Shown here: piece after piece, positions 1-64,000 of the stretch | How positions within the stretch are numbered: the first letter of the stretch is position 1 | How the letters are laid out: each line of letters starts with the position of its first letter | Source of the DNA: Blastocatellia bacterium | GTDB taxonomy: Bacteria; Acidobacteriota; Blastocatellia; UBA7656 | Assembly: GCA_963765495.1 (NCBI GenBank) | Contig: CAVXWP010000002.1 | Location: 541,476-605,475, forward strand | Direction of reading: 5' to 3' | Length of the DNA stretch: 64,000 bases | Program-made: the position numbers and the translations under genes | The notes under the pieces: generated by a model | Database searches by the model: none | What the model saw: the letters and a program-made list of their open reading frames with translations, nothing else | Told to the model about the DNA's origin: nothing

Positions 1-1478
1 TTCAAATCGTATTCAACTTTGGGCAGCGCGGCCACGGCTCTCCACTGCGCCTGAGTGATTTCGAATTTTCCCATGTAAAACGGCGGGACGTTGACCTGAT
101 GTTGAGGCCCTTCATAAGGCAGCCGCTCCTTTTCGTTATCCGGCGAACCCATCATGAATGCGCCTCCGGGGATTTCCACCATATCCAGCATCGCCCCGTT
201 GAGGTCTTCTGAAAAAACCCGCATCTCACCCTGTCGCTTTCTTGTTACGCGACCCGCCGAATCCAGCATCACTAAATCGAAGGTAAAAGGCCGCAAGGGC
301 GGAACTTCTATCTTTGGTAGCGAAGCATCCCCAGCCGGTTTCAAAGCCGTCGATGCCTCTATCATCTCTCCTCGATTTTCGCCACGCCTGAACCCAACCC
401 ATAGCGCCAGAGCCACTATGACCATCATCGCGGCAGCCATGCCGATCCGCACGAAAGGCACCCGGCCTCTCGCTCCTGTTTGCGTGTTTCTCCCTCCGAC
501 AGCCTCTACCTCCGTAGCCTGAACTGGTGACACTTGAACCGAGGTTGTGGAATCGGATTCGGGAGAAATGCTTGCGCCTTCCGACGAACCTTCAAAAGGC
601 TCGGCTCCGCTGCTCCTGATAATGGTGACATCTTCACGTCCGGGCAGATTATGCATCGCGGCTCGCCAGGCTTTCCGCATCTGGGCCGCGTTTGCAGGGC
701 GAAGCTCGCGGTTCTGCTCCATAGCCTTCATCAGGATGTCGGCAATGGTCCGAGGCACATCCGGGTTCAAGTCGCAGGCAGCCACCAGCGGATCGGGCTG
801 GCCGCAGATGGAAGCCGACGCGCGCGCAAGAGCATCGGGCGGCGTCACACAGGTCATCAAATGCTGAAGCGTGGCGGCGAGCGAATAGAGGTCGCTGCGC
901 GGGTCTGTGCCTGTTCCCTGAATCTGTTCAAGCGGCGCGTAGTGCGGTGTGTAGCCCAGAATGCTTCCGCCCCCGGTCACTTGCGACATCATCTGCGGCG
1001 AGCCTTTAGCCAGCCCGAAATCGAGCAGGATTATCTCTCCGCGCTCGGTCAGCTTCAGATTCTGCGGTTTGATATCTCGATGGATGATCGGCGGCTCTTG
1101 CGCGTGAAGGTATTCAAGCGAGTCGAGCAGTATATCGCCCCACTTGAGGACATCGCTGACGGCAAAAGGCTTGCCGAGGCGTTCGAGAAGTGTGGCCAGA
1201 TCGTCACCCGGAATGTATTGCATAATGAGGAACTGGCCTGCGTCCTCCATGAAATGGTCGCTTACAACCGGAAGGGCGGCGTGCCGCAGCCCGGCAAGCA
1301 ACCGGGCCTCGCGCTCGAAGGCTTTGCGAAGATGGTCATCGGTAAAAAAAGTCTCTTTGAGCGCGATGATGCTGCCCAGGCGCTGATCCCTCGCCTGATA
1401 AACCGCGCCCATTCCGCCTTGAGCTATTAACCTGATGACCAGATAACGATTCTGTAACAGGGTGTCGGGTGCAAGCAT
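1..1478 (-). CDS. Ser/Thr protein kinase fused to C-terminal formylglycine-generating-enzyme (FGE/SUMF1) domain; runs off left edge
   Basis: Manual minus-strand translation from ATG at 1478: MLAPDTLLQNRYLVIRLIAQGGMGAVY...HRDIKPQNLKL (Hanks kinase motifs); C-terminal MVEIPGGAFMMGSPDNEKER...EGPQHQVNVPPFYMGKFEITQAQW is typical of FGE domains. Confidence 0.9.
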   Translation of the reverse strand, partial: MLAPDTLLQNRYLVIRLIAQGGMGAVYQARDQRLGSIIALKETFFTDDHLRKAFEREARLLAGLRHAALPVVSDHFMEDAGQFLIMQYIPGDDLATLLERLGKPFAVSDVLKWGDILLDSLEYLHAQEPPIIHRDIKPQNLKLTERGEIILLDFGLAKGSPQMMSQVTGGGSILGYTPHYAPLEQIQGTGTDPRSDLYSLAATLQHLMTCVTPPDALARASASICGQPDPLVAACDLNPDVPRTIADILMKAMEQNRELRPANAAQMRKAWRAAMHNLPGREDVTIIRSSGAEPFEGSSEGASISPESDSTTSVQVSPVQATEVEAVGGRNTQTGARGRVPFVRIGMAAAMMVIVALALWVGFRRGENRGEMIEASTALKPAGDASLPKIEVPPLRPFTFDLVMLDSAGRVTRKRQGEMRVFSEDLNGAMLDMVEIPGGAFMMGSPDNEKERLPYEGPQHQVNVPPFYMGKFEITQAQWRAVAALPKVEYDL

Positions 1479-1654
1479 AACGATTCCTTATCTCATCCGA
1501 GAAAAACGTTCGATAACCTGCTCGGGAGCACTGGAGCTACGGGGGATTATCGCGCCTGTACCTACATTAAACAAGAGATATTTCCACGGGATCAGGAACT
1601 TCGTGGCAGGGCTGTTTGGTTTTCCAGGAATGTAGGGTAGGAAATTAGAAACAG

Positions 1655-1750
1655 GCCACGGAATCGACGGGTTTTCACGGATTTTCACGGATTTGACCGT
1701 ATAGTGTCTGATCCGCGTAAATCCGCCCGATCCGCGTAAATCCGTTGCCT
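1655..1750. repeat. Intergenic REP-like palindrome built from short CACGGAT/ATCCGCG tandem units
   Basis: ttttcacggattttcacggattt faces atccgcgtaaatccgccccgatccgcgtaaatccgt. Confidence 0.5.
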
Positions 1751-1801
1751 ATTCCCATTTGCCCGATTTGATTTTGAGGAATACCCAAATACCCGGATAT
1801 A

Positions 1802-4800
1802 TCATTTATCCTTCTCTTCATCTTTGGGAATGAGACTTTTGAACTCTTCCATCGCGGCGAGCGATTTAAAATCTTCTTCTTCTGCCAATCCGTAAGCCAA
1901 CTCTTCATCAAGTTCGACGGCTCGTTTGAGCGAGGCAATGGCTTCCTGCTTTCGCCCCAGACGGGAAAGGGCGCAGGCGCGATTGTAATGCCCTTCGGCA
2001 TCCTCTTCGTCTATCTTAATCGCCCGATCGGCAGAGGCCAGAGCCGCCGCCCAGTCCTGTAATTGGCGATAGGCTTCGGCCAGTGCGATGTGCGGATAGG
2101 TGAGAGTTTTATCTATCTCGCCCGCCTTCTTGAAAAAAGGCAGCGCCTCTTTTGCGCGATCACTGTTGAGGCGGATGCGGCCAATATAATAATTTGCCAT
2201 CGCGCTTTTCGCCATCCTCTGAGGAGCTGAAGCGGCAAGCCCCTCGGCCAGATCGTTCTTCTGGTCAAGATAGAAATGGCTCATCAGATTTGCAAAAAGA
2301 TCGTTATCCGAACGCCCATACTTCGCGCCTTCGTCTATCAATGCACACGCATCTTTGAAGCGCCCCGCGTAGGCGAGAAATTCGGCCAGATCGACATAGG
2401 CGGCCTGGTTGTGCGGGTCGCGTTCGAGCGCCGCGCGATATTCGCTCTCCGCCTGCCGGGCGTCGCCCGTTTCCCTGTAAAGCGACGCGAGCCCCGTGTG
2501 GGCGCGAGGGTCATCGGGCTCAAGCTTTATGTAACGCTCATAAAACCCGATTGCGAGTCTCTTCTCTGCCTCATCTTTGGATGTCTGGTAATTGTCGGCC
2601 AGCCTCATCAGCGCGAGTGGAAACGGCGGGTCTTCCTCGCTCAACGCGCGCCAGATGGCAATCGCCTCGTCCTTCTTTTCGACTCCCCTCAGGGCAAGCG
2701 CCTTGAGATGGCGAAGACCGCGATTTTGAGGGTCATCCTTGAGCGCCTGCTCGGCCAGTTCGAGCGCGGCGGGCGCGTCTTCATCCACAATCATCAGGAC
2801 TCGCACGAAAGGGGTCATGCTGATGGCTTGAACAGGCTTTCCATTTCGCCGGTCGAATATCGCCTGCATGGTCGGGCGCAGGGTATCGGATATCAAATGA
2901 AGATTTGTGTCTTCGACTATCGTTTCCAACAGCATCCAGGCGTCTTTCTTTCGCGCAAACTTCAGCCTGACCAGCAGTTGTGCAAAGGTGGAAGGCTCGA
3001 TTAAAAGCGCCTCGGCCTTGTCGCCTTTGATCTCGGTCTTCAACAGTCGCATGCCCTGGCCGGTAAACCGGTTCTTTTTGAAGCCGGTCGAGAACTCAAG
3101 AAGTAGCGCGTGATAAGCGTCCGACATCTGCTCGCGTTCGTGCTCGCTCATAGCCGACCACGTGCCCGCCCCCCTGAGATCATCGGTCAGCAGAGCGATG
3201 TCGAGCGCGGCGGTGAGCGCCGAGGTATCGCCCTCCGGCAACTCCGCGCATATTCTTTGCGCAAGAGTGAGCGGGTCGCGTTGAAAATCGGGCACGCTGC
3301 GGGGCGCTTCCAGCACCTCTATGTCGATCAGGTTCAGCGCGGCATAGCTTAACAACTCATCTTCCGAGCCCCTGATATGAGTCGCATCAACAAAATCGGT
3401 TCCCCAGGTCGGGTCAAGTTCGATCCACTCGCCCGCGTAGACTTCTACCCACGCGTGACCGCCGAACGAGCCGCCGCCGTAGGCGATGCCGGAAACCATT
3501 CGCGCAGGCAGACCGAGCGCGCGGGCCATCGCTACAAACAATTCGCTAAACTCACGACAATCGGCTTCGCGGGTCGCAAGCGTCTGAGCCGCGTCCGCAT
3601 CGTCCACACGTTTCCATTTCAGGTTCTTATAAATCCAGTCGCCAAGTTTACGCGCCACGCTCCAGCCGTCGCGGTCATCCCCGGCAATCTCCTGCGCCTT
3701 TGCAATTACGTTTTGATCAGTTGAAACGATCTCGCGCGTAGGTTGCAGGAAAGGCGCGAACTCGGCACCCGAAACAGGCAATTGAACACTCTTTTCAGGA
3801 ATGTGACGGCGCGGGCGCACCTCGATTACCAGTTCGTCGTCGGAACGTTTCTCAACCCGTTGATGATCTGTTGCAACCTCTTCTTTGATGCGGTCAATCA
3901 CGCCCGCCCCTCTGGCTCGAATCCGCAGCTTTATATTTTCGATGTGTCGCTGGTCGGCTATAGGTACGCCGTGCGATTCGATCACCGCGTAGGTCGCGCG
4001 ATAATCCTTAGCTGCGCTTGAAAGGTCGGCCACCGAGTAGCGGCCTTCGCGGCCAAGCGAAACCGACATGCGTGCATCAATGCCGGTCTCGCTCGGAAGC
4101 GCGTAAAAGTTCTGACTGTGAAAGGCTTCGGCCGTAGCCGTTATCACTTTAAGAAATTCCTTCATCTCGGCCGTGTTGTCTTGAGAGGTTATTTCGGCTG
4201 TCGCGGCCTCGAGATTATAGCCGCCAAAAGCTATCACTCCCGAAGGCGCATTTTGCGCCGCCTTTGCGAAGTCGCGCGCCGCGTCAAGCTTCTCCTTCTG
4301 ATCCAGCCGGGCGATTGCTTCGCGGCTTCCCGATACTACGAGATAGCCGTTTTTGATCGTCATCAGCAGATCTGTTTCCCCAAGCTTCAGATGAGCGACG
4401 CCTTCGGAAGCCGAAACACCTTTGAACAGTTTTCCAGCGTTCAATGCCGTGATCAGTCTCTCGGATTTCAGTTTAAAGAAGATGTTCCACGGCGCGTTGA
4501 AAAAGCCTTTGTCGAGATTTGGAAGCCCGAGAAGCGCGGCCCCGATCTCAGGGCCGATCTCGGGCAAGACCTCCCTTTCAAAATCGAGCGCCCAGACGGA
4601 AGCGACCTGCTTAGCTTCCTCTGCGCCAAGCAGCGTGGCTGCCCACTCGTTCCACCTTTCCCTCAGATCGAATTTCGTAAACCCGTAAACGATTGCCGAG
4701 CGAGGCAAAAGCTCTCGCGGAGAAGAAAGCTCGCTTACCTGAAACGGCGCGAGAAGTCGGGTCCAGCCCGCATCTTTGAACGAGACTTTATAGGAGTTCT

Positions 4801-5557
4801 CCCACGCCGCGTTTGAAATCCTTAGCGCGCCGCTTTCCATCACCGCTGCGTCAGCACCGCCTCCATCTTTTTTTGCGACCACGGTTTGAAACAGCGCGCT
4901 GAGGTTGCTCAGATAAATACAATCACCGCCCGTTTCGACGGCGCGTTTGAATGCGGGATTCGCGCCTATGCCTGATTGGCCTATGCCTGACTGATCACGG
5001 TCCAGCCGCGAAAGCACGTCTCGAAGCGAATACCAATCCGCGGCAAGCACCGCCGCATCGCCCGCATAGGCAAGATAGATCGCATCGTGTTTAATGCGCC
5101 CTGCCGAGTCAACCTCGCGGCGCTCGATTACCTTGACCGGATAGCCGAGGCACTCGTCGTGACCTATGAAATCATACCGTTGCAAACTGCGCTGTGATGG
5201 TGCTGAAGATTTGCCTGCAAGCGCGATTGCGCCGCCCAGCGGCAATATCGCAGGAACAAATCCGATAAATCGCGACGCGGCCGAAACTATTTCGGGAAGA
5301 TCCGCGAAATTGCCTACATGGGTTTGATAAAGCGAGAGCGTATGCTCGAACCTGTCGCGGTCGCTCACCCGCAGGAGGACCGCCTTTCGCTCGGCTCCAC
5401 CAAGCCCGGCAGGTGCTCCTGCGACTGTCCAGGCAGCAAAGGCAATAGGGCGCGATGACTGAATCCCGATCTGATTTAGTATCTCGCCATCCGATTGCGT
5501 TTCGAGGAACTGGGCCACGCTCTCTCTGAAGTAATTCAGCAACAGTAACCTCATCAA
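1802..5557 (-). CDS. Large transglutaminase-like domain protein with C-terminal TPR repeats (C-terminal part)
   Basis: DCREFSELFVAMARALGLPARMVSG...HAWVEVYAGEWIELDPTW is the transglutaminase Cys/His/Asp core; TPR helices end in YNRACALSRLG. Confidence 0.85.
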   Translation of the reverse strand: MMRLLLLNYFRESVAQFLETQSDGEILNQIGIQSSRPIAFAAWTVAGAPAGLGGAERKAVLLRVSDRDRFEHTLSLYQTHVGNFADLPEIVSAASRFIGFVPAILPLGGAIALAGKSSAPSQRSLQRYDFIGHDECLGYPVKVIERREVDSAGRIKHDAIYLAYAGDAAVLAADWYSLRDVLSRLDRDQSGIGQSGIGANPAFKRAVETGGDCIYLSNLSALFQTVVAKKDGGGADAAVMESGALRISNAAWENSYKVSFKDAGWTRLLAPFQVSELSSPRELLPRSAIVYGFTKFDLRERWNEWAATLLGAEEAKQVASVWALDFEREVLPEIGPEIGAALLGLPNLDKGFFNAPWNIFFKLKSERLITALNAGKLFKGVSASEGVAHLKLGETDLLMTIKNGYLVVSGSREAIARLDQKEKLDAARDFAKAAQNAPSGVIAFGGYNLEAATAEITSQDNTAEMKEFLKVITATAEAFHSQNFYALPSETGIDARMSVSLGREGRYSVADLSSAAKDYRATYAVIESHGVPIADQRHIENIKLRIRARGAGVIDRIKEEVATDHQRVEKRSDDELVIEVRPRRHIPEKSVQLPVSGAEFAPFLQPTREIVSTDQNVIAKAQEIAGDDRDGWSVARKLGDWIYKNLKWKRVDDADAAQTLATREADCREFSELFVAMARALGLPARMVSGIAYGGGSFGGHAWVEVYAGEWIELDPTWGTDFVDATHIRGSEDELLSYAALNLIDIEVLEAPRSVPDFQRDPLTLAQRICAELPEGDTSALTAALDIALLTDDLRGAGTWSAMSEHEREQMSDAYHALLLEFSTGFKKNRFTGQGMRLLKTEIKGDKAEALLIEPSTFAQLLVRLKFARKKDAWMLLETIVEDTNLHLISDTLRPTMQAIFDRRNGKPVQAISMTPFVRVLMIVDEDAPAALELAEQALKDDPQNRGLRHLKALALRGVEKKDEAIAIWRALSEEDPPFPLALMRLADNYQTSKDEAEKRLAIGFYERYIKLEPDDPRAHTGLASLYRETGDARQAESEYRAALERDPHNQAAYVDLAEFLAYAGRFKDACALIDEGAKYGRSDNDLFANLMSHFYLDQKNDLAEGLAASAPQRMAKSAMANYYIGRIRLNSDRAKEALPFFKKAGEIDKTLTYPHIALAEAYRQLQDWAAALASADRAIKIDEEDAEGHYNRACALSRLGRKQEAIASLKRAVELDEELAYGLAEEEDFKSLAAMEEFKSLIPKDEEKDK

Positions 5558-6185
5558 CTCGCGCGGGCTTATCCCTTATCTGCGCGTTTATGCGCAGCGT
5601 GGAGTAGCCAAGATAACGGAATGGGTCTTTGATAATCAGGGCCGATTGCACGATGGCCTTAAAGTAAGGTTCGACCTGTTCGATCTTTGAAACGGGAGAT
5701 ATTAAAAGGAAAGTAATACCGACAGGCCCTTCGACCGTGGTCCAGATCAAGCGGCGCGACGAGACGTCGCGAGCGTCCGACATCTCGAACATGATTTCGC
5801 GAGCTTCGATGCCGGACATCTGAGTCCGGCGAACGGTGAGGGCATCGGCCCCGCCGGGCACTCCGCGAAGCGATTGCATCAGCGCCGCAACATAAGCCTT
5901 TAAGGCTATGCCGTCGGGGATCTCTTCGAGCAAGACTTGAAGGTCCTGGCCTTCGGGGCCTTTGAATCTGAGGCTCTCGCCCTGCTGCTCCCATTCGGAG
6001 GGCACGCGAAAAACCACTCTTGTCGACGGGTCGACGTAGCGTTTGAAAGCGGAGGCGGGTAATTTATAGCCCTGCCATTCGGCCTCACGCGCCTGAGTCT
6101 TCGCGTTTTGCGCCAGGCCTTGCTCAGAAAAAAAGAGCAGCGTCAGGCAGACGGCTATTATGAATCTTAAATGTAGTCTCGGCAT
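5558..6185 (-). CDS. Signal-peptide-bearing N-terminal part, probably of the same gene as 1802-5557 (frame break near 5555)
   Basis: ORF 5172-6185 has a Sec signal and protein-like sequence up to about KPARVDEV, then degenerates where the 1802-5557 frame takes over. Confidence 0.55.
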
Positions 6186-6215
6186 AAACTTCCTCTTTGG
6201 CAGTGGTCAGTAATC

Positions 6216-6344
6216 GGGGGGCCAGGGGTCAGGGGCCGGGGGCCGGTAGTCTCTTGTTTATAGGCCATAGTCAACTGTGGCCCGTATTTTTGATTGAGAA
6301 TTAACCCATCAGTAACCGGCCCCTGCCCCCCGGCCCCCGGCCCC
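6216..6344. repeat. Inverted heptamer-repeat (GGGGCCR/YGGCCCC) hairpin, possible terminator or REP-like element
   Basis: ggggccaggggtcaggggccgggggccggt ... accggcccctgcccccggcccccggcccc directly downstream of the maoC-like stop. Confidence 0.5.
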
Positions 6345-6808
6345 TAATCGTAATATCTGACAAGCCATTCAGCGATGAGCGAAGGCTTTTGCGCGCCTTC
6401 GACTTCGATTGTCACGGCCCAGGTGATCTGCGCGCCGCCGGGGACATCTTCTACGGACTGAAGAGTAAAGCGGGCGCGCAGGCGCGAGCCTACCGGGACA
6501 GGCGATGGAAAGCGCAGGCGGTTCAAGCCATAATTGATTCCCATCTTGAAATCGCCGCGCACGGTGAAGGCTTCGGCCGCAAAATAAGGCAGAAGCGAAA
6601 GGGTCAAAAAACCGTGAGCGATGGTTCCGCCAAAAGGCGAATCGGTCTTTGCCCGCTCGGTGTCCAGATGAATCCATTGATGGTCTTCTGTGGCGTCGGC
6701 AAACTCGTTAACCCGCGCCTGAGTCATCTCGAACCAGTCGCTTGCGCCTATCTCCTGGCCGACAAGCGTCTTCAATTCTTCGATCCCTTCGATCACACGT
6801 TTTGGCAT
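6344..6808 (-). CDS. MaoC family dehydratase
   Basis: FADATEDHQWIH...TIAHGFLTLSL hotdog hydratase motif; YGLNRLRFPSPV. Confidence 0.92.
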   Translation of the reverse strand: MPKRVIEGIEELKTLVGQEIGASDWFEMTQARVNEFADATEDHQWIHLDTERAKTDSPFGGTIAHGFLTLSLLPYFAAEAFTVRGDFKMGINYGLNRLRFPSPVPVGSRLRARFTLQSVEDVPGGAQITWAVTIEVEGAQKPSLIAEWLVRYYD

Positions 6809-6918
6809 GAGGCTCTCCTTAGTTAAGCAAATCTGCATTTAGACAGGATTAACAGGATTTACGAGTTTAACCGGCCAAAGAAAATCTTGTAAATCATAAA
6901 AAACTTGGTCAATCCTCT

Positions 6919-8103
6919 CTAAATCGCGCCCTCTTCGATCAGGGTTGCAATCTCATCTGTGCCAAAACCCAGTTCAAGGAGTACTTCCCGGTTATGCTCT
7001 CCGAGGCGCGGCGCGAGGCGCGTTATCCGGGCAGGCGTCTCGCTCAAACGCACCGGGGTAGCAGCAAGCGGAACAGGCGCGCTGCTTCCCGGATACTCTC
7101 TCTCTTCAAAAAGGTTTCGGGCGTTCACCTGAGGATCGGCCAAAACTTCGTCAAGATTATACACCGGCCCGCAAGGCACGCGCACACGTTCGAGTTCGGC
7201 TATCGCCTCGTCGCGCGTATGCCAGCCACACCAGTCCGACATCGCCTGATTGATGATTTCGGAGTTGTTTGCCCTGCTTATGTCGTCGGCAAAGCGCGGG
7301 TCGTCAATCAAATCCTCTCTGCCTATGAGTCGAGCCCACCTGCGAAACATAGCGTTGCCTATGGTAGGCACTATGATCCAACCGTCGCGTGTGCGATAGA
7401 CATCGTTTGGAGCCGTGTGGTAGCTCGTGTTGCCCTGCTGTCGGCGAAGGATACCCGTCATGGCGCGCTCGGCCAGCAACGGCTGCATAAACATGGCGCT
7501 TGTCGCAAGAAGCGATACGTCTATCAACTGGCCTCGCCCCGATGTTTCTCTCTCGTAAAGCGCAGCCATCGCGCCGAATGCCGCGTGCAGCGCGGTCCCG
7601 TAATCAACAAAAGATACGATGTCGCGTATGGGCACATCCGGGAAACCCGTCAGGCTCATAGCGCCGCTCATCGCCTGCGCAACCGTGTCGAAGCCCACGC
7701 GATTGGCATACGGCCCGTCAGGCCCAAAGGCGGAAGCCATGACCAGAATGATGTCGGGTTTTATCTGTCTGAGCGATTCATAATCGAGACCGAGTTTCAT
7801 CATCACGTCAATCGGGAGATTCACGACGGCAATATCGGCGCTCGCGACGAGGCGGCGGACTACTTCGCGGCCAAGCGGATGCGCGGGATCGAGCGTAATG
7901 CCCCGCTTGTTGCGGTTGACGTTCAGGAAAAGCCCGCCTTCGCCCGATTCGGTGACGGGGCCTACGTATCGGTCTTCGCCTCCTTCGCGCCGTTCTACGC
8001 GGATCACGTCAGCGCCAAAATCGGCTAACAACATCGCGCAGTAAGGCCCGGCAATGAAGCGCCCAAAATCAATAACCCTGATTCCCTCAAGTAATCGTGT
8101 CAT
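6919..8103 (-). CDS. CaiB/BaiF (family III) CoA transferase
   Basis: [44 protein letters not shown]-terminal APRLGEHN. Confidence 0.93.
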
Positions 8104-8249
8104 AATAAAGTCGGCTCTGAGATTTGAAGTCTTGAGATTTGTGAAATCTCAAAATGTTCGCCGCGCAGCATCCTACCTTGCGCCCCGTCTTAATTCAACA
8201 GAGGAAGGCCGGATTGCATCTGTTTGACGCGTGTTCTAGAGTTGCGGTT

Positions 8250-9899
8250 ATGAATGACGCGGGACCAGAACTGTCGGCGCGTGTGCGCGACGCAAACATC
8301 GGTCGCATGCAACAGGAAGCCTTCGATGTAGCCGTGATCGGCGGCGGCATCACGGGCGCGGGCGTTTTGCTTGACGCGGCATCGCGCGGCTTTTCCGCAG
8401 CGTTGATCGAGAAACGCGATTTCGCAAGCGGCACAAGCTCGCGCTCATCCAAGCTCATTCACGGAGGCTTGCGCTATCTCGAACATTTTCAATTCTCGCT
8501 CGTGCGCGAGGCTCTCCGTGAGCGCGCTACGCTTGCCAGAATCGCTCCGCACCTGGCCGAACCGCTTGAGTTTTTGATACCCCTCTATGATGCGAGCCGC
8601 CGCTCGCCGCTCGGAAGCAATCGCCTGAAGCTTAAAATAGGTCTTACGCTTTACGACCTGCTGGCCGGGGGCGAGAACCTTGCACGTCACAGGTGGGTGA
8701 CGCCCGAACGGGTTCTCGAGCTTGCGCCCGCGCTGGAACCCGAAGGGCTGCGCGGCGGATTCATCTATTATGACGGCCTCACAAATGATTCGCGTCTCGT
8801 CATAGAAGTAATCAAAGCGGCAGCCGCGCGTGGCGCAGTGCCCGCCAACTATGTTGCGGCGCAAAAGCCGATCCTGATGAACGGGCGGGTATCAGGCGTC
8901 GAAGCCTGTGACACTCTCACAGGCAATGGATTTACCATTCGAGCAAAGACGGTTGTGAATGCTACGGGCGTCTGGGCGGGCGAGGTAGCCCGCGCAACAG
9001 GCGAGGGCGCGGAAATCAAGGTTCGCCCCTCGAAGGGCATTCACATCATTGTGCCCGCGAAAAAAATCGGCAACAAAACGGCCGTGCTGATTCCCTCTGT
9101 TGGCGAGCAGCGATTTCTCTTCGTGATTCCCTGGCTTGGCCGGACTATGATCGGCACGACCGACACAGATTATCGAGGCGATCTGGATGAGCCGGTCGCC
9201 GAGCCAGCCGAGATAAACCGCGTGCTCGAATCAACGGCCCGGTACTTTCCGGGCGCGGGCATCACCTCTGATGATGTGATAAGCGCCTTTGCCGGATTGC
9301 GCCCGCTCGTTGGCCGCGAGGGACAATCAACCACGGAGCTTTCGCGCAAAGAAGAGATTCTGGAAGACGAAACGGGGATGATTTCGGTCATCGGCGGAAA
9401 ACTGACTACATATCGCCGGATGGCCGAGCGCATCGTCGATATGGTTTCCCAAAAGCTTGCAAGCGATGCCCGCAGTCTTACAGCGGAAATCCCACTGGCC
9501 GGTGTTGAACGGCTCAAACACAACTGGCCGCAAAAGGCATCAGAAGCGGCCTCGGAGTTTGGCCTGCCGCTTGAAACCGTAGAGCATTTGATGCGAAGCT
9601 ACGGCGGCAATTATCAAAAGGTGCTTGAGATCACGCGGGAATCCGCCCCGTTGAAAAACCCTCTGCTTGAAGAACTGCCCCATATCGAGGCCGAAGTGGT
9701 ATACTGTGCGCGCTTTGAAATGATCACAACCGTTGAAGATTTCCTGGCTCGCCGCACGCGCATCTCCCTGCTGGCGCGCGATCACGGAAGCGATTGCGCA
9801 TCTCGCGTAGCCGAATTGATGGGCCGCAAACAGGGCCGGGCAGATTCGCCCGAAGACGCTCAACACAGGGCCGAATCACAGATCGAAGTGATTTCATAA
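8250..9899 (+). CDS. glpD: FAD-dependent glycerol-3-phosphate dehydrogenase/oxidase
   Basis: VIGGGITGAG, DFASGTSSRSSKLIHGGLRYL, GGKLTTYRRMAE. Confidence 0.9.
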   Translation: MNDAGPELSARVRDANIGRMQQEAFDVAVIGGGITGAGVLLDAASRGFSAALIEKRDFASGTSSRSSKLIHGGLRYLEHFQFSLVREALRERATLARIAPHLAEPLEFLIPLYDASRRSPLGSNRLKLKIGLTLYDLLAGGENLARHRWVTPERVLELAPALEPEGLRGGFIYYDGLTNDSRLVIEVIKAAAARGAVPANYVAAQKPILMNGRVSGVEACDTLTGNGFTIRAKTVVNATGVWAGEVARATGEGAEIKVRPSKGIHIIVPAKKIGNKTAVLIPSVGEQRFLFVIPWLGRTMIGTTDTDYRGDLDEPVAEPAEINRVLESTARYFPGAGITSDDVISAFAGLRPLVGREGQSTTELSRKEEILEDETGMISVIGGKLTTYRRMAERIVDMVSQKLASDARSLTAEIPLAGVERLKHNWPQKASEAASEFGLPLETVEHLMRSYGGNYQKVLEITRESAPLKNPLLEELPHIEAEVVYCARFEMITTVEDFLARRTRISLLARDHGSDCASRVAELMGRKQGRADSPEDAQHRAESQIEVIS

Positions 9900-9910
9900 G
9901 AGTGACGACC

Positions 9911-11050
9911 ATGCTCGACATCCCGCTTCTCGAAGATCATCACAAGCGTCTTGCCGAAGAGGCAGACCGTTTCACACGCGACCACGTGTCTGCGGATTCA
10001 AGCGGTGAATCCGATGACGATCAGGCTCGCAGGCTCGTAGTCGCGCTCGGTCAGGCAGGGCTGTTAGGACATACGGTTCCCACCCCCTCGAATGAATCCG
10101 AGAGCCTGGATGTGCGGGCGCTTTGCGTGGTGCGCGAACATCTCTCTTACGCATCGTCGCTTGCCGATTTGATGTTTGCGATGCAGGGGCTTGGTAGCTT
10201 TCCTGTGACGCTCGCGGGCAAGACTGAATTGAAGAGACGGCTTCTGCCACGCGTCAGAAGCGGCCAACACATCGCGGCCTTTGCCATCACCGAACCCGAA
10301 GCCGGTTCAGACGTGGCAGCTATTCAAACCACCGCTCGGCGAATCGGGGCAAGCTATGTGATTGACGGCGGCAAGACTTTTATATCGAACGCCGGGCTTG
10401 CGGATTTCTACACCGTCTTTGCAAAGACCGACACTGAAAAAGGGCACAAAGGCATATCGGCGTTCGTCGTAGAGCGAGACGCGCCCGGGTTTTCCGTAGA
10501 AGAAAAGATCGACCTGATCGCGCCGCATCCTATCGGGCGCATAGCCTTTAACGGCTGCCGCGTGCCTGCCGGAAATCTGCTGGGCGAAGAGGGTGAAGGA
10601 TTCAAGATAGCCATGGCCACGCTCGACACGTTCCGCCCGACCGTGGGAGCCGCCGCCGCTGGGCTCGCCTGGCGCGCTATGGACGAAGCAATCAGCTACG
10701 CGAAACGACGCGTACAATTCGGCAAACCCCTGGCCGAATATCAGGCCACGCAAATGAAGCTCGCGGATATGGCCGTAGAGCTTGACGCGGCCCGTCTGCT
10801 GATTTATCGCGCCGCGTGGAAGAAAGACACTCAGGCGGGAAGAGTCACGCTCGAATCGGCTATGGCAAAGCTTTTCGCCACCGAAGCGGCCCAGCGAATC
10901 ATAGATCAGGCAGTCCAGATTCATGGCGGGAGGGGTGTGGTTCGCGGCTCTGTCGTTGAAAAACTTTATCGAGAAGTACGCGCCCTCAGAATCTACGAAG
11001 GGACATCAGAGATTCAAAGGCTCGTCATTGCAAACCAGTTGTTGAAATAG
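9911..11050 (+). CDS. Acyl-CoA dehydrogenase family protein
   Basis: FAITEPEAGSD, GGKTFISNA, QIHGGRG, YREVRALRIYEGTSEIQRLVIA. Confidence 0.93.
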   Translation: MLDIPLLEDHHKRLAEEADRFTRDHVSADSSGESDDDQARRLVVALGQAGLLGHTVPTPSNESESLDVRALCVVREHLSYASSLADLMFAMQGLGSFPVTLAGKTELKRRLLPRVRSGQHIAAFAITEPEAGSDVAAIQTTARRIGASYVIDGGKTFISNAGLADFYTVFAKTDTEKGHKGISAFVVERDAPGFSVEEKIDLIAPHPIGRIAFNGCRVPAGNLLGEEGEGFKIAMATLDTFRPTVGAAAAGLAWRAMDEAISYAKRRVQFGKPLAEYQATQMKLADMAVELDAARLLIYRAAWKKDTQAGRVTLESAMAKLFATEAAQRIIDQAVQIHGGRGVVRGSVVEKLYREVRALRIYEGTSEIQRLVIANQLLK

Positions 11051-11165
11051 GCAATAAAATCAACAATTTACACCTGTGTGGATAAAACAGCATTCACCTG
11101 AAATCATCCTTTGTGTGCCTATTAGATGATCCGAGGAATAAGAAGGACTTTGGTAAACTATTCGC

Positions 11166-12051
11166 ATGACAATCGAACAAATCAACAATCTCAAACCTGC
11201 AAGACTCCGCGCCTTGACCCGCATGACGACAAACGCCCTTCAACAATTGTTTTCTACTACCGTGCCGGTCTTGGTTCATCTCCGTCAACAGGCCAAACTT
11301 CTTCGCCCTGATCGCAAACGCGCTCTCGGTGGCGGTAGAAAACCCAAACTCACTCCTTCTCAGGAGGTCTTGCTCGTTCTCATCTACCTGCGTCACAACC
11401 TCGCTCACGCGCGTTGTCGCAGCGTTGTTTGGTGTTAGCGCCGACACCTCCGAGAATCTCTTTCACGAGATTGTCCCCTTGCTCAGAGAACTCTTTCCCT
11501 CCAATCGCTTTGAGGCACAGAAGAGGTTTCGAGGTCAGGAACCGAGCCTCAAAATCCAAGAGATTGACCGAATTCTCATCGACAGTTTTGAGACGCCAAT
11601 ACCCCGCCCCTCCAATTATGAACGTCAAAAACGGGTATATTCTGGTAAAAAGAAATGCCACACGCTCAAGAGCCAAGTAGAGAGTGATCGAAAGGGAGAA
11701 GTGCTGGGTATCAGAGGAGGGCATCGCGGGCCAGCATCGGATAAGCGAGTATATGAAGCCAGTGGAGTGGGGGAGAAATATCGAGAAGCGAGCAAGCAAG
11801 GGGATTTGGGATATCAGGGCACAGAGGGAATCGAAGTACCACACAAGAAGCCGAAAGGAGGTGAGCTAAGTGATGATGAGCGAGAGGAGAATCGAGCGAA
11901 GGCGAGTGTGAGGGTACAGGTAGAACACGGCATAAGAAGAGTGAAAGGATTCAAGATCATGAGAGAGAAGTATCGGCTGGCAATGGGGTTGTTCCCGATG
12001 GTAGCGTCGGCAGTAGTCGGATTGGTACATCTCAACCGAATCCTTATGTAA
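11166..12051 (+). mobile_element. IS5-superfamily (DDE_Tnp_4-type) transposase, frameshifted near 11410
   Basis: N-terminal GGGRKPKL...LIYLRHN then, in another frame, IDSFETPIPRP...YSGKKKCHTLKSQ...DLGYQG...PHKKPKGGEL...RVQVEHGIRRVK; clean terminal repeats not identified. Confidence 0.8.
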
Positions 12052-12112
12052 GCAGACTGTATAATGGTCCACGAAATTTAGACAGCTAAGAGGGCTATGT
12101 TAAAGTGGATTC

Positions 12113-12418
12113 ATGACCACTATGCGTAAACGATATTCTGCGGCTTTCAAAGCCCAACTCGTTCAGGAATTGCTCAAGGAGAATAAGTCTTTGTCTCAAC
12201 TGGCTTCCCAATATGGTGTTCATCCCAATCAATTGCGCGACTGGAAGAAAGTCGCTCTCGAAGGGCTGCCATCCCTGTTCGAAGCCGATAAAAAAGCTGC
12301 TGCTGCTTTATCGGATCAGGAGCAGAAAATAGACGAACTCTATGCCCAGATCGGACGCCTCACGACACAGGTTGCGTGGCTCAAAAAAAAATCTGGTCTC
12401 GACCCTCTCTCATGCTGA
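12113..12418 (+). CDS. IS3 transposase OrfA (HTH)
   Basis: RKRYSAAFKAQLV...LASQYGVHPNQLRDWKK...LYAQIGRL...WLKKKS. Confidence 0.9.
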   Translation: MTTMRKRYSAAFKAQLVQELLKENKSLSQLASQYGVHPNQLRDWKKVALEGLPSLFEADKKAAAALSDQEQKIDELYAQIGRLTTQVAWLKKKSGLDPLSC

Positions 12419-15400
12419 GCGAGTAGGACTGATTCAACGCAAGGATTGTGAGATGTCGCTGGCAACGCAGGCTGAGCTACTTGATATTAGTCGAGCAAGC
12501 CTCTACTACAAGCCGGTTCAGCCATCAGCCGAGGAGATCGCCATCAAGCATCGGATTGATGAAATCTATACAAAGTCACCATTCTACGGCTCGCGGCGGA
12601 TCAGCGTCTTGCTTAAGCGGGAGCAGTATGAAGTTTGCCGACACACTGTGCGACGCTATATGCGTGAAATGGGAATAAAAGCGATATATCCTGGCCCTAA
12701 CTTGAGTCGGCGCGATTTAGCGCACCGCCTATATCCGTACTTGCTGCGAGGGTTGGCTATCACGACTGCAAACCAAGTCTGGGGCATTGACATAACCTAT
12801 ATCCGACTTGTGGCCGGGTGGATGTATCTGGTAGCAGTGCTGGATTGGTACTCGCGCTACATAGTGAGTTGGGAACTGGACCAGAGCCTGGAGCAGCCCT
12901 TCGTGATGGCAGCAGTAGAACAGGCGCTTGCCAAAGCCCGCCCAGGAATCTGGAACTCTGACCAGGGGAGTCACTTCACTAGCCCGCAATACATACAGCG
13001 ACTGAAAACGGCTGGGGTGCAAATCAGCATGGACGGCAAAGGTCGGGCCTTGGACAACATCTTTACGGAGCGGCTATGGAGAAGCATCAAGTATGAAGAG
13101 GTCGTGCGACACGAAGTCGCGTGAGTAGCTGTGATGACTGATTTTATCAGGACATCACCCGGTGTTCTGCCATCGGTATCCTATCGGAGCGTGCGTCACT
13201 GGCAACGGTGAGGTGCGGAGCCTCTGAGACAATGTAGCCCGCGACTGCCAGCATCAAGGCGGCAGGGAGCTAGGATTGAGTGGCGTGGTCAACCCAGGTG
13301 AATCGTTAAAAAGCGTCGTTACGTATGACAAGCCAAAGATGCTGACAGGCTTGAACCAAAAGGTATGTGGTCAGGTAGCGGAGTATACTTCTCTCTGCTC
13401 GCAGATGTTGAACCTCCGGCGCAATGACGAGACCTCTTCCACTCTGGTATTCATGCGGAACGTGGTAAGCCCGTACTTCTCCTACAAAGGAAAGCATGCT
13501 GCAAAGCCTGCCGATAGAAGTGCGGGTAAAGGAGGATGGAGAAAGCCAACGCCAATCTGTAACGGGTTGGATAGGAGTTGCGTCTAAAGACAACATCACT
13601 CCGCGCGCAAGCGAGCAGACTTCCATCTGGTCTCAGGTCACAAGAGAACCTGACAAACCGTTGAAGGAGAAAAAGCAGATGACGGCAGTGGCAACACTGA
13701 CTGGTGCGTCCTCCCACGAGCAAGTGCAGTGGCACTCCATTAACTGGAAGAATGCCCATCGCAACGTGAAACGGCTTCAGGCGCGTATTGTGAAGGCAAC
13801 ACAGGCCAGAAGATGGGGCAAGGTCCGTGCTTTACAACGTCTCCTGACCCACTCGTTCAGCGGTAAAGCCATAGCCGTGAGACGAGTGACGGAAAATCGC
13901 GGCAAGAAGAGACCGGGAGTAGACCAGCAAGTTTGGAATACTCCAAAGAAGAAAGCAGCAGCCATAGACGAACTGAGAGGGCACGGTTATAAACCATCAC
14001 CGCTCCGGCGCGTCTACATCCCGAAAAGCAAGGGTCGCCTTCGACCGCTTTCGATACCCACGATGAAAGATCGGGCAATGCAAGCGCTACACCTACTGGC
14101 GCTCGATCCGGTAGCAGAAACGATGGCGGACCTGAACTCATACGGGTTCAGGAACAAGAGGTCTACAGCAGACGCGATTGCGCAATGTTATATTGACTTT
14201 CGATTGAAGCAGTCGGCCCAGTACATACTCGAAGGCGATATAAAATCCTGCTTCGAGGGAATCAGCCACGAATGGTTAATGGCGAACATCCCGACGGATA
14301 AAGTCATTCTCAGGCAGTGGCTGAAGGCTGGATTCATCGACAAGCACATTCTCCACCCGACGGAAGTTGGGACTCCACAGGGCGGACCGAGTGCGCTGCG
14401 AAGCGCCTAGCGATAATGCTCATGGAAGTAATAACAACCGACGAGATGATGCTCGCCCCAAGAGCATCAAGGCTGATCCGGCAGGCGATGGACAAGGAGC
14501 AAGAAATCGTCTGAAGCCCGGAGAACATGGGGTAAAACGCCGGCACTCCGTCACGCGCGCCAGACCCCTAGCCTGAGTCTGACTAGGGCTACGAAAGAAA
14601 CCCTTGTTTGAAGCGTCCACACCTTGAGCACACTGCTAAACGACGGGGATGGTGTGAGACATCGGGTAATCGGTCTAGTAGATGCCGCCGATGAAAAGGC
14701 TCTGTGGTCGAGCTGAACCGCTCTGGCTATCGGGGTATAAGCCACCGGCTGATGTCGCGGACACTGGGATTGTGTCTTACGGGCGTAAAGAGGGGGCCTA
14801 CGGTCAGACGTAACACGTATCACTAGGTGAACGTAGGAAGCGCGATGATCGGACTCTTGGAGTTTCGGTCGAAAACAGCAAGAGTCTGGGTTAGCTGCAA
14901 CTGATGCGGTCATCGCGTGGCAGAGCGGTCGTAGTAGTCGGAGCCGGAGAAAGTTTGGCGCAAGGCGAAGGGCCGCAGTCATTGCAAGAGGAGAGGTGCG
15001 GGAAGTAGAGAGGACTAAGACGTATGTCCGACATCATCAAAACCCAACGTAGCCTCGCCATCAAGGCGACACATAATCCGAAGCACCGGTTCGACCACCT
15101 CTACCGGGTAATCTGCCAAGAGGAGTGGATCGGCTGGGCGTTGGAGAGCGTGCTCTCTAACAAGGGAGCGCGGACAGCCGGGATAGACGGTATGACAAAG
15201 AAGGCGTTTACCTCAGAAGAGGCCAGAGCAGCTTTCACACGGGAACTGCGAGAAGAACTCCGCAAGGGGCGATTCCAACCCGTACCCGTTCGTCGTGTCT
15301 ATATCCCCAAATCCAACGGCAAGACCCGACCACTTGGCATCCCGACCTTGAAGGACCGGGTAGTACAGATGCTGTTGAAGATGATACTTGAGCCGATCTG

Positions 15401-18007
15401 GGAGAGCGACTTCCTCAACTGCTCTAACGGATTCAGGCCCAAGCGCAGGACGATGGACTGCATCGCCCTTCTGGATAGCTACATCAACAACCGCAATAAA
15501 TACTACTGGGTAGTCGAGGGAGATATTAAGGGAGCCTTCGACAACATTCATCATGAAGTGCTGTTGAAACTCTTAGCAGAGCGGGTAGCAGACCGCCGCA
15601 CCCTTGACTTGGTTGAGCGCTTCTTGAAATCGGGAGTGATGGAGAACTGCCTGTTCAAGCATACCGAGATCGGTACGCCGCAGGGCGGGTTGTGCTCCCC
15701 ACTTCTGGCGAACATCTACTTGCACCAGCTAGACCTCTACTGGTGGAACAAGTACGGAAGCCTTCACCGCAAAGTCAAGGAGCGCCGCAGGAGAGAGCAC
15801 ATTGGCAACTGCGCGCTCATCCGATACGCCGACGACTGGCTGCTGTTGACCAACGGCGGCAAGCAAGAAGCGTATCGCCTGCGGGATGAGTTCCAGAACT
15901 TCCTTGCGGAAGAACTGAAACTCGAACTGTCGGTCGAGAAGACGCACGTGACGCACGTCAACGACGGCTTCGACTTTCTCGGCTTTCACGTCCGCCGCTA
16001 CGTCAGCAAGGACGACCGACCCAAGTTATTGGTCACACCGAGCGACAAAACGCAGGCACGGTTGAAAGCCAAGATAAAGGAAATGACCGCCAGAAAGCGG
16101 TTCCTCGATCAGCCGCTGCTCAAGTTCAACGCGCTCAATGCGGTGCTGCGAGGCTGGATCAGCTACTACCGTCACTGTAACGCGAAGGAAGTTGCCAAAG
16201 ACCTGGACTACTGGGTCAACGAGCGGCTTTTTCTCTGGTTACAAAAACGGCATCGACTCCCAGCGAGAAGGATCCTTGCCCTTTATAAGCAGCGCCAAAA
16301 TGGTACGCGCGACAACTGGGGAATCCGCAGTGGGGAGCAGATGCTTTACCTCTATCGGATGAGTGACCAGCCGATCACCAAGTATCGGTCACGGAAGCTC
16401 GCCAATCCCTACATCACGGATGACTGGACGACAGAGCTTGAAACGGCAGAAGCACCGCTGCCCGAATATGTCTGGGTCGGCAATGCCGAGAACAACGAGA
16501 AGTGGCGCGAAATCAAAGCTGAGGTGAAAGCAGAGCGCGGGGCGAAGTGTGAACTCTGTGGCAATCGGATGAATCTCGACCTTCATCACCTGAAAGCCCG
16601 CCGTTATGGTGGGCAGGATGCCAAAGAGAATGCACAACTGCTTTGCGAGTCCTGCCATGTGCAAACGCCGACGTATGGAGACCATAGCCGGATGCAATGA
16701 GGGAAAGCCGTGTGAGATGGAAACTCTCACGCACGGTTTGGAGAGAGGAGTGGAGAAACACGTATGTTGCAAGATATAAAAGTGCGCTCTGCTCCTACTC
16801 TATTCTCGCCGACGTTGATGAATATGACACTCGACGGGTTGGAGAAACTCCTGCGGGAGAAATATCCAAGTAACACCCGAAGAAGCCGAAAGGCCAAAGT
16901 GAACATGGTCAGATACGCCGACGATATGATCATCACGGGCAGTTCGCCAGAACTGTTGGCGGATGAAATCAAGCCGCTGGTGGAAAAGTTCCTGCGGGAG
17001 CGGGGACTGGAACTCTCAGCAGAGAAGACCAGAATCACGCACATCGAGAAAGGGTTTGATTTTCTCGGACAAAATGTACGCAAGTACAAAGGGAAGCTGC
17101 TAATCAAACCCTCGACTGATAGCGTGAAGTCGTTATTAGAGAAAGTGCGGAGAATCATAAAGACCAACAAGCCAGCCAGTGCTGGCGAGTTGATAGTGAA
17201 GCTCAACCCGATTATCAAAGGGTGGGCCAACTATCATCGCCACGTGGTGAGCAAGCGGGTCTTCAGTCAGGTGGATCGGGCGATCTTCGAGAGTTTGTGG
17301 CAATGGGCGAGAAGAAGGCATGCAGCCAAAGGCAAACAATGGGTGGCGAAGAAATATTTTCTACATCCCAGGACAGGCCAATGGGTGTTCTTCGGACAAG
17401 TAAGAGGAAAAGATGGAGCGATCCAAACGGTCCGTCTAACGAAAGCCTCCGGTATGCCCATCCAAAGGCATATCAAGATCAGAGGAGAAGCCAATCCGTA
17501 TGACCCGCAGTGGGAGGAATACTTTGAACAACGCCTCGGTGTTGAAATGGTAAACCTCCTGAAAGGGAAACAACGGCTGCTCAAGTTATGGAAACAACAA
17601 AAAGGAGAATGCCTTGTATGTGACCAGCCGATCACAAAAACAACGGGCTGGCATATCCATCACCTGGTACCGCGCACGAAAGGAGGCGGAGACCAGGTAG
17701 GCAATCTCGTTTTGTTGCATCCGACCTGCCACAATCAGGTGCATTCTACGGGATTGGAAGTGGTGAAGCCGCGTCCAGCAAAGGGCGTTAGCTAAGGCTT
17801 GAGCTGCATGCGTGGGAACGCGCCCGTGCAGTTCTTAGGGGAGGGGGCAGCAGCAATACTGCCTCCTTACCCGACTATATAAAAGGTTACACGTCGCCGC
17901 GCGAAACGCGGGTTGGAATAGGCAGCTATCTGGAGTTCTATAATGACAGGCGCGTGCATCAAGCCTTGGCTTATCGAACGCCAGCCGAAATCCACTTCGG
18001 GCTTTGA
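12380..18007 (+). CDS. IS3 transposase OrfB, spliced: exon 1 ends 13103, exon 2 is 17876-18007
   Basis: WGIDITYI...DWYSR...NSDQGSHF...ERLWRSIKYEEV joins in frame to YIKGYTSPRETRVGIGSYLEFYNDRRVHQALAYRTPAEIHFGL* when 13104-17875 is removed. Confidence 0.88.
13679..17795 (+). CDS. ltrA: Outer intron-encoded RT/maturase with HNH; split by inner intron (exons 13679-14390 and 16804-17795)
   Basis: WHSINWKNAHRNVKRLQARIVKA N-terminal domain; removing the inner intron restores GTPQGGP-I-SPTLMNMTLDGLE; YADD; C-terminal CLVC...HIHH...LLHPTCH. Confidence 0.9.
14391..16803 (+). mobile_element. Inner group II intron inserted in RT motif 4 of the outer IEP
   Basis: 5' GTGCG at 14391; domain V aagccgtgtgagatggaaactctcacgcacggttt; ends ctactctat at 16803; EBS1 tcggtc (14865-14870) within stem gactcttg/caagagtc pairs with exon gaccga (14385-14390). 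Confidence 0.92.
15024..16700 (+). CDS. ltrA: Inner intron-encoded RT/maturase with HNH endonuclease, intact
   Basis: NKGARTAGIDG, RPLGIPTLKDR, EGDIKGAFDNI, GTPQGGLCSPLLANIYL, RYADD, CELC...DLHH...LLCESCH. Confidence 0.95.
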   Translation: MSDIIKTQRSLAIKATHNPKHRFDHLYRVICQEEWIGWALESVLSNKGARTAGIDGMTKKAFTSEEARAAFTRELREELRKGRFQPVPVRRVYIPKSNGKTRPLGIPTLKDRVVQMLLKMILEPIWESDFLNCSNGFRPKRRTMDCIALLDSYINNRNKYYWVVEGDIKGAFDNIHHEVLLKLLAERVADRRTLDLVERFLKSGVMENCLFKHTEIGTPQGGLCSPLLANIYLHQLDLYWWNKYGSLHRKVKERRRREHIGNCALIRYADDWLLLTNGGKQEAYRLRDEFQNFLAEELKLELSVEKTHVTHVNDGFDFLGFHVRRYVSKDDRPKLLVTPSDKTQARLKAKIKEMTARKRFLDQPLLKFNALNAVLRGWISYYRHCNAKEVAKDLDYWVNERLFLWLQKRHRLPARRILALYKQRQNGTRDNWGIRSGEQMLYLYRMSDQPITKYRSRKLANPYITDDWTTELETAEAPLPEYVWVGNAENNEKWREIKAEVKAERGAKCELCGNRMNLDLHHLKARRYGGQDAKENAQLLCESCHVQTPTYGDHSRMQ

Positions 18008-18105
18008 ATTGAACAAGAACCATGTTTATGGCCGACTCAAATGAAAGGAGCAAAACCCACCTTAAAAGTGGTCGAATTTTTGTCTTGATTTTGGGGTCTA
18101 CTATA

Positions 18106-18249
18106 ATTGTTATCCAATAATGGCTTCCTATCACGCCACTTGAAAAATCCGAGGGTCGTTTTCCTCCAACCCCATCCTATTCCTTTGAATAAAGGATCGA
18201 AGAGCGATTTCGCAATACCAATGATTGAAGATGGTTCCATATTTGACAA
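18106..18249 (-). pseudogene. Last cassette ORF truncated by the IS3 right end
   Basis: AT-rich ORF MSNMEPSSIIGIAK... follows an attC and reads directly into the IS3 IR. Confidence 0.45.
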
Positions 18250-18443
18250 TGATATACTTACTACTGAAACATTTAAATCTGCAACTAAAGTATGCTAATT
18301 CTAAGCAAGTCATTGGCGAGGACAGAGGAGGGCCTAACGCCGAGTTCAGCGGCGCGCTGGTAGCCGAGGGATAATGAAATGGTGGAATGCGCGTCCGCTG
18401 GAATGAGCACTTAGACGCGGTCTGCGTCTTGAGCGGAAGCTCT

Positions 18444-18884
18444 TTATTCCGTTTTCTGCTCATTGACCACCGTCTCTAACGAGCGCGTGGTGTGTTCTGT
18501 GACGCTGAACGCTGATTCAGGAAGTACGCGATGCTTTGCCTCACTAAGCTCTTTCGCTGCTTCTTTATCAGTCTTCTTTCGACTCAATAACATCGAGACG
18601 AAAACGCCTTCGAGCCCAAGCATTATTAGAAAACTTAGCAAGGTAATTGCGATAATCAGCCCCATATTTTCAGGTCCGAACACCATCTTCATCGCCATCA
18701 TTAAGAAGATGATAGCTCCAAGGCCGAAGACGAAGACTGCTGTCATAAAAAACAGGAGCTTTTCAGACTTCACCTCTGATGCCTTGCTGACATCATCACC
18801 TTTTTCCCCACTCAGCTTAGCTCCGCAGTGGTTGCAATAGCTCAAGTTTGGTGAAACTGTCGAACCGCATTTTGAACAATACAT
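18444..18884 (-). CDS. Cassette: zinc-ribbon membrane protein
   Basis: MYCSKCG...YCNHCG plus two hydrophobic helices, C-terminal SVTEHTT. Confidence 0.8.
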   Translation of the reverse strand: MYCSKCGSTVSPNLSYCNHCGAKLSGEKGDDVSKASEVKSEKLLFFMTAVFVFGLGAIIFLMMAMKMVFGPENMGLIIAITLLSFLIMLGLEGVFVSMLLSRKKTDKEAAKELSEAKHRVLPESAFSVTEHTTRSLETVVNEQKTE

Positions 18885-19054
18885 ACTCTTCACCTCTCCG
18901 AGGCCATACGATAGGGCAAGTTGTTGTGTTCGGCAACGATGTGCTCGACCGGTGACAAGCGTCTAACGATGAGTTCAGCGGCGCGCTGGCAGCAACGGGA
19001 AACTGAATCATTGGAAAGCGCGTCCGCTGGAATGAGCAGTTAGGCCGAATTCAG

Positions 19055-19423
19055 TCATTTGAACTCATTGAGCCAGCGTATTTGGTTCTTCAATTCATCA
19101 ACTGATAGTGAGTTCAATAACCTCAATAATCTATGTAATAGAACGGCTACTGTTTCAGCAGTCGAAAGAATTATGCCAAAATGCTCTTTGCCTTCTTCGA
19201 GATACTTCTCGTGCAACTTAGTGAAATCAGCAAAGTTAAAAGTGACAATCGCACGCTGTTCACTCACTGCCCAATCAAATTGGGCCTTATCATCGTCTGA
19301 CAACTTTCCGGCCTCTTGAGAGGATACAGTATCAAAGCCATAGCGCCGAAGCTGCACAGCCAGGCGGGGTGACAGATGTTCGTTCAAATAAAGCTTTGGG
19401 GGATTATGCAACGGGTTGGGCAT
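19055..19423 (-). CDS. Cassette: DUF5615 PIN-like toxin
   Basis: KLYLNEHLSPRLAVQLRRYGFD...RAIVTFNFADF...HFGIIL; paired with DUF433 gene. Confidence 0.85.
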   Translation of the reverse strand: MPNPLHNPPKLYLNEHLSPRLAVQLRRYGFDTVSSQEAGKLSDDDKAQFDWAVSEQRAIVTFNFADFTKLHEKYLEEGKEHFGIILSTAETVAVLLHRLLRLLNSLSVDELKNQIRWLNEFK

Positions 19424-19700
19424 GACTCTCTAACCAATGCTCATAACTGTTTTGATAACGTAGTCGATCAATTTCCTCTTGGTTGTCGTGGTAGTAAGCA
19501 AGGGCGCTGAATACCTGAGCAGGGGTCAAATAATTCCACTCAGCCAAAATCTCCTCAACTGACATCCCAGCTTTATAGTAGTAGTCAACTAAATGCCATA
19601 CAGCTATCCGTGTGCCTTCTATAGTTGCTTCGCCTCCGCAGACGCCTAGAACTTTTACGACATGTGGGTAGGGAATGTAATGCATATTTTGTTCTGTCAT
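19404..19700 (-). CDS. Cassette: DUF433 antitoxin
   Basis: VCGGEATIEGTRIAVW...GMSVEEI...LTPAQVFSALAYY. Confidence 0.88.
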   Translation of the reverse strand: MTEQNMHYIPYPHVVKVLGVCGGEATIEGTRIAVWHLVDYYYKAGMSVEEILAEWNYLTPAQVFSALAYYHDNQEEIDRLRYQNSYEHWLESHAQPVA

Positions 19701-20354
19701 AAAGTTACCTCAATTGCTTTTTCCCTGAATTGCAATATTACCACATTTACCTTCTGAGAGTCTTATTTTGATGATCAGCACGATATACTGCGAGGGCCTG
19801 CTCTGAAAATAAAAGGGGTGCTAAATGTTGATAACGAGTAGATGAAGACAAACAACTCCGAGCCTGTGCGATATTACTTCTGCACAGCTTCATCAAACTG
19901 GTTGTCGGTAGGGCATTGGTTAATAAGCATGAGTCTGCTCTACGTGCTCAAAGGCAACAATTCGGGGTACCAGAAATATGCCCAGGTCAAACTGCTATAC
20001 AGGCTCGAAGCACCAAGGACCGTTCGACCTTCATACCGACATACAAAATTCTATCATGGCTCTCACACATTTTCATCATTCGAAGGTGAGCCGCAGGCTC
20101 ATGATGAACTAACGAGGAGATAACCGGCCCGCTGTGGCCCCCGATGCCATTGAGAAGGTGGCAAGCGCGTCCGGTTGATGGACCTGTTAGGCGCATCTCA
20201 TCTTGCAGGTTCAATAGAGATGGCCCTGTCCATATGCAAAGCCGCGCCAACAGATCGCCTCCTCTTAAGCATGATTTAAGGAGTAGCGCGGCGGACTGAT
20301 TGTAACACGATAGCTGGCAGACAGGTTCTGTTTGCAATGTGGTTGACAACCAGT

Positions 20355-20572
20355 CAGCGATTCCCGGTTAGACCGGAATTGAAGCGAACAAAGGAGATTA
20401 GAAATCGTGAAATTGCGTTGTAATTAAGGCAATCACAGCACTTAGCGCAAAACACCGATTACATCTATCCGATTTTGCTATAACTGTTGGTACAACAGAA
20501 TTTACTTTCGCAATTATCTTTTTCGCTTCCTCTTTTGATTTCATCAACTTACAACCTGACCGGGAATTGCTG
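20355..20572. mobile_element. 218-bp MITE in a family A cassette
   Basis: IRs cagcgattcccggttag / ctgaccgggaattgctg; 9-bp target duplication acaaccagt (20346-20354, 20573-20581). Confidence 0.85.
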
Positions 20573-20784
20573 ACAACCAGTGTGCCTCATTTTCACGGAT
20601 GGCTTTCCTGTGCGCTTAACGACGGAGATAACCGGCGCGCTGTGGTCTCCGCGTCATCTGAGCAGGTGGAATGCGCGTCCGGTTCATGGACCAGTTAGGC
20701 GCGCTCCGCTTTGTCGGTTCAATTCTGCACATTCTTTGAGCAGGCCGCGCTAGGAGTTCGTTGCTTTTCACCAATCGGTTTTCG

Positions 20785-20877
20785 AGTAATGGCTCAGTTA
20801 TGCGGGGAGGAAACAGCGTAAATCCTTTATTTGCAATGAGGGCATCTCAGCTTTCCCCGCGTAACTGACCGATTACA
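20785..20877. mobile_element. 93-bp mini-MITE
   Basis: IRs agtaatggctcagttatgcgggga / tccccgcgtaactgaccgattaca; flanking ttttcg duplication; absent from homologous cassette at 55785. Confidence 0.75.
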
Positions 20878-21416
20878 TTTTCGAGTTGCGAGGCGGAATG
20901 ATTCTACCAGCAATGCTTGTAGACAGGTACTCCTTGCTTCGTCTTTGGCGATCAGTGTGGTTCGTTTTCTTGGACCACTTCCTGCGCGCTTAACGCCGGG
21001 GATCAGCGGCCCGCTGTGGGCAAAGGGATAATGAGGCGGTGGCACGCGGGTCCGCTGAATGCCACGGTTAGGCGCGTTCTGATTTGTAAGTTCGTCACAG
21101 ATGAAGATTCCTGTCGTTCAAGCCGCGCAAGCTTACTTTACCTTTTAGCGGGACTTTGACTCTACCCTTTCGACTAGCGCGGCGAAGTGTGAGTCTAACT
21201 CGACAGACGTAGACAGGTCATTCTACCCTGCAATCTGACGACCAGTGTGAGTCTAACAGCACAGCTTGTAGACAGATAATATTGGCTGCGATCTTGGCGA
21301 CCAGTTTGGTTAATTCTCACCGACCAATTTCCTGCGCGCTTAACGCCGAGTTCAGCGGCGCGCCGGTAGCTGGTGGAACACAAAACGTTGGCACGCGCGT
21401 CCGCTGGAATGAGCAG

Positions 21417-21809
21417 TTAGGCTTGGTCCAATATTTTGACATCATATGCAAGTATATTACTGTCCACAGTTACCAGAGTCATATCCTTTTCCAATGCCTG
21501 GCATATCAAGATTCTATCAAACGGATCACGATGAATCATTGGGAGGGTGGCCAGTCTTGCTACACTCCCTTCCTTCAATGGCAGACTCTCAATCTTATGT
21601 TCGTCCCTTTGCTTTGGTATGTAACTGCCCGGAGGTTCAGGCAATGGCAGCTTCCCTATTTGATACTTGATAATTATTTCCCATAATGAAACAACGCTCA
21701 AAAACACATCATTCTCAGGGCTACGGATGGCTTCCAGAAAGGAATCTGGAAGCCGAAAATCCCCAATGATGTACCAGAGGAAAATGTGTGTATCGAGAAG
21801 GAGTTTCAT
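21417..21809 (-). CDS. vapC: Cassette: VapC PIN toxin
   Basis: LLLDTHIFLW...SVVSLWEIIIK...HRDPFDRILICQA. Confidence 0.92.
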   Translation of the reverse strand: MKLLLDTHIFLWYIIGDFRLPDSFLEAIRSPENDVFLSVVSLWEIIIKYQIGKLPLPEPPGSYIPKQRDEHKIESLPLKEGSVARLATLPMIHRDPFDRILICQALEKDMTLVTVDSNILAYDVKILDQA

Positions 21810-22045
21810 CTATCTTCAAATTCTTTGATAATAGCCTCCGGCAGTGGGGCGTCGAAGTCATCAGGCACTATGAAATTCCCCGCAGCTAAAGCAAAAGGGC
21901 GAGGAGAACGAGAGGCTGAAATGATGGGTTTGATTTCAGCAACGGGCTTACCGGCCCTAATAATAATAATACTCTCGCCAGCCTCGACACGTTCGATATA
22001 GGTCAAGAGGTTGCGCTTCATTTCATCTATGGTAATTGGAAGCAT
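21806..22045 (-). CDS. Cassette: Phd/YefM family antitoxin
   Basis: EMKRNLLTYIERVEAGESIIIIRAGKPVAEIKP...VPDDFDAPLP. Confidence 0.9.
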   Translation of the reverse strand: MLPITIDEMKRNLLTYIERVEAGESIIIIRAGKPVAEIKPIISASRSPRPFALAAGNFIVPDDFDAPLPEAIIKEFEDR

Positions 22046-23836
22046 AGGACAATTATCAAGCAGGTTTCTCATAAAATCAAACAAGGGTATGCCGAGGTCG
22101 ATGCGGAGCCTAACACCGAGATAACCGGCCCGCTGTGGTCGGAGGGATAATGAATCGCTGGCACGCGGGTCCGGTTGATTGAGCGGTTAGGCGGTCCCTT
22201 GCCTGTTTCATTTCTTGCGCTTGGCTGACCCTGATCCTCCTATTTTCACTCTCACTTTCTGAGACAGCTTTTCCTGTCATTGCCAAGGAAGCAGCTTGAT
22301 GTGCAAGCTTTGTCCTTCCCATTCAGGCTTCTCTACCCCTTGCCTCAACAGGTGGTTGTGCTGCGAAGGTATCTTTTCGAGGCAGCATTTTCATTGAGCC
22401 AGAGTGAATAATCCTTTGGAAGAAACATCCTATGAAGGAACAAGAGAAGAGAGAAGCGAGCAGGTGGCTGTCCTGGCGATGACTCACCTGAGCATGTTTT
22501 TCCATCACTGTTTGGCGAGTCGTCTCCCTCTCAATCGGTGATCTGACGCCTAACGTCCTGGTTGAGCGGCCCGCTGTGGCATCCCCTTCATCTGAATAGT
22601 TGGCATGCGGGTCCGGTCGAACCGGTTGTTAGGCGCGTTCTGATTTGCAAGTGCGTCACAGATGATTGCATTGGTTCGAGCCGCGCCTGCTTTCTTTGCC
22701 TTACAGCTGTATTTTGGCTCACCCTTTTCGAGAAGCGCGGCGGAGTGTGAGGCTAACAGCTTGGCTCATAGACAGGTCTACTTCGCTGCAATCTGACGAG
22801 CGATGTGAGTTTAAAAGCATTGCTTGTAGGCAGATATTCTTCGTCGCATCCTTGGCAATCAATGCCTCTCTTTCTCACCGACCAACTCCCGGCGCGCTTA
22901 ACACCGAGTTCAGCGGCGCGCCGTGGCCTCCGCTTCAACTGAGTAGCTGGAATGCGCGTCCGCTGGAATGAGCAGTTAGGCGGCTCCTTTCGGGATTCAT
23001 TCATTTCCTTGGGCTTTCCTGACAGGCTTCTTCCATTTCTTATCTCCTGTTTCATCTCAGTTTCTCCTCTTGCGCGCAATTCATACCTTCTCCGCTGGGG
23101 CAGGTTTTCTTGTCGGGGAAACTGCTTGATGTGCCAAGTTCCTCCTTTCCAAACAGTCTTCTCTGGCTCTTTGCTCAACAGGTAATTGGCTGCCGGAGTA
23201 TCTTTGCGAGATAGGTTTATCTTTGAGCAAGCCTGAAAAGAGAGCATCAGAAGAAAGGAGTTCAGATAAGGGAGAGTTGAGAGAAACAAACAGAGTTGAA
23301 TCGGGTAAAAAGGAGCGAGAGGCGAGCAAGTAGCAGTCCTCACTATGTCTCACTCGATCATGTTTTCATATCATTGCTTGGTGAGTCGTATCGGTTGTGA
23401 GATTGACGCCTAACGCCGGAGATAACCGGCGCGCTGTGGCCCCCGATGCCATCCAGAAGGTGGTATGCGCGTCCGGTTGATCGACCAGTTAGGCGCGTTC
23501 TGATTCGCAAGTATGTCACAGATAATTGCCTTCGTAATAGCCGCGCTGGCCCACTTTGCCTTTTAGCGAGGCTTTGACCTATCCTATTAAAGAAGCGCGG
23601 CGAGGTGTGAGGCTGACTCGACAGACGAAGAGAGGTGATCGCTGGTTGCAATCTGAGGGCCAGTGAGAGTCAAACAGCACAGCTTGAAGGCAAGTATTGT
23701 CGGCTGCGATCTAAACGACCAGTGTGATTCACTCTCATCAACCAACCTCCTACGCGCTTAACGCCCCGGTTGACCGGACCGCTGTGGCCTCCCCTTCAAG
23801 CGAGTGGTTGGCTTGCGGGTCCGGTCGAACCGGTTG

Positions 23837-24253
23837 TTAGACGCCGCTTTCAGCCATCAACGCCTTGAACCCTGCTTGCTCAAAATCTTGATCGAATGTC
23901 AGTGCTTCTGTTACTCCAGCATCCTTCATCGCTATAAATGAGATGCAGTCTATCAATCCCCAATCTTTGTCTTCGTACTTCTTGTATAGATCAAATGCCC
24001 GCTCGAACAGTTCTGTCGTGAGCCGTACTATTTGTACTTCCTCAGAGTCCAAGAAATCTTCAATGACATCGATGGCCTCTTGTTTATAATTGCGCGCTAA
24101 TCCGTTCCCGATCTCAAGCAGCACCGCGTCCGTAACGAGCAATGGATTGTCCTCATATTTAGCGGCTAATTCCCCAGCCTTTGCATGGTATTGATCGCGC
24201 GGGTTGATTAAAGCGACGACGAAGAGCGTGTCAACGAAGATTCGGTTCGGCAC
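23837..24253 (-). CDS. vapC: Cassette: VapC PIN toxin
   Basis: IFVDTLFVVALINPRDQYH...WGLIDCISFIAM...ALTFDQDFEQAGF. Confidence 0.92.
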   Translation of the reverse strand: MPNRIFVDTLFVVALINPRDQYHAKAGELAAKYEDNPLLVTDAVLLEIGNGLARNYKQEAIDVIEDFLDSEEVQIVRLTTELFERAFDLYKKYEDKDWGLIDCISFIAMKDAGVTEALTFDQDFEQAGFKALMAESGV

Positions 24254-24458
24254 GTTTTTCTCCGCTCATATAGAGGTCAAAATTTGTAGAGAAGTCTTCT
24301 GGAGCATCTATCTTGATATTTCTCAGCTTTGACATGAAGCTCTGTTTCTGGTCTTGTTGCTTAGATTGAGTGAAGTCCTTCACCAGTTTATACAGTTCGT
24401 CCAAGTCCTGTTCACTGATCCGATCAATCTCAACTTGTATTAGCTCTTTCGTTGTCAT
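24231..24458 (-). CDS. Cassette: putative antitoxin
   Basis: 75 aa overlapping the vapC start; C-terminal IDAPEDFSTNFDLY. Confidence 0.75.
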   Translation of the reverse strand: MTTKELIQVEIDRISEQDLDELYKLVKDFTQSKQQDQKQSFMSKLRNIKIDAPEDFSTNFDLYMSGEKRAEPNLR

Positions 24459-24599
24459 ACGTTGCTCCCTTCACCAACATTATTAATCATCCGGGCAATC
24501 GAGGCAACTGCACCTCAGGCGTCTAACGCAGGCATCAGCGGCCCGCTAGCAGCAAAGGGATAATGAGGAGGTGGTTTGCGGGTCCGCTGGAATGAGCAG

Positions 24600-25547
24600 T
24601 TAGGCTCTCGCACCCTCAGACTCATCGATTTCTTTATTTTGGTTTCCTTCCCAACAGAGTGGGAGATCAAGATCATCAATAAGCGAGGGAGCATCAGGAT
24701 CACCTGTTCCTATGAATATCTTACTTGGCTCCCATTCAAGCAAAACCCTCGCTATCATTCTTGTTGCTTGTGTTCTAACACTTGGCTTTTTCCTGATTAA
24801 GACATGCTCATCATAATTACTACAAGTATAGTGCAGATGCTTCCCGCATCTATGTAAATGACCTTGATATATAGTCTCCCCTTTCAGGGAAATTAAAACT
24901 GCTATTGACGGGAAGGTAGGATTAACATAGATCGAACATTGAGAGTCACTTTCCCAAGATTCCTCTGTGAGCTTCTTTGCCATATTTTCATCAATTGTAT
25001 TGCTGAGGCTCGATGAACAAGTTGGGCAATAGTCTATATCTAGCGGTTCGCTTAGTGTAATGAGCTTAATACCTTTGCCAAGCCATTCCAATTCAGACAA
25101 TGCTCCATCAATCCATTGTTCGGGTGGTCCGCTTGCCACAAGATGGTAAACTCGCTCAAATTCGATCTTTTGATTCTGCCACTGAAGGATTAGCCTCATT
25201 GAGTGAATCTGTGAATGAGTACCATAGAGATTCAAGACAGCCAATATTTTGGGGCTAGGCTTCGCTGCTTCCTCAACGAATGCCTCCCAGGATTTCTTAA
25301 ACTCAAGGATACGGTCAGCGCCCAATTCAATATGATTACTTGTGTAAGCTCCTGGCCTATGATGGGCATCGTGGTCCTTAACGCAAAGCACAGCCAAATT
25401 AGGATCAACCGTATTTGATGCATCACCATCAATATGATGAATGTTTAGCCCGATCCCTCGTTGCTTACAAACACAACATGCATTCGCATTTCGTTTTAGC
25501 AAATGTTCTCTTTGTTTTGTAGTTGGATCAACTCGTTTTCTAGACAT
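24600..25547 (-). CDS. Cassette: HNH endonuclease-domain protein
   Basis: CCVC...NIHHIDGDASNTVDPNLAVLCVKDHDAHH. Confidence 0.8.
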   Translation of the reverse strand: MSRKRVDPTTKQREHLLKRNANACCVCKQRGIGLNIHHIDGDASNTVDPNLAVLCVKDHDAHHRPGAYTSNHIELGADRILEFKKSWEAFVEEAAKPSPKILAVLNLYGTHSQIHSMRLILQWQNQKIEFERVYHLVASGPPEQWIDGALSELEWLGKGIKLITLSEPLDIDYCPTCSSSLSNTIDENMAKKLTEESWESDSQCSIYVNPTFPSIAVLISLKGETIYQGHLHRCGKHLHYTCSNYDEHVLIRKKPSVRTQATRMIARVLLEWEPSKIFIGTGDPDAPSLIDDLDLPLCWEGNQNKEIDESEGARA

Positions 25548-25925
25548 ACTTCTGAAAACTTGCGACTCCTTTGGAATTGAGCCCAACGGCCCAATTGATG
25601 TGCGAACGAGCAATTATTGTACGTAGAATAGGCGAGATAATCCATCGTACATGGTCACGTGGGGTTGAAAAAATAAATTTGCTTTGGATTATGCTTACCA
25701 GTGTTTGCGATGTTTCAGCGTGAGCCTAACGCCGAGTTCAGCGGCGCGCTGTGGGCTTCGATGCAAGCGAACAGTTGGCACGCGCGTCCGCTGGAATGAG
25801 CAGTTAGGCCGAATACATCAAATAGCCTGAGAGGCCCTTCTTCGCTAGGTTCAAGAAGTTCAACGAGGGTCACAGCATTACATCTAGCATAGACGACCGC
25901 ACTCCTAATCTTACGGACATTGCTT

Positions 25926-26783
25926 TTAAGCTTCGATGCCCGAGTGTTTTAATAATCCTCGATGAATGCGGTCATGCCGCTTATTCGATAATTCAATGTA
26001 TTTTTCCAACCCATTTAGGCCAATTATGTCGATCCGATAGGATGATCGAGTGTACGATCTGGACTTAAAATGAAACTTCATTGGAGCCATCTCGATTTCA
26101 GCTATATCTATTTCTCCTTGTTCACTCAAATCTGCTGCCAGAAGGATACCATCCAGAATAACAATTGGCTTTACAAAAACTAAGTATGGTGGATTGCTGA
26201 ATACATCTATTACCTTCTCTACCCCTTCCAATTTGGGCCAAGACTCTGCCTTAAGAGCATGCTCGGCAGCCTTACAAACGGATACACATGCCGAATACCA
26301 TTGCGAGGGGCTATTAGGATTCTTAAAGCTCTCGTGAATCCCATACCCATTCCATTTCAATTGCGAGATCAGTGATTCTGAAGTCATATAATCATAAAGA
26401 ATGCGCGGATCAAAAGGTAAATTGTCATAAAACGTCAAATTGTTCCATGCATCACCAGTTCGTAATGGCGTATCGGACAGATCCTCCCTGAAGATTACCT
26501 AAGGTTTCTCGGATTTCTTGACCTCTGCAACTATGTGATACCAACTTTGGATAAGCTTCTTATCATCAAGCTTGTGCATTAACATTCTGTGTGCTTGCAA
26601 ATCACATTCTCTCGTCTTCTGTTCATCTTTATCAAAGTAATTGAGGGTTCCTGAACAAGACCATTCTTTGGCAAGAAAGGTTCTTATTACTCTCATTTCA
26701 GAACCAAATCCAGATTTTTCCAAGTCTTTAATCACACTTTGTTTAAAGGCATTGTTCATAAAACCCATTCTACCAGTATCCAT
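25926..26783 (-). pseudogene. Cassette: hypothetical (PD-(D/E)XK-like) protein with in-frame TAG at 26499-26501
   Basis: ORFs 26499-26783 and 25926-26438 are in the same frame; LEKSGFGSE...RECDLQA...AEVKKSEKP*VIF, where the stop is probably a former TGG. Confidence 0.7.
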
Positions 26784-26886
26784 TTGAATCGTTTAGGCCT
26801 AACACCGAATTCAGCGGCGCGCTGTGGCTCACGATGCAATCGAGGGGGTGGCAAGCGCGTCCGCTGGAATGAGCAGTTAGGCTCAG

Positions 26887-27210
26887 TTAGGGGGCGAACA
26901 TCTCTGTTAATACTGTCAAAACATCTGATTCTATTTTCCTGTTAACCTTCCCTAATTTTCTTACGAGTCTTACTTTGTCAACAGTCCGAATCTGATCCAA
27001 TACGATTTGGCCTTTTTTGCCTTGGAATGTCAAAGCAACTCTCGTTGGGTAGCTTCTTCCTTTCGTTGTCATTGGAGCCACAATCACAGTGTTAATATGT
27101 CTATTCATTTCATCAGGGGAAATGATTAAACAAGGCCGTGTCTTCTTAATCTCACTGCCAATTGTAGGATCAAGATTGATGAGATAGACTTCAAATCTCC
27201 TGACTACCAT
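26887..27210 (-). CDS. mazF: Cassette: MazF/PemK toxin
   Basis: NLDPTIGSEIKKTRPCLIISPDEMN...VIVAPMT...LDQIRTVDKVRL. Confidence 0.93.
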   Translation of the reverse strand: MVVRRFEVYLINLDPTIGSEIKKTRPCLIISPDEMNRHINTVIVAPMTTKGRSYPTRVALTFQGKKGQIVLDQIRTVDKVRLVRKLGKVNRKIESDVLTVLTEMFAP

Positions 27211-27458
27211 TGCCACTCTTCTTCATCCCATTTAGTTGAGTTAGGAAAATAGTCATCAACAGATGAATCATCCTGATTTTCAGTCATAGTTTGAAAGGCT
27301 TGATCCCAAACATGCCTGGGATGCTGAGCAGATCGAATAATAATTTGATTGTCGAGTGCCTCAAGGTCAACCTCATCAGTAATGTTACTCTGTTCCAAGA
27401 GTAACTTTGGGATGCGAATACCTTGGGAATTACCAATTTTTATAATACGAGATTTCAT
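27204..27458 (-). CDS. mazE: Cassette: AbrB/MazE antitoxin
   Basis: IIKIGNSQGIRIPKLLLEQ...WDEEEWQW. Confidence 0.92.
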   Translation of the reverse strand: MKSRIIKIGNSQGIRIPKLLLEQSNITDEVDLEALDNQIIIRSAQHPRHVWDQAFQTMTENQDDSSVDDYFPNSTKWDEEEWQW

Positions 27459-27647
27459 AAGCACAATGTAATTACGAAGAGGCCAATAAGTCAAGTAAGA
27501 AAAGCAAGCGAGTTCCAGTAGACAAGTGCGAGCCTAACGCCGAGTTCAGCGGCGCGCTGTGGTTGGAGGGATAATGAAACATTGGTATGCGCGTCCGCTG
27601 GAATGAGCAGTTAGGCCGGTTTGCAAGGCTCATTTGTTGTATCGCTA

Positions 27648-28076
27648 TCAAAGTGCAAAAGGATTGGTTATCTTTAGCCGATTCTCTATTATCATTCCTC
27701 CACTCATATCTTCTGTGTACAGCATCTCTGCTGCTCCCAACAGCGCACTTGAAACGATGAGGCTGTCCCAAAAAGAAAACTGCAACTTCTCCCGTAGCTC
27801 TGAACCCTTCAACAATATGCTTCTGTCCATAACAACGACATCGTATTTATTATAGAAAGAGATGATGAGTGGTTGAAGACGTTGTTCATCGAATTGAGCT
27901 TTCTTGATGAGGTTGACACATATCTCATTAATGACTTGAGTGCTGACGATTATGTCGTTTTGTTGAATTATTGTTTTTGCAATAACTGATTTGTTCAGGT
28001 CTTGACCAGGAATAAAAGCATATAGCCAAATATTGGTATCAATAAAACATAAGGGTGTAGGACTAAGGTTGCTCAT
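27648..28076 (-). CDS. Cassette: PIN-domain toxin
   Basis: FIDTNIWLYA...STQVINEICVNL...SFWDSLIVSSAL...LYTEDM...ITNPF. Confidence 0.9.
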   Translation of the reverse strand: MSNLSPTPLCFIDTNIWLYAFIPGQDLNKSVIAKTIIQQNDIIVSTQVINEICVNLIKKAQFDEQRLQPLIISFYNKYDVVVMDRSILLKGSELREKLQFSFWDSLIVSSALLGAAEMLYTEDMSGGMIIENRLKITNPFAL

Positions 28077-28275
28077 AAATCTCTTCTCTCGCAAGAGGGC
28101 TGAATCCTTCAATGTTGAGGGGGTGAGCTAGAAGGTGTTCGATCATATCAAAATTTTCAGAGTTGTCTTCTGTAAGAAGAATGACCCGCACAACACCTTT
28201 GAACCTATCCCTGTGTTCTTCAGGAATAGTGATATTTCCGTCTCTTACTCTCGTTTGAAACTCAATTGCATTCAT
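28063..28275 (-). CDS. Cassette: putative antitoxin
   Basis: 70 aa MNAIEFQTRVRDGNITIPEE...AREEIYE overlapping the PIN gene. Confidence 0.75.
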   Translation of the reverse strand: MNAIEFQTRVRDGNITIPEEHRDRFKGVVRVILLTEDNSENFDMIEHLLAHPLNIEGFSPLAREEIYEQP

Positions 28276-28308
28276 AACTTAATTCCCTTCAATCTCTCTG
28301 CAATAAGA

Positions 28309-28409
28309 CAATGAAGCTCCTCGCAGCAAGCTGCGAGGTATCGCGCAAGAGGGGAGGAAATGGAGCCGCAGCAAGCTGCGGGGAATTGCCTGACCCTCCT
28401 CAGATTAAA
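28309..28409. repeat. Twin-hairpin element resembling IS200/IS605 ends or a REP doublet
   Basis: cctcgcagcaagctgcgagg and ccgcagcaagctgcgg, the same palindrome twice about 45 bp apart. Confidence 0.55.
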
Positions 28410-28659
28410 GCGTCGAGCGTACTAGGTCAAGTGCGAGGGCCTAACGACGAGTTCAGCGGCGCGCCGGTACCAATGGGATATTGAAACGTTGGCAAGCGCG
28501 TCCGCTGGAATGAGCAGTTAGGCTTGCCCCCGATAAGCAGCTAGTGCCATTTCAACAAAGCAATCCATTTTCTACTCAGTCCGATTTCAAAAGCGATATT
28601 GGGAAGGCAAAACAGCTTTCTTGCCATACTACGATGGGGGGCAAAACGAGATGGTAGCG

Positions 28660-28965
28660 TTAGGAGTAGTCGGGTACATAGCAAAAGTATTTCGCTCTCC
28701 CAGTACCCTGACATCTGGAACAAGCTAAAACGGCTCGTTTATCCATTCCGCTGGGATACTGCCCTATTACCGGCCCAGCGACTGTCCGACTCCCATTGCA
28801 GGCATCGCATTGTCCCTCATACTCAAATCTCTTCACCTGCCCAGTGCCGCCACACTGTTGACATATCCGTGTGGCAGAGCGGTATCCACTCTTCTCGAAT
28901 CCAGCATCGTAGGATTCTGTGTATGTTTCCTTGCCCGAACCGCTACATTTATCACAGATCGTCAT
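28660..28965 (-). CDS. Cassette: DnaJ-type CxxCxGxG zinc-finger protein
   Basis: CDKCSGSG, CQQCGGTG, CDACNGS, CSRCQGTG. Confidence 0.75.
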   Translation of the reverse strand: MTICDKCSGSGKETYTESYDAGFEKSGYRSATRICQQCGGTGQVKRFEYEGQCDACNGSRTVAGPVIGQYPSGMDKRAVLACSRCQGTGRAKYFCYVPDYS

Positions 28966-30019
28966 AAACGAAAGCACCTCCGTTTCGAGAAATGTGTCAC
29001 TTCGGAACTAACTCCAAAGCAGTTGCCCTAAAGAACAAAGATGTTATGTAAAATGGGAGAGATTTTCAATTTGAAACAACAGCCAATCCTCATAAAAATA
29101 GAGCTGATGCTGCATTATCCATACAAAGAATTTCAGAGTAACAATGAGAGCCTAACACCGAGATAACCGGCCCGCTGTGGTCGGAGGGATAATGAATCGC
29201 TGGCACGCGGGTCCGGTTGATTGAGCGGTTAGGCGGTCCCTTGCCTGTTTCATTTCTTGCGCTTGGCTGACCCTGATCCTCCTATTTTCACTCTCACTTT
29301 CTGAGACAGCTTTTCCTGTCATTGCCAAGGAAGCAGCTTGATGTGCAAGCTTTGTCCTTCCCATTCAGGCTTCTCTACCCCTTGCCTCAACAGGTGGTTG
29401 TGCTGCGAAGGTATCTTTTCGAGGCAGCATTTTCATTGAGCCAGAGTGAATAATCCTTTGGAAGAAACATCCTATGAAGGAACAAGAGAAGAGAGAAGCG
29501 AGCAAGAGGCTCTCCTCGCTATGACTCGCCTGAACTGGTTTTCGTAGCGTTGCTTGTTGAGTCGTTTCCCTTTCATCGGTGATCTAACGCCTAACGCCGA
29601 GATAACCGGCGCGCTGTGGTCGGAGGGATAATGAGGCGTTGGAATGCGGGTCCGGTTGATGGACCAGTTAGGCGCATTCCACCTTGAAGGTTCGGTAAAG
29701 ATACCACTGTCGAAATGCCAAGCCGCGCCAACAGATAGCTTCGACTCAACCGGAATTTATCGGGTAGCGCGGCGCAGTGATTGTGTCAGTACACTTTGTA
29801 GACATGTAGTCTGATTGCTTGGTTGACGATCAGTGTAGCTCATTATCACGGATCGCTTCCCTGTGCGCTTAACGCAGGCATCAGCGGCCCGCTGTGGTGA
29901 AAGGGAAAATGAGGAGTTGGCAAGCGGGTCCGCTGAATGCCTCAGTTAGGCCCGACTCTGAGTCTGCATCGCTATGCGTGTTCACAGGTATGTGTTCATA
30001 ACCACTTCTTACTGTAACG

Positions 30020-30529
30020 TCAAACTCCTGTGACATCTGATAGCACTGTTGGTCGCCCGTCACCTTTCATTTCCACTATGCTTAAACTTCCATCCGTTTC
30101 AAGTACTACTGCTTCGACCTCCTCTTCTCCTTTTATGCCTTGACTGCGGATCGCTTGAAGTATCTCCCCTTCGTTCACTCGCTCCGCTTTCATCGCACTC
30201 CTAAGAAATACTCCTCGATGAAATAGTAACTTCGGCTCTGACTTGACCAACTTGCTTATTGTCTTTGAACGAATTGAAAGCCAGGTGATTATGAATTGAA
30301 GAAATATCAACAAGGAAAGAGCCAGCAATCCTTCTGCAAGTGGAGTATTCTTGGAGAGAATGATTGTGGCTAAAATTGACCCCAAGGCAACTGTCACTAC
30401 GAAGTCAAAGGCATTCATTTTAGAAAGAGTTCGTTTGCCAGAAATGCGGAGTAATAGGATAAGAGTAGGATAGGTGCAGATGGTGGCAACAGCAATTCGT
30501 GCCAACCCAGACCAGCTAGTGAAGAACAT
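30020..30529 (-). CDS. Cassette: DUF421 (YetF-like) membrane protein
   Basis: LRISGKRTLSKMNAFDFVVTVALGS...AVVLETDGSLS. Confidence 0.9.
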   Translation of the reverse strand: MFFTSWSGLARIAVATICTYPTLILLLRISGKRTLSKMNAFDFVVTVALGSILATIILSKNTPLAEGLLALSLLIFLQFIITWLSIRSKTISKLVKSEPKLLFHRGVFLRSAMKAERVNEGEILQAIRSQGIKGEEEVEAVVLETDGSLSIVEMKGDGRPTVLSDVTGV

Positions 30530-32012
30530 ATCAACTCCCCGAGTAAATTGAACAAGCGTCTTGAGAGATTATACATGACAGGAAACATTTTGGGCTTAAC
30601 GCCGGAGATAACCGGCCCGCTGTGGCCCCCGATGCCATTGAGAAGGTGGCAAGCGCGTCCGGTTCATGGACCTGTTAGGCGCATTCTACCTTGCAGGTTC
30701 ATTACAGTTGGGCTTGTCTCACATCAAGCCGCGCTGATAGTTTGCTTCCCGTTGACCAATAAATCACAAATAGCGCGGCGCGGTGATTGTGTCAATACTG
30801 TTGGCAGACAGGTGATCTGATTGCTCCGTTTACGATCAGTGTCGCTCATTTTCACGGATGGCTTTCCTGTGCGCCTAACACCGAGATAACCGGCCCGCTG
30901 TGGGCTCAGGGATAACGAGAAGTTGGTTTGCGGGTCCGGTTGATCGACTTGTTAGGCGGCTCCCCTTGCTGATTTATCTCTTCGCCTTCGCTCGTTTTCA
31001 TCTTCCAATCCTCTTCCTCCCTTCTCTTTGCAGTTTCTTCCTGACTGCTTAAAAGCTGTTTGCCTGGTCGAAAGCTTCCTTCCCAAGCAGGTCTGCTTTG
31101 GCCAAGGCTTATCAGGCAAACTGGCTTGAAGAGGCTCTTTGGCAAATAACCCAGAGACAGAGCATAGCTGAAAGCACTGCATTGTAGAAGTGTGAGCCTG
31201 ATGAAGGCGAGAAGATTGATCGTTCTCGGCAGTGACTCCATAACAGGTCTTTTTGGCATCGCTTGATGAGCCGTTTCCTCTCTATCGATATTCTGACGCC
31301 TAACGCCGGAGATAACCGGCGCGCTGTGGCCTGCAATGCAAGCGAGACATTGGTATGCGCGTCCGGTTGATGGACCAGTTAGGCGCATTCCACCTTGTAG
31401 GTTCAATAGAGTTACTCGTTCCCCTCTGCCAAGGCGCGCCCAGTGTTGATTTGCTTTTCAATCAGCAAATATAGGAGGGCGCGGCGGACTGATTGTGTCA
31501 GCACTGTTGGCAGGCAATTAGTCTGATTGCTTCATAGACGAGTAGTATGCCTCTTTTTCACGGATGGCTTTCCTGTGCGCTTAACGCCGGAGATAACCGG
31601 CGCGCTGTGGCCCCCGATGCCATCCAGAAGGTGGTATGCGCGTCCGGTTGATCGACCAGTTAGGCGCGTTCTGATTCGCAAGTATGTCACAGATAATTGC
31701 CTTCGTAATAGCCGCGCTGGCCCACTTTGCCTTTTAGCGAGGCTTTGACCTATCCTATTAAAGAAGCGCGGCGAGGTGTGAGGCTGACTCGACAGACGAA
31801 GAGAGGTGATCGCTGGTTGCAATCTGAGGGCCAGTGAGAGTCAAACAGCACAGCTTGAAGGCAAGTATTGTCGGCTGCGATCTAAACGACCAGTGTGATT
31901 CACTCTCATCAACCAACCTCCTACGCGCTTAACGACGAGTTCAGCGGCGCGCCGGTAGCTGATGGAACGCGAGCAGTTGGAATGCGCGTCCGCTGGAATG
32001 AGCAGTTAGGCT

Positions 32013-33496
32013 CAATACCTGTCAAATAAGCCACGAGACGGCATTTATGGCATACTTTCGAGTTGATAGAAACGAAAGTTGTCAAGGAGCCGCCTCGCTT
32101 GAGTTACAAAATACGCCATATTACCGATGAACGAAAGTTCTGTGATCATCTCTCTATTGATGCCATCTCTGATGCCGTCTCTATTGAATTAATCCAAGAG
32201 GTTCTTGATCTCCACAATGCCTCTCACAAACGACATCGCAAACTCACTATGAGCGCTGTCGTGCTCATTATCATCGCTATGAATCTGTTTTCACATTTCT
32301 CTATTGGACATGTCGTGCGGAGAGTCTTTCAGGGTTTGCGTTTCATCTGGCCTGATCCTGACTTTCCTCCTCCTAAACACAATGCAATATCTTATCGTCG
32401 TTACCAGTTGGGGCCTCGTCCTTTAGTCTCATTGTTTCATCGTGTTGCACAACCTATGGCAACAGATGAAACTCGTGGCGCTTTTGCATTTGGACTGCGA
32501 TTAATGGCCCTTGACGGCTCTATTGAAGAAGCCCCGGACACTCCGGAAAATGATGCTGCTTTTGGGCGGTTGGCTTCTGATCGCGGGAAGTGTTGCTTCG
32601 TGCAAATTCAGGCTGTCTACCTTGTAGAATGTGGCACTCATGCCATTATTGATGCAGGATTTTGGCCTGCAAAAAGCAGTGAACGAGTTGGAGGTTTTCG
32701 CCTGCTAAGAAGCCTGGGAAAAGGGATGCTTTTGATGTGGGATAGAGGCTTTCACTCCTATGATATGGTAGTTGCGACACTTGAGCGAGGGTCTCAATGT
32801 CTTGGTAGATTGCCTGACAATGTGAAACCGGAACACCTTTGCACGCTAGAAGATGGAACGTGGTTAGGCTATATCAGACCAACACAAAAAGGACGGCGAA
32901 ATAAAGAAGACAAACAGTTGGTTCGGATAATCTCTTACACTTTTACAGACCCGACCCAAGCAGGATACCAGAAGAGATACCGCATAGTCACAACACTATT
33001 GGATGAAAGGAAGTATCCGGCCAAAGAGTTGGTGTGTTTGTATCACGAGCGATGGGAAATCGAGATAGTCATAGATGAGATAGATACACATCAACGACTA
33101 GCAGGAAGGCCATTGAGAAGCCTAAAACCAGAGGGAGTCATACAAGAGTTATACGCATTATTGATAGCGCATTATGCAGTAAGAAAACTGATACACGAAG
33201 CAGCAAATGAGGCAGAAGTAGACCCGGATCGGATAAGTTTTGTAGGAGCATTGAGGATAATCCAAGAAGCAATACCAGAATTCCAAATGGTAGAAAAGGA
33301 GCAAAAGGAGCAATTATACAAGAGGCTATTGAGAGATATAGGAGAGCAAAGGTTACCAGAAAGGCGAGCCAGATCGAATCCGCGAGTAGTGAAGAGAAAG
33401 ATGAGTGGGTTCAATCTGAAGCGACCACAGCATTACAACTGGCCCAAGCCACAGCTACGATTTTGTGATGCTATTTTGCTTATTTGACAGGTATTG
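32013..33496 (+). mobile_element. IS4-family insertion sequence inserted at an attC boundary
   Basis: Perfect 19-bp IR caatacctgtcaaataagc; 10-bp target duplication cagttaggct (32003-32012, 33497-33506). Confidence 0.93.
32063..33487 (+). CDS. IS4-family transposase
   Basis: GLRLMALDGS, LLMWDRGF, LYHERWEIE (YREK motif), RSNPRVVKRK. Confidence 0.92.
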   Translation: MIETKVVKEPPRLSYKIRHITDERKFCDHLSIDAISDAVSIELIQEVLDLHNASHKRHRKLTMSAVVLIIIAMNLFSHFSIGHVVRRVFQGLRFIWPDPDFPPPKHNAISYRRYQLGPRPLVSLFHRVAQPMATDETRGAFAFGLRLMALDGSIEEAPDTPENDAAFGRLASDRGKCCFVQIQAVYLVECGTHAIIDAGFWPAKSSERVGGFRLLRSLGKGMLLMWDRGFHSYDMVVATLERGSQCLGRLPDNVKPEHLCTLEDGTWLGYIRPTQKGRRNKEDKQLVRIISYTFTDPTQAGYQKRYRIVTTLLDERKYPAKELVCLYHERWEIEIVIDEIDTHQRLAGRPLRSLKPEGVIQELYALLIAHYAVRKLIHEAANEAEVDPDRISFVGALRIIQEAIPEFQMVEKEQKEQLYKRLLRDIGEQRLPERRARSNPRVVKRKMSGFNLKRPQHYNWPKPQLRFCDAILLI

Positions 33497-33499
33497 CAG

Positions 33500-33739
33500 T
33501 TAGGCTGCCTCCAAAACCTTCTTGGCTACGTCTTTTCCGGCCGTTGGTGGAGGCAAAGGTCTTCCATCTCTTTTCAATAAATCAATCCATTCATCCACAA
33601 TCTGACATAGTTCTGCAAATACCTGCGCTTCATCGTTTCCATGACAACAGGGACCTATGATTCCTGGGCATTGCCCCACAAAACAATTGTCTTCATCTGA
33701 CCATTCAACAATCTTGATATAGCGGGCGCTTTCTTTCAT
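33500..33739 (-). CDS. hicB: Cassette: HicB-like antitoxin
   Basis: IVEWSDEDNCFVGQCPG...HG...DEWI...DGRPLPPP. Confidence 0.8.
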   Translation of the reverse strand: MKESARYIKIVEWSDEDNCFVGQCPGIIGPCCHGNDEAQVFAELCQIVDEWIDLLKRDGRPLPPPTAGKDVAKKVLEAA

Positions 33740-33930
33740 TGCTGTGCCTCTTGAATCTTTTTTTTCACCTCACGTTCCTGATAAGGTTTTGCATCATCGC
33801 CAAGCTGACCAGAAACTGTAAGACGAACACCTTTTGGATGCTCATAATTTCTATGACTGCCTTTACCACCTCGATTGACAAACCCTGCTCTTTCCAAATC
33901 GCCGATCAATTCTCTGATTTTACGAGGCAT
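33736..33930 (-). CDS. hicA: Cassette: HicA toxin
   Basis: LERAGFVNRGGKGSHRNYEHP...DDAKPYQ. Confidence 0.88.
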   Translation of the reverse strand: MPRKIRELIGDLERAGFVNRGGKGSHRNYEHPKGVRLTVSGQLGDDAKPYQEREVKKKIQEAQQ

Positions 33931-34290
33931 AATCGCGTCTATGCTCTTGCAAATCCTTTCTTTCCATCACGGATATTTTTATCAACATTGCTAAACCGCT
34001 AACCCAGCCAAAACAAAGAGCAAGCTATTCTCTAACCCTGTTATGGTGACAAAGAAATACTCGCATTGTCAATCGTCCTTCTGGTTCAATTCTGGCGGCT
34101 GGTGAGCGAGCGAGCCTAACGACGAGTTCAGCGGCGCGCTGGTAGCAGAGGGATACTGAGTAGTTGGAATGCGCGTCCGCTGGAATGAGCAGTTAGGCGC
34201 GGCCTCAGCTACTTCCATCTCGCCTGAAAAACAAAGTCTTTGATGCATCTGGTTTAAGCGGCAACATTGTGTGATAGATGGGTCTCTCCA

Positions 34291-34959
34291 CTACAAAGTC
34301 TCAGGATAAAGTATCGTCGCCATTTTATCTACTCCCAAGCAAGTCAGAAAAATTTTGTCCTTCAAATCAATGATGTACTCTATGGCTAACGGACAGTACT
34401 CGCCTACTTCAAGATTCCCTATTCGCGCTTGATTTCGAGCATTCACAAACCCTCGATTATGGATATGGATGTTTCGTATCGCCTTAGCTCGATCAAGTTC
34501 ATTTGGAGATGTCTTTGCTGCTATGCATATTCGCGCAAACGGTATGTGAAACCGCTGTTCAAATACGCGATCAGCAATATCATCTATTCGCTGGTTGTTA
34601 ATCAATCTTGTGACTTGATCCCTTATCAATTGTTCCGCATCGCCCTCGGATAATGCCACCAAACTCGGTCTTGCGATAGAGATCGAAACAAGAATGTCTT
34701 CTATGTATGCTTCAAATTTTGTCATTAAGAAGATAAAAAGCACATTGGGAGTCGTATCCCTCCCTAGCCTCAAATACTCTTCGCCCTGTTTCCCAAGTTC
34801 TTGTATCTGCGCTGGATCATCAGTAGCCTTTATTTTTGCAATGAGTTCGTCCATAGAAGCCTTTCCAGCCCGGCTCACTATGCTGGCTAATAGAAATGAT
34901 TGCTCCAGATCATTATTGAAGCTTTGAAATTCCTTAGTTCTCGGTCCAAATTGCTCCAT
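34291..34959 (-). CDS. Cassette: putative HEPN-domain protein
   Basis: FEAYIED helix and RNIHIH (RxxxxH) motif. Confidence 0.6.
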   Translation of the reverse strand: MEQFGPRTKEFQSFNNDLEQSFLLASIVSRAGKASMDELIAKIKATDDPAQIQELGKQGEEYLRLGRDTTPNVLFIFLMTKFEAYIEDILVSISIARPSLVALSEGDAEQLIRDQVTRLINNQRIDDIADRVFEQRFHIPFARICIAAKTSPNELDRAKAIRNIHIHNRGFVNARNQARIGNLEVGEYCPLAIEYIIDLKDKIFLTCLGVDKMATILYPETL

Positions 34960-35089
34960 ATTTCACGTTTACTCCTTAATGCTGAAATTGAACTGTGGGT
35001 GCCAACTTAACTTCCAAGTAAAAGACCGAAGCTCAATAGGATTATACGCAAACTGACTTGAGATTCAAAAAATAAAGAGTCAGCTAGGC

Positions 35090-36295
35090 CTGAAGGATGG
35101 ACACATTTTATAAAGCAGCCTCCAAGTTGAGTTTCGTTTGAGGAGAAAGATGCTCAAACAAACTTTTATCCAATTTGAGCAAGCTGACCATCGCACTCAC
35201 CAGGCTCAGATTCCAGCCTTGTTTGCGCCGCAACGCCACTCGTCGCAGCAATCCAAAAGCTCCCTTCGCTCCTCGCACCAGCAATTTCATCCCCAGCACG
35301 ACGACGATCATCAAGGCGATTGCAAACAGCGCGAACATCCTTGACCACGCCTGCACCGCTTCGATGCGGGCTTGCGAAAAGCCCAACTCCCATTTCACGT
35401 CACGAAATCCTTGCTCACAGCCGAAGCGTCTGGCGTATTCCTCAGCCGGATGCTTTCCACGATGCCTGCGGTTAGAGAGCAGATACCAAATCTCCCACTT
35501 GCCTTCTCGGTTTCGTGCCCGGCTCATCGTCACAAAGAGTCGGTGCGGCGACGACTCGCAATACTGCACTCGGCCAAAATTGCGTTGTCGGGCATTGCTG
35601 CAAAACCTCATAGTCTTGAGATTGCGCCACACTCCTTGAAAGAAGATTTTGGTGCTGTTTTTGACCCGGATGATGTATTCAACCCCCAAGTCTTCAAACA
35701 ATTGCGCCAACTTCACATCGGCAAAGCCGCGATCTGCTGTAACGCGCAGACGGCGACGGCTCAGACGCTTCTTGAAGCCGCCAATGACACGCTTGATGAC
35801 CGCCATTTCATAACGCCGCATACGTCCTTTCAAGACCTTGGCCGAATAGGCCCGCCAATAAATCGGCAAGGCGCGCCCGCCTGTCACAAGCGAGACAACC
35901 AGCAAATGATGGTCGCCTTCAATCGTCCAATCAATGGCCAATCGCAGTTTGCCGCTTCTAGGCAACTGCTTGATGGCTTGCAAGAAGACCGCCTCGGCGA
36001 GGTCGTTTGGCGACAATCGCTGATTATGAAGCAAGCGCGAGAGGCGCTTAACAGCGGCTTCCTGATTGCCAAATTGGCGTGCCAGTTGCGCCTGATTGCC
36101 AGTCTGTTGTTCAATGATGGCGGCGACGAAATCAATAATGGCTTTGCGTTGATGACCGTGCGCCCAAGGAAGCAGCGCAGTGATATAATCAGTCAAACGA
36201 GTAGCGGAAGATTCTTTGTTTGTCATAAAACAAATCTTCCACAAGTGCATAACTTGTCGCTACTCGTTCACTTACAATATGTGTCCATCCTTCAG
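35090..36295 (-). mobile_element. IS4-family (IS10-like) insertion sequence
   Basis: 17-bp IR ctgaaggatggacacat; 9-bp target duplication cagctaggc (35081-35089, 36296-36304). Confidence 0.92.
35108..36250 (-). CDS. IS4-family transposase
   Basis: LAIDWT, GRALPIYW, ADRGF, YARRFGCEQGFRDVK. Confidence 0.9.
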   Translation of the reverse strand: MHLWKICFMTNKESSATRLTDYITALLPWAHGHQRKAIIDFVAAIIEQQTGNQAQLARQFGNQEAAVKRLSRLLHNQRLSPNDLAEAVFLQAIKQLPRSGKLRLAIDWTIEGDHHLLVVSLVTGGRALPIYWRAYSAKVLKGRMRRYEMAVIKRVIGGFKKRLSRRRLRVTADRGFADVKLAQLFEDLGVEYIIRVKNSTKIFFQGVWRNLKTMRFCSNARQRNFGRVQYCESSPHRLFVTMSRARNREGKWEIWYLLSNRRHRGKHPAEEYARRFGCEQGFRDVKWELGFSQARIEAVQAWSRMFALFAIALMIVVVLGMKLLVRGAKGAFGLLRRVALRRKQGWNLSLVSAMVSLLKLDKSLFEHLSPQTKLNLEAAL

Positions 36296-36933
36296 CAGCT
36301 AGGCTAAAGAAATTTTCACAATGGTAATTCAAACTTTAGAATTGCAGGGTGACAGCGAGAGCCTAACGACGAGTTCAGCGGCGCGCCAGTAGCCTCGGGA
36401 TAATGAATCGTTGGAATGCGCGTCCGCTGGAATGAGCAGTTAGGCGGATTCCTTCGCCGCTTCATCTTCTTCCTGTTTGCTTACCATATTCCTCCATTTC
36501 TCATCTCCTGTTTCGGCACAGTTTTCCTATTTCTCCATGTTGCTACCTTCTTTTCTGTGGCAGGTTTTCCTGGCTATCGTCGAGGAAGCCTATTGATGTG
36601 CCAGTTCGTCATTGCCAATCAGGTTTGTTCTGCCACATTCCTCAACAGGCAATTCAACTGCGAAGGAATCATTGAGATGCAGGTTAATCTTTGAGCAGTG
36701 CTGAAATGTCTGGATCGGGAGAAAGCAGTATCGGGTAAAGAGGGATAAGAAGCGAGCAAGTAGCTGTCCTCACGATATCTGACCTGATGAAGTTTACGCA
36801 TCACTGCTTGTTGAGTAGTGTCGCTTTTGAGATTGACGCCTAACGACGAATTCAGCGGCGCGCTGTGGCCTTCGATGCAAGCGAGGAGGTGGAAAGCGCG
36901 TCCGCTGGAATGAGCAGTTAGGCCGGTTTCATT

Positions 36934-37326
36934 TTATGCTGACGGCCACCAGTTAAATTCGATCCCAAGTGAATTCAATATCCTCACTGTCTCTGTTTTG
37001 TTTCTTTCAATAAATTTATCGTCATCGCCTGATCGTATTCCTATTTCTTGAAGTCCTACAATCTTCCCGTAGGGCCAAGCCTTTTCTGGTAGGCTGTCCA
37101 AGTAATTGGCGAGTTTGTCGATAGAAACCATTTGGCTTCCAGTTTGAGAGCCACCCCGTGCCGTTACAGAGACACCATCTCTTTGAACTACGAGAAAAGG
37201 ATTTTGCCAATCCCTTGCGTCGTGTATGGAGGTGTAATCTACGTTTTTACAAGCAGGTAGATAGACAGTTATAACCAGTATCAGAAGGGCCAGTCCGGTA
37301 TTGATAGTTGTAGGCTTATTCATCAT
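36934..37326 (-). CDS. Cassette: putative lipoprotein
   Basis: Hydrophobic N-terminus ending LPAC. Confidence 0.7.
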   Translation of the reverse strand: MMNKPTTINTGLALLILVITVYLPACKNVDYTSIHDARDWQNPFLVVQRDGVSVTARGGSQTGSQMVSIDKLANYLDSLPEKAWPYGKIVGLQEIGIRSGDDDKFIERNKTETVRILNSLGIEFNWWPSA

Positions 37327-37389
37327 ATTTCCCCACGCGAATTTCAATGAAGTAGTTCAATTGCGAAATAGATGCACATAAGAGTCTCT

Positions 37390-37418
37390 ATTCTATCTTG
37401 GGCAAGGGATTTATTCAA
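37390..37418 (-). promoter_or_regulatory. Sigma70-like promoter in shared cassette leader
   Basis: TTGAAT-N17-TAGAAT. Confidence 0.65.
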
Positions 37419-37641
37419 TTTGAGCAGATTTAGTCCTATGAGGTGATGAAATGCCTTCTGATTTGTCCATACTAAGAATCGTCGGGAGAGCGAGCGAGCC
37501 TAACGCCGAATTCAGCGGCGCGCTGGTAGCTGATGGAACACGAGACGGTGGAATGCGCGTCCGCTGGAATGAGCAGTTAGGCTGAGTCTCGCTTTATCTA
37601 TGCCGATGCCTGTTCAGGCGCTTCCTGTCTCCTTGTTCCCT

Positions 37642-37998
37642 TTATTTCGTATAGCTATCTGCTCCTAGTAAGTGTATTGATACATACGGCTCGTTTCCTA
37701 CTACCCAACTGTCGTGTGGCTCTGCTGGTACATAGAATATCATTCCTGGCTTAAGCTCATACACTTTACCATCCCTCATTGCTGCTGTTGCCTCTCCACT
37801 CACGACCATTCCCACATGTTCTACTTCGCAGTACTGCCTCCCCACTTGGGGGCCAACATGCTCTGACCACTTCCAACTTGGCTCATAAGTAGCTTTGCCT
37901 ATAGTCATATTTGCAATTTTGATTATTTCAAACTTGCCCTTCTCGAAGTACCGAGTTTCGTCAGGGGAATCAAAGCATTTAAGGATAACATCAAGCAT
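37642..37998 (-). CDS. Cassette: cupin-domain protein
   Basis: PSWKWSEHV...CEVEHVGMVVSG...PHDSWVVGNEPYV. Confidence 0.88.
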   Translation of the reverse strand: MLDVILKCFDSPDETRYFEKGKFEIIKIANMTIGKATYEPSWKWSEHVGPQVGRQYCEVEHVGMVVSGEATAAMRDGKVYELKPGMIFYVPAEPHDSWVVGNEPYVSIHLLGADSYTK

Positions 37999-38170
37999 AT
38001 TTCTCCTCTAAGTCGAAAGCAAGATCAGAAACAGAGAATAAAGCAACGTCAATGGAACATCAAATAAGAAATTACCCATGCTGCTGCGAGAGCCTAACGC
38101 CGAGTTCAGCGGCGCGCCGGTAGCTGGTGGAACACAAAACGTTGGCACGCGCGTCCGCTGGAATGAGCAG

Positions 38171-38563
38171 TTAGGCTTGGTCCAATATTTTGACATCATA
38201 TGCAAGTATATTACTGTCCACAGTTACCAGAGTCATATCCTTTTCCAATGCCTGGCATATCAAGATTCTATCAAACGGATCACGATGAATCATTGGGAGG
38301 GTGGCCAGTCTTGCTACACTCCCTTCCTTCAATGGCAGACTCTCAATCTTATGTTCGTCCCTTTGCTTTGGTATGTAACTGCCCGGAGGTTCAGGCAATG
38401 GCAGCTTCCCTATTTGATACTTGATAATTATTTCCCATAATGAAACAACGCTCAAAAACACATCATTCTCAGGGCTACGGATGGCTTCCAGAAAGGAATC
38501 TGGAAGCCGAAAATCCCCAATGATGTACCAGAGGAAAATGTGTGTATCGAGAAGGAGTTTCAT
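38171..38563 (-). CDS. vapC: Cassette: VapC PIN toxin (duplicate of 21417-21809)
   Basis: Identical translation and attC. Confidence 0.92.
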   Translation of the reverse strand: MKLLLDTHIFLWYIIGDFRLPDSFLEAIRSPENDVFLSVVSLWEIIIKYQIGKLPLPEPPGSYIPKQRDEHKIESLPLKEGSVARLATLPMIHRDPFDRILICQALEKDMTLVTVDSNILAYDVKILDQA

Positions 38564-38799
38564 CTATCTTCAAATTCTTTGATAATAGCCTCCGGCAGTG
38601 GGGCGTCGAAGTCATCAGGCACTATGAAATTCCCCGCAGCTAAAGCAAAAGGGCGAGGAGAACGAGAGGCTGAAATGATGGGTTTGATTTCAGCAACGGG
38701 CTTACCGGCCCTAATAATAATAATACTCTCGCCAGCCTCGACACGTTCGATATAGGTCAAGAGGTTGCGCTTCATTTCATCTATGGTAATTGGAAGCAT
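38560..38799 (-). CDS. Cassette: Phd/YefM antitoxin (duplicate)
   Basis: Identical to 21806-22045. Confidence 0.9.
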   Translation of the reverse strand: MLPITIDEMKRNLLTYIERVEAGESIIIIRAGKPVAEIKPIISASRSPRPFALAAGNFIVPDDFDAPLPEAIIKEFEDR

Positions 38800-38964
38800 A
38801 GGACAATTATCAAGCAGGTTTCTCATAAAATCAAACAAGGGTATGCCGAGGTCGATGCGGAGCCTAACGACGAATTCAGCGGCGCGCTAGTAGCTAAGGG
38901 ATAATGATGAGGTGGCACGCGCGTCCGCTGGAATGAGCAGTTAGGCTGAGTCCAATGACTCTCT

Positions 38965-39414
38965 TTACCAACTCACTTCCACACGCTGGTTATCAATGGT
39001 TGTAAACCCAAGTCGGCCCTCCCTGCTCATGACCTTCGTCTCTACTTCTGTCTTTGCCGTTCCCATTTGGGCACAAGGGCAAAAATCGTCATCGTAATCT
39101 TTGGCATAGATATACCCTGGAATAGTAACGCCTCTAATCCGGTTACATAGCCCCATATTCTGTAATTCTGGATAGTATACATATGCACTTTTATCTTCTC
39201 CGAAATCAATCAACAGCTTCCCGCTGGGGCGGCTATAGATATTCAACTCTGCTCGTTGCCCATTGATAGTTACTTTTGCTCGTCCTTCTATCTTCCAAAA
39301 GTGTGAGGGGTTCTTGCTGATCGCAAGATAAGCGTACAAGCCCGCGATAGAAATCAGGGGAGCCGCCAAGCAGTAGATTAAGATTCTTCTCTTTGCTTTC
39401 ACTCGGCCTTTCAT
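38965..39414 (-). CDS. Cassette: hypothetical membrane-anchored protein
   Basis: 149 aa filling the cassette; N-terminal TM segment. Confidence 0.7.
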   Translation of the reverse strand: MKGRVKAKRRILIYCLAAPLISIAGLYAYLAISKNPSHFWKIEGRAKVTINGQRAELNIYSRPSGKLLIDFGEDKSAYVYYPELQNMGLCNRIRGVTIPGYIYAKDYDDDFCPCAQMGTAKTEVETKVMSREGRLGFTTIDNQRVEVSW

Positions 39415-39471
39415 AATTGCCTACTAACGGCGAGATGTCTAACTTCCAAATAGCTTCTCTTAAGAGTTCTG

Positions 39472-39500
39472 ATTGTATGTAGAATCAGGTTGATATTCAA
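39472..39500 (-). promoter_or_regulatory. Sigma70-like promoter in shared cassette leader
   Basis: TTGAAT-N17-TACAAT. Confidence 0.65.
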
Positions 39501-39769
39501 TTGAGATAGACAATCTACAGGGGAAATTGAATTGCTTCCTGTATTATCCATACCAAGGAGCATCGGGAAACAGCGAGAGCCTAACACCGAATTCAGCGGC
39601 GCGCTGGTAGCTGATGGAACGCGAGTAGCTGGAAAGCGCGTCCGCTGGAATGAGCAGTTAGGCCAGACCCGCAGGTCGGTATGATTTCTCCTTTGATTCC
39701 ACTGGTAGGATTAGTAATAATTCCGGTCTCCATATTACAGCAGATCACACCACGCAGTCTTGATAGTTT

Positions 39770-40249
39770 CTAATTTCTCTTTTTAACTTTGATTCGAAAC
39801 TCAAGAACTCCAACTGAACCGGGACACAACTCTTCGCTTACTTTCACATTATACTTGCCAGCATCTCCGCGTTTGGGCGAGATGATCAACAACACCAGTT
39901 GGTTTTCGAACGTTATTCCATTGTCTGAGTTTGTAAATTCGTGCCGGAATATAGGCGATAAGCTGACGAAACTCGGGGATGGTTGCAATAACTCATGCTC
40001 GAACTTATCAGCACAGCTGCCGCTAACAGGGTTGAAAAGACCATTGATAGTGATAATCAACGTATCCTCTTCTTTAACCACATACTGGTCCTTCATGGGG
40101 AAAATACGTGGAAGACTAAAATTTTGCTCCGGGGCGGGGTCTTGAAGGTTGGTGTTAGGGCCATCAGAGGCCATCGAAATACTATTGGTTGCTGGAAGAG
40201 TGCAAACAAGTATGAGCAGGACAATAAGGGTAGATTTGAAATTTGGCAT
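39770..40249 (-). CDS. Cassette: hypothetical secreted protein
   Basis: Signal peptide; GAGG RBS. Confidence 0.7.
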   Translation of the reverse strand: MPNFKSTLIVLLILVCTLPATNSISMASDGPNTNLQDPAPEQNFSLPRIFPMKDQYVVKEEDTLIITINGLFNPVSGSCADKFEHELLQPSPSFVSLSPIFRHEFTNSDNGITFENQLVLLIISPKRGDAGKYNVKVSEELCPGSVGVLEFRIKVKKRN

Positions 40250-40819
40250 GGTTACCTCGCTTCTGCTCTAGGATAAATTCAAGTTTATATCTCTCCCTTT
40301 GGTCTCTGTCAATATTCAAGCAGAGGCCTAACGCCGGAGATAACCGGCGCGCTGTGGCCCCCGATGCCATCCAGAAGGTGGTATGCGCGTCCGGTTGATC
40401 GACCAGTTAGGCGCGTTCTGATTCGCAAGTATGTCACAGATAATTGCCTTCGTAATAGCCGCGCTGGCCCACTTTGCCTTTTAGCGAGGCTTTGACCTAT
40501 CCTATTAAAGAAGCGCGGCGGAGTGTGAGGCTGACTCGACAGACGAAGAGAGGTGATCGCTGGTTGCAATCTGAGGGCCAGTGAGAGTCAAACAGCACAA
40601 TTTGTAGGCAGGTAATATTGGCTGCGTTCTTGACGGCCAATGTGATTGATTCCCATCGACCAACTCCCAGCGCGCTTAACGACGAATTCAGCGGCGCGCT
40701 GTGGCTCACGATGCAATCGAGACGATGGCACGCGCGTCCGCTGGAATGAGCAGTTAGGCTTGCTTCGAATCTGATTCTCGTTGGCCTTTTGGGTTGAATC
40801 TCCAAAAAAAGCCTAAGTG

Positions 40820-41089
40820 CTATTTATGATGCGAGGAACTATCCAAAACTCTGGCCAAGAATAAAAGGCAGATAGCCACAAAACTTCCGATTAGTGCACC
40901 CCATCCAAGCCCTACCAATAGGAAACTTGGAGATGCTTCCGCAGCAAGAGGATCGTTATTGGTAGTTGTCTCAAGCGAATCCAATATGAAAATTATTACA
41001 AGGAGAATGACACTGATAAGTCCGATTATTATGGCTAAGTTCCGAATGCGGACAATTGAAGTTTCTTGATTGTGATGAGTTTGAAACAT
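40820..41089 (-). CDS. Cassette: small two-TM membrane protein
   Basis: Two hydrophobic segments; start uncertain. Confidence 0.5.
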   Translation of the reverse strand: MFQTHHNQETSIVRIRNLAIIIGLISVILLVIIFILDSLETTTNNDPLAAEASPSFLLVGLGWGALIGSFVAICLLFLARVLDSSSHHK

Positions 41090-41468
41090 AAGAAAAAGCC
41101 CCAGAATCGAATGAAATACCAGAAGGAATGATGCCTGCTCTTCAATGACAAAGCAAGAGGATCGGCAATGAGGCATAGGATAGGAAATGATTTGAGATGA
41201 GGACCAATTATTCGAGAGACTGATTCAACCCAAGAGAGTCAGCTTACGTAGAGAGGTTTGATGTAAAAATATTCGTGATGATACTTGGTTGAGATAAAAC
41301 AAACGGCACTCAAAAGAAGGCCTATTTGTTTCATCCATATCAAGAAGCAGCGGGAGAGCGAGAGAGCCTAACGCCGAGTTCAGCGGCGCGCCGGTATTTG
41401 AGGGATAATGATGAGGTGGCAAGCGCGTCCGCTGGAATGAGCAGTTAGGCTTGATCCTTCGATAATAC

Positions 41469-42353
41469 CTATTGAAATACCCTGTCAGACCTTAAGCGAA
41501 GCCGATAATGCAGCCTCAAAAATTTTGCACCCCATATGCTCAGTTGGTGGTCTGCACGAATTTCATTTTCCCTGCCTTCATAGACCCTTATGCTTTCCTT
41601 CAACGTTGAAATATACTTGATCCAAAACATATTGCCACTATCATGAACTGTAAAGTAAAAGCCTGCATCGCCAAAGCCCTTGCCAGATGAAGTTATCGAT
41701 ATTGACCCATCTTCGTGCGCCTCCGGTCGCATTAGTACAATGGCATTTCCGTTTGGGAGAGGAAAAACAACTTTTACACACGAACCTTCTCTAGCTGGTA
41801 TTTTGCACAGCGAATAACTACCTGCATATAGAACATCTTTGCTTGAGAGGAGTTGCCGAACCCAAGCCGTGTAGCGGATTGCTCCGGTTGTTGGATCTAC
41901 AAGCTGGATGATCTCACTAGAAATGCCCTGACTTGTGTCTAGTCCTGAAAGAGGTACATTGAGTTGTTGTAGTCTGCGGCTAAATAGTAAGGCGAGGAGT
42001 CGACCAAATGGATAGAAAATCCCGCACCATTGCGCCCAGGCATCTAATTCATAATTGGAGGTTCGCTCGTAAAAATCAATGACTCTAGGATTGATCCTGG
42101 AAGGATTGAAGTCAGATGCCCGAAGTAATCTAAAATCCTCTATTAGCCCAATATTTGGGATTCGTCGTTTTATGGTAAGGCCACTGTCAGATGCGAGTTG
42201 ATCAAAGAATGTGAGGCCAATACCCGAAGTCTTACCGATAGGACCTTGAAGCCAACTTTCATGTAGGAGGTCAACTTTTTTGCCAGTGAGCTGTACCCAT
42301 CGCTGGGTGATCCAATCGGAAAGGTAACCTCTTTTAGAACCGAGCCAAATCAT
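41469..42353 (-). CDS. Cassette: hypothetical protein
   Basis: 294 aa filling the cassette between attC sites. Confidence 0.8.
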   Translation of the reverse strand: MIWLGSKRGYLSDWITQRWVQLTGKKVDLLHESWLQGPIGKTSGIGLTFFDQLASDSGLTIKRRIPNIGLIEDFRLLRASDFNPSRINPRVIDFYERTSNYELDAWAQWCGIFYPFGRLLALLFSRRLQQLNVPLSGLDTSQGISSEIIQLVDPTTGAIRYTAWVRQLLSSKDVLYAGSYSLCKIPAREGSCVKVVFPLPNGNAIVLMRPEAHEDGSISITSSGKGFGDAGFYFTVHDSGNMFWIKYISTLKESIRVYEGRENEIRADHQLSIWGAKFLRLHYRLRLRSDRVFQ

Positions 42354-44127
42354 GGGAATAGTTTAACATGCCACTGCGATCAGCGCGCGCGAGCCTAACG
42401 ACGGAGATAACCGGCGCGCCGTGGCCTCCGATGCCATCCAGAAGGTGGTATGCGCGTCCGGTTGATCGACCAGTTAGGCGCGTTCTGATTCGCAAGTATG
42501 TCACAGATAATTGCCTTCGTAATAGCCGCGCTGGCCCACTTTGCCTTTTAGCGAGGCTTTGACCTATCCTATTAAAGAAGCGCGGCGGAGTGTGAGGCTG
42601 ACTCGACAGACGAAGAAAGGTGATCGCTGGTTGCAATCTGAGGGCCAGTGAGAGTCAAACAGCACAATTTGTAGGCAGGTAATATTGGCTGCGTTCTTGA
42701 CGGCCAATGTGATTGATTCCCATCGACCAACTCCCAGCGCACTTAACGACGAGTTCAGCGGCGCGCCGGTAGCTGGTGGAACGCGAGTAGTTGGAAAGCG
42801 CGTCCGCTGGAATGAGCAGTTAGGCGGCTTCCTTCGCCGATTCATCCTTCTTGAGCTTTCCTGATCATAACCCTCCTATTCTTATCTCTCGTTTCTGCAC
42901 AGTTTCTCTTCTTCCTCACAGGTCATTTCCTCTCTCGTGCGACAGGTGTTGCTCTCTTTCGTCGGGGAAGCTTTTTGATCTGCCTACTTCCTCTTTTCCA
43001 AACTCGCCTCTCTGATGCTTGTCTCAACAGGCAATCGGCTGAACAGGCTTCTTCGCCAGACAGGTTTATATGAGCAATGCTGAAAGACTGCTTTGGGAGA
43101 AAGAAGTGTCAGATGAAGGAGCAGGGATGAGAGACACAGCAGAGCAGAAGGGGATAAAGAGGCAAGAGAATCGAGCAAGTAGGGGTCCTGGCGATGACTT
43201 GCCTGGACAGGTTTCAACAGCAAGGCAAACTGAGTCGTCTCCCTTTCGTCGGTGATCTGACGCCTAACGCCGGAGATAACCGGCGCGCTGTGGCCCCCGA
43301 TGCCATTGAGAAGGTGGCAAGCGCGTCCGGTTCATGGACCTGTTAGGCGCATTCTACCTTGCAGGTTCATTACAGTTGGGCTTGTCTCACATCAAGCCGC
43401 GCTGATAGTTTGCTTCCCGTTGACCAATAAATCACAAATAGCGCGGCGCGGTGATTGTGTCAATACTGTTGGCAGACAGGTGATCTGATTGCTCCGTTTA
43501 CGATCAGTGTCGCTCATTTTCACGGATGGCTTTCCTGTGCGCCTAACGACGAGATAACCGGCCCGCTGTGGTTGAAGGGATAATGAAACGGTGGTATGCG
43601 GGTCCGGTTGATTGAGCAGTTAGGCAGCCCCTTGCCTGTTTCATTTCTTGCGCTTTGCTGGCCCTGATCCTCCTGTTTTCGTCTCACTTTCTGAGACAGG
43701 TTTTCCTACCATTGTCGGGGAAGCATCTGAATTGGCAGGTTTATCCTTCCAATCAGGTTTGACCTGCCACATTCCTTAACTGGCAATTGCCCTGCGAAGG
43801 TATCTTTTCGAGGCAGCATTGTCATTGAGCAATGCTGAACAGACTGATTCGGGAGAAAGCAGTATCAGAGAAAGGAACAGAGATAAGCGATGCGAAGAGA
43901 GTGGAATGAGAAGCGAGCAAGGGCATTGTCCTGGCGATGACTACCTGAACATGTTTTCGCATCATCGCTTTATGAGTCGTTTCGCTTCCATTGAGATATG
44001 GACGCCTAACGACGAGATAACCGGCGCGCCGGTAGCCGAGGGCTAATGAGACGTTGGCATGCGCGTCCGGTTGATCGACCTGTTAGGCGGCGGATTGCTA
44101 TTGTCTGCTCCGCTTCTGCTTCTGAAA

Positions 44128-44661
44128 TTATTCCTTCAGGATTGCGCTCTTAAATTTTACTCTGTAGCTCCATTTTCCACCAAAACCCGAATCCTCTTCG
44201 GCTAACTCTCCCTCAATGCTATCGGCGCCAATCGTCACAGATTTCCTGTTCGCTGAGGCATACGCCTTCGAGTTAGATAAATTCGGTGGCGAGAGAAAGA
44301 AGCTCATGGTGACAATTTTGCCTTCGGGTGTAATCATAAAGTGGAGCATATCATTGAATCCTACTGCATCACTGAGGGTGTCGCCTTTTTTTAGGATATC
44401 TTCAGAATAGGGGCGGTGGGTTAGCACAAGACTATACATCGGGTCACCCTGCACCTTTACTTTACGGGCATAGGCGTACTTCAATTCTACTGTCCTGTTC
44501 TGTATCAGGCTACCTTTTGCCTCGCCGATTTTCAGTTGCTGTGAGGTTACCTCGACTGGTGAGCCTTCTACTGGCGTCGGAGATTTTTCGATCGCGCTTA
44601 ACCAGCCAGTCAGAGATAACAATAACAATGCTAGGACTGCAATTACTCTCAACATCATCAC
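44128..44661 (-). CDS. Cassette: hypothetical secreted protein
   Basis: AGGAG RBS and signal peptide. Confidence 0.75.
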   Translation of the reverse strand: MMMLRVIAVLALLLLSLTGWLSAIEKSPTPVEGSPVEVTSQQLKIGEAKGSLIQNRTVELKYAYARKVKVQGDPMYSLVLTHRPYSEDILKKGDTLSDAVGFNDMLHFMITPEGKIVTMSFFLSPPNLSNSKAYASANRKSVTIGADSIEGELAEEDSGFGGKWSYRVKFKSAILKE

Positions 44662-46311
44662 TCCTCCTGATTCATAGATGTCATCTAATACGGATTCCGC
44701 TCTGCGCGCCTAACGCCGGAGATAACCGGCGCGCCGTGGCCTCCGATGCCATCCAGAAGGTGGTATGCGCGTCCGGTTGATCGACCAGTTAGGCGCGTTC
44801 TGATTCGCAAGTATGTCACAGATAATTGCCTTCGTAATAGCCGCGCTGGCCCACTTTGCCTTTTAGCGAGGCTTTGACCTATCCTATTAAAGAAGCGCGG
44901 CGGAGTGTGAGGCTGACTCGACAGACGAAGAAAGGTGATCGCTGGTTGCAATCTGAGGGCCAGTGAGAGTCAAACAGCACAATTTGTAGGCAGGTAATAT
45001 TGGCTGCGTTCTTGACGGCCAATGTGATTGATTCCCATCGACCAACTCCCAGCGCGCTTAACGCCGGAGATAACCGGCCCGCTGTGGGCTCAGGGATAAT
45101 GAAGGGTTGGAATGCGGGTCCGGTTGATGGACCAGTTAGGCGCATTCCACCTTGAAGGTTCGGTAAAGATACCACTGTCGAAATGCCAAGCCGCGCCAAC
45201 AGATAGCTTCGACTCAACCGGAATTTATCGGGTAGCGCGGCGCAGTGATTGTGTCAGTACACTTTGTAGACATGTAGTCTGATTGCTTGGTTGACGATCA
45301 GTGTAGCTCATTATCACGGATCGCTTCCCTGTGCGCTTAACGCCGGAGATAACCGGCGCGCTGTGGCCCCCGATGCCATTGAGAAGGTGGCAAGCGCGTC
45401 CGGTTCATGGACCTGTTAGGCGCATTCTACCTTGCAGGTTCATTACAGTTGGGCTTGTCTCACATCAAGCCGCGCTGATAGTTTGCTTCCCGTTAACCAA
45501 TAAATCACAAATAGCGCGGCGCGGTGATTGTGTCAATACTGTTGGCAGACAGGTGATCTGATTGCTCCGTTTACGATCAGTGTCGCTCATTTTCACGGAT
45601 GGCTTTCCTGTGCGCCTAACGTCCCGGTTGACCGGTCCGCTGTGGCCTCCACTTCATGCGAATAGTTGGCTTGCGGGTCCGGTCGAACCGATGGTTAGGC
45701 GGCTCCCCTCGCTGTTTTACCTCTTCGCCTTCTCTCATTTTCATCTCTCGTTTCTATCCTCCTCTCCCATCTCCTTCTTTCTCCTTGCTTGCAGACTGTC
45801 GATTTGCAGAAACCATCCTTCCCTGACAGGTCTGCTTTGGCCATTTCTGCGCAGGCAATTTCGCTTGAAATGGCTCTGTGGAAAACAGCCCTGAGACTGA
45901 GAATATCTGAAAGCAGAGATTTGATGAAGAATGATTCTGATGAGGAATTGCAGCGAGAAGTAGCATTGATAGGTGAACCGATCCATTCTCCTCGCGGTGT
46001 CTTTGCTGTCAGGTCTTTAAGCGATTGCTTGCCGAGTCGTTTCCATTTCACCGTTGTTCTGACGCCTAACGAGGAGATAACCGGCGCGCTGTGGCCCCCG
46101 ATGCCATTGAGAAGGTGGCAAGCGCGTCCGGTTGATGGACCTGTTAGGCGCATCTCATCTTGCAGGTTCAATAGAGATGGCCCTGTCCATATGCAAAGCC
46201 GCGCCAACAGATCGCCTCCTCTTAAGCATGATTTAAGGAGTAGCGCGGCGGACTGATTGTAACACGATAGCTGGCAGACAGGTTCTGTTTGCAATGTGGT
46301 TGACAACCAGT

Positions 46312-46529
46312 CAGCGATTCCCGGTTAGACCGGAATTGAAGCGAACAAAGGAGATTAGAAATCGTGAAATTGCGTTGTAATTAAGGCAATCACAGCACTT
46401 AGCGCAAAACACCGATTACATCTATCCGATTTTGCTATAACTGTTGGTACAACAGAATTTACTTTCGCAATTATCTTTTTCGCTTCCTCTTTTGATTTCA
46501 TCAACTTACAACCTGACCGGGAATTGCTG
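46312..46529. mobile_element. 218-bp MITE, second copy within a duplicated family A cassette
   Basis: Same sequence, IRs and acaaccagt duplication as 20355-20572. Confidence 0.85.
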
Positions 46530-46931
46530 ACAACCAGTGTGCCTCATTTTCACGGATGGCTTTCCTGTGCGCTTAACGACGGAGATAACCGGCGCGCTGT
46601 GGCCTGCAATGCAAGCGAGACATTGGTATGCGCGTCCGGTTGATGGACCAGTTAGGCGCATTCCACCTTGTAGGTTCAATAGAGTTACTCGTTCCCCTCT
46701 GCCAAGGCGCGCCCAGTGTTGATTTGCTTTTCAATCAGCAAATATAGGAGGGCGCGGCGGACTGATTGTGTCAGCACTGTTGGCAGGCAATTAGTCTGAT
46801 TGCTTCATAGACGAGTAGTATGCCTCTTTTTCACGGATGGCTTTCCTGTGCGCTTAACGCCGAGTTCAGCGGCGCGCCGGTAGGTGATGGAACGCGAGAT
46901 TTTGGAAATGCGCGTCCGTTGGAATGAGCAG

Positions 46932-48164
46932 TTAGGCCTCTTCCGCCTCCACTTCAGTAGAAGGAAAATCCATCGTGTCCATATCCACGTCCGACCTTTC
47001 GGGTTTGCCCAACAACTTCAACCACAGAAAACCGACTGCGCCAGTCGTTAATGATGCCAGCATAATCGCCATTTTCGAGGCGTTTATCATTTCCGAATTG
47101 CCGACGAATGCCAGATTCGTAACAAAAATTGACATCGTGAAACCGATGCCGCCAAGGAGTCCTGCACCAAAAACATGCTTCCAATTTAAATCAAGCGGAA
47201 GCCGACAAATGCCCGCTGTAACGACGATGAAACTCAACAGAGTGATGCCCAATGGCTTGCCTATAATCAGACCGCTAATAATGCCTGAACTGTTCGCGGT
47301 CGTGAGATTTTTCGCCCAATCCGCACCGATGACGATGCCCGTGTTCGCTAGCGCAAAAATCGGCAGAATGATGAATGCAACAGGCTTGTGCAAAAAATCT
47401 TCGAGCCGATGTGAAGGCGATTCCGCGTCATCTTCTTTAGCTGAGAACGGAATCGCAAATGCCAGCAATACTCCGGCAATCGTGGCATGAGCGCCTGATT
47501 TTAACATCAAAAACCACATCAGCGCACCGCCGAGCAGATACGGCGTGAGCGACTTTATGTGAAAGAAACGGTTGAGTGCGGCGAGCAAACTAAAGACTGC
47601 AAGCGCGCCAATTAAGTAGCCAAGTGATAGTCGTGCCGAATAGAAGACGGCGATAATGATAATCGCGCCCAGGTCGTCCATCACGGCAAGCGCAGTCAGA
47701 AAAACTTTTAGGGAAGCTGGAACGCGGCTGCCCAATAGGGCGAGAACGCCCAAAGCAAAAGCAATGTCGGTCGCCATCGGAATCCCGATCCCGGCTTGCG
47801 TATTGGTTCCGACATTGAGAGAAAAGTGAATCAAAGCTGGCGCTATTATTCCGCCGAGTGCGGCAAAAATCGGCAACAGTGCATTTTTGAAATTCGAAAG
47901 TTCGCCGTTATAAAGCTCGCGTTCGAGTTCCAACCCAATGAGCAAAAAGAAGACTGCCATTAGTGCGTCATTGATCCAATGCTCAACGCTTAACCCGGCG
48001 ACATAAGTCTGCCAGAGACTCAGGTAATTCGCGCCCAAGACTGAGTTGGCGAGCAAAAGCGAAACTATGGTGCAGGTAATTAGTAGGACCGCGCTCGATT
48101 TTTCCGAGTCGAAGAAGTTTTTGAATGAGTTTGATAGTTTTCTCTGAACACTACCCATAATCAC
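46932..48164 (-). CDS. nhaA: Cassette: Na+/H+ antiporter NhaA
   Basis: HWINDALMAVFF, IPMATDIAFALG, FLTALAVMDDLGAI, GIGFTMSIF. Confidence 0.95.
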   Translation of the reverse strand: MIMGSVQRKLSNSFKNFFDSEKSSAVLLITCTIVSLLLANSVLGANYLSLWQTYVAGLSVEHWINDALMAVFFLLIGLELERELYNGELSNFKNALLPIFAALGGIIAPALIHFSLNVGTNTQAGIGIPMATDIAFALGVLALLGSRVPASLKVFLTALAVMDDLGAIIIIAVFYSARLSLGYLIGALAVFSLLAALNRFFHIKSLTPYLLGGALMWFLMLKSGAHATIAGVLLAFAIPFSAKEDDAESPSHRLEDFLHKPVAFIILPIFALANTGIVIGADWAKNLTTANSSGIISGLIIGKPLGITLLSFIVVTAGICRLPLDLNWKHVFGAGLLGGIGFTMSIFVTNLAFVGNSEMINASKMAIMLASLTTGAVGFLWLKLLGKPERSDVDMDTMDFPSTEVEAEEA

Positions 48165-48353
48165 CTTTCAGTGAGAATATCATAAATATTCGATTACAAC
48201 ACGGGATGCCTAACAACGAGTTCAGCGGCGCGCCGGTATTTGAGGGATAAAGAGACGTTGGAATGCGCGTCCGCTGGAATGAGCAGTTAGGCCAGTCTTG
48301 CCCCCAATTGTCCCTGTTTTACCGCCAGAGTTTCCAACTCAGCTTTTATACTC

Positions 48354-48740
48354 TTAGCCAATTACAATTGTCGAGGCCGCCGGTAATGGTCCAGCGGCAA
48401 CAAGTTTTTTCCGCCTTGGGTCTACAGTGAGATTCAATCCTTCTAATGTTCTAGCACCCAATAGGAGCAAATCTCCCTTCTCGGCGAAGACCACTTCATC
48501 GATAGTAAAGAACTTGTCCAAACGAATGATGGCAAAGCCGACGCTTCGGGTGATTCGTTGACCGTTTGCCATGATAAATTCTAAATCTTTCTTTTCCCTT
48601 TCAATGTCAATCTTTTCAAGAGTCCTGGCGGGAACCCAAGTATACTCGCTCCCCGTATCCACCAAAATCTTTGGGATAACAACAGATTTGGATCGATCCA
48701 CGGAGTTTTCAATTTTGCAACGTACATAAAATGTGCCCAT
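48354..48740 (-). CDS. Cassette: clan AA (retropepsin-like) aspartyl protease
   Basis: LVDTGSEYT...MANG...LLGARTLEGL. Confidence 0.85.
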   Translation of the reverse strand: MGTFYVRCKIENSVDRSKSVVIPKILVDTGSEYTWVPARTLEKIDIEREKKDLEFIMANGQRITRSVGFAIIRLDKFFTIDEVVFAEKGDLLLLGARTLEGLNLTVDPRRKKLVAAGPLPAASTIVIG

Positions 48741-49462
48741 ATGAAGGTATGATGCAATCAATTTGAGATAGTGGTCAACTCAATTGAGTGCAAAATGAGA
48801 AGCAAAGGCGACAGGGAACGAGGGCCTAACGACGGAGATAACCGGCGCGCCGTGGCTCCCGATGTAACTGAGAAGTTGGCAGGCGCGTCCGGTTAATGGA
48901 CCAGTTAGGCGCATTCCACCTTGAAGGTTCGGTAAAGATGCCTCTGTCGAAATGCCAAGCCGCGCCAGCAGATAGCTTCGACTCAACCAGGATTTATCGG
49001 GTAGCGCGGCGCAGTGATTGTGTCAGTACACTTTGTAGACATGTAGTCTGATTGCTTGGTTGACGACCAGTATGCCTCATTGTCACGGATGGCTTTCCTG
49101 TGCGCTTAACGCCGGAGATAACCGGCCCGCTGTGGGCTCAGGGATAATGAAGGGTTGGAATGCGGGTCCGGTTGATGGACCAGTTAGGCGCATTCCACCT
49201 TGAAGGTTCGGTAAAGATACCACTGTCGAAATGCCAAGCCGCGCCAACAGATAGCTTCGACTCAACCGGAATTTATCGGGTAGCGCGGCGCAGTGATTGT
49301 GTCAGTACACTTTGTAGACATGTAGTCTGATTGCTTGGTTGACGATCAGTGTAGCTCATTATCACGGATCGCTTCCCTGTGCGCTTAACGCCTCGGTTGA
49401 CCGGCGCGCGATGGCCTGAGGGAACACGAGTAGTTGGTATGCGCGTCCGGTCGAACCGACTG

Positions 49463-50023
49463 TTAGACGCCGTTGCCCCCATCTACCGGATTTCCTTCGC
49501 TTATCCTCTTTCCCTTCATCAGTACCTCTGCCACATCACTATAGCCATATTCCTTCGCATAGTCTATGGCCCTCCATCCACCATTGCTCACGGCATCGCC
49601 ATCAGCACCTGCCTTAATTAGTAGTTGAACTATCTCAGGCTGATTATGTGATGCCGCATATATGAGCACACTTGCACCATCATCGCTACTGGCATTCACA
49701 TCGGCATTAGATGCAATCAACGCTTCTACCACTGCAATTGCACTCTCGTTGTACTCGTAAATCGCTCCTCTAACAGCCCAGATAAGTGCTGTTCTTCCTT
49801 GTCGGTCCTTAATCTTTGTGTCTGCTCCAGAGTCCAACAACAATCTGACGGCTTGGGGGAATGGTCCTGCGGATGCTCCCATCAAAGCCGTACACCCTTT
49901 TTCATTTTGGCAATTAAGATCAACTCCTGTAGCAATAAGCGAGCGAAGTTCTTCTAGCTGACCGCGAATAGCTGCTTCAAAAAATGTTTTTTGCATCTCT
50001 TCTAAACTCATACTATTTTCCAC
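49463..50023 (-). CDS. Cassette: ankyrin-repeat protein
   Basis: GCTALMGA, GRTALIWA, GASVLIYAA, GWRAIDYA. Confidence 0.9.
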   Translation of the reverse strand: MENSMSLEEMQKTFFEAAIRGQLEELRSLIATGVDLNCQNEKGCTALMGASAGPFPQAVRLLLDSGADTKIKDRQGRTALIWAVRGAIYEYNESAIAVVEALIASNADVNASSDDGASVLIYAASHNQPEIVQLLIKAGADGDAVSNGGWRAIDYAKEYGYSDVAEVLMKGKRISEGNPVDGGNGV

Positions 50024-50901
50024 TGCGGGCGTCTAACGTCCCGGTTGACCGGCCCGCTGTGGCCTCCACTTCATGCGAATAGTTGGCTTGCGGGTCCGGT
50101 CGAACCGATGGTTAGGCGGCTCCCCTCGCTGTTTTACCTCTTCGCCTTCTCTCATTTTCATCTCTCGTTTCTATCCTCCTCTCCCATCTCCTTCTTTCTC
50201 CTTGCTTGATGACTGTCGATTTGCAGAAACCATCCTTCCCTGACAGGTCTGCTTTGGCCATTTCTGCGCAGGCAATTTCGCTTGAAATGGCTCTGTGGAA
50301 AACAGCCCTGAGACTGAGCATATCTGAAAGCAGAGATTTGATGAAGAATGATTCTGATGAGGAATTGCAGCGAGAAGTAGCATTGATAGGTGAACGGATC
50401 CATTCTCCTCGCGGTGTCTTTGCTGTCAGGTCTTTAAGCGATTGCTTGCCGAGTCGTTTCCATTTCACCGTTGTTCTGACGCCTAACGCCGGAGATAACC
50501 GGCGCGCTGTGGGCTCAGGGATAATGAAGGGTTGGAATGCGGGTCCGGTTGATGGACCAGTTAGGCGCATTCCACCTTGAAGGTTCGGTAAAGATGCCTC
50601 TGTCGAAATGCCAAGCCGCGCCAGCAGATAGCTTCGACTCAACCAGGATTTATCGGGTAGCGCGGCGCAGTGATTGTGTCAGTACACTTTGTAGACATGT
50701 AGTCTGATTGCTTGGTTGACGACCAGTATGCCTCATTGTCACGGATGGCTTTCCTGTGCGCTTAACGCCGAGTTCAGCGGCGCGCTGGTAGCTGAGGGAT
50801 AATGAAATGTTGGCAAGCGCGTCCGCTGGAATGAGCAGTTAGGCGCAGCTTTGCATTGGGACCACAATTCCAACTTAAAGACCAATTCCTCTGTTTCAAT
50901 C

Positions 50902-51123
50902 TTATGCGTAAATCAACCGTCCTCTGGATTCTGGAATTGGCCGTCCTAGTTCTCTTGCTGTCTCAACCCATTCTTGAATGATGACCTCTACATTTTTTAA
51001 TGCTTCTGCATAAGTGCTTCCGTCTGCTGCACAGCCAGTTAATTCTGGAACCTCAGCTATGAAGGCATCATCTTCTTGGCTCCAATAAATAATCACTTCG
51101 TATTTGTATGTACTCTCCATCAA
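50902..51123 (-). CDS. hicB: Cassette: HicB antitoxin
   Basis: YEVIIYWSQEDDAFIAEVPELTGCAADGSTYAEAL...ARELGRPIP. Confidence 0.9.
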   Translation of the reverse strand: MMESTYKYEVIIYWSQEDDAFIAEVPELTGCAADGSTYAEALKNVEVIIQEWVETARELGRPIPESRGRLIYA

Positions 51124-51374
51124 TTGTCTCCTGTTAGTTTATAACGGATTATTACCGCACGAACTTGTTTGACTTGATAAGGCTTGGCCTTTCGTTCTTT
51201 GGGTTGGAGATTGAGAATCTCCTCAACATTTTCTTTGGTAAAGATGTGATGGCTGCCTTTAATGCGTTCGTCAAATCCCAAGTGGCGAAGCACAAGACAT
51301 AAATCGTCAAATGGAATATTGGTATCAGATGTGCCTCGCAATACCAGGGTTAGAATTTTCTCGAATTTTGCCAC
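51120..51374 (-). CDS. hicA: Cassette: HicA toxin
   Basis: LGFDERIKGSHHIF...LNLQP...AKPYQVKQVR. Confidence 0.9.
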   Translation of the reverse strand: MAKFEKILTLVLRGTSDTNIPFDDLCLVLRHLGFDERIKGSHHIFTKENVEEILNLQPKERKAKPYQVKQVRAVIIRYKLTGDN

Positions 51375-52290
51375 GAAAAGACTTTAGCACGAATGAGAGT
51401 TCGACTCCACTTCGCCTAACGCGGAGATAACCGGCCCGCCGTGGGCAAAGGGATAACGAGAGGTTGGCATGCGGGTCCGGTTGATCGACCTGTTAGGCCC
51501 GCCTTTGTCTTTGGCCGCGCTCGGCGCTTATTTCGAGCAAATCAGTCTGCCTCGATTGGCGCGGCCCCAACCTTAACTCCTTGCTTGGTGTTTTGACCTT
51601 TTCGTCATCATGGTCTTGTTGTCCGAAATACCTTTGCATCCAATTCGTTGCTGTTGGTCAGGTACTTTCCCGCGAGCCTAACGCAGGCATCAGCGGCCCG
51701 CTAGCAGCAAAGGGATTATGAGGAGGTGGTTTGCGGGTCCGCTGAATGCCTCTGTTAGGCGCCCCTTTTCTCCTATTCTTCTTCTTGTGTTTTGATGACT
51801 GGCTTCTTTCTTTTCTCATCTTCTTTCCAGCAAATCATCGCCTCTCCCTTGCTCTTGCTTCACGTCTCCATGTGTATCAGCTTCCCTCTCTTTCGTCGCT
51901 GTAGTTTGTCGAGGCGATTTGTTTCTCTTTGTCAGTCATCTCTTCTCTAGCGCGCAGCTAAACAGGGCATTTCCCTGCGAAGCTTTCCTTCCGAGGCAGC
52001 TTTATCTTTAAGCAATGTTTGAGAGTCTGCTTCGGGAAAAGGAGTATCCGTTATAGGGGCAGAGATGAGCGATGCATGCCGAGTTGAAGGAGCGAAGGAA
52101 TGAGAAGCAAGCAAGTAGCTGTCGTTGCGAGGGCTTCCAAGAAGAGGTTTTAGCGCCAAGGCCTGGTGAGTTGTTTTGCTTCCATCAATATCTTGACGCC
52201 TAACGCCCCGGTTGACCGGCGCGCTGGTAGTTGTTGGAACCTGAGTAGTTGGATAGCGCGTCCGGTCGAACCGGCTTGTTAGACGCGTAG

Positions 52291-52731
52291 TTATTCACGA
52301 CAGGCAATCTCTTTCCATCGAATCCTTGCATACCGCTCTTTGTTATCCCCGCCATTGCGCAAAATCGTAACCCGCTCGTAGTTGTCCACTCCTCCCCAGC
52401 AATTATCTAAAGGTAAGCACCTCATGTTAAGAAAGTTTCCCATGAGTTGTTTCCCACGCTGGCTTATTGGTACCAACTCATCAATTATTTCCGTTAGTTC
52501 CTTTGATCGCATAGTCTTCGTTATTGGGTAATTTAAGTCCGATGTTAACTGTTGCCGATGGATTATCATTTCGCAGACATCTCCGGTCTCAGAATATCTA
52601 AAGGTAACAAAGACATCGGGTCGGATAGTGAGTGTCTCTGAGATAGGTGAGCCATATTTCTTGAGGAGTTCTTCTCGGGATTGTGCGTTAGCAGTTATGC
52701 AGATAAACAAAATGGCGAAGAAAGCTTTCAT
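52291..52731 (-). CDS. Cassette: hypothetical secreted protein
   Basis: GGAGG RBS; signal peptide ending ANA-Q. Confidence 0.75.
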   Translation of the reverse strand: MKAFFAILFICITANAQSREELLKKYGSPISETLTIRPDVFVTFRYSETGDVCEMIIHRQQLTSDLNYPITKTMRSKELTEIIDELVPISQRGKQLMGNFLNMRCLPLDNCWGGVDNYERVTILRNGGDNKERYARIRWKEIACRE

Positions 52732-52893
52732 AATGCACCTCCGATTCCATAATACGGCCAGTCACAGGCAAGCGTCTAACGCCGAGTTCAGCGGCGCGCT
52801 GTGGTTGAAGGGAAAATGAGAAGGTGGAATGCGCGTCCGCTGGAATGAGCAGTTAGGCGAGTCCCATTTTAGAACCCAGTCATTTCAATTCTA

Positions 52894-53538
52894 TTACTTC
52901 TTGTCTGCAACATATAAATGTACACTCCCAAACCCTCCTATCTCTCGCTCAATGTACTCGAAGTTAAACTTGTTGAATATTTCGCTCATATCCCGTATTA
53001 CGTCTCCTGATTTTGCCCAACACTTCGCTATATTCATCCCTATTAAGTTCCTATCCTTCGGATACGTAAAGTCGATCAAAACTATTCTTCCACCCCTCTT
53101 TAGAACTCTATACATCTCCTCCATTGCTTTCGTGCCGTCAGGGTATCCTGAAAACGCCATTGTGTTTATGATTGTATCAAACGTCTCATTCATAAAAGGC
53201 AAGCTTTCTGCATTTCCTACCTGTAGATGTGCGAGTATACCTTTGGATTGTATGTTCTTCTTTGCAATTGTCGCCATCCTTTCATTATAGTCGATTCCGT
53301 GGGTCTCAAATTTATCTGCATACTTCGTCATCAAATATCCTGTCCCAAACGATACCTCTAATACTCTCGGGCCTTTTAGGTATGGAATGACTTTCTTTAG
53401 CCAGTTGCTCCAGATTGGCAATATTTTCACAAGAATATCGTATGTTTTTGCGAAAGCCGTATAAAACTCATCGAACTTTTCTGTAAACTCTTTTTTATTT
53501 TCAGGTTCTTTCGAATATAAAGTATTCATTGTTGCCAT
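52894..53538 (-). CDS. Cassette: class I SAM-dependent methyltransferase
   Basis: VLEVSFGTG, GNAESLPF..ETFD, EMYRVLKRGGRIVLID. Confidence 0.9.
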   Translation of the reverse strand: MATMNTLYSKEPENKKEFTEKFDEFYTAFAKTYDILVKILPIWSNWLKKVIPYLKGPRVLEVSFGTGYLMTKYADKFETHGIDYNERMATIAKKNIQSKGILAHLQVGNAESLPFMNETFDTIINTMAFSGYPDGTKAMEEMYRVLKRGGRIVLIDFTYPKDRNLIGMNIAKCWAKSGDVIRDMSEIFNKFNFEYIEREIGGFGSVHLYVADKK

Positions 53539-54427
53539 TTTATAAAATGACTATGAAGCGTACAACTTCATTTCTCACTAACGGCTCTGCCGCGCCTAAC
53601 GCCGGAGATAACCGGCGCGCTGTGGCCTGCAATGCAAGCGAGACATTGGTATGCGCGTCCGGTTGATGGACCAGTTAGGCGCATTCCACCTTGTAGGTTC
53701 AATAGAGTTACTCGTTCCCCTCTGCCAAGGCGCGCCCAGTGTTGATTTGCTTTTCAATCAGCAAATATAGGAGGGCGCGGCGGACTGATTGTGTCAGCAC
53801 TGTTGGCAGGCAATTAGTCTGATTGCTTCATGGACGAGTAGTATGCCTCATTTTAACGGATGGCTTTCCTGTGCGCTTAACACCGAGATAACCGGCCCGC
53901 TATGGTCAAAGGGATAATGAGGAGTTGGCATGCGGGTCCGGTTGATTGAGCAGTTAGGCGGCCCCTTTCGCCGCTTCATTCTTTTTGAGCTTTGCTGACC
54001 ATTATTCTCCAATTCTCAGTCTCACTTTCTGAGGCAGCTTTTCCTGCCATTGTCGGGGAAGCAGGTTGATGTGCAAGGCTAGTCCTTCCCAATCAGGTTT
54101 GACCTGCCGCCTACCTCAACAGGCAATTGCCCTGCGAAAGTATCCTTGAGAGGCAGCATCGTCATTGAGCCAGAATGAATAATCGTTTGGAAGAAACATC
54201 ATATGAATGAGCAAGAAAGAGAGAAGCGAGCAGGTGGCTCTGCTCGCGATGACTCCCCTGAGCATGTTTCGTAGCGTTGCTTGATGAGTCGTCTCCCTCT
54301 CATCGGTGTTTTGACGCCTAACGCCCCGGTTGAGCGGCGCGCCGGTAACTGATGGGACGCGAAATGTTGGAATGCGCGTCCGGTCGAACCGGCTGTTAGA
54401 CGCGGTTTTGCCAAAGTTCACCTTCAT

Positions 54428-54832
54428 CTATGTTGATCTGGTACTTCGGAGTTTATAGCTCTCTTTCTCTTTGATAATTGTAAAGAGCTTCTTTCTTCTT
54501 ATCCAAGCCCAATTCCTTTTGGCCCTATTCCTCCACCACGTATCTAGGCTCGTCTTTTCTGGTTTTACACAGAACGTAACCTTCGCGACAAACTTGTCGT
54601 CTTTCCATTCACCAATCTCTATTTGGTGGATTATATATTCTTGAATTCTCATTTCCGCAATTGCTTGGGGATGAGTGAAATAATGGAACCAAAAGGTCAG
54701 GAGGATACCCACAATGGGTGGCTGATAATCGTCAGCAATGAAGCGAGCAGGCAGAATAGGCGTATTGCCTGGAAACTCTTCCATGCATATTTCCCCCTCA
54801 TCGAGACAGCCTTTTAGAAATTTAGTAATCAA
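54428..54832 (-). CDS. Cassette: hypothetical protein
   Basis: ORF fills the cassette. Confidence 0.6.
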   Translation of the reverse strand: MITKFLKGCLDEGEICMEEFPGNTPILPARFIADDYQPPIVGILLTFWFHYFTHPQAIAEMRIQEYIIHQIEIGEWKDDKFVAKVTFCVKPEKTSLDTWWRNRAKRNWAWIRRKKLFTIIKEKESYKLRSTRST

Positions 54833-57347
54833 GCATCAACTCCCGTTGTCGATGGCTCCTCTGCGTCTAACGACGGAGATAACCGGCGCGCTGTGGGCCT
54901 CGATGCAAATGAGTAGATGGCATGCGCGTCCGGTTGATGGACCAGTTAGGCGCATTCCACCTTGAAGGTTCGGTAAAGATGCCACTGCCCATCTGGCAAG
55001 GCGCGCCAGGAAATCGCATCCTCACAATCAACATTCATCGAAAGGCGCGGCGGACTGATTGTGTCAGCATTGCTTGTATGCAGGCACTCTTCGTTGCACC
55101 CTATGTGATCAGTGTGGCTCATCCTAACGAACAACTTCCCAGCGCGCTTAACGCCGGAGATAACCGGCCCGCTGTGGGCTCAGGGATAATGAAGGGTTGG
55201 AATGCGGGTCCGGTTGATGGACCAGTTAGGCGCATTCCACCTTGTAGGTTCAATAGAGTTACTCGTTCCCCTCTGCCAAGGCGCGCCCAGTGTTGATTTG
55301 CTTTTCAATCAGCAAATATAGGAGGGCGCGGCGGACTGATTGTGTCAGCACTGTTGGCAGGCAATTAGTCTGATTGCTTCATAGACGAGTAGTATGCCTC
55401 TTTTTCACGGATGGCTTTCCTGTGCGCTTAACGCCGGGGATCAGCGGCCCGCGGTGGGTAGAGGGATAATGAATCGGTGGTAGGCGGGTCCGCTGAATCC
55501 CCCTGTTAGGCGCGTCCCATCTTGTCGGTTCAATTCTGCATATTCTTCGAGCAAGCCGCGCACATATATCGTTTCCAGATATCGAGCATACATCGGGTTG
55601 CGCGGCGGAGTGATTCTAACAGCATTGTTTGTAGACAGGTATTCTTCTCTGCATCTTTGGCGATCAATGTGGTAGGTTTTCTCGGACCGCTTCCTGCGCG
55701 CTTAACGCAGGCATCAGCGGCCCGCTGGTAGCAGCGGGATAAAAGCACGGTGGCACGCGGGTCCGCTGAATGCCACAGTTAGGCGCGTTCAATCTTGTCG
55801 GTTCGATTCTGCATATATTCTTCGAGCAAGCCGCGCTAGGAGTTCGTTGCTTTTCACCGAGCAGCTTTCGAGTTGCGCGGCGGACTCCTTGTAAAAGGAT
55901 CGCTGGTAGACATGTATTCTTTGCTGCGTGATTGACGATCAGTGTGCCTCATTGTCACGGATCACTTCCTGCGCGCTTAACGACGGAGATAACCGGCCCG
56001 CTGTGGGCTCAGGGATAATGAAGGGTTGGAATGCGGGTCCGGTTGATGGACCAGTTAGGCGCATTCCACCTTGAAGGTTCGGTAAAGATACCACTGTCGA
56101 AATGCCAAGCCGCGCCAACAGATAGCTTCGACTCAACCGGAATTTATCGGGTAGCGCGGCGCAGTGATTGTGTCAGTACACTTTGTAGACATGTAGTCTG
56201 ATTGCTTGGTTGACGATCAGTGTAGCTCATTATCACGGATCGCTTCCCTGTGCGCTTAACGACGAGATAACCGGCCCGCCGTGGGCAAAGGGATAACGAG
56301 AGGTTGGCATGCGGGTCCGGTTGATCGACCTGTTAGGCCCGCCTTTGTCTTTGGCCGCGCTCGGCGCTTATTTCGAGCAAATCAGTCTGCCTCGATTGGC
56401 GCGGCCCCAACCTTAACTCCTTGCTTGGTGTTTTGACCTTTTCGTCATCATGGTCTTGTTGTCCGAAATACCTTTGCATCCAATTCGTTGCTGTTGGTCA
56501 GGTACTTTCCCGCGAGCCTAACGCCGAGATAACCGGCGCGCTGTGGTCGGAGGGATAATGAGGCGTTGGAATGCGGGTCCGGTTGATGGACCAGTTAGGC
56601 GCATTCCACCTTGAAGGTTCGGTAAAGATACCACTGTCGAAATGCCAAGCCGCGCCAACAGATAGCTTCGACTCAACCGGGATTTATCGGGTAGCGCGGC
56701 GCAGTGATTGTGTCAGTACACTTTGTAGACATGTAGTCTGATTGCTTGGTTGACGATCAGTGTAGCTCATTATCACGGATCGCTTCCCTGTGCGCTTAAC
56801 GTCGGGGATCAGCGGCCCGCTGTGGGCAAAGGGATAATGAATAGCTGGCATGCGGGTCCGCTGTATCCCCCTGTTAGGCGTCACTCCTCGCTGTTTCATC
56901 TCTTCGCCTTTGCTCGTTTTCATCCTCCGATCCTCATCTTGTCTTCTCCCAACAGCTTCTTACTCATTGCTTGAAAGCTGATTCAATTGCCGATAGCTTC
57001 TTTCCCAACCAGGTCTGCCTTGGCCAATGATCATCAGGCAATCTCGATAGGACTGGGTCTGTGCCAGTAAGCCCAGAGAAGAGCATAGCTGAAGGCACTC
57101 GAATGGAGAAGTGTGAGTCTGATGAAGGCGAGAAGATTGATCGTCCCCGGCAGTGATTTCAAAGCAGGTCTTTTGGAATTGATAGCTGAGTCGTTTCCTC
57201 TCCACCGATCTTCTGACGCCTAACGCCCCGGTTGAACGGCCCGCTGTGGCCTCCCCTTCAAGCGAGTGGTTGGATTGCGGGTCCGGTCGAACCGGTTGTT
57301 AGACGGCGTCTTTTCCTGCGAGCATTCTTTGGTCTTTTGTTTTTCTC

Positions 57348-57713
57348 TCATTGCTCAAACCATTTTGCCTGCTCTTTCGGCGACCTCAAAATACCGAAGA
57401 GCGATTCTATAGACTGGTCAGTGAGTATTGTAAACCAAACTGACTTGAGCTCTATTGAGTGTACTTCTATTGTTTGTCCATCTGCTCCTTTCAACGATGA
57501 TAGAAGCTCATCAAACCCCTCAGTCCTCGATACGTCCCTCCCTTTGTTTATTGCTGCGCGCACAGAGCAGACGCGAGCAACGTCAGCGATGAGAAGTGGA
57601 CTTGTCTTGAAGTATCGGTATTCACCTTGTCTCTTAATCCTGTCAAGACAATCCAAGACAAGTGGGTCGCTTTGTTTAGATTCGAGAAGTTGTCTCAATC
57701 GGTCATCCATCAC
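57348..57713 (-). CDS. Cassette: hypothetical protein
   Basis: ORF fills the cassette. Confidence 0.65.
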   Translation of the reverse strand: MMDDRLRQLLESKQSDPLVLDCLDRIKRQGEYRYFKTSPLLIADVARVCSVRAAINKGRDVSRTEGFDELLSSLKGADGQTIEVHSIELKSVWFTILTDQSIESLFGILRSPKEQAKWFEQ

Positions 57714-58365
57714 TTGAAAGTCACCATGACGTCAGCTGTCTAACGCCGAGTTCAGCGGCGCGCCGGTAGCTGGTGGAACGCGAGTAGTTGGAAAGCGCGT
57801 CCGCTGGAATGAGCAGTTAGGCGGCTTCCTTCGCCGATTCATCCTTCTTGAGCTTTCCTGATCATAACCCTCCTATTCTTATCTCTCGTTTCTGCACAGT
57901 TTCTCTTCTTCCTCACAGGTCATTTCCTCTCTCGTGCGACAGGTGTTGCTCTCTTTCGTCGGGGAAGCTTTTTGATCTGCCTACTTCCTCTTTTCCAAAC
58001 TCGCCTCTCTGATGCTTGTCTCAACAGGCAATCGGCTGAACAGGCTTCTTCGCCAGACAGGTTTATATGAGCAATGCTGAAAGACTGCTTTGGGAGAAAG
58101 AAGTGTCAGATGAAGGAGCAGGGATGAGAGACACAGCAGAGTAGTATGGGGATAAAGAGGCAAGAGAATCGAGCAAGTAGGGGTCCTGGCGATGACTTGC
58201 CTGGACAGGTTTCAACAGCAAGGCAAACTGAGTCGTCTCCCTTTCGTCGGTGATCTGACGCCTAACGACGAGTTCAGCGGCGCGCCGGTAGCTGATGGAA
58301 CGCGAGCAGTTGGCATGCGCGTCCGCTGGAATGAGCAGTTAGGCTTGGCCCCTTGTCGATGCAAG

Positions 58366-59103
58366 TCATTTGCCCCGCGTCAAACCATAAAGTGAGAGAA
58401 GTCCAGCCGCAATTTCAGCACGAGTTTTATCTCTCAATCCTGTATCATCAGACTCCATACTTTCGAGTATCTGAACAGACATTCCAACAGCATTGATTCT
58501 TTCAAGGATGTTGACATAATCTCTAGCTTGTTCCATCGTGGACTTATAAATTAGCAAAAAAGTTGCTGCAATAAACTCTACAATTATTCCAGCTAAAGTG
58601 ACGACAATTGATGGTTGAAAATTATCAGGAGATTTATAGACTTGAATAGTTCCATAGCCAATAACGATGAAACCAGCAGTAATTACCAGTAGGCATCGAA
58701 AGAAAATCCAACGGATTTGAGCCAGATTCCGATTTAAGTAGATTTCGAGTTTGATTCTTGCAAGCTCCCAAGCTGCCTGTGGCTCATTTGGGTGTTCTCT
58801 AACACGTTCTTCTACTCTCTTTATCACTTCCTGGTGCTCGCTTGCAATTAGGACACGCTGATAGCCTGCAATTCCAATGATGAGCATTGCTCCAATAACA
58901 CCGAGGATTCCGGCCACTATATTCAAGAGTGGTTTTTGATTCGGAAGATTCTCTGCCACTATTGCACAAACTATGGCGAGGCCAATAGAAGAAGCGGCCA
59001 GGGTAAAAAGGAGGCGCAGTCTACGTCCGCCATGCACAATTGCGCCAAACAAGCCTTCTGCGACCCAAGACGAAATCTCAAGAATCATAGGTGTGGACCT
59101 CAT
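58366..59103 (-). CDS. Cassette: four-TM membrane protein, C-terminal half resembling TRADD-N-associated 2TM domains
   Basis: YLNRNLAQIRWIF...GIIVEFIAATFLLIYKSTMEQARDY; family call from memory. Confidence 0.65.
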   Translation of the reverse strand: MRSTPMILEISSWVAEGLFGAIVHGGRRLRLLFTLAASSIGLAIVCAIVAENLPNQKPLLNIVAGILGVIGAMLIIGIAGYQRVLIASEHQEVIKRVEERVREHPNEPQAAWELARIKLEIYLNRNLAQIRWIFFRCLLVITAGFIVIGYGTIQVYKSPDNFQPSIVVTLAGIIVEFIAATFLLIYKSTMEQARDYVNILERINAVGMSVQILESMESDDTGLRDKTRAEIAAGLLSLYGLTRGK

Positions 59104-59141
59104 TAACGCACAATTACGAGAAGATTAAGAGAAGAGTGCAG

Positions 59142-59170
59142 ATTCTATACGGAATCAAGCAGTTATTCAA
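59142..59170 (-). promoter_or_regulatory. Sigma70-like promoter in shared cassette leader
   Basis: TTGAAT-N17-TAGAAT. Confidence 0.65.
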
Positions 59171-62167
59171 TTTGAATCTATCCCGAATTTGAGAAAAATG
59201 AAATGTTTGTTGGTTTGTCCAAACCAAGAAATATCGGATTACCGAGCGAGCCTAACGACGAATTCAGCGGCGCGCTGGCGGCAAAGGGATAGTGAGAAGG
59301 TGGAATGCGCGTCCGCTGGAATGAGCAGTTAGGCGGCTTCCTTCGCCCCTCCATCCTCCTTCCTCTTGGCCGATCATTACCTCCCATTTCTCTTCTCCTC
59401 TTTCGCCTCTGTTTCTCCTCCTCCCTACTGTTATCCTCTCTTGCGTAATAGGGTTTCTTGCTTGTTGTCGCGGAAGGTTCCTGATCTCCCAGCTTGCCTT
59501 TCCCACACTCTTTTCTCTGCTGGTTGGCTCACCAAACCATTCAACTGCGAAGCTATCTTTGCCAGACAGGTCTATCTTTGAGCAAAGTTGAATAGTTGCT
59601 ATTGGAAAAGGAAATATCCAATAAAGGAGCAGAAATGATCGAATAAGCAGAGGTGCATCTGGTAAAGAGCAATGAGAAGCGAGCAAGTGGATGTCCTGGC
59701 GATGTCTTACCTAATATTGTTTTCGCCTCATTGCTTGGTAAGTCGTTTCGCTTCTGAGAGATTGACGCCTAACGCCGGGGATCAGCGGCCCGCTGTGGCC
59801 GAAGGGATAACGAGAAGCTGGTATGCGGGTCCGTTGAATGCCCATGTTAGGCGCGCCTTTGTCGTTGGCCGCGCTCGGCTTTCTGGGCAATTCAATCAAG
59901 GCATATCGGGAGGCGCGGCCCCAATCTTGACTCGCTGCTTTGTGACTGCGTCGTTTAGTTACTATGACATTGTTCACTCTTTTTTCCGCCTCTGTGTCGT
60001 TGCTGTTGGTCAGGAAATTTCCCCGCGAGCCTAACGCGGAGATAACCGGCGCGCTGTGGGCTCAGGGATAATGAAGGGTTGGAATGCGGGTCCGGTTGAT
60101 GGACCAGTTAGGCGCATTCCACCTTGAAGGTTCGGTAAAGATGCCTCTGTCGAAATGCCAAGCCGCGCCAGCAGATAGCTTCGACTCAACCAGGATTTAT
60201 CGGGTAGCGCGGCGCAGTGATTGTGTCAGTACACTTTGTAGACATGTAGTCTGATTGCTTGGTTGACGACCAGTATGCCTCATTGTCACGGATGGCTTTC
60301 CTGTGCGCTTAACGCCGGAGATAACCGGCGCGCTGTGGCCCCCGATGCCATCCAGAAGGTGGTATGCGCGTCCGGTTGATCGACCAGTTAGGCGCGTTCT
60401 GATTCGCAAGTATGTCACAGATAATTGCCTTCGTAATAGCCGCGCTGGCCCACTTTGCCTTTTAGCGAGGCTTTGACCTATCCTATTAAAGAAGCGCGGC
60501 GAGGTGTGAGGCTGACTCGACAGACGAAGAGAGGTGATCGCTGGTTGCAATCTGAGGGCCAGTGAGAGTCAAACAGCACAGCTTGAAGGCAAGTATTGTC
60601 GGCTGCGATCTAAACGACCAGTGTGATTCACTCTCATCAACCAACCTCCTACGCGCTTAACGCCGAGTTCAGCGGCGCGCTGTGGGCGAAGGGATAATGA
60701 ACAGTTGGCAAGCGCGTCCGCTGGAATGAGCAGTTAGGCGAGTGCTCTCCGTAATTCATCCTTCTTGCTTCTGCCATTTCCATCTTTGCGACTCATTGCC
60801 TCTGGTCGAAGTATTCTGGCGGGTAGAAGCTGGGCTTGCATTGAGAGCAGAGTGTTGTAGACGAGGCAATCGGGGGTTGGGTGATTGGATGCTTTGGTGC
60901 GTGGGTAGCAGATTGACAGGGGAGCAAGTGCATTGTCCTGGCGATGTCTCGCCTGCTCTTGATATTGCGGCTTTACCTGATGAGTCGTTTCAATTCAACG
61001 GATTCACTGACGCCTAACGTCCCGGTTGACCGGCCCGCTGTGGCCTCCACTTCATGCGAATAGTTGGATTGCGGGTCCGGTCGAACCGATGGTTAGGCGG
61101 CTCCCCTCGCTGTTTTACCTCTTCGCCTTCTCTCATTTTCATCTCTCTTTTCTATCCTCCTCTCCCATCTCCTTCTTTCTCCTTGCTTGCTGAGTGTCGA
61201 TTTGCAGAAACCATCCTTCCCTGACAGGTCTGCTTTGGCCATTTCTGCGCAGGCAATTTCGCTTGAAATGGCTCTGTGGAAAACAGCCCTGAGACTGAGA
61301 ATATCTGAAAGCAGAGATTTGATGAAGAATGATTCTGATGAGGAATTGCAGCGAGAAGTAGCATTGATAGGTGAACGGATCCATTCTCCTCGCGGTGTCT
61401 TTGCTGTCAGGTCTTTAAGCGATTGCTTGCCGAGTCGTTTCCATTTCACCGTTGTTCTGACGCCTAACGCCGGAGATAACCGGCGCGCTGTGGCCCCCGA
61501 TGCCATCCAGAAGGTGGTATGCGCGTCCGGTTGATCGACCAGTTAGGCGCGTTCTGATTCGCAAGTATGTCACAGATAATTGCCTTCGTAATAGCCGCGC
61601 TGGCCCACTTTGCCTTTTAGCGAGGCTTTGACCTATCCTATTAAAGAAGCGCGGCGGAGTGTGAGGCTGACTCGACAGACGAAGAAAGGTGATCGCTGGT
61701 TGCAATCCGAGGGCCAGTGAGAGTCAAACAGCACAATTTGTAGGCAGGTAATATTGGCTGCGTTCTTGACGGCCAATGTGATTGATTTCCATCGACCAAC
61801 TCCCAGCGCACTTAACGCCGGGGATCAGCGGCCCGCTGTGGCCGAAGGGATAACGAGAAGCTGGTATGCGGGTCCGTTGAATGCCCATGTTAGGCGCGCC
61901 TTTGTCGTTGGCCGCGCTCGGCTTTCTGGGCAATTCAATCAAGGCATATCGGGAGGCGCGGCCCCAATCTTGACTCGCTGCTTTGTGACTGCGTCGTTTA
62001 GTTACTATGACATTGTTCACTCTTTTTTCCGCCTCTGTGTCGTTGCTGTTGGTCAGGAAATTTCCCCGCGAGCCTAACGACGAGTTCAGCGGCGCGCCGG
62101 TAGCTGGTGGAACGCGAGCGGTTGGCACGCGCGTCCGCTGGAATGAGCAGTTAGGCTGAGTCCAGTT

Positions 62168-62410
62168 CTAAGTGCTTCCAAGTTCTCTTATTCTTTGTTT
62201 TTCTTCTTCTGCTTTTCGTTTGAAGTAAAGCGATAGCCATGAAGGGGCTTTATCAAGGTATAATGCAAACAATGTGACAACAGGCGTTGCGACAGATAGC
62301 ATCAAAAAACACGCAATAAATAAATCACGAGTCCGTAATCCGTATATTGATAAAAGAATTACACCCATGATCAAGAGAGATGCATTAAAGACGAAGCTAA
62401 TAATTTTCAT
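62168..62410 (-). CDS. Cassette: small two-TM membrane protein
   Basis: AAGGAG RBS; two hydrophobic segments and a charged tail. Confidence 0.7.
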   Translation of the reverse strand: MKIISFVFNASLLIMGVILLSIYGLRTRDLFIACFLMLSVATPVVTLFALYLDKAPSWLSLYFKRKAEEEKQRIRELGST

Positions 62411-63179
62411 AAAAGAAGTCTCCTTGAATGAGGTTAATGGAAAACGCAATAAGAATTCAAACGAAGAATGAGAATAGGAAGACCTTTAGGAAGATGTGAG
62501 ATTGAGTTAGGCAGACAAATTTGCCTGAGTAATCAATGGCGAGGGCTTTTGAGGTATTGCAAGCACAAAGGAAAAGAAAGGACTATCAGATTCAATAATC
62601 CAAGTCTTTCCGGGTGACCGAGTGAGCCTAACGACGAGTTCAGCGGCGCGCAGGTAGCTGCGGGATAATGAGAGGGTGGCATGCGCGTCCGCTGGAATGA
62701 GCAGTTAGGCGGCCTCTTAATTGTTTCATTTCCTTGAGCGTTGCTGACCTCCTTCTTCCAATACTCCTCTCCTGTTTCGGCGCAGTTCTCCTCTCTCTCT
62801 GTTGCTACCTTCTCCTGTGATAGGTCTTCCTGTTGTTGTCGGGAAAGTTTTTTGATGTGCTAAGTTCATCATTGCCAATCAGGTTTGTACTGCCACATTC
62901 CTCAACAAGCAATTGGGTGCGAATGTATCTTTGAGAGGCAGGATAATCTTTGAGAAGTGCTGAAATGTCAGCATCGGGAGAAAGCAGTATTGGGTAAAGA
63001 GGAAATAGAAGCGGGCAAGTAGCTGTCCTCACGATGACACGCATGAATCTGTTTTCGCATCATCGCTTTATGAACCGTCCCCCTTTCGTCGGTGATCTGA
63101 CGCCTAACGCCGAGTTCAGCGGCGCGCCGGTGGTAAAGGAAATCAGATTTTGGAAATGCGCGTCCGTTGGAATGAGCAG

Positions 63180-63570
63180 TTAGGCCGCAGCCAGCGCACT
63201 GACCATCACGTAATACCCATCAGGATCTCGGAGTGCGAATTCTCTGGTGCCAGTATTGGGGTTCATATGCGGGTTCCTCTTCCAGTTCAGCGACAAGGGC
63301 ACGTGCTCGATGCAGCGTCTCATCGAAGTCGTCCACACGAAAGAACAAGAGTAGTCCATTGCCAGGCTGAGCATGATCGGGACTGGTCAGTGGTGGATGT
63401 TCGTGGGCTCCCCACTGGTGAAGGCAAAGCAAGACTGTTGCATCGGTGTCTAGGATTTGCCCGAAGTCCTGATGAGCGGGATTGGTTTCCGGTTGTCCAA
63501 ACAGCGACTGATACCACTTGAAGCTTCGAGTAACATCAGCAACGCCTATGATTGTCCAGGTACGCTTCAT
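63180..63570 (-). pseudogene. Cassette: VOC/glyoxalase family protein with frameshift near 63270
   Basis: IIGVADVTRSFKWYQSLFG...GNGLLLFFRVDDFD...EEEP continues in another frame as HMNPNTGTREFALRDPDGYYV. Confidence 0.8.
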
Positions 63571-63619
63571 AGCTCCCTCCTGCGGCCAAACTGAGATTTA
63601 GTAGTCATAAAGAAAATTG

Positions 63620-63648
63620 ATTCTACGAAGAATCGGTTTGATATTCAA
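63620..63648 (-). promoter_or_regulatory. Sigma70-like promoter in shared cassette leader
   Basis: TTGAAT-N17-TAGAAT. Confidence 0.65.
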
Positions 63649-64000
63649 TTGAAGCGGCCAGAGTAATCTGGAAATGGAAATTCGAAGAGTCTCAGTTTTC
63701 TCCAAATCGAGAAGCAACGGGAGGTCGAGCGAGCCTAACGCCGGGAATCAGCGGCCCGCTGTGGGCGAAGGGATAACGAGACGCTGGTATGCGGGTCCGT
63801 TGAATGCCCATGTTAGGCGCGCCTTTGTCGTTGGCCGCGCTCGGCTTTCTGGGCAATTCAATCAAGGCATATCGGGAGGCGCGGCCCGAATCTTCGACTC
63901 GCCCCTTTGTGACTGCGTCGTTTAGTTACTATGACATTGTTCACTCTTTTTTCCGCCTCTGTGTCGTTGCTGTTGGTCAGGAAATTTCCCCGCGAGCCTA

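Follow-up and report, generated by a model that had tools for sequence, protein, structure and literature searches.

Families of gene-less cassettes, many with a conserved hairpin, in acidobacterial integron arrays

The window, which is the whole 64,000-nucleotide stretch of Blastocatellia DNA analysed here, contains an integron cassette array in which most cassettes carry no gene. Clustering by blastn combined with an ORF table assigned 52 of the 83 cassettes (63%) to this gene-less fraction, exactly as in the original prediction, and the members of five families, G1 to G5, are true integron cassettes and non-coding. From Vibrio, it is already known that paralogous non-coding cassettes can make up a large share of an array (Boucher et al., 2006, PMC1382264, in excerpts). 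New are the presence of runs of gene-less cassettes in related acidobacteria as well, and a conserved DNA hairpin that is carried by many of the cassettes. We tentatively prefer to regard them as self-propagating non-coding cassettes with a cis-acting hairpin.

Layout and direction of the array

The array extends from position 18334 to 64000 on the minus strand and comprises 83 attC sites and 83 cassettes, the last of which is cut by the contig end. The motif GTTAGRC is absent before position 18000 and has 87 occurrences beyond it, 82 of which have a partner core, [CT]TAAC, 82-85 nt upstream; the five copies of GTTAGRC that lack a partner are at 20367, 32863, 33499, 46324, and 62506. The 83 attC sites are the 82 paired cores plus a degenerate first and most distal site (18334..18416, plus strand), whose right-hand core on the plus strand reads CTTAGAC. 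The sites are imperfect inverted repeats with RYYYAAC and GTTRRRY cores and are spaced as cassettes, and their consensus, based on 34 of 75 distinct sites, folds at -25.85 kcal/mol with 20 pairs, six of which show compensatory changes.

The polarity of attC sites is set by extrahelical bases on the bottom strand (PMC2727003, in excerpts). In the consensus fold an unpaired T and G are found in the 3' arm of the plus strand, and the attC model scores 75-95 bits on the plus strand and 13-23 bits on the minus strand. The same polarity rule yields the canonical layout at all three intI genes of the genome, and all Pfam-supported cassette genes, transposases excepted, are encoded on the minus strand. 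The cassettes are oriented on the minus strand, and the plus strand is the bottom strand of the attC sites. Thus, the integrase side lies beyond the contig end at position 64000: the array has its distal end at 18334, and its intI-proximal part runs off the contig. The array direction given in the original prediction must accordingly be reversed, and its cassette borders were off by about 80 nt, the true ones being located farther to the left, at CTAA/C of the left core. No tyrosine recombinase was found in the window, and the three IntI of the genome that exceed the TIGR02249 cut-off are all encoded on other contigs. At the start of one contig (C17), a co-oriented array leads up to intI; no overlaps of contig ends were found that would join the window array to an intI contig. 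At the distal end, the array is abutted by the remains of group II introns, apparently an intron within an intron (13158..17875, plus strand), and such intron parts left of the array are the only Rfam matches at gathering score in the whole window.

Coding cassettes on the minus strand include genes for an NhaA Na+/H+ antiporter (46935..48164), PIN toxins (21420-21809, 23840-24253, and 27651-28112), MazF (26890-27216), and HicA (51123-51374), and further ones code for a cupin, an ankyrin protein, a methyltransferase, a glyoxalase, and a DUF421 protein. An IS4-type transposase (32063..33484, plus strand) is located inside a 2187-bp "cassette", and a second DDE transposase is found at 35111-36250 (minus strand).

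Gene-less families, their copies, and their relatives

In each gene-less cassette, a short body of 183-443 nt precedes an attC site of its own, and the families, all on the minus strand, form two superfamilies, type I (G1, G3, G4, and G15) and type II (G2 and G5). Type I cassettes have a conserved 5' leader and a clamp, GCCGCGC...GCGCGGC, enclosing an interior that measures about 38 nt, or 48 nt in G3. An example is the hairpin at 55555..55608 (minus strand; C2:597030-597083) in the G1 cassette 55432-55705, which consists of CCGCCGCGC, a 38-nt interior, and GCGCGGC. In type II cassettes, a conserved 5' block is combined with a tract rich in pyrimidines and a 3' third rich in purines, and the 5' start TTAGGCGTCAGA... 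is common to G5, G2, and the single cassette 60661-61017.

G1 cassettes are about 279 bp long, with a body of about 199 nt and no coding signal, and have 18 copies in the window, at 29595..29872, 30600-30878, 31304-31584, 43268-43546, 45062-45340, 45341-45619, 46577-46857, 48830-49109, 49110-49388, 50487-50765, 53600-53880, 54871-55151, 55152-55431, 55432-55705, 55706-55980, 55981-56259, 56522-56799, and 60035-60312. G3 (about 348 bp; nine copies at 20994..21343, 22554-22901, 23414-23761, 31585-31932, 40332-40679, 42399-42746, 44714-45061, 60313-60660, and 61468-61815) has its ends and hairpin in common with G1 and possesses an additional middle part. G4 (262 bp) is found at 51420..51681, 56260-56521, 59773-60034, and 61816-62077, and its fifth copy, 63739-64000, is cut by the contig end. 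The two identical 507-bp cassettes of G15 (20113..20619 and 46070-46576) contain the hairpin motif, resemble G1 at their ends, lack any ORF of at least 60 aa, and share with G1 a block seen in translation. Among the type II cassettes, the 11 copies of G2 (439-522 bp) are located at 22114..22553, 22902-23413, 29156-29594, 36367-36843, 42747-43267, 43547-44009, 51682-52203, 53881-54321, 57744-58265, 59256-59772, and 62632-63107, and the five of G5 (424-450 bp) at 30879..31303, 45620-46069, 50037-50486, 56800-57223, and 61018-61467. The blastn clusters and the ORF table give window counts of 18 (G1), 9 (G3), 2 (G15), 4 (G4, without the cut copy), 11 (G2), and 5 (G5); two ORF-poor single cassettes, 20620-20993 (type I) and 60661-61017 (type II), were placed by eye only. 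This clustering matches the earlier division into families A, B, and C with 30, 17, and 5 members, where A corresponds to G1, G3, G15, and one single, B to G2, G5, and one single, and C to G4. The predicted run of eight consecutive gene-less cassettes (54952-57217) is real and occupies 54871..57223 on the minus strand, in the order of five G1, one G4, one G1, and one G5, and the reported coexistence of near-identical and diverged members is reflected by identical copies and copies of 65-70% identity within families.

The unit of copying is the cassette. Among 51 pairs of 100%-identical cassettes, which form 19 groups, identity extends no more than 7 nt upstream in 48 pairs and no more than 8 nt downstream in 44. 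Because identical copies end exactly at cassette borders, IntI appears to copy whole cassettes. Genome-wide, the 205 cassettes include 33 copies of G1, 32 of G2, 14 each of G3 and G4, and 9 of G5, and any cluster outside these families has at most three; 102 of the 205 cassettes belong to the five families, which occur on seven contigs, and 104 are gene-less. Gene-less families also adjoin attI, where they fill the adjacent positions in two of the three intI-linked arrays of the genome: the C17 array next to attI reads G1 G3 G1 c c G2 G2 G1, the C6 array starts with G3 G4 G1, and the C3 array with c G4 G4 G2. In C17 and C6, the stretch from intI to the first attC detected also contains G3-type hairpins. 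Gene-less cassettes account for 30 of the 41 in the proximal half of the window array and for 22 of the 42 in its distal half (Fisher P=0.07). Gene-less and coding cassettes follow one another in near-random order in the window (34 runs versus 39.8 expected, P=0.10), and neighbors of the same family are not enriched there (6 versus 6.4 expected).

Runs of short ORF-less cassettes also occur in the integron arrays of related genera of the same acidobacterial family, in which 35 of 52 genomes encode IntI. The comparison of family content among relatives that the original prediction had proposed thus revealed a shared architecture: these cassettes cannot be aligned to G1-G5, yet they show the same type I and type II layouts, and their type I combines the same clamp sequence with an interior of 36-38 nt and a similar 5' leader. 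A BLAST search of one G1 cassette against 60 relatives retrieved a single 32-nt match (E=4e-4) and nothing else, the exact two-block G1 pattern had no match in the species genome collection, and searches with nhmmer profiles of G1-G5 were negative both in 80 IntI loci from other taxa and in the cassette bodies of the relatives. Three matches of a relaxed G1 pattern in metagenome contigs were treated as chance, because none had attC cores or BLAST similarity. Counts of the clamp pattern are uninformative, since in most of 53 family genomes they are close to those of a reversed-pattern control (33 versus 16 here). Invariant columns cluster in G1, G2, and G4, where 37, 5, and 38 of 2000 shuffles, respectively, reach the observed run, and such clustering is not clear in G3 or G5. 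The long-term selection postulated in the original prediction is therefore weakly supported within the genome, by modest clustering in three families, and more strongly by the same architecture in related genera.

According to excerpts of Boucher et al. (2006, PMC1382264), Vibrio arrays contain 6-49% non-coding cassettes, V. vulnificus CMCP6 having 107 among 219, and a single non-coding family comprises 45 members; the earlier statement that gene-less cassettes are usually a minority does not hold as written. Like the Vibrio families described there, which lack ORFs, those of the window show no synonymous-site pattern, are highly paralogous, and belong to a single lineage, in agreement with that study's criterion of frequent paralogues in one array and relatives confined to one lineage. 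Compared by description, non-coding cassettes make up as much as half of an array in Vibrio and 63% of the window. The host, in contrast, belongs to the phylum Acidobacteriota, and whereas Vibrio homologues in other species are reported in these excerpts to be >80% identical, other genera here share only the architecture, namely the clamp, interior length, 5' leader, and composition profile.

Gene products, decay, and assembly

Stop codons are present in every frame of G1-G5, and the synonymous share of codon differences over all six frames is 0.09-0.23 in G1, G3, G4, and G5 and 0.149-0.163 in G2. In an intI control of 60-84% identity, the true frame has a share of 0.569 and no stops, and the other frames range from 0.05 to 0.08. 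This test against intI upholds the prediction that the families are gene-less, and homologues conserved over their whole length without a synonymous-position pattern agree with a further criterion of Boucher et al. (2006). It is highly unlikely that the cassettes encode small conserved peptides. Some G1 subfamilies do start with AGGAAAGCC...ATG and have ORFs of 28-43 aa, but this ATG and its frame are absent from other G1 subfamilies, single-base indels disrupt the frame, and the stops and low synonymous shares in all frames are unlike the intI control. Boucher et al. (2006) further require that a non-coding cassette has no ORF above 150 bp and that its translations match no proteins; many gene-less members here contain ORFs of 50-140 aa (ORF table), which we take as chance, and the longest ORFs fall in differing frames between subfamilies. 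Composition-driven ORFs of 80-140 aa in G2, G3, and G5 would also be compatible with decayed former coding cassettes, or with neutral filler passively multiplied via array duplication. This origin is quite improbable, however, as none of the eight longest ORFs of gene-less cassettes has a Pfam match, the 118-aa ORF of G5 retrieved only itself from 5.8 billion proteins (lengths 64-207 aa), copies stop at cassette borders and not at segment borders, and similar architectures persist in other genera.

An sRNA is borne by an integron cassette in Xanthomonas, and the GC-clamped hairpin of the type I cassettes, which folds at -13 to -25 kcal/mol, would fit structured or trans-acting small RNA genes as cassettes. 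Such genes are nevertheless improbable here. Beyond the intron parts already mentioned, Rfam yielded no match even at E<=1 over 42000-64000, and no covariation-backed consensus emerged. The invariant clamp shows no covariation, which, given its conservation in sequence, is uninformative either way, and each subfamily has its own fold of the hairpin interior. A structured RNA was rejected for G2, whose consensus folds at only -2.11 kcal/mol with 14 pairs, compared to -25.85 kcal/mol for the attC control; the MFE z-scores, computed against plain shuffles, average roughly -0.6 to -1.6 and are a weak hint only. No sign of a gene-like product is seen in the Rfam searches, the G2 fold, or these z-scores. 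Like the apex of the attC sites of this array, the type I hairpin is rich in GC and consists of an inverted repeat around a long interior. As a second attC it was rejected: it lacks R and L boxes and reaches only 4-6 bits with the attC model (E>2; 4.2 bits for the example at 55555..55608), compared to 75-95 bits for real sites, and is thus not a recombination site of that type.

Many contigs of the genome end within cassette arrays. Among sequencing runs with this DNA, no RNA run was listed, and one DNA run contained 0.45 of the words sampled. Its short contigs are joined in alternative ways at attC sites; these contigs therefore neither confirm nor refute the cassette order. An assembler that duplicated or mis-ordered repeated cassettes is a scarcely credible source of the families, however, because divergence among their members reaches 30-35%, the neighbors of these members differ, the same families occur on seven contigs, and the short contigs of the run, which possibly represents the source sample, cover 28 of 30 bins of 46000-63999. 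At most, an artefact could alter how many identical copies there are; the families would exist regardless.

Self-propagation and regulation

Selfish and regulatory readings have both been proposed for the non-coding cassettes of Vibrio (PMC1382264, in excerpts). If the acidobacterial cassettes are self-propagating, as we tentatively prefer to assume, the integron integrase would excise and re-insert each gene-less cassette as a unit, and abundance would be driven mainly by the cassettes' own propagation. They are the shortest cassettes, have intact attC sites, are copied far more than the coding ones, and seem to re-enter at attI, which suggests parasites or commensals of IntI rather than genes. 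The gene-less cassettes are probably more mobile than the coding ones, and the conserved hairpin and leader may act in cis, on the level of either DNA or transcript. According to excerpts of PMC5371416, shorter VCR-flanked cassettes were excised more often when the attC bottom strands were on the lagging-strand template; this length effect is conditional, holding in one setting and not in general. Besides this conditionality, the clustering of invariant columns in G1, G2, and G4, a promoter-like motif in a relative (G036), and the near-random cassette order speak against self-propagation. Moreover, pure parasitism needs no conserved hairpin, and thus the conservation of the clamp across genera hints at a function.

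The main rival is a regulatory role, which we consider possible but on the unlikely side: the cassettes could be promoters, insulators or terminators, or transcript-stabilizing hairpins that control neighbors far from Pc. Promoter-bearing gene-less cassettes were reportedly described by Tansirichaiya et al. in 2019. According to excerpts of Blanco et al. (2024, PMC11014356), most of 29 gene-less Vibrio cassettes have sense-strand promoter activity, and these promoters are not predictable in silico. The cassettes of the window resemble the latter in being gene-less and situated within cassette arrays. Conservation of the clamp and interior length across genera would also fit regulation, as would a 159-nt hairpin family in G036 with a putative promoter motif, TTGAC(T/A)-17-TANNNT, in the loop and in sense direction. 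A scan detected this motif in 4 of 6 copies; by eye, the -35 element is visible in 6 of 6 and the TANNNT -10 element in 5 of 6. In contrast to promoter cassettes, promoter-like sites do not occupy a conserved column in any family of the present genome: the best columns comprise 2 of 18 cassettes in G1, 6 of 26 in G2, and 4 of 9 in G5, and the 6 of 9 in G3 are near-identical copies with the site on the antisense strand. A fixed -35/-10 pair was found only in the 159-nt family of G036 (4 of 6). In this genome neither sigma-70-like sites (20 versus 19.3 expected) nor terminator-like sites (26 versus 21.7) argue for regulation, a coding cassette directly follows a gene-less one in 17 of 52 cases in the window compared to 38% by chance, and runs of up to eight make poor sense as promoters. 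Sigma-70-like patterns may not be the rules of acidobacterial promoters, however, and thus the negative promoter result is weak.

A more specific and rather doubtful proposal is that type I represents a mobile cis-element of this family's integrons, acting as a hairpin-gated promoter or operator, and type II a second, unrelated cis-module. The 7-bp clamp GCCGCGC/GCGCGGC would enclose an interior of fixed length (about 38 nt), which in at least one genus may hold a promoter, judging from its sequence, and would open or close as the DNA turns single-stranded or extrudes a cruciform. Since attC sites fold and recombination is triggered in just this state, the activity of the integron would be linked to the expression of its cassettes.

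Large chromosomal integrons are regarded as gene banks. The integron described here looks unlike a gene bank, as about half of its cassettes are gene-less (104 of 205 in the genome and 52 of 83 in the window). Since related soil acidobacteria are alike and IntI is widespread in the family, much of the integron traffic in this abundant soil lineage may be non-coding. The families provide defined sequences to test, including a clamp motif that is easily mutated. If they are parasites of IntI, they would bear on the evolution of array size, cassette turnover, and the cost of the integrase, and if the hairpin is regulatory, cassettes that are otherwise silent would have a portable control element in it.

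Direction and content of the cassette array

The heptamer GTTAGRC occurs 87 times beyond position 18000 of the window and not once before it (pattern count), and 82 of these occurrences have a partner core, [CT]TAAC, 82-85 nt upstream, the other five being without a partner. Adding the degenerate first site (18334-18416) to the paired cores gives 83 attC sites, 75 of them distinct. A consensus fold built on 34 of the distinct sites (-25.85 kcal/mol; 20 pairs, six of them kept through two-sided changes) leaves one T and one G unpaired in the 3' arm (plus-strand reading). According to passages of PMC2727003, extrahelical bases of attC mark the bottom strand recombined by IntI, which cleaves between A and C in the bottom-strand R' box. 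Thus, the window's plus strand corresponds to the bottom strand and the cassettes run along the minus strand, the reverse of the direction given in the original prediction. Three independent checks agree on this orientation. The attC covariance model scores the real sites at 75-95 bits on the plus and 13-23 bits on the minus strand; the polarity rule places intI divergent from its cassettes, which is the canonical layout, at all three integron integrase genes of the source genome; and all cassette ORFs with a Pfam match, transposases excepted, lie on the minus strand. As the window ends with its contig (C2), the integrase side of the array is missing.

Cutting of cassettes at CTAA|C and clustering of their bodies reproduced the predicted 52 gene-less among 83 cassettes (63%) and their 30/17/5 split. 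Gene-less cassettes of type I, with a GCCGCGC...GCGCGGC hairpin clamp, comprise families G1 (18 copies), G3 (nine), G15 (two), and G4 (four, a fifth being cut off by the contig end), and those of type II, with a pyrimidine-rich followed by a purine-rich tract, comprise G2 (11) and G5 (five); two ORF-poor single cassettes were assigned by eye, one to each type. The predicted run of eight consecutive gene-less cassettes was found at 54871-57223. Genome-wide, the count reaches at least 224 attC sites; of the 205 cassettes that could be delimited, 102, over seven contigs, belong to the five families G1-G5 (104 with G15).

Pfam-matched cassette products include three PIN toxins, MazF, HicA, a cupin, NhaA, an ankyrin protein, a methyltransferase, a glyoxalase, and DUF421. 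A 5' start TTAGGCTCGC... that reaches past the 7-nt R' core (for example at 37503, 39584, 41371, and 59255, minus strand) is, as judged by eye, common to many coding cassettes and to G4. Two oversized "cassettes" of 2187 and 2247 bp (31933-36366), which carry an IS4-type (32063-33484, plus strand) and a DDE-type transposase (35111-36250, minus strand), represent insertion sequences that have entered the array. Its distal end is directly adjoined by group II intron remains (13158-17875, plus strand), with Rfam matches to D1-D4 (13158-13270) and domain V/VI (16703-16803 and 17799-17875), a reverse transcriptase (RT) ORF split into an N-part (13496-14410) and a C-part (16764-17795), and a complete RT-maturase-HNH ORF (15024-16700). 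From this arrangement, one intron seems to have inserted into another intron's ORF. To the left lies an IS transposase ORF with rve integrase core and HTH domains (12342-13124, plus strand). Exact whole-cassette duplicates occur within the array (21344-22113 and 38098-38867; 20113-20619 and 46070-46576), and such duplicates include a PIN toxin cassette. Many of the genome's 17 contigs start or end inside cassette arrays (C2 at both ends, C3, C6, C9, C12, and C17), and the integron or integrons seem to cause contig breaks in this assembly.

Coding potential of the gene-less families

The gene-less families are non-coding, as had been predicted. Of the codons that differ between members of G1, G3, G4, and G5, synonymous ones make up 0.09-0.23 in all six frames, each of which contains stops, and for G2 the fraction is 0.149-0.163 with 3-5% stop codons. 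The control set, the three intI genes of this genome (60-84% identical), gave 0.569 in the true frame, where stops are absent, and 0.05-0.08 in the other frames. In the alignments of the families, indels of one base and changes of frame from one subfamily to another are visible. None of the eight longest chance ORFs had a Pfam match, and a 118-aa ORF of G5, compared with 5.8 billion proteins, matched only itself within the length range searched. No Rfam family was found in the array at gathering score (whole window) or at E<=1 (42000-64000), G2 lacks a consensus fold (-2.11 kcal/mol; 25 of 26 distinct sequences), and MFE z-scores of gene-less cassettes are weak.

Architectures shared with relatives

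Of 52 other genomes in the same family, 35 encode IntI, and the attC model identified arrays beside IntI in all 10 fetched stretches, in six of which, from five genomes, cassettes were delimited. Genome G036 has 31 cassettes, of which 13 are ORF-poor with bodies of 159 nt (six copies) or 201-205 nt (seven copies); bodies of 151-152 nt make up 6 of 17 cassettes in G019, and G006 has two short cassettes. The relatives' short cassettes do not align to G1-G5, and no sequence-level homologue of the gene-less families was found beyond the source genome among genomes of relatives, the species genome collection, metagenome contigs, and IntI loci.

Common to these short cassettes and type I is the inverted repeat GCCGCGC...GCGCGGC. 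Its interior measures 38 nt in G1, G4, G15, and the 159-nt family of G036 and 36-37 nt in G019; longer variants have interiors of 48 or 83-88 nt. Inside cassettes of the source genome the motif pair occurs in 55 places (24 of 33 G1, 13 of 14 G3, 13 of 14 G4, both G15, and three others); G2 and G5 cassettes lack it. About 50 further places are scattered over the other 7.2 Mb, a number near chance, and in other phyla the motif is sporadic at IntI loci. G036 and G015 also have cassettes, about 390-408 nt long, with the pyrimidine-then-purine profile of G2 and G5. In G036 (contig C7, 2194300-2214299), identical 373-nt cassette bodies at 14691-15063 and 18365-18737 of the stretch encode a 56-aa ORF resembling a small membrane protein with two helices, which suggests that some short cassettes do carry a gene.

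Propagation or regulation

Identical cassettes form 51 pairs; in 48 of these the match stops at most 7 nt upstream of the border, and in 44 it stops at most 8 nt downstream. Copying therefore proceeds by whole cassettes, the unit that IntI produces. By clustering of the source genome, G1-G5 have 9-33 copies each and any other cluster at most three. Gene-less families hold the attI-proximal places, the entry point of new cassettes (G1 G3 G1 ... on C17; G3 G4 G1 ... on C6; one coding cassette, then G4 G4 G2 on C3); cassette order in the window is otherwise near random. Under some conditions, excision can be more frequent for shorter cassettes, as stated in part of PMC5371416. We tentatively favor, at somewhat less than even odds, that the gene-less cassettes propagate themselves and would carry a cis-acting element.

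A regulatory role, the main rival, appears less likely. Boucher et al. (2006; PMC1382264) already proposed, in the portion considered here, selfish or regulatory roles, and an extract of Blanco et al. (2024; PMC11014356) describes sense promoters for the majority of 29 gene-less cassettes from Vibrio. The 159-nt family of G036 (12799-19787 of the stretch) contains a promoter-like TTGAC(T/A)-17-TA(T/A)(G/T)TT on the sense strand within the hairpin interior, its -10-like element immediately preceding the 3' clamp half. In the source genome, promoter-like sites do not sit at a conserved column in any family, and neither sigma-70-like sites (20 observed vs 19.3 expected) nor terminator-like sites (26 vs 21.7) are enriched.

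The gene-less array is real, was correctly counted, and adds another case to a phenomenon already known. Among the papers listed on acidobacterial integrons and on non-coding or ORF-less cassettes, no title or abstract opening describes these families. In the Vibrio arrays treated in that portion of Boucher et al. (2006), paralogous non-coding cassettes amount to 6-49%, compared with 63% in the window and about half across the genome. Besides this share, the novelty lies in the lineage and in the two architectures that are conserved between genera, one of them marked by a hairpin clamp of conserved sequence.

Follow-up and report, generated by a model that had tools for sequence, protein, structure and literature searches.

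A conserved inverted repeat in a family of gene-less integron cassettes of a Blastocatellia bacterium: a candidate cis-acting stem-loop

The question raised by this locus is what a 7-bp inverted repeat, held at a nearly constant spacing within integron cassettes that contain no gene, could be doing there. In this study, the window, which is the whole 64,000-nt stretch of DNA analysed, came from an uncultured soil bacterium with a large chromosomal integron system of three intI genes and approximately 200 cassettes. The cassette array in the window (Table 1) continues up to the end of both window and contig, and its attC sites scored 75–99 bits against a model derived from the array itself. ORFs of the array cassettes lie on the minus strand of the window, which is the cassette sense (top) strand, the attC bottom strand being the plus strand; as seen on other contigs, intI lies to the right of the array in this orientation.

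Searching the window for GCCGCGC-N{30,55}-GCGCGGC with exact arms revealed 29 copies of GCCGCGC-N38/48-GCGCGGC, located where the preliminary description had placed them, versus 0.00 expected; none of 100 shuffles reached 29. The motif is real and far above chance. Together with five copies having one mismatch and one disrupted copy, 35 ORF-less cassettes were obtained, the same number as counted previously, consisting of 21 A-short (2 with a MITE and 1 disrupted), 9 A-long, and 5 C cassettes, the fifth C being cut by the window end. Bodies were ~195, ~264, and ~180 nt long, respectively, and a stem-loop module of 52–62 bp was common to the three subfamilies. Roughly one in three cassettes of this large integron belongs to the family; the window array has 83 attC sites, and family members stand adjacent to one another in runs of up to seven (54951–56795).

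Genome-wide, 69 copies were found (45 N38, 16 N48, and 8 N39), and all 69 were inside cassettes, beside attC, and in a single orientation relative to attC. The N38 pattern matched the genome 47 times and the reversed control pattern 0 times, and a model of A-short gave 43 matches in the host. Identical cassette copies occurred in several arrays; variant A1 had 8 identical copies on three contigs. The earlier view of a constant scaffold packaged in individually mobile gene-less cassettes was borne out, as the cassettes are attC-bounded and also occur beside attI. In two of the three integrons, an A-long cassette directly adjoined attI and A-long, A1, or C cassettes came next; the third integron had C cassettes at positions 3, 4, and 6 from attI. 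In two of the three, the family thus holds the attI-proximal positions, those most recently integrated; a useful function (e.g., a promoter) and selfish spread fit the attI-adjacent position equally well. The family has its own attC subtype: 28 of its 35 window members carried subtype II, 6 subtype III, 1 subtype IV, and none subtype I, versus 29 of 47 other cassettes with subtype I. Copy number, positions, and attC linkage of the motif are thereby established. The model search of related genomes that had been suggested was run and returned matches at chance level only, with no credible homologue outside the host genome, so that the family is private as far as searched. It appears to have multiplied recently to ~70 copies.

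Table 1. Cassette array and bodies of the gene-less family in the window
Feature	Coordinates	Strand	Module (spacer) or remark
Integron cassette array	18332..64000	minus	83 attC sites of 84-87 nt
A-short body with 218-bp MITE	20192..20615	minus	20241-20292 (N38)
A-short body, ~97-nt palindromic insertion splits spacer, right arm GCGAGGC	20700..20989	minus	20744-20894
A-long body	21073..21339	minus	21122-21183 (N48)
A-long body	22634..22897	minus	22680-22741 (N48)
A-long body	23494..23757	minus	23540-23601 (N48)
A-short body, variant A1	29673..29868	minus	29722-29773 (N38)
A-short body, A2	30680..30874	minus	30728-30779 (N38)
A-short body, A3, left arm GGCGCGC, stem +2 inner pairs	31384..31580	minus	31433-31485 (N39)
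A-long body	31665..31928	minus	31711-31772 (N48)
A-long body	40412..40675	minus	40458-40519 (N48)
A-long body	42479..42742	minus	42525-42586 (N48)
A-short body	43348..43542	minus	43396-43447 (N38)
A-long body	44794..45057	minus	44840-44901 (N48)
A-short body	45141..45336	minus	45190-45241 (N38)
A-short body	45421..45615	minus	45469-45520 (N38)
A-short body with 218-bp MITE	46149..46572	minus	46198-46249 (N38)
A-short body, A3, left arm GGCGCGC	46657..46853	minus	46706-46758 (N39)
A-short body	48910..49105	minus	48959-49010 (N38)
A-short body	49189..49384	minus	49238-49289 (N38)
A-short body	50566..50761	minus	50615-50666 (N38)
C body	51498..51677	minus	51514-51565 (N38)
A-short body, A3, left arm GGCGCGC	53680..53876	minus	53729-53781 (N39)
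A-short body, A4, mosaic flanks (A1-like, A5-like), left arm GGCGCGC	54951..55147	minus	55000-55051 (N38)
A-short body, A3, left arm GGCGCGC	55231..55427	minus	55280-55332 (N39)
A-short body, A5	55511..55701	minus	55555-55606 (N38)
A-short body, A6	55784..55976	minus	55830-55881 (N38)
A-short body	56060..56255	minus	56109-56160 (N38)
C body	56338..56517	minus	56354-56405 (N38)
A-short body	56600..56795	minus	56649-56700 (N38)
C body	59852..60030	minus	59868-59919 (N38)
A-short body	60113..60308	minus	60162-60213 (N38)
A-long body	60393..60656	minus	60439-60500 (N48)
A-long body	61548..61811	minus	61594-61655 (N48)
C body	61895..62073	minus	61911-61962 (N38)
C body, cut by window end	63818..64000	minus	63834-63885 (N38)

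The spacers had been described as hypervariable in sequence and fixed in length. The fixed length was not upheld: besides 38 nt (21 of the 35 window cassettes) and 48 nt (9), 39 nt was present in 4 intact copies, and an A-long copy that has decayed, located on a different contig, had 45 nt. In the remaining window copy an insertion splits the spacer (137 nt) and the right arm is altered. Twenty of the 38-nt spacers had exact arms and one had the left arm GGCGCGC, which also accompanied all four of the 39-nt spacers. Exact-arm copies in the window had 13 distinct spacers, in agreement with the "about 13" estimated before. Hypervariability was not upheld, because the spacers aligned without gaps, with pairwise identity averaging 57% (52% for the 9 representatives <90% identical), and the A and C spacers were recognisably homologous as read from the alignments. 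Judged by these alignments, the spacers are diverged, alignable homologues. Comparison with phage, plasmid, and host sequences, as proposed earlier, showed no match in phage and plasmid collections and none of >16 nt elsewhere in the host genome.

These data bear on the proposal that the cassettes encode small structured ncRNAs, each with a constant scaffold and a variable loop, which would work in trans (guide, decoy, or antitoxin). A conserved stem with a diverging loop agrees with it, as do several G-U-compatible pairs in the consensus fold on the plus strand, and a regulatory RNA named sRNA-Xcc1 is encoded by the Xanthomonas campestris integron. According to PMC8876359, some ORF-less cassettes of that integron give rise to regulatory RNA; the cassettes here are likewise ORF-less integron cassettes, but unlike that RNA they had no Rfam match, stable fold, or covariation. 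Rfam was searched at the gathering score over the whole window and at E ≤ 5 over 55100–62200. Whole-cassette folds were not more stable than shuffles (z −0.13, −1.16, +0.99, and +1.21), and the MFE fold of cassette C left the arms unused on either strand. Testing the aligned cassettes for covariation gave a consensus fold of −12.55 kcal/mol, to which covariation contributed −0.53 kcal/mol, and double changes in 3 of 27 pairs. The alignment fold scored z −3.7 and −3.6 on the two strands against column-shuffled alignments, and these equal values single out neither strand. Terminator-like sites were absent from the cassettes except for one at 55071–55086. With loops that are homologous rather than random and spacers that match no target, such an RNA library is unlikely.

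The arms, which the preliminary description allowed might be no more conserved than their flanks, were 94–100% identical, versus 66–74% for the flanks. Our own count for the A-short alignment (13 sequences) put the invariant positions at 13 of 14 in the arms, 47 of 182 outside them, and 2 of 38 within the spacer. The arms had pairwise identities of 0.94/1.00, whereas the spacer had 0.57 and the flanks 0.68/0.74 (66/68% among the 9 representatives <90% identical). Were the module without function and the cassettes neutral, decaying passengers, the arms could look conserved because the copies share a recent ancestor, because gene conversion acts among them, or because the GC block mutates slowly. 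That many copies are identical or almost so, that mosaic members such as A4 exist, that insertions are tolerated, and that no homologue was found in outside genomes as an independent test would all suit such passengers. However, 13 of 14 arm positions are kept in representatives <90% identical, in which spacer and flanks have 52–68% identity, and our own arithmetic puts the chance of 13/14 at ~2e-7 given a background invariance of 47/182. Gene conversion would make the flanks uniform too, and A and C have the module in common but not their flanks, which are otherwise unrelated. Absence of function is consequently regarded as quite improbable.

The right arm was the same in 72 of 73 located copies, the disrupted copy being the exception, and the left arm had an uncompensated C-to-G change in 10 copies; no compensatory arm changes occurred in 69–73 copies. 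The covariation formerly seen in the pair just inside the arms dissolved into chance, as 5 to 7 of ~15 spacer types can pair there and ~6/16 would do so at random. Since the arms never covary, pairing is indistinguishable from sequence-specific recognition of two half-sites. The inverted GCCGCGC pair might accordingly be a double-stranded DNA target for a regulator or nucleoid protein acting as dimer or tetramer, and the cassettes would then serve as operators or promoters that govern transcription across the array or in the direction of intI. An invariant arm sequence lacking compensatory change is the pattern of such recognition, spacers of 38 and 48 nt are 10 bp apart (about one helical turn), and the family adjoins attI and intI in two of the three integrons. 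This phasing is broken by the 39-nt (8 copies) and 45-nt variants, and 45–55 bp between centres is an unusual distance for one protein. Promoter activity is known in gene-less cassettes of Vibrio and Treponema integrons (PMC11014356, PMC8876359). Unlike promoter cassettes, the A and C cassettes had no sigma-70-like promoter in a sequence scan of 54900–62200, where 5 such sites were found versus 5.7 expected, every one of them in a cassette outside the family. Promoters would not need up to seven adjacent family cassettes, and no neighbour gene conserved beside all three intI genes was found. Half-sites for a protein are therefore somewhat doubtful.

It was also suggested that the repeat is a hairpin akin to the inner stem of attC, that is, a second, attC-like site recognised by the integron integrase. 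Integron recombination is established to act on folded single strands. Like attC, the module is an imperfect palindrome with a GC-rich inner stem in the same array, presumably folding in the same single strand, and its GC core is similar to the attC L-box core (GGCGCGC ... GCGCG). Unlike attC, it has no flanking R''/R' boxes and no extrahelical bases as read from the alignments, and it lies inside bodies, no cassette boundary ever having been seen at a module. An attC covariance model (filters off, E ≤ 10) matched every one of the 83 attC sites and none of the 35 modules, leaving an attC-like role extremely unlikely.

Complete ORFs in the bodies reached at most 50 aa (A-short), 56 aa (A-long), and 32 aa (C). 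If the family descended from a decayed cassette for a small protein or from a gene 3′ end, the arms would be relics of Pro-Arg/Arg-Gly codons (CCG CGC, CGC GGC) at a fixed protein distance. Most copies have a Shine-Dalgarno-like run and an ATG at the minus-strand start, the variant at 54951 has a complete 58-aa ORF ending inside the attC R'' box, and in our reading N38 puts both arms in one frame. Yet this small minus-strand ORF is interrupted by stops and frameshifts in most variants and, again by our reading, the ATG is absent in 5 of 18 unique variants and differences between variants are mostly non-synonymous. No 3-base periodicity was detected in 5 segments (p 0.24–0.87), the open 67-aa frame had 0 relatives among 1.84 billion proteins at E ≤ 0.001, and a Pfam search at E ≤ 10 gave no match. 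Two related genomes gave weak A-short model matches (27.1 and 22.3 bits) within an S9 peptidase gene, at its 3′ end, but these are at chance level, as an unrelated long ORF contains an equally strong match (24.9 bits); tblastn with the S9 peptidase matched no cassette. A coding origin is already largely refuted and considered very improbable.

The literature searched agreed with the preliminary description that no integron element of this layout has been reported, gene-less integron cassettes themselves being well known as a class. Such cassettes, treated in PMC11014356 and PMC8876359 and also represented in the literature by PMC6557892, are presumed to influence the cassettes next to them or intI, and PMC11014356 gives their share as 6% to 49% of cassettes. 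The cassettes here resemble the gene-less and promoter cassettes of Vibrio and Treponema in being attC-bounded, devoid of a gene, and frequent in large chromosomal integrons. They differ in forming one multi-copy paralogous family, about a third of all cassettes, in which a 7-bp inverted repeat is invariant and its spacing fixed, and their bodies of 180–265 nt are much shorter than the 335–515 nt of non-attC sequence in the Vibrio gene-less set. Similarity to REP-like repeats and MITEs is seen in the short, multi-copy module with terminal inverted repeats on unrelated backbones (A and C). Unlike those, all 69 copies are in integron cassettes in a single orientation and, by our reading, have no target-site duplications. 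A true MITE of the host genome differs from the module in occurring on three contigs, inside and outside the array, with a 9-bp duplication.

The preliminary description was partly confirmed in what it observed and partly supported in how it interpreted this, and the conserved motif probably works in cis as a hairpin of DNA or RNA rather than as a guide library. As isolated single-stranded DNA, modules had their arms paired in 6 of 6 folds, and the A3 module folds at −16 kcal/mol (z −3.27). Among lineages with a left-arm mismatch, A3 gains 2 and A4 gains 1 inner base pairs as read from the alignments, and copies whose spacer is split or shortened have a mutated right arm as well. In a 363-nt single-stranded context, the MFE fold lacked the canonical left attC. 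Observations against a cis-acting hairpin include the MITE and another insertion tolerated within some copies, the uncompensated left-arm change in 10 copies, and whole-cassette folds no better than shuffles.

On sequence comparison, we tentatively favour a family of non-coding cassettes that is private to the lineage, was amplified recently, and has a candidate stem-loop acting in cis. Selection would keep the GC stem as a cis-acting element, which may form a hairpin either between two attC hairpins when the recombinogenic strand (window plus strand) is single-stranded or in the cassette transcript; the loop would be diverging homologous sequence, its length held by descent and fold. We tentatively read the cassettes as self-amplifying or regulatory "empty" cassettes. 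If, as we infer, the stem pairs in vivo and acts in cis, it may help cassette excision and reinsertion or affect transcription through the cassettes.

The integron cassette array of the window was searched with a covariance model (R1) for attC, the recombination sites that bound the cassettes; 35 sites of the array itself served to build the model. A total of 83 attC sites were found in the window, with scores of 75–99 bits, all on the plus strand. Genes on the minus strand of the cassettes include a PIN/Phd pair, an NhaA antiporter and IS transposases. Reading of the attC model placed the extrahelical T and G on the 3′ arm of the plus strand, and on other contigs arrays of the same kind end at the attI region (the array head), followed by a divergent integrase gene (intI) on the plus side. 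The strand of the genes, the extrahelical bases and the side of intI thus identify the minus strand as the cassette sense strand and the plus strand as the recombinogenic bottom strand. Positions of the features are listed in the table.

The genome (G000) is a soil metagenome assembly of 7.3 Mb in 17 contigs. Reads of the one DNA sequencing run yielded short contigs with joints at repeats, which are uninformative on mobility. Three intI genes, scoring 475–487 bits and above the TIGR02249 cut-off, were found on other contigs; two of them are 88% identical, and the third shares 63–65% identity with both. Arrays with the same cassettes as those of the window abut all three genes, and the window has no intI because its array runs off the contig end. 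When the neighbourhoods of the three genes were compared for a conserved gene, only the integrases matched. A pattern search gave 202 inter-attC segments in the genome. At its distal border the window array is preceded by group II intron pieces that resemble two introns, of which one may be nested or truncated.

Features of the cassette array, with two loci elsewhere
Feature	Position	Strand	Remarks
Integron cassette array	window, ~18332 to right end		cassette genes on minus strand
Group II intron domains (Rfam)	window, 13158-13270, 16703-16803, 17799-17875		distal array border, outside array
RT/maturase/HNH ORF	window, 15024-16700
RT/maturase/HNH ORF	window, 16764-17795		N-terminally short
IS4-type DDE transposase gene	window, 32063-33487	+	inside long "cassette" of array
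IS4-type DDE transposase gene	window, 35108-36250	-	inside long "cassette" of array
218-bp MITE	window, 20355-20572		inside A-short cassette 20192
218-bp MITE	window, 46312-46529		inside A-short cassette 46149
Palindromic insertion, ~97 nt	window, 20784-20878		splits spacer of cassette 20700
A-short variant A4	window, 54951-55147	-	58-aa ORF
Second gene-less repeat set, examples	window, 22192-22549, 22981-23409, 29234-29590, 30957-31299, 42825-43263, 43625-44005, 45700-46065		343-440 nt, no hairpin module
Decayed A-short-like orphan	G000 contig 13, 158415-158607		left arm gone
Locus L248	genome G030, 1697-3074		3′ of S9 peptidase gene

The motif of two 7-bp arms around a spacer, GCCGCGC-N-GCGCGGC, which had been described from 35 gene-less cassettes, proved to be real, with 29 exact matches in the window versus 0 expected. 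The number 35 is reached when one left-arm mismatch is allowed and one disrupted copy is counted. These cassettes fall into three subfamilies, 21 A-short (~195 nt; two carry the MITE and one a spacer insertion), 9 A-long (264–267 nt) and 5 C (~180 nt). Spacer lengths of 38, 48 and 39 nt were counted in 21, 9 and 4 copies, respectively. The whole genome contains 69 copies (45 N38, 16 N48 and 8 N39), all beside an attC and in a single orientation, and a few decayed copies in addition. Spacer length is not strictly constant, as 38, 39 and 48 nt all occur and one decayed copy, in which an arm is mutated as well, has 45 nt; the A-long spacer corresponds to the A-short spacer plus a 10-nt block. Each of the 34 complete family bodies is delimited precisely by two attC sites. 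With attC sites (R″/R′ boxes, a paired L stem and extrahelical bases) on both sides, intI and attI at the array head, and a body that keeps a fixed orientation to its own attC and is inherited together with it, these elements are organized as integron gene cassettes.

Several single elements were observed beside the regular copies. The insertion in cassette 20700 is unique; its two ends are GTTATGC...GCGTAAC, with attC R boxes in reverse order, and outside the attC sites it alone was matched by the attC model (10.9 bits, E = 2). The MITE is bounded by terminal inverted repeats (CAGCGATTCCCGGT / ACCGGGAATTGCTG) with a target duplication of 9 bp, and three further copies with 99% identity are located on contigs 14 and 16, outside integrons. 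The orphan on contig 13 (37.7 bits) lies outside any array and adjoins an IS3-type transposase frame.

In an alignment of 13 sequences, 13 of the 14 arm positions were invariant, compared with 2 of 38 in the spacer and 47 of 182 elsewhere. Pairwise identities were 0.94 and 1.00 for the two arms, 0.57 for the spacer and 0.68 and 0.74 for the flanks. The arms are the best-conserved part of the cassettes, not merely as conserved as their flanks, and these data show that selection acts on the two arms. That the module is without function is decidedly improbable. The spacers had been called hypervariable, which is too strong, as they align without gaps, share common words and still allow the homology between A and C to be recognized; judged by their identity of 0.57 next to the most conserved arms, they are the fastest-drifting part. 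Covariation of the base pair just inside the arms, also claimed previously, was at chance level as read from about 15 spacer types.

Since the arms never covary, pairing of the arms and recognition of their sequence are inseparable in these data. Pairing is favoured by three observations: all of 6 isolated modules folded with the arms paired, the two lineages with a left-arm mismatch each have one or two extra inner pairs, and damage to the spacer is accompanied by damage to an arm of the same copy. Recognition is favoured by the absolute invariance of the arm sequence and by the 10-bp step from 38 to 48, and on the same two points the module might be a protein-binding operator or a promoter cassette, which we regard as rather unlikely. 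A sigma-70 scan of 54900–62200 placed none of its 5 sites in A or C cassettes and, like a terminator scan, was at chance level; according to a statement in PMC11014356, promoters of gene-less cassettes cannot be identified in silico. Our tentative preference is for a cis-acting stem-loop carried by self-amplifying or regulatory empty cassettes. The stem-loop would form either on the single-stranded bottom strand, flanked by two attC hairpins, or in the transcript.

The preliminary description had suggested a library of structured noncoding RNAs, for which fold stability, covariation and Rfam gave no support. Whole-cassette folds on both strands were no better than those of shuffled sequences (z = -0.13, -1.16, +0.99 and +1.21). 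The consensus fold was weak (-12.55 kcal/mol, with a covariation term of -0.53 kcal/mol), and double changes were present in only 3 of 27 consensus pairs. One of the three is the attC-adjacent terminal pair CGCR...YGCG, which, in our reading, only makes the R-box stem longer in the attC belonging to the cassette when this is circular. The advantage of the consensus fold over column shuffles was equal on both strands, as palindromic features alone would give. Rfam returned 3 matches in the window, all to group II introns outside the array, and none in 55100–62200 at E ≤ 5; a tRNA and tmRNA scan found none. A trans-acting structured RNA is thus decidedly unlikely, with no Rfam match, no fold better than shuffles and almost no covariation.

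By the definition stated in PMC11014356, a cassette is ORF-less if it has no ORF longer than 210 bp. The longest complete ORFs were 50 aa in 18 A-short, 56 aa in 8 A-long and 32 aa in 6 C cassettes, all within this definition. A small ORF on the minus strand was considered and rejected, as its frames are broken in most variants and the variability has no 3-base period. One long open frame had no relative in 1.84 billion proteins and no Pfam match. Reading an in-frame TGA as selenocysteine was dropped because other variants carry TAA, TAG or stops elsewhere. With broken frames, no periodicity and neither a protein relative nor a Pfam match, a relic of coding sequence is very improbable. Only variant A4 has a complete ORF (58 aa), which opens with an ATG close to the beginning of the cassette and closes with a TAA inside the R″ box of attC; its relatives have a frameshift or stop at the same place, and we read this ORF as due to chance.

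Other readings of the module fared no better. A hairpin akin to the attC inner stem had been considered, and the attC model detected none of the 35 modules (E ≤ 10, filters off); a second, attC-like site is hardly credible. The idea of a guide library was left without targets in the genome, phages or plasmids: the masked genome contained no match longer than 16 nt to any of the 21 distinct spacers, and a search of 54900–62200 against phage and plasmid collections gave no match at E ≤ 0.01. An invertible segment was rejected, as none of the 69 copies is inverted and the best identity of any oriented spacer to the reverse complement of another, 0.53, reflects its own partial palindrome. A MITE or REP-like repeat was likewise rejected, as all 69 copies lie beside an attC and spacer searches returned only cassette copies.

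Outside G000, BLAST with the A-short variant A1 gave no match in any of 57 other genomes of the order. The exact N38 pattern occurred 47 times in G000 versus 0 for the reversed control, and among 400 other genomes of the phylum its counts equalled those of the control, with none enriched like G000; the unpublished genomes G208 and G081 are included in this tally only. Two other genomes of the phylum, G357 and G171, carry a different repeat in which these 7-base arms enclose a conserved ...TCGCTTGGCCGC... core; with 9 pattern matches versus 1 in the control for G357, this repeat shares no sequence relationship with the cassette module. Searching a genome contig collection with the arms and 4 conserved spacer bases yielded at least 119 single matches in unrelated GC-rich genomes. 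The arms plus flank gave 68 single matches in a metagenome contig collection, none of which matched the A-short nhmmer profile at E ≤ 1e-3; for these 68 and 29 chance loci from the N38 tally, the best score with the A-short model was 13.4 bits. We regard the single matches in both collections as chance.

An A-short covariance model run on 58 genomes of the order, G000 included, found 43 copies in G000 and four weak matches (19–27 bits) outside it, none near an attC. All are located within ordinary coding genes, namely an S9 peptidase gene (in both G033 and G030), a 970-aa ORF (G028) and a GC-rich stretch (G007). Shuffles that keep the arms rarely reach these scores, which is also true of the match in the unrelated ORF. 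We judge all four to be chance matches, and the E-values of the model are clearly too optimistic here. Descent of the module from a fragment of this S9 peptidase gene, in which Pro-Arg and Arg-Gly codons would have formed the arms, was considered; tblastn of the peptidase in G000 gave distant paralogues only and no cassette. This origin is disfavoured by the equal match in an unrelated ORF, the shuffle control, the tblastn result and the protein search. In these searches, no credible relative of the family was found outside G000. At locus L248, ORFs of 138 and 115 aa flank one of 149 aa; the two are similar and both end with ...EFLRTRR, and this may be a duplicated antitoxin-like gene pair.

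The attC sites were of four subtypes, distinguished by the L-arm word, an observation that concerns the window array and contigs 3, 6 and 17 of the genome. Counting the site on the left side of each copy, 28 of the 35 family cassettes in the window have subtype II, 6 have III, 1 has IV and none has I, and 29 of the 47 other cassettes have subtype I. Subtype I occurs almost only with gene-bearing cassettes, and II and III with gene-less families. An attC subtype of its own accompanies the family. Identical family copies are present in several arrays. The attI-adjacent cassette is A-long in 2 of the 3 integrons, followed by A-long, A1 or C, and in the third integron C cassettes occupy positions 3, 4 and 6. 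The first positions of an array hold the latest integrations. As the attI-proximal places are the newest, family cassettes are now, or were recently, the most active integrase substrates.

A further account regards these ORF-less cassettes as parasites of the integron itself, with no "function" other than to amplify themselves. The invariant hairpin and dedicated attC subtype would then form a cis device making them unusually good substrates for the integrase, or the hairpin at the first position would drive transcription toward intI and raise recombination. We consider this account possible but rather improbable. A second set of gene-less repeats, which has no hairpin module, is about as abundant as the family. 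Its clusters have 35 and 9 copies genome-wide, some with attC subtype II, and among 8 cassettes read, all 7 copies of the set had stops in all three minus-strand frames. Repeated noncoding cassettes of both sets together make up more than half of the array, a share in the upper range quoted for Vibrio in PMC11014356.

Integron cassettes without a gene have been described before; some of them act as promoters or encode RNA (PMC11014356; PMC8876359). The preliminary description knew of no integron element with the present layout, and a full-text search of the literature, covering main texts, likewise found no multi-copy family with an invariant internal inverted repeat and its own attC subtype. 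The more exotic interpretations of the preliminary description were not supported.

This family of very short noncoding cassettes accounts for about a third of some 200 cassettes. The usual picture of a large chromosomal integron is a library of adaptive genes, in which the gene-less cassettes are little understood; to our knowledge, promoter activity is the only role tested for such cassettes. If the family is neutral, it still illustrates cleanly the extent to which noncoding repeats can fill an integron. If the parasitic account is true, a selfish layer would occupy a third or more of an array regarded as a store of adaptive genes. If the hairpin helps recombination in cis, or regulates the array or the integrase, it would offer a concrete, mutable handle on how cassettes compete for amplification and on what gene-less cassettes do.

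Follow-up and report, generated by a model that had tools for sequence, protein, structure and literature searches.

What does a long, apparently gene-less sequence do in an integron, and how did it come to be there in so many copies? The question is raised by a stretch of 64,000 nucleotides from a Blastocatellia bacterium, hereafter the window, in which the first-pass annotation had recognized a repeated element (Family B) and proposed it as a candidate large structured RNA or multi-site DNA element. Positions 18961-64000 of the window are occupied by a cassette array with 82 attC sites (core words GCCTAAC...GTTAGGC), whose cassette genes lie mostly on the minus strand. The array has no integrase gene of its own inside the window because it runs off the contig end. 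An integron cassette is recognized by an attC site bounded by the words RYYYAAC and GTTRRRY, with an imperfect inverted repeat between them, and all 17 Family B members of the window lie between two such sites of 85-87 bp, whose core words pair in folds. Each copy is a whole cassette, which consists of a body (338-437 bp when full) and its own attC, 85-87 bp long and located on the low-coordinate side, the sense strand being the minus strand of the window. The repetition is explained by this organization, since each unit is a complete integron cassette carrying its own attC.

The repeat had been described as 17 cassettes of about 270-440 bp. Iterated nhmmer searches give the same number, made up of 16 full bodies (338-437 bp) and one shortened copy of 272 bp, and the limits assigned to the family, 22193 and 63101, coincide exactly with the first and last cassette-body boundaries. 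All members are on the minus strand. The first two are found at 22108-22547 (attC 22108-22192, body 22193-22547) and 22896-23407 (attC 22896-22981, body 22982-23407), the latter being a long form with both extra segments. They are followed by the cassettes at 29150-29588 (attC 29150-29234, body 29235-29588), 30873-31297 (attC 30873-30957, body 30958-31297), which belongs to a divergent short subfamily, and 36361-36837 (attC 36361-36445, body 36446-36837). The sixth, at 42741-43261 (attC 42741-42825, body 42826-43261), has an identical body on two other contigs, and the seventh, at 43541-44003 (attC 43541-43625, body 43626-44003), was the seed for searches and folds. Further along lie those at 45614-46063 (attC 45614-45700, body 45701-46063), 50031-50480 (attC 50031-50117, body 50118-50480), 51676-52197 (attC 51676-51760, body 51761-52197), 53875-54315 (attC 53875-53959, body 53960-54315), 56794-57217 (attC 56794-56879, body 56880-57217), 57738-58259 (attC 57738-57822, body 57823-58259) and 59250-59766 (attC 59250-59334, body 59335-59766). 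The fifteenth is the short member, at 60655-61011 (attC 60655-60739, body 60740-61011); the family profile matches it only at 60905-60998, and by eye its first bases resemble the start of the family. The last two are at 61012-61461 (attC 61012-61098, body 61099-61461) and 62626-63101 (attC 62626-62710, body 62711-63101).

The same nhmmer searches yielded 50 copies in the whole genome, as did an independent sequence-only model: 48 full and 2 partial, all inside arrays and in a single orientation relative to attC. The assembly contains 222 attC sites, which delimit 200 cassette bodies, and three integrase genes that pass the TIGR02249 cut-off, each adjoining an array (contigs C6, C17 and C3) that contains Family B members. 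Clustering of the 200 bodies placed Family B in two clusters, of 35 members (34 from the family) and 9 members, and revealed two further gene-less families, with 36 and 33 members. Cassettes without a gene make up more than half of the roughly 200; these three families account for them, Family B representing about a quarter.

Within the arrays, Family B is interspersed among coding cassettes and its neighbours are not fixed. Eight pairs of cassettes have identical bodies; between partners, the identity of the low-coordinate attC is 0.97-1.00 in six pairs and 0.77 in two, against 0.32-0.90 for the attC on the other side. Body and own attC also diverge together: their identities are correlated (r = 0.61) over the 820 pairs formed by 41 distinct cassettes. 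What would travel is the body plus its own attC and, since identical bodies with their own attC are found beside different neighbours, the family probably moves as a cassette unit through the integrase. Mis-joins at repeated attC sites during assembly could mimic such differences of context. In contigs of the one DNA run, joints are seen at attC boundaries, where they are indistinguishable from branching of the assembly graph, because attC sites repeat and paralogous cassettes exist elsewhere in the genome. The divergence between copies is near-neutral, with a gamma shape parameter alpha of 2.6 for a tree length of about 5 substitutions per site. Sites differ in rate to a mild but significant degree (lnL rises from -5901.2 to -5842.3 on adding gamma), and no discrete slow block could be called under this model, because no site had a relative rate below 0.35.

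The alignments bear out the ordered, collinear motifs separated by indel-rich linkers that had been noticed at first, and most of these motifs are far above chance: 9 matches for GTCCTGGCGATGACT with up to 3 mismatches (1.8 expected) and, with up to 2 mismatches, 13 for GAGAAGCGAGCAAG (0.75 expected) and 8 for CTCAACAGGCAATT (0.59 expected). The excess is weaker for TGTCGGGGAAGC, with 14 matches versus 5.45 expected. The word GAGTCGT occurs without a mismatch in 31 of the 39 distinct copies, and some words are almost fixed across deep subfamilies. The C/T-rich left half and A/G-rich right half of the plus strand are just as clear, the purine fraction of the 16 full window copies rising from 0.07-0.34 in the second eighth to 0.65-0.82 in the sixth. 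This pyrimidine-then-purine layout is kept in all copies, even at 55-65% identity, at an overall GC content near 50%. The recurrent GATGACT/GAGTCGT inverted pair fared less well: the exact form, with a spacer of 28-34 nucleotides, is confined to 5 of the 16 full copies, and the loose form is not clearly more frequent than in shuffled sequences. The word ACGACTCAC, which occurs in some copies, resembles the core of a phage T7-type promoter, and two GANTC words are also present; I take both to be coincidental.

Family B has neither a conserved reading frame, nor a coding pattern of substitutions, nor a conserved secondary structure on either strand. Both ways of giving the cassette a conventional product, a protein or a folded RNA, can be weighed against this observation. 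The sense strand could encode, or could formerly have encoded, a short protein, the pyrimidine part giving residues rich in Leu, Ser, Phe and Pro and the purine part charged ones; in one version of this proposal, a type-I-toxin-like peptide would be restrained by fold-back pairing. A recurring start region, M-M/I-R-K-H-x-Q-V...LLAS, is indeed seen on the sense strand of many copies, two subfamilies have open frames of 103-118 aa, and an unrelated cassette family from a related genus (g16, see below) displays a strong GGAGGA-N-ATG at the 5' end of its sense strand, followed in 3 of 4 variants by a frame kept for about 28 codons. However, no reading frame is shared across the Family B subfamilies, start codons are absent or displaced in entire subfamilies, and the frame in which a given nucleotide block is read changes from copy to copy, as the first-pass annotation had pointed out in arguing against protein coding. 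Substitutions are evenly distributed over the codon positions of the longest frames (23/21/27 and 19/20/23), with no strong 3-base periodicity. Out of six long ORFs compared with Pfam, five had no match and one had a sub-threshold match to DUF3561 (E 0.069), and a 203-aa ORF had no homologue among 197 candidates from a large protein collection. The mere length of the open frames (49-130 aa for the longest in each of the 16 full window copies, more than 70 aa in 11) is to be expected from composition alone, because a tract made only of pyrimidines or only of purines has no stop codon, whichever frame it is read in. A protein, present or decayed, is therefore very doubtful. Two narrower candidates were also considered. 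A Shine-Dalgarno-like word followed by ATG or GTG is found about 42 nt before attC on the sense strand in 24 of 48 copies, that is, in only about half, and the peptides that it would start are 8 aa or 15 aa long or run into attC; a conserved short gene at this place was rejected. A type I toxin-antitoxin module, which calls for a short conserved ORF encoding a hydrophobic peptide, is not supported either, the start codon and frame varying across subfamilies and the coding pattern of substitutions being absent.

A large structured non-coding RNA fares no better, and I consider it highly improbable. Its best arguments are the folding energy of the seed copy on the plus strand (-131 kcal/mol, z -3.05 versus global shuffles) and an invariant U-G in the GATGACT/GAGTCGT pair, which is workable on the plus strand only. 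By contrast, RNAalifold predicted no consensus pair for the 16 window copies, whichever strand was used, and essentially only pairs between attC core words for the 39 distinct copies; averaged pair probabilities exceed 0.3 for these core words only, so that pairing probabilities in the bodies are not shared among copies. Relative to local shuffles, the two strands fold about equally well (z -0.4 to -4.2, 8 copies). Loose pairing of GATGACT with GAGTCGT in 16 distinct rows amounts to 87.8% of cells versus 85.7% in shuffles, and 31 of 500 shuffles reach the observed figure. This helix displays no genuine covariation: its score is 0.213 versus 0.165 in shuffles, changes on both sides are limited to 2 cells, and the middle pair fails to form in 8 of the 16 rows. 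A search of Rfam, as proposed in the first-pass annotation, returned at gathering thresholds only group II intron matches, located outside the array, and a 3.5-kb stretch with three copies had no match at E values up to 1. The structured RNA suggested by the first reading of the sequence is thus not supported. Neither are two simpler structures. The local hairpins of the seed copy, for example CAGCATTG...CAATGCTG, are not kept in the other copies of the alignments, and a long hairpin joining the two arms was rejected since the left arm is no more complementary to the right one than composition predicts (z -1.1 to 1.7 for alignment to its reverse complement versus within-half shuffles, 10 copies).

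Family B is known so far from this genome alone, as judged by sequence searches. BLAST of 40 relatives gave a single 31-nt match (in genome G026), and the sequence-only model found the family in none of 57 further genomes from this bacterium's order. A pattern scan of genome contigs with too loose a pattern gave 80 loci, none of which matched the family profile, and two metagenome pattern scans, which detect only exact matches to motifs from part of the family, gave nothing. The layout, on the other hand, is not unique: the arrays of two genomes of the related genus g16 contain an unrelated multi-copy cassette family with the same pyrimidine-then-purine organization (9 matches in 40 kb of arrays in genome G044). 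No homology between the two families was detected by nhmmer, by global alignment (z -1.2 to 1.1 relative to local shuffles) or by the model with filters off, whose best match had an E value of 0.053 and lay in an unrelated place. A few 9-11-mers common to both were noticed by eye. The same layout in a family unrelated in sequence hints that composition itself may be selected.

Gene-less cassettes have precedents. In the chromosomal integrons of Vibrio, Boucher et al. 2006 (PMC1382264, for the part of that article drawn on here) describe paralogous non-coding cassettes, numbering as many as 45 in V. vulnificus, a species with 49% of its cassettes non-coding. Like these, Family B consists of whole cassettes with attC and no conserved gene, is highly repeated, is similar over its whole length and is confined to one lineage. 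It differs in belonging to a host from another phylum, in its unrelated sequence and in its strong pyrimidine-then-purine layout. The Vibrio families are restricted to close relatives but have homologues more than 80% identical in sister species (PMC1382264), whereas no Family B copy was found in the other genomes searched. A second precedent is provided by the gene-less cassettes of Blanco et al. 2024 (PMC11014356), which, in the portion of that work considered, have bodies of 335-515 bp and are mostly single, some being decayed genes. Family B has a similar body size and is likewise interspersed in long sedentary arrays; promoter activity was measured for the former, and Family B stands apart by its 50 copies. 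With no protein match, similarity over the whole length and no synonymous pattern, Family B qualifies as gene-less, even though its composition-driven ORFs exceed the 150-bp limit applied to the Vibrio families (PMC1382264) and, in 11 of the 16 full window copies, the 210-bp limit of Blanco et al. A third case is sRNA-Xcc1 of Xanthomonas, a small RNA encoded by an integron cassette (Chen et al. 2011, as cited in the part of PMC8876359 used here); that cassette has no ORF and an RNA as its product, whereas Family B has no conserved fold and no Rfam match.

Two readings were offered for the Vibrio families, selfish or regulatory (Boucher et al. 2006, PMC1382264, same part), and both can be put forward here. 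In the regulatory one, Family B would be kept for starting or stopping transcription within a very long array, the neighbouring cassettes being switched on or shielded from antisense transcripts. Tansirichaiya et al. reportedly described promoter-bearing gene-less cassettes in 2019. Most of the gene-less Vibrio cassettes tested by Blanco et al. 2024 are promoters that drive sense-strand transcription of downstream cassettes, and the section of that paper relied upon describes these promoters as not predictable in silico (PMC11014356). The scatter of the copies among coding cassettes, the mildly heterogeneous site rates and, in two of three copies scanned, a small hairpin with a T-rich run on the plus (antisense) strand at the attC/body junction all go in the same direction. 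Against this, two of three bodies scanned have no sigma-70-like site and the third (45701-46063) has one weak minus-strand site (9/12 matches, 46012-45985); the scanned region holds 2 such sites versus 2.7 expected, no conserved -35/-10 pair was found on reading the alignments, and a GC content near 50% is not of the AT-rich type associated with spurious promoters. On balance, a regulatory role is rather unlikely. The alternative that the cassette enhances its own mobility invokes the single-stranded form, in which the pyrimidine arm would pair loosely with the purine arm, bring together the flanking attC hairpins and raise excision and re-insertion. This would fit the high copy number, the identical copies in differing contexts and the multi-copy state of the unrelated family with the same layout. 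When attC-body-attC is folded in silico as single-stranded DNA, the body folds back onto itself beside a folded attC, and predicted pairs spanning more than 150 nt represent a share of 0.31-0.45 in four copies versus 0.18-0.25 in global shuffles. Yet this long-range share is inside the shuffle range in two of the four copies, the complementarity of the arms does not go beyond what base composition gives, and the two other amplified gene-less families have no asymmetry, so that amplification does not need it. Self-pairing is accordingly improbable, and it would also be a long shot to see in the arm layout the functional part of self-amplifying 'parasite' cassettes, a class with at least two origins, one being Family B and the other the unrelated family of the sister genus.

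I therefore lean, by a small measure, towards Family B being a family of gene-less integron cassettes, a mobile unit that is mainly a self-propagating passenger and whose layout was inherited from its founder. The integrase would have multiplied and shuffled the unit by excising and re-inserting it at attC sites (attC x attC), and the unit would persist mainly as the integron's passenger; the layout and the shared blocks would largely be a legacy of the founder. If the host is affected at all, the most likely route is the transcription of neighbouring cassettes, an effect demonstrated by experiment for gene-less Vibrio cassettes, with Family B acting as a promoter or an insulator, rather than a folded RNA or a protein. 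Several observations count against the passenger interpretation, namely the mild rate variation, the near-fixed words, the universal layout, the g16 look-alike and the Shine-Dalgarno-like starts of half of the copies.

Long sedentary integrons are regarded as banks of genes. The present analysis extends to this bacterium an amplification of gene-less cassettes so far described mainly in Vibrio, and it bears on whether cassettes of this kind benefit the array, by providing promoters or insulation, or merely exploit the integrase. The recurrence of the layout in the sequence-unrelated family of genus g16 provides a testable handle on this question.

An integron cassette array fills the window from 18961 onward. 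When the conserved attC core, flanked by RYYYAAC and GTTRRRY words, was searched for as a pattern, 82 attC sites (75–87 bp) and 81 delimited cassette bodies came to light; 54 of these bodies (counted by hand) do not exceed 470 bp. G+C content is 0.41–0.54 in the array as against 0.52–0.57 left of 18 kb, and most of the long ORFs of the array lie on the minus strand. Since the window is the final 64 kb of contig C2, in a genome of 7.3 Mb and 17 contigs, the array is cut off by the contig end. In the assembly as a whole there are 222 attC sites and 200 delimited bodies, 114 of them no longer than 470 bp, together with integron integrases that score above the TIGR02249 cut-off at C6:263576–264514, C17:4162–5100 and C3:315777–316718, each divergent from the adjoining array. 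The single sequencing run containing this DNA carries the label soil metagenome.

Coding cassettes of the array include those for a Na+/H+ antiporter (46938–48207; PF06965, 410 aa), a class I methyltransferase (52859–53593; 214 aa) and a two-transmembrane 'CyanoTRADDas_TM' protein (58345–59249; 245 aa). Insertion sequences also sit inside the array, as indicated by transposase genes within two unusually long 'cassettes' of 2102 and 2162 bp between 32012 and 36360 (IS4-type, 32063–33487, plus strand; DDE-type, 35108–36250, minus strand); an rve-type transposase gene (12342–13124) lies outside it. Nested group II introns occupy 13158–17875, some 1.1 kb away from the last attC: a reverse-transcriptase ORF is split into 13496–14410 (RVT_N and the first part of RVT_1) and 16764–17795 (the remaining RVT_1, maturase and HNH), its halves being separated by a second, complete intron ORF (15024–16700; RVT_1, maturase, HNH), with Rfam intron matches at 13158–13270, 16703–16803 and 17799–17875.

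More than half of the roughly 200 cassettes belong to three large gene-less families that emerged when the 200 bodies were clustered, namely Family B and families of 36 and 33 members. Bodies measure 188–421 bp in the 36-member family and about 176–421 bp in these other two families taken together, which are devoid of purine/pyrimidine asymmetry (for instance at 22635–22895, 23495–23755, 29674–29866, 30681–30872, 51499–51675 and 59853–60028). Family B itself was recovered as two clusters, one of 35 members (34 of them Family B) and one of 9. Iterated nhmmer searches from one copy gave 50 matches in the genome, 17 of them in the window, and a sequence-only covariance model restricted to the 120 most conserved positions likewise gave 50 in the genome. 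Each match fills one cassette body, and 39 full sequences are distinct. The limits that the first-pass annotation had drawn for the family, 22193 and 63101, are cassette-body boundaries; of the 17 cassettes of about 270–440 bp it had counted, 16 are full (338–437 bp) while the remaining one is a 272-bp body that retains the end region only. Motif counts are well in excess of chance, and alignments show the motifs in a fixed order, GAGTCGT being exact in 31 of the 39 distinct copies. The purine fraction of the plus strand, said to be asymmetric, is 0.07–0.34 in the second eighth and 0.65–0.82 in the sixth of the 16 full window copies, an asymmetry that is much weaker or absent in other small cassettes. 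What had been observed of Family B is confirmed.

The boundaries of the mobile unit were read from eight pairs of identical bodies. In six of these pairs the low-coordinate attC is 0.97–1.00 identical, and in the remaining two it is 0.77, whereas the attC on the other side is 0.32–0.90 identical. Conservation of the one and divergence of the other indicate that the unit consists of the body and its left attC, and that the sense strand is the minus strand; the strand preference of the ORFs and the arrangement of integrases and arrays on other contigs agree with this. In attC sites, the bottom strand, which is the one recombined, can be told by an extra G in the 3' half of the inner repeat; this also points to the plus strand as the bottom strand. 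Body identity correlates with own-attC identity (r = 0.61, 820 pairs). Neighbours of Family B in the array vary, none being fixed, and identical cassettes adjoin different neighbours; integrase-mediated excision and re-insertion would give this arrangement, assuming correct assembly. Family B is a gene-less cassette family that has been amplified and is apparently mobile.

The first-pass annotation had taken these cassettes for a candidate large structured RNA. For the 16 window copies RNAalifold found no pair on the plus or the minus strand, and for the 39 distinct copies it predicted pairs only at the attC core words, for which alone copy-averaged pair probabilities exceeded 0.3. The inverted pair GATGACT/GAGTCGT, claimed to recur, is exact in 5 of 16 copies; 87.8% of its cells pair as against 85.7% in shuffles, only 2 cells are changed on both sides, and 8 of the 16 distinct rows have a broken middle pair. 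Complementarity between the pyrimidine and purine arms does not rise above composition (z −1.1 to 1.7, 10 copies). Folding energy relative to local-composition shuffles gave z values of −0.4 to −4.2, both strands alike (8 copies), the copy at 43626–44003 gave −3.05 (plus) and −1.53 (minus) relative to global shuffles, and long-range pairs are somewhat enriched (0.31–0.45 versus 0.18–0.25). When attC-body-attC was folded as single-stranded DNA, the body closed on itself. Rfam gave no match for Family B. With no consensus pairs, no covariation in the proposed helix and no Rfam match, the structured-RNA reading is not supported.

No reading frame is common to all subfamilies, start codons are present in some copies and missing in others, and ORF comparison bears out that copies differ in the frame in which a given block is read. 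Single-base-class tracts are expected to yield long ORFs, here of up to 130 aa. Substitutions by codon position, counted in the frames of the two longest ORFs, number 23/21/27 and 19/20/23 (copies about 79% identical), and neither windowed counts nor column entropies disclosed a strong 3-base period. Six ORFs matched no Pfam family above threshold, and one ORF had no relative in a collection of 5.8 billion proteins. On the sense strand, about 42 nt before attC, stands a Shine-Dalgarno-like word followed by ATG or GTG (for example at 42867–42900), at a fixed position in about half of the copies (24/48, counted by hand); the frames opened there end after 8 or 15 aa or read through into attC.

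Family B copies are divergent, with a tree length of about 5 substitutions per site. Adding gamma rate variation raised lnL from −5901.2 to −5842.3 with a shape parameter of 2.6, so that rate variation is mild; certain words, GAGTCGT among them, have even so stayed very stable. BLAST found no Family B in 40 relatives, one 31-nt match aside, and the sequence-only model found none in a further 57 genomes of the order, 37 of which have an integron integrase above cut-off; as many of these 57 assemblies break at the integron, the result is best stated as no copy found among the genomes searched. Genome and metagenome collections, scanned by pattern, gave nothing real. I also scanned 237 kb of integrase-flanking DNA (25 loci, 23 relatives) for places where a 70-nt window of pyrimidines precedes one of purines. 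Matches occurred only in two genomes of one related genus, G044 (7 and 2) and G015 (1); in the Family B genome the scan gave 33 matches in arrays and 18 in the remaining ~7 Mb. The two relatives carry multi-copy cassettes of about 390 bp (locus L117, 4596–4985, 7409–7799 and 17841–18230; L135, ~16070–18394; L115, 11101–11508). Their sense-strand purine content by eighths (0.5, 0.33, 0.22, 0.49, 0.6, 0.51, 0.69, 0.78) is nearly the same as that of reverse-complemented Family B (approximately 0.53, 0.33, 0.18, 0.48, 0.64, 0.61, 0.8, 0.72), and no sequence homology between the two was detected. At the sense 5' end the look-alikes have a strong Shine-Dalgarno sequence (GGAGGA) with an ATG; further on, their blocks are likewise read in differing frames. 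The composition layout common to Family B and this unrelated family is the one curious feature.

Gene-less cassettes are known elsewhere. According to Boucher et al. 2006 (PMC1382264), non-coding cassettes make up 6–49% of Vibrio arrays, one family reaching 45 copies in one V. vulnificus strain and 34 in another; these cassettes are conserved over their whole length, confined to vibrios, and proposed to be selfish or regulatory. Blanco et al. 2024 (PMC11014356) report sense-strand promoter activity for most of 29 gene-less Vibrio cassettes and the impossibility of predicting such promoters in silico, and a review cites ORF-less promoter cassettes of Treponema and the cassette-borne sRNA-Xcc1 (PMC8876359). 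The literature covered, with few subscription journals, yielded no account of such families in Acidobacteria. Family B is of the same kind as the known gene-less cassettes, and differs from them in its host phylum, its own composition layout and its apparent confinement to one genome. It is a new family of an already known cassette type, and its function is probably slight or regulatory.

Follow-up and report, generated by a model that had tools for sequence, protein, structure and literature searches.

A conserved, putatively promoter-bearing leader heads unrelated gene cassettes in the integron arrays of a Blastocatellia bacterium

What seems to be an ancient, lineage-specific module stands at the start of about thirty integron cassettes in this Blastocatellia genome. 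The module is a leader of ~150 nt. Its copies are homologous, occupy the same position at the 5' ends of cassettes, are confined to cassettes, precede unrelated ORFs as a separable unit, and are conserved in a pattern that fits a promoter. On balance, the leader is probably a modular 5' cassette element, specific to this lineage, promoter-bearing and pseudo-cassette-like, which would provide transcription independent of the Pc promoter. Features of its sequence also suggest how it may be regulated and how it may have spread.

The integron array and its leaders

The window, the whole stretch of 64,000 nt analysed here, contains an array of 76 delimited integron cassettes and 77 attC sites (Table 1). 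These cassettes are bounded by G/TTRRRY crossover cores (the stroke marks the crossover point), of which GTTAGGC is the commonest, and each ends in a 3' attC with inverted R'' and R' cores. Folded as single strands, 40 attC bottom strands gave a mean z of -2.52 against shuffles. Genome-wide there are 255 attC-like matches and three intI genes, each adjoining an array and scoring 477-487 bits, above the TIGR02249 cut-off.

Five window cassettes, all flanked by attC on both sides, carry an alignable leader of ~150 nt whose 5' end is exactly the crossover point G/TTAGGC. Four further cassettes have leader copies that are diverged, partial or split by an insertion sequence (IS).

Table 1. Positions of the array, leaders, second cores and ORFs in the window
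Feature	Position	Strand	Details
Integron cassette array	19045..63818	-	attC = GCCTAAC, about 83 nt, GTTAGGC; continues to contig end
c0 leader	63589..63738	-	promoter-like site 63620-63648; left-out E 2.9e-13
c0 second core	63585-63591	-	GTTTGGC
c0 ORF	63220..63570	-	116 aa; glyoxalase/bleomycin-resistance superfamily (PF00903, E 2e-5)
c2 leader head, weak, partial	62554..62631	-	E 0.0024 in genome-wide search
c2 orphan core, 3' of leader head	62506-62512		GCCTAAC
c11 leader	59106..59255	-	promoter-like site 59142-59170; left-out E 8.7e-19
c11 ORF	58366..59103	-	245 aa; CyanoTRADDas_TM two-transmembrane domain (PF20712, E 6e-18)
c45 leader, diverged	41234..41371	-	E 1e-7 to 2e-10; genome-wide profile search E 1.6e-19
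ORF behind c45 leader	40820-41176	-	
c48 leader	39435..39584	-	promoter-like site 39472-39500 (TTGAAT-N17-TACAAT); left-out E 5.2e-25
c48 second core	39437-39443	-	GTTAGAC
c48 ORF	38965..39414	-	149 aa; no Pfam family
c51 leader	37354..37503	-	promoter-like site 37390-37418; left-out E 4.3e-17
c51 ORF	36934..37347	-	at most 137 aa, start codon uncertain; no Pfam family
c53 leader, 5' part	36296..36366	-	ends in one copy of 9-bp target duplication
IS element inside c53 leader	35090..36295	-	1206 bp; DDE transposase ORF 35108-36250
c53 leader, 3' part	35005..35089	-	promoter-like site 35041-35068 (TTGAAT-N16-TATAAT)
c53 second core	35005-35011	-	GTTAAGT
ORF behind c53 leader	34291-34959	-	
c62 leader	29006..29155	-	weaker promoter-like site 29041-29069 (TTGAAA-N17-TAACAT); left-out E 5.3e-10
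c62 second core	29006-29012	-	GTTAGTT
c62 ORF	28660..28977	-	105 aa; DnaJ-type CXXCXGXG zinc-finger-like (PF00684, E 4e-7, below gathering score)
c66 leader, diverged	25581..25729	-	ATGGAT-N18-TACAAT; second core GTTGGGC; E 1.1e-9; 75 bits
ORF behind c66 leader	24600-25613	-	

Leader homology and distribution

The initial annotation had proposed that unrelated ORFs in this array stand behind a homologous, promoter-bearing leader, and the homology is borne out. In leave-one-out nhmmer searches, a profile built from the other four leaders recovered each of the five in a near-full-length match (E 5e-10 to 5e-25). The similarity is also significant against shuffled controls, a comparison that the initial annotation had named among those that could overturn its proposal: with the common TTAGGC removed, the leaders score 29.1-72.9 bits, against at most 9.0 bits for the best of 300 dinucleotide shuffles each. 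Leaders are AT-rich (GC 0.34-0.40) and promoter-like hexamers are frequent in the region, so that their likeness might be thought to reflect composition, chance or convergence on a promoter consensus; the leave-one-out E values and shuffle scores rule this out, and the leaders share six ordered blocks at fixed spacing over 150 nt, some of them far upstream of the promoter. We give such an explanation virtually no chance.

Partial leaders had been proposed near 41330 and 62590. Both are real but weaker: the alignment of the copy beginning at 41371 spans profile positions 1-47 to 1-138, this copy having retained the 5' blocks while its promoter hexamers decayed, and of that at 62631 only the first 32 nt align (E 0.004-0.017). 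An IS was correctly placed within the leader of c53, where it is flanked by a 9-bp target duplication, GCCTAGCTG. The c11 leader has an identical second copy on contig C6, and cassette c2 has a duplicate elsewhere on its own contig.

Across the genome the family is about six times bigger than in the window, with 33 matches at E<0.01 and 29 at E<1e-4, representing 27 distinct copies. It is a diverged family (mean identity in the multiple alignment 0.47). The R' end of an attC directly abuts the start of 26 of the 33 matches. A search for the leader outside arrays, which the initial annotation had suggested, yielded none at E<1e-4 in the whole 7.3-Mb genome: all 29 copies lie in or beside attC clusters. 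The other genomes searched gave no leader matches.

Per attC, leaders are commoner in small or lone clusters (8/30) than in large arrays (21/225; Fisher p=0.011); this excess is weak evidence, because the attC counts include many gene-less cassettes of the large arrays and some duplicates. As such clusters are without Pc, it lends indirect support to a promoter function.

The promoter-like site

The sites CAA(A)TTGAAT-N17-TA(G/C)AAT named for c0, c11, c48 and c51 are all present on the minus strand at the positions given for them, as are the two variants in c53 and c62. The pattern TTGAAT-N16-18-TASAAT has exactly these four matches in the window, all on the minus strand; 0.06 are expected in shuffles, and none of 100 shuffles reaches four. 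Generic promoter-like matches in the region are only mildly enriched (26 vs 17.0 +/- 4.4 in shuffles).

The best-kept positions of the leader are the -35 and -10 elements of TTGAAT-N17-TAGAAT. When the crossover core is left out of the count, the first, second, fifth and sixth bases of the -10 element (T, A, A, T) together with positions in or beside the -35 element make up the sole invariant column and most of the columns conserved at 90% or more. Of 27 copies, 18 have a -35 element that begins at leader position 84-87, 21 have a 17-nt spacer, and 18 match TTGAAT/TAGAAT at 10 or more of the 12 bases. The hexamers lie 16-18 nt apart on the same strand and upstream of the ORF, the layout of cassette-borne sigma-70 promoters, and the consensus is of the sigma-70 type (TCAATTGAATATC, 17-nt spacer, TAGAAT). 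This conservation pattern fits a promoter, and most likely the leader gives each cassette its own transcription independently of Pc.

The -10 element sits within a palindrome, ATTCTACGTAGAAT, and two conserved blocks, TCnCnCG..CCC and TTCTTGGTATGGAnAA, lie upstream of the promoter. Regulators may bind the palindrome and these blocks. Outside the leaders the palindrome is not in excess genome-wide, with 13 matches at two mismatches or fewer against ~16 expected.

Conservation continues for ~30 nt past the -10 element into the presumed transcript (CTCTTTAG..CTAnTT..GGAGTTAGG), as might be expected if the leader were a cis-acting RNA element, such as a riboswitch, an attenuator or a target of a small RNA, and the hexamers were incidental. 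Yet RNAalifold predicts no pairs in 24 leader sequences, the folding energies of 27 leaders on both strands equal those of shuffles (z about 0), and the Rfam 15 covariance models have no match at E<=1 in window positions 18000-64000 (46 kb). Short upstream ORFs vary in length and frame from leader to leader, and conservation peaks before the point at which a transcript from the leader promoter would begin. An RNA element is thus highly improbable.

Genes behind the leader

Of the 33 proteins encoded downstream of leaders, only four pairs are similar (E<1e-3), each of them coming from duplicate cassettes. The Pfam families differ from ORF to ORF and include glyoxalase, a two-transmembrane domain, zinc finger, TIR, VWA, a beta-lactamase family, DUF389, DUF6602, SnoaL and Sde182 hydrolase; many ORFs have no Pfam family.

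No leader-only cassette, with attC straight after the leader, occurs in the genome; the initial annotation had suggested looking for the leader in empty cassettes. In the 19 leader cassettes that could be delimited the shortest body is 546 nt, and every one holds an ORF of at least 62 aa; the possibility that leader cassettes are themselves gene-less promoter cassettes was therefore rejected. It also follows that the genome offers no free promoter cassette as a source of the leader.

The initial annotation had further envisaged a leader+attC template into which ORFs were captured. Under such a scheme, attC and leader would have been attached together to captured ORFs and co-inherited around an exchangeable middle. 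In the excised circle a cassette's own attC does abut its leader (G/TTAGGC geometry), both the attC type and the leader are restricted to this genome among those searched, and a first Mantel test correlated leaders with their own attC (r=0.42, p=0.0004) and not with that of the upstream neighbour (r=0.03). The correlation stems, however, from a single near-duplicate pair and from the subtype structure of attC: r falls to 0.25 (p=0.057) when that pair is left out, and within type A it is -0.11 (p=0.77). Type A attC sites are as common without the leader (52 of 76 other ORF cassettes) as with it (14 of 19), and the leader head does not pair with the cassette's own tail. The template is consequently quite improbable.

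The second core and the spread of the leader

A feature passed over in the initial annotation is a second crossover-like core, GTTAGG(C), at the 3' end of the leader, about 28 nt after the -10 element. GTT stands at the aligned position in 17 of 24 aligned leaders and full GTTRRRY in 8, three of which read GTTAGGC; the core is degenerate in the other 16. GGAG often stands before it, and it could for this reason be a 5'UTR motif instead. The 3' part of the leader does not fold like an attC (z about -0.35 vs -2.5 for 40 real attC sites), and with no fold on either strand and no consensus pairs a degenerate attC was rejected.

Bounded by crossover cores on both sides, the leader behaves like a promoter-bearing pseudo-cassette fused before promoterless cassettes, and the GTTAGG-like core suggests recombination at its 3' end as the route to new ORFs. 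The most economical route would be for the integrase to insert incoming cassettes into a duplicated leader at its second core; equivalently, a former gene-less promoter cassette could have become fused before ORF cassettes. No pair of near-identical leaders precedes different ORFs in this genome, the closest such leaders reaching an identity of about 0.7 under a global, gap-friendly measure. Any exchange between leaders and ORFs is thus old and is not caught in the act. No member of the family stands out as the parent cassette.

A rival account holds that a once-abundant gene-less promoter cassette fused repeatedly with downstream cassettes as its attC was lost, with the R' surviving as the second core. 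Gene-less families are strongly amplified here, three of them making up 111 of 208 cassettes, and fused cassettes arising from attC loss are documented in mobile integrons, according to the account in PMC8876359. In c2, the 11 nt after the orphan core recur at the start of several short-family cassettes. Against this, the junction is constant in position, with GTT 28-29 nt past the -10 element in 14 of 27 leaders, which independent deletions would not yield. The lack of an attC-like fold and of a surviving free leader cassette also speaks against repeated fusion, which we consider rather unlikely.

In its layout the leader, with a promoter, then a crossover core and then the cassette ORF, also recalls attI together with Pc, and it could be a copy of that docking site and promoter, an integron platform repeated without integrase. 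Yet of the three resident attI regions, two give no match to the leader profile, and the third gives -0.5 bits over 22 profile positions (123-144), a score that 1 of 300 shuffles attains. In other phyla, 80 loci flanking IntI genes, attI sides included, gave no match. Moreover, ordinary attI x attC exchange does not produce a leader that begins, as this one does, at an attC crossover. With no significant match in any of these regions the leader was rejected as an attI site, and descent from one is very unlikely.

Comparison with known systems

The closest precedent is qacE-101, a pseudo-cassette of class 1 integrons: 101 bp of the qacE 5'UTR, promoter included, described as fused to several unrelated class 1 cassettes (PMC8876359). 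The leader likewise appears to be a promoter-bearing fragment in the 100-150 nt range that heads several unrelated cassettes, has no ORF or attC of its own and is taken to act independently of Pc. The likeness is one of description, and there are differences: the leader exists as ~27 distinct, diverged copies, whose identity averages about 0.47, within the sedentary chromosomal arrays of a single environmental genome, and it has further conserved blocks, a -10 element set in a palindrome, and a conserved second core.

The promoter cassettes reported in 2024 (PMC11014356) are similar in that non-coding DNA supplies promoters within large arrays, complicating the operon-like Pc model. They are free-standing with their own attC, whereas the leader is part of an ORF cassette and has no free copy in the genome; nor, in the available part of that paper, are they described as a homologous family joined to ORFs. 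The cmlA, qnrVC and toxin-antitoxin cassettes resemble the leader cassettes in having a long 5'UTR with an internal sigma-70-like promoter, but there, in the account of PMC8876359, the promoter belongs to one gene family, while the leader stands before genes unrelated to one another.

Paralogous non-coding cassette families in Vibrio are also lineage-restricted and amplified, with promoter or RNA roles suggested (Boucher et al. 2006, PMC1382264). As described there, they are conserved along the whole cassette, in contrast to the leader, whose homology ends ~150 nt in, before unrelated ORFs. Group IIC-attC introns, too, are attC-associated mobile elements that bring an outward promoter to downstream cassettes (PMC3001079). 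The leader comes after the crossover core and is not inserted in attC, and nothing resembling an intron was seen there: the leaders have no fold and no Rfam match.

Implications for cassette assembly

A ready-made expression module seems to have been repeatedly joined to different captured genes. A bolder reading, which we hold to be unlikely but not negligible, is that the leader is a portable platform for docking and expression, its 3' GTTAGG core a live integrase target and all such cassettes under one regulator. Were this so, promoterless cassettes could be inserted behind a regulated promoter anywhere in the array, even at lone chromosomal sites, and with each insertion the incoming cassette would acquire the leader. 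Common control of all these cassettes would come from the upstream blocks and the palindrome around the -10 element. Mini-platforms would then be distributed within the chromosomal integron, providing a concrete step in the assembly of expressed cassettes.

Integron setting

The window covers positions 541476-605475 of contig C2. From position 19045 to 63818 the minus strand of the window is an integron cassette array, which extends to the end of the contig. GCCTAAC occurs 80 times on this strand, in 77 cases with a GTTA-type core 70-85 nt later, and the array comprises 77 attC sites of ~83 nt each and 76 delimited cassettes. Genome-wide, 255 attC-like matches fall into 24 clusters, some of them lone sites and the largest comprising 83. 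Three integron integrase genes score above the TIGR02249 cut-off in the 7.3-Mb genome, each adjoining an array. One of these integrons has an open frame of ~140 codons between intI and attI, ahead of the first crossover core; the other two have a short intI-attI intergenic region with repeated GTGCGTA-like motifs. Matches to the attC-type pattern number 215 in this genome versus 0-2 in each of 52 other genomes of the family, and scanning of those 52 for this attC type revealed no close comparator array.

In all, 208 cassettes could be delimited in the genome, of which 143 open with GTTAGGC and 12 with GTTAGAC. They consist of 111 cassettes in three amplified short families lacking substantial ORFs (52, 44 and 15 members), 19 (plus 2 weak) with the leader that is the subject of this section, and 76 others, mostly ORF-bearing. 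The short, ORF-poor families, whose heads read TTAAGCGCACAGGAAAGCC.. or TTAAGCGCGCTGGGAGTTGG.. (52), TTAGGCGTCAGATCACCG.. (44) and TTAGGCTCGCGGGGAAA.. (15), thus make up more than half of all cassettes; their members lie between 20000 and 62000 in the window and on other contigs too. Passages of PMC1382264 describe amplified families of non-coding cassettes. The attC sites listed for the window are of at least four sequence subtypes, and subtype tracks cassette class: type B is found in 43/52 cassettes of the largest short family, and type A in 52/76 of the other, mostly ORF-bearing, cassettes and in 14/19 leader cassettes. A 770-nt cassette present twice in the window carries two overlapping ORFs of 92 and 130 aa, a layout that suggests a putative toxin-antitoxin pair.

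A homologous leader

The initial annotation proposed that unrelated coding cassettes begin with a common promoter-bearing leader. Four matches to TTGAAT-N16-18-TASAAT are present exactly where it had placed them, against 0.06 expected, each ~85 nt into a cassette on the minus strand. The order of elements is the same in these four cassettes: directly after the G of the upstream attC come TTAGGCTC(G/T)C..CG, a TTCTTGGTATGGAYAA-like sequence and the promoter-like site. Five clear leader copies can be aligned in the window, and leave-one-out nhmmer searches recovered them over nearly their full length (E 2.9e-13, 8.7e-19, 5.2e-25, 4.3e-17 and 5.3e-10). Similarity no greater than that of AT-rich shuffled sequence had been set in advance as grounds for rejecting homology. 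With the shared TTAGGC removed, the leaders score 29.1-72.9 bits, compared with at most 9.0 bits for any of their dinucleotide shuffles (300 per leader); the similarity is therefore significant, and leader homology stands.

Two partial leaders had also been proposed. That near 41330 (c45) is a diverged copy, whereas that near 62590 (c2) matches over its first 32 nt only. Cassette c2 also contains an orphan GCCTAAC core without an R' partner, followed by 11 nt (TCAATCTCACA) which also open several short-family cassettes; core and 11 nt together may be the scar of a cassette fusion with loss of an attC. The suspicion that an IS lies within the leader of c53 was borne out: a 1206-bp element with a 9-bp target duplication splits it, and the remainder of the leader, with TTGAAT-N16-TATAAT, is found downstream. 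Beside this IS lies a second IS-disrupted cassette, starting at 34119, whose opening ~16 nt are similar to the leader head and which contains an IS4-type transposase gene (Nterm_IS4 + DDE_Tnp_1) on the opposite strand.

Positions of leader copies and other features (window coordinates unless a locus or contig of the same genome is named)
Feature	Position	Strand	Remark
Leader, cassette c0	63738 (start)	minus	few-gap alignment over ~150 nt
Leader, cassette c11	59255 (start)	minus	few-gap alignment over ~150 nt
Leader, cassette c48	39584 (start)	minus	few-gap alignment over ~150 nt
Leader, cassette c51	37503 (start)	minus	few-gap alignment over ~150 nt
Leader, cassette c62	29155 (start)	minus	few-gap alignment over ~150 nt
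Leader, cassette c66	25729 (start)	minus	weaker copy; diverged, full-length
Leader, cassette c53	36366 (start)	minus	weaker copy; profile match over first 30 nt
Partial leader, cassette c45	41371	minus	
Partial leader, cassette c2	62631	minus	
Orphan GCCTAAC core, cassette c2	62506-62512	minus	
IS in c53 leader	35090-36295		
IS4-type transposase gene	32063-33487	plus	
770-nt cassette, two copies	38098-38867, 21344-22113		
Short-family cassettes, examples	60035-60312, 56522-56799, 61468-61815, 59773-60034		
Leader cassette, TIR-domain protein	L008 13748-14884		other contig
Leader cassette, VWA protein	L005 9701-10642		other contig
Leader cassette, PF00144 beta-lactamase-family protein	L013 1093-2409		other contig
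Lone leader cassette	L011 1295-2630 (C7:65294-66629)		
Open frame between intI and attI	L007 about 2540-2960 (contig C3)		

Anatomy of the leader

The consensus of 24 aligned leaders reads TTAGGCTCnCTCGnTnnCCC ... AATTCTTGGTATGGAnAA ... variable ... TTCAATTGAATATCTnnCCTATTCTACnTAGAATCAnnnCTCTTTAGnnnAnCTAnTTnGnnGTTnGGC, and the same blocks are present in a set of 27 sequences. Outside the core, the sole invariant column and most columns conserved in at least 90% of leaders are T1, A2, A5 and T6 of the -10 element and positions in or near the -35. Just such a hierarchy of base conservation is expected of a sigma-70 promoter. The geometry is also largely fixed: the -35 starts at leader position 84-87 in 18/27 leaders, the spacer is 17 nt in 21/27, and at least 10 of the 12 hexamer bases match TTGAAT/TAGAAT in 18/27.

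The conserved spacer and -10 together make up ATTCTACGTAGAAT, a palindrome that is perfect in the consensus, and TTCAATTGAA contains the -35; besides the palindrome, the leader holds a TTCTTGGTATGGAnAA block. The palindrome suggests a putative dimeric DNA-binding protein. A regulon of such sites beyond the leaders was rejected, as the 13 other matches at up to two mismatches are no excess over the ~16 expected by chance.

At its 3' end the leader has a second crossover-type core. A GTT is found 28-29 nt after the -10 in 14/27 leaders. On the alignment of 24, GTT occupies the corresponding place in 17 and a full GTTRRRY in eight, three of which are GTTAGGC and one GTTAGAC. Since a crossover-type core also opens the cassette, such cores flank the leader at both ends.

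Several other identities for the leader were considered. No conserved secondary structure was detected in the 24 aligned leaders (0 consensus pairs), folding z-scores are ~0 on both strands versus -2.5 for real attC sites, and there is no match in Rfam. A relationship to attI was rejected for lack of homology to the three resident attI regions, as was an extension of attC by pairing of the leader head with the tail of its own cassette, since no such stem forms. Nor does the leader appear to contain a coding upstream ORF: frames opened by the ATG of block B, a conserved block upstream of the promoter-like site, run for 10 to about 50 codons and vary in length and frame.

Unrelated ORFs behind the leader

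That the ORFs behind the leader are unrelated, as had been claimed, was confirmed by an all-versus-all BLASTP comparison of 33 proteins, in which only four pairs were similar, all from duplicated cassettes. The ORFs belong to differing Pfam families or to none. Glyoxalase occurs twice, in proteins without BLASTP similarity to each other; further assignments are a CyanoTRADDas two-transmembrane domain, a DnaJ-type zinc finger, TIR, VWA, a beta-lactamase/esterase family, DUF389, DUF6602, a SnoaL-like domain and a Sde182 hydrolase-like domain. The TIR cassette may be a candidate defence gene. Searches with tblastn found no leaderless paralogues of these ORFs in other cassettes; the matches were duplicates, chromosomal paralogues and, for the ORF scored in the cassette at C2:6689, multi-copy transposase sequences. 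In leaderless cassettes the ORF usually begins 13-120 nt into the cassette; in leader cassettes it begins 22-109 nt after the -10, three early ORF calls (-84, -29 and +2) being set aside.

Distribution and predicted promoter function

An iterated leader profile gives 33 matches in the genome at E<0.01 and 29 at E<1e-4, with 27 distinct. Of the 33, 26 begin directly at an attC R' end; the remainder are at sites that are lone or degenerate. Every one of the 29 copies at E<1e-4 is at an attC cluster, and at this threshold the profile finds none elsewhere in the 7.3 Mb. About one in five ORF-bearing cassettes in this genome carries this ancient leader, and several of the 76 others begin with sequence that resembles leaders of even greater divergence. 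A lone leader cassette encoding the Sde182 hydrolase-like ORF has an attC on its 3' side only; at ..ATACAT|TTAGGC its 5' end abuts ordinary DNA, a junction like those left by secondary-site insertion.

As far as searched, the leader appears to be restricted to this lineage. Among 40 relatives there was one weak partial match in a single genome (E 3.5e-4, model positions 81-152), and IntI-flanking loci of 80 genomes of other phyla gave 0 matches. Promoter-core matches at 64 metagenome loci were read as chance: they lie in AT-rich DNA, score at most 20.6 bits and all have the pattern stretch at their centre, with model positions 17-146 as the longest span.

The usual view of large chromosomal integrons is of repositories whose genes lack promoters of their own and stay mostly silent, with the single platform promoter, Pc, to read them. 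We infer that the leader is a promoter-bearing module that would make its cassette independent of Pc, given how its bases are conserved, its fixed geometry, the ORFs that follow it on the same strand and its restriction to cassettes. Relative to the number of attC sites, leaders are more frequent in clusters that are small or lone, where Pc is absent, than in large arrays, at 8 per 30 versus 21 per 225 (p=0.011). This is a hint that fits such a role, in a comparison confounded by attC counts that include gene-less families and duplicates.

How one leader came to precede many ORFs

We know of no settled account of how integron cassettes are constructed. The initial annotation envisaged a common template of leader plus attC, in which case a leader and its own attC would share a history. 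Type A attC sites do not, however, distinguish leader cassettes from the other, mostly ORF-bearing, cassettes (14/19 versus 52/76). A Mantel test of leaders against their own attC sites at first gave r=0.42 (p=0.0004), but removal of one near-duplicate pair lowered this to r=0.25 (p=0.057), and restriction to type A gave r=-0.11, the sample being small (16 and 12 leaders). As neither subtype nor correlation provides robust linkage, the template was not adopted. What stands of the original proposal is a modular, promoter-type leader before unrelated ORFs, upheld by homology and by the conservation pattern.

The second core instead points to recombination at that spot. Two routes may be envisaged. 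The integrase could insert incoming cassettes into a duplicated leader, at its G|TT, producing the same junction each time; alternatively, a former gene-less promoter cassette could have lost its attC and so become fused to the cassette next to it. The precise common junction and the lack of an attC-like fold in the leader favour integrase-mediated insertion. No free leader cassette, with its own attC and no ORF, is found among the delimited cassettes, which argues against a present supply for fusion. Near-identical leaders before different ORFs are likewise absent from the genome, implying that the events are old and that neither route has been caught in the act.

Relation to known cassettes and implications

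Cassettes with their own promoters are already known. Passages of PMC8876359 list cmlA, qac, qnrVC and toxin-antitoxin cassettes, and apply the term pseudo-cassette to a 101-bp stretch of the qacE 5'UTR that carries a promoter and is fused to several class 1 cassettes unrelated to one another; parts of PMC11014356 report gene-less Vibrio cassettes with promoter activity. The leader resembles the qacE pseudo-cassette, as described there, in placing a predicted promoter-bearing piece before unrelated cassettes. It differs in that the integron is chromosomal and the leaders form a diverged family. In full-text searches outside subscription journals and supplements, we found no description of a chromosomal integron in which dozens of unrelated ORF cassettes are served by one diverged family of homologous leaders that have a second core and conserved blocks besides the promoter.

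Should the module prove active, self-expression would extend to many distal cassettes and even to lone ones, possibly in a coordinated manner, and expression modules and coding parts of cassettes would combine separately. The leader profile would then offer a simple means of identifying such cassettes and of testing the second core as a recombination site, a question that bears directly on cassette assembly. The leader family thus offers a concrete and testable handle on both the expression and the assembly of integron cassettes.
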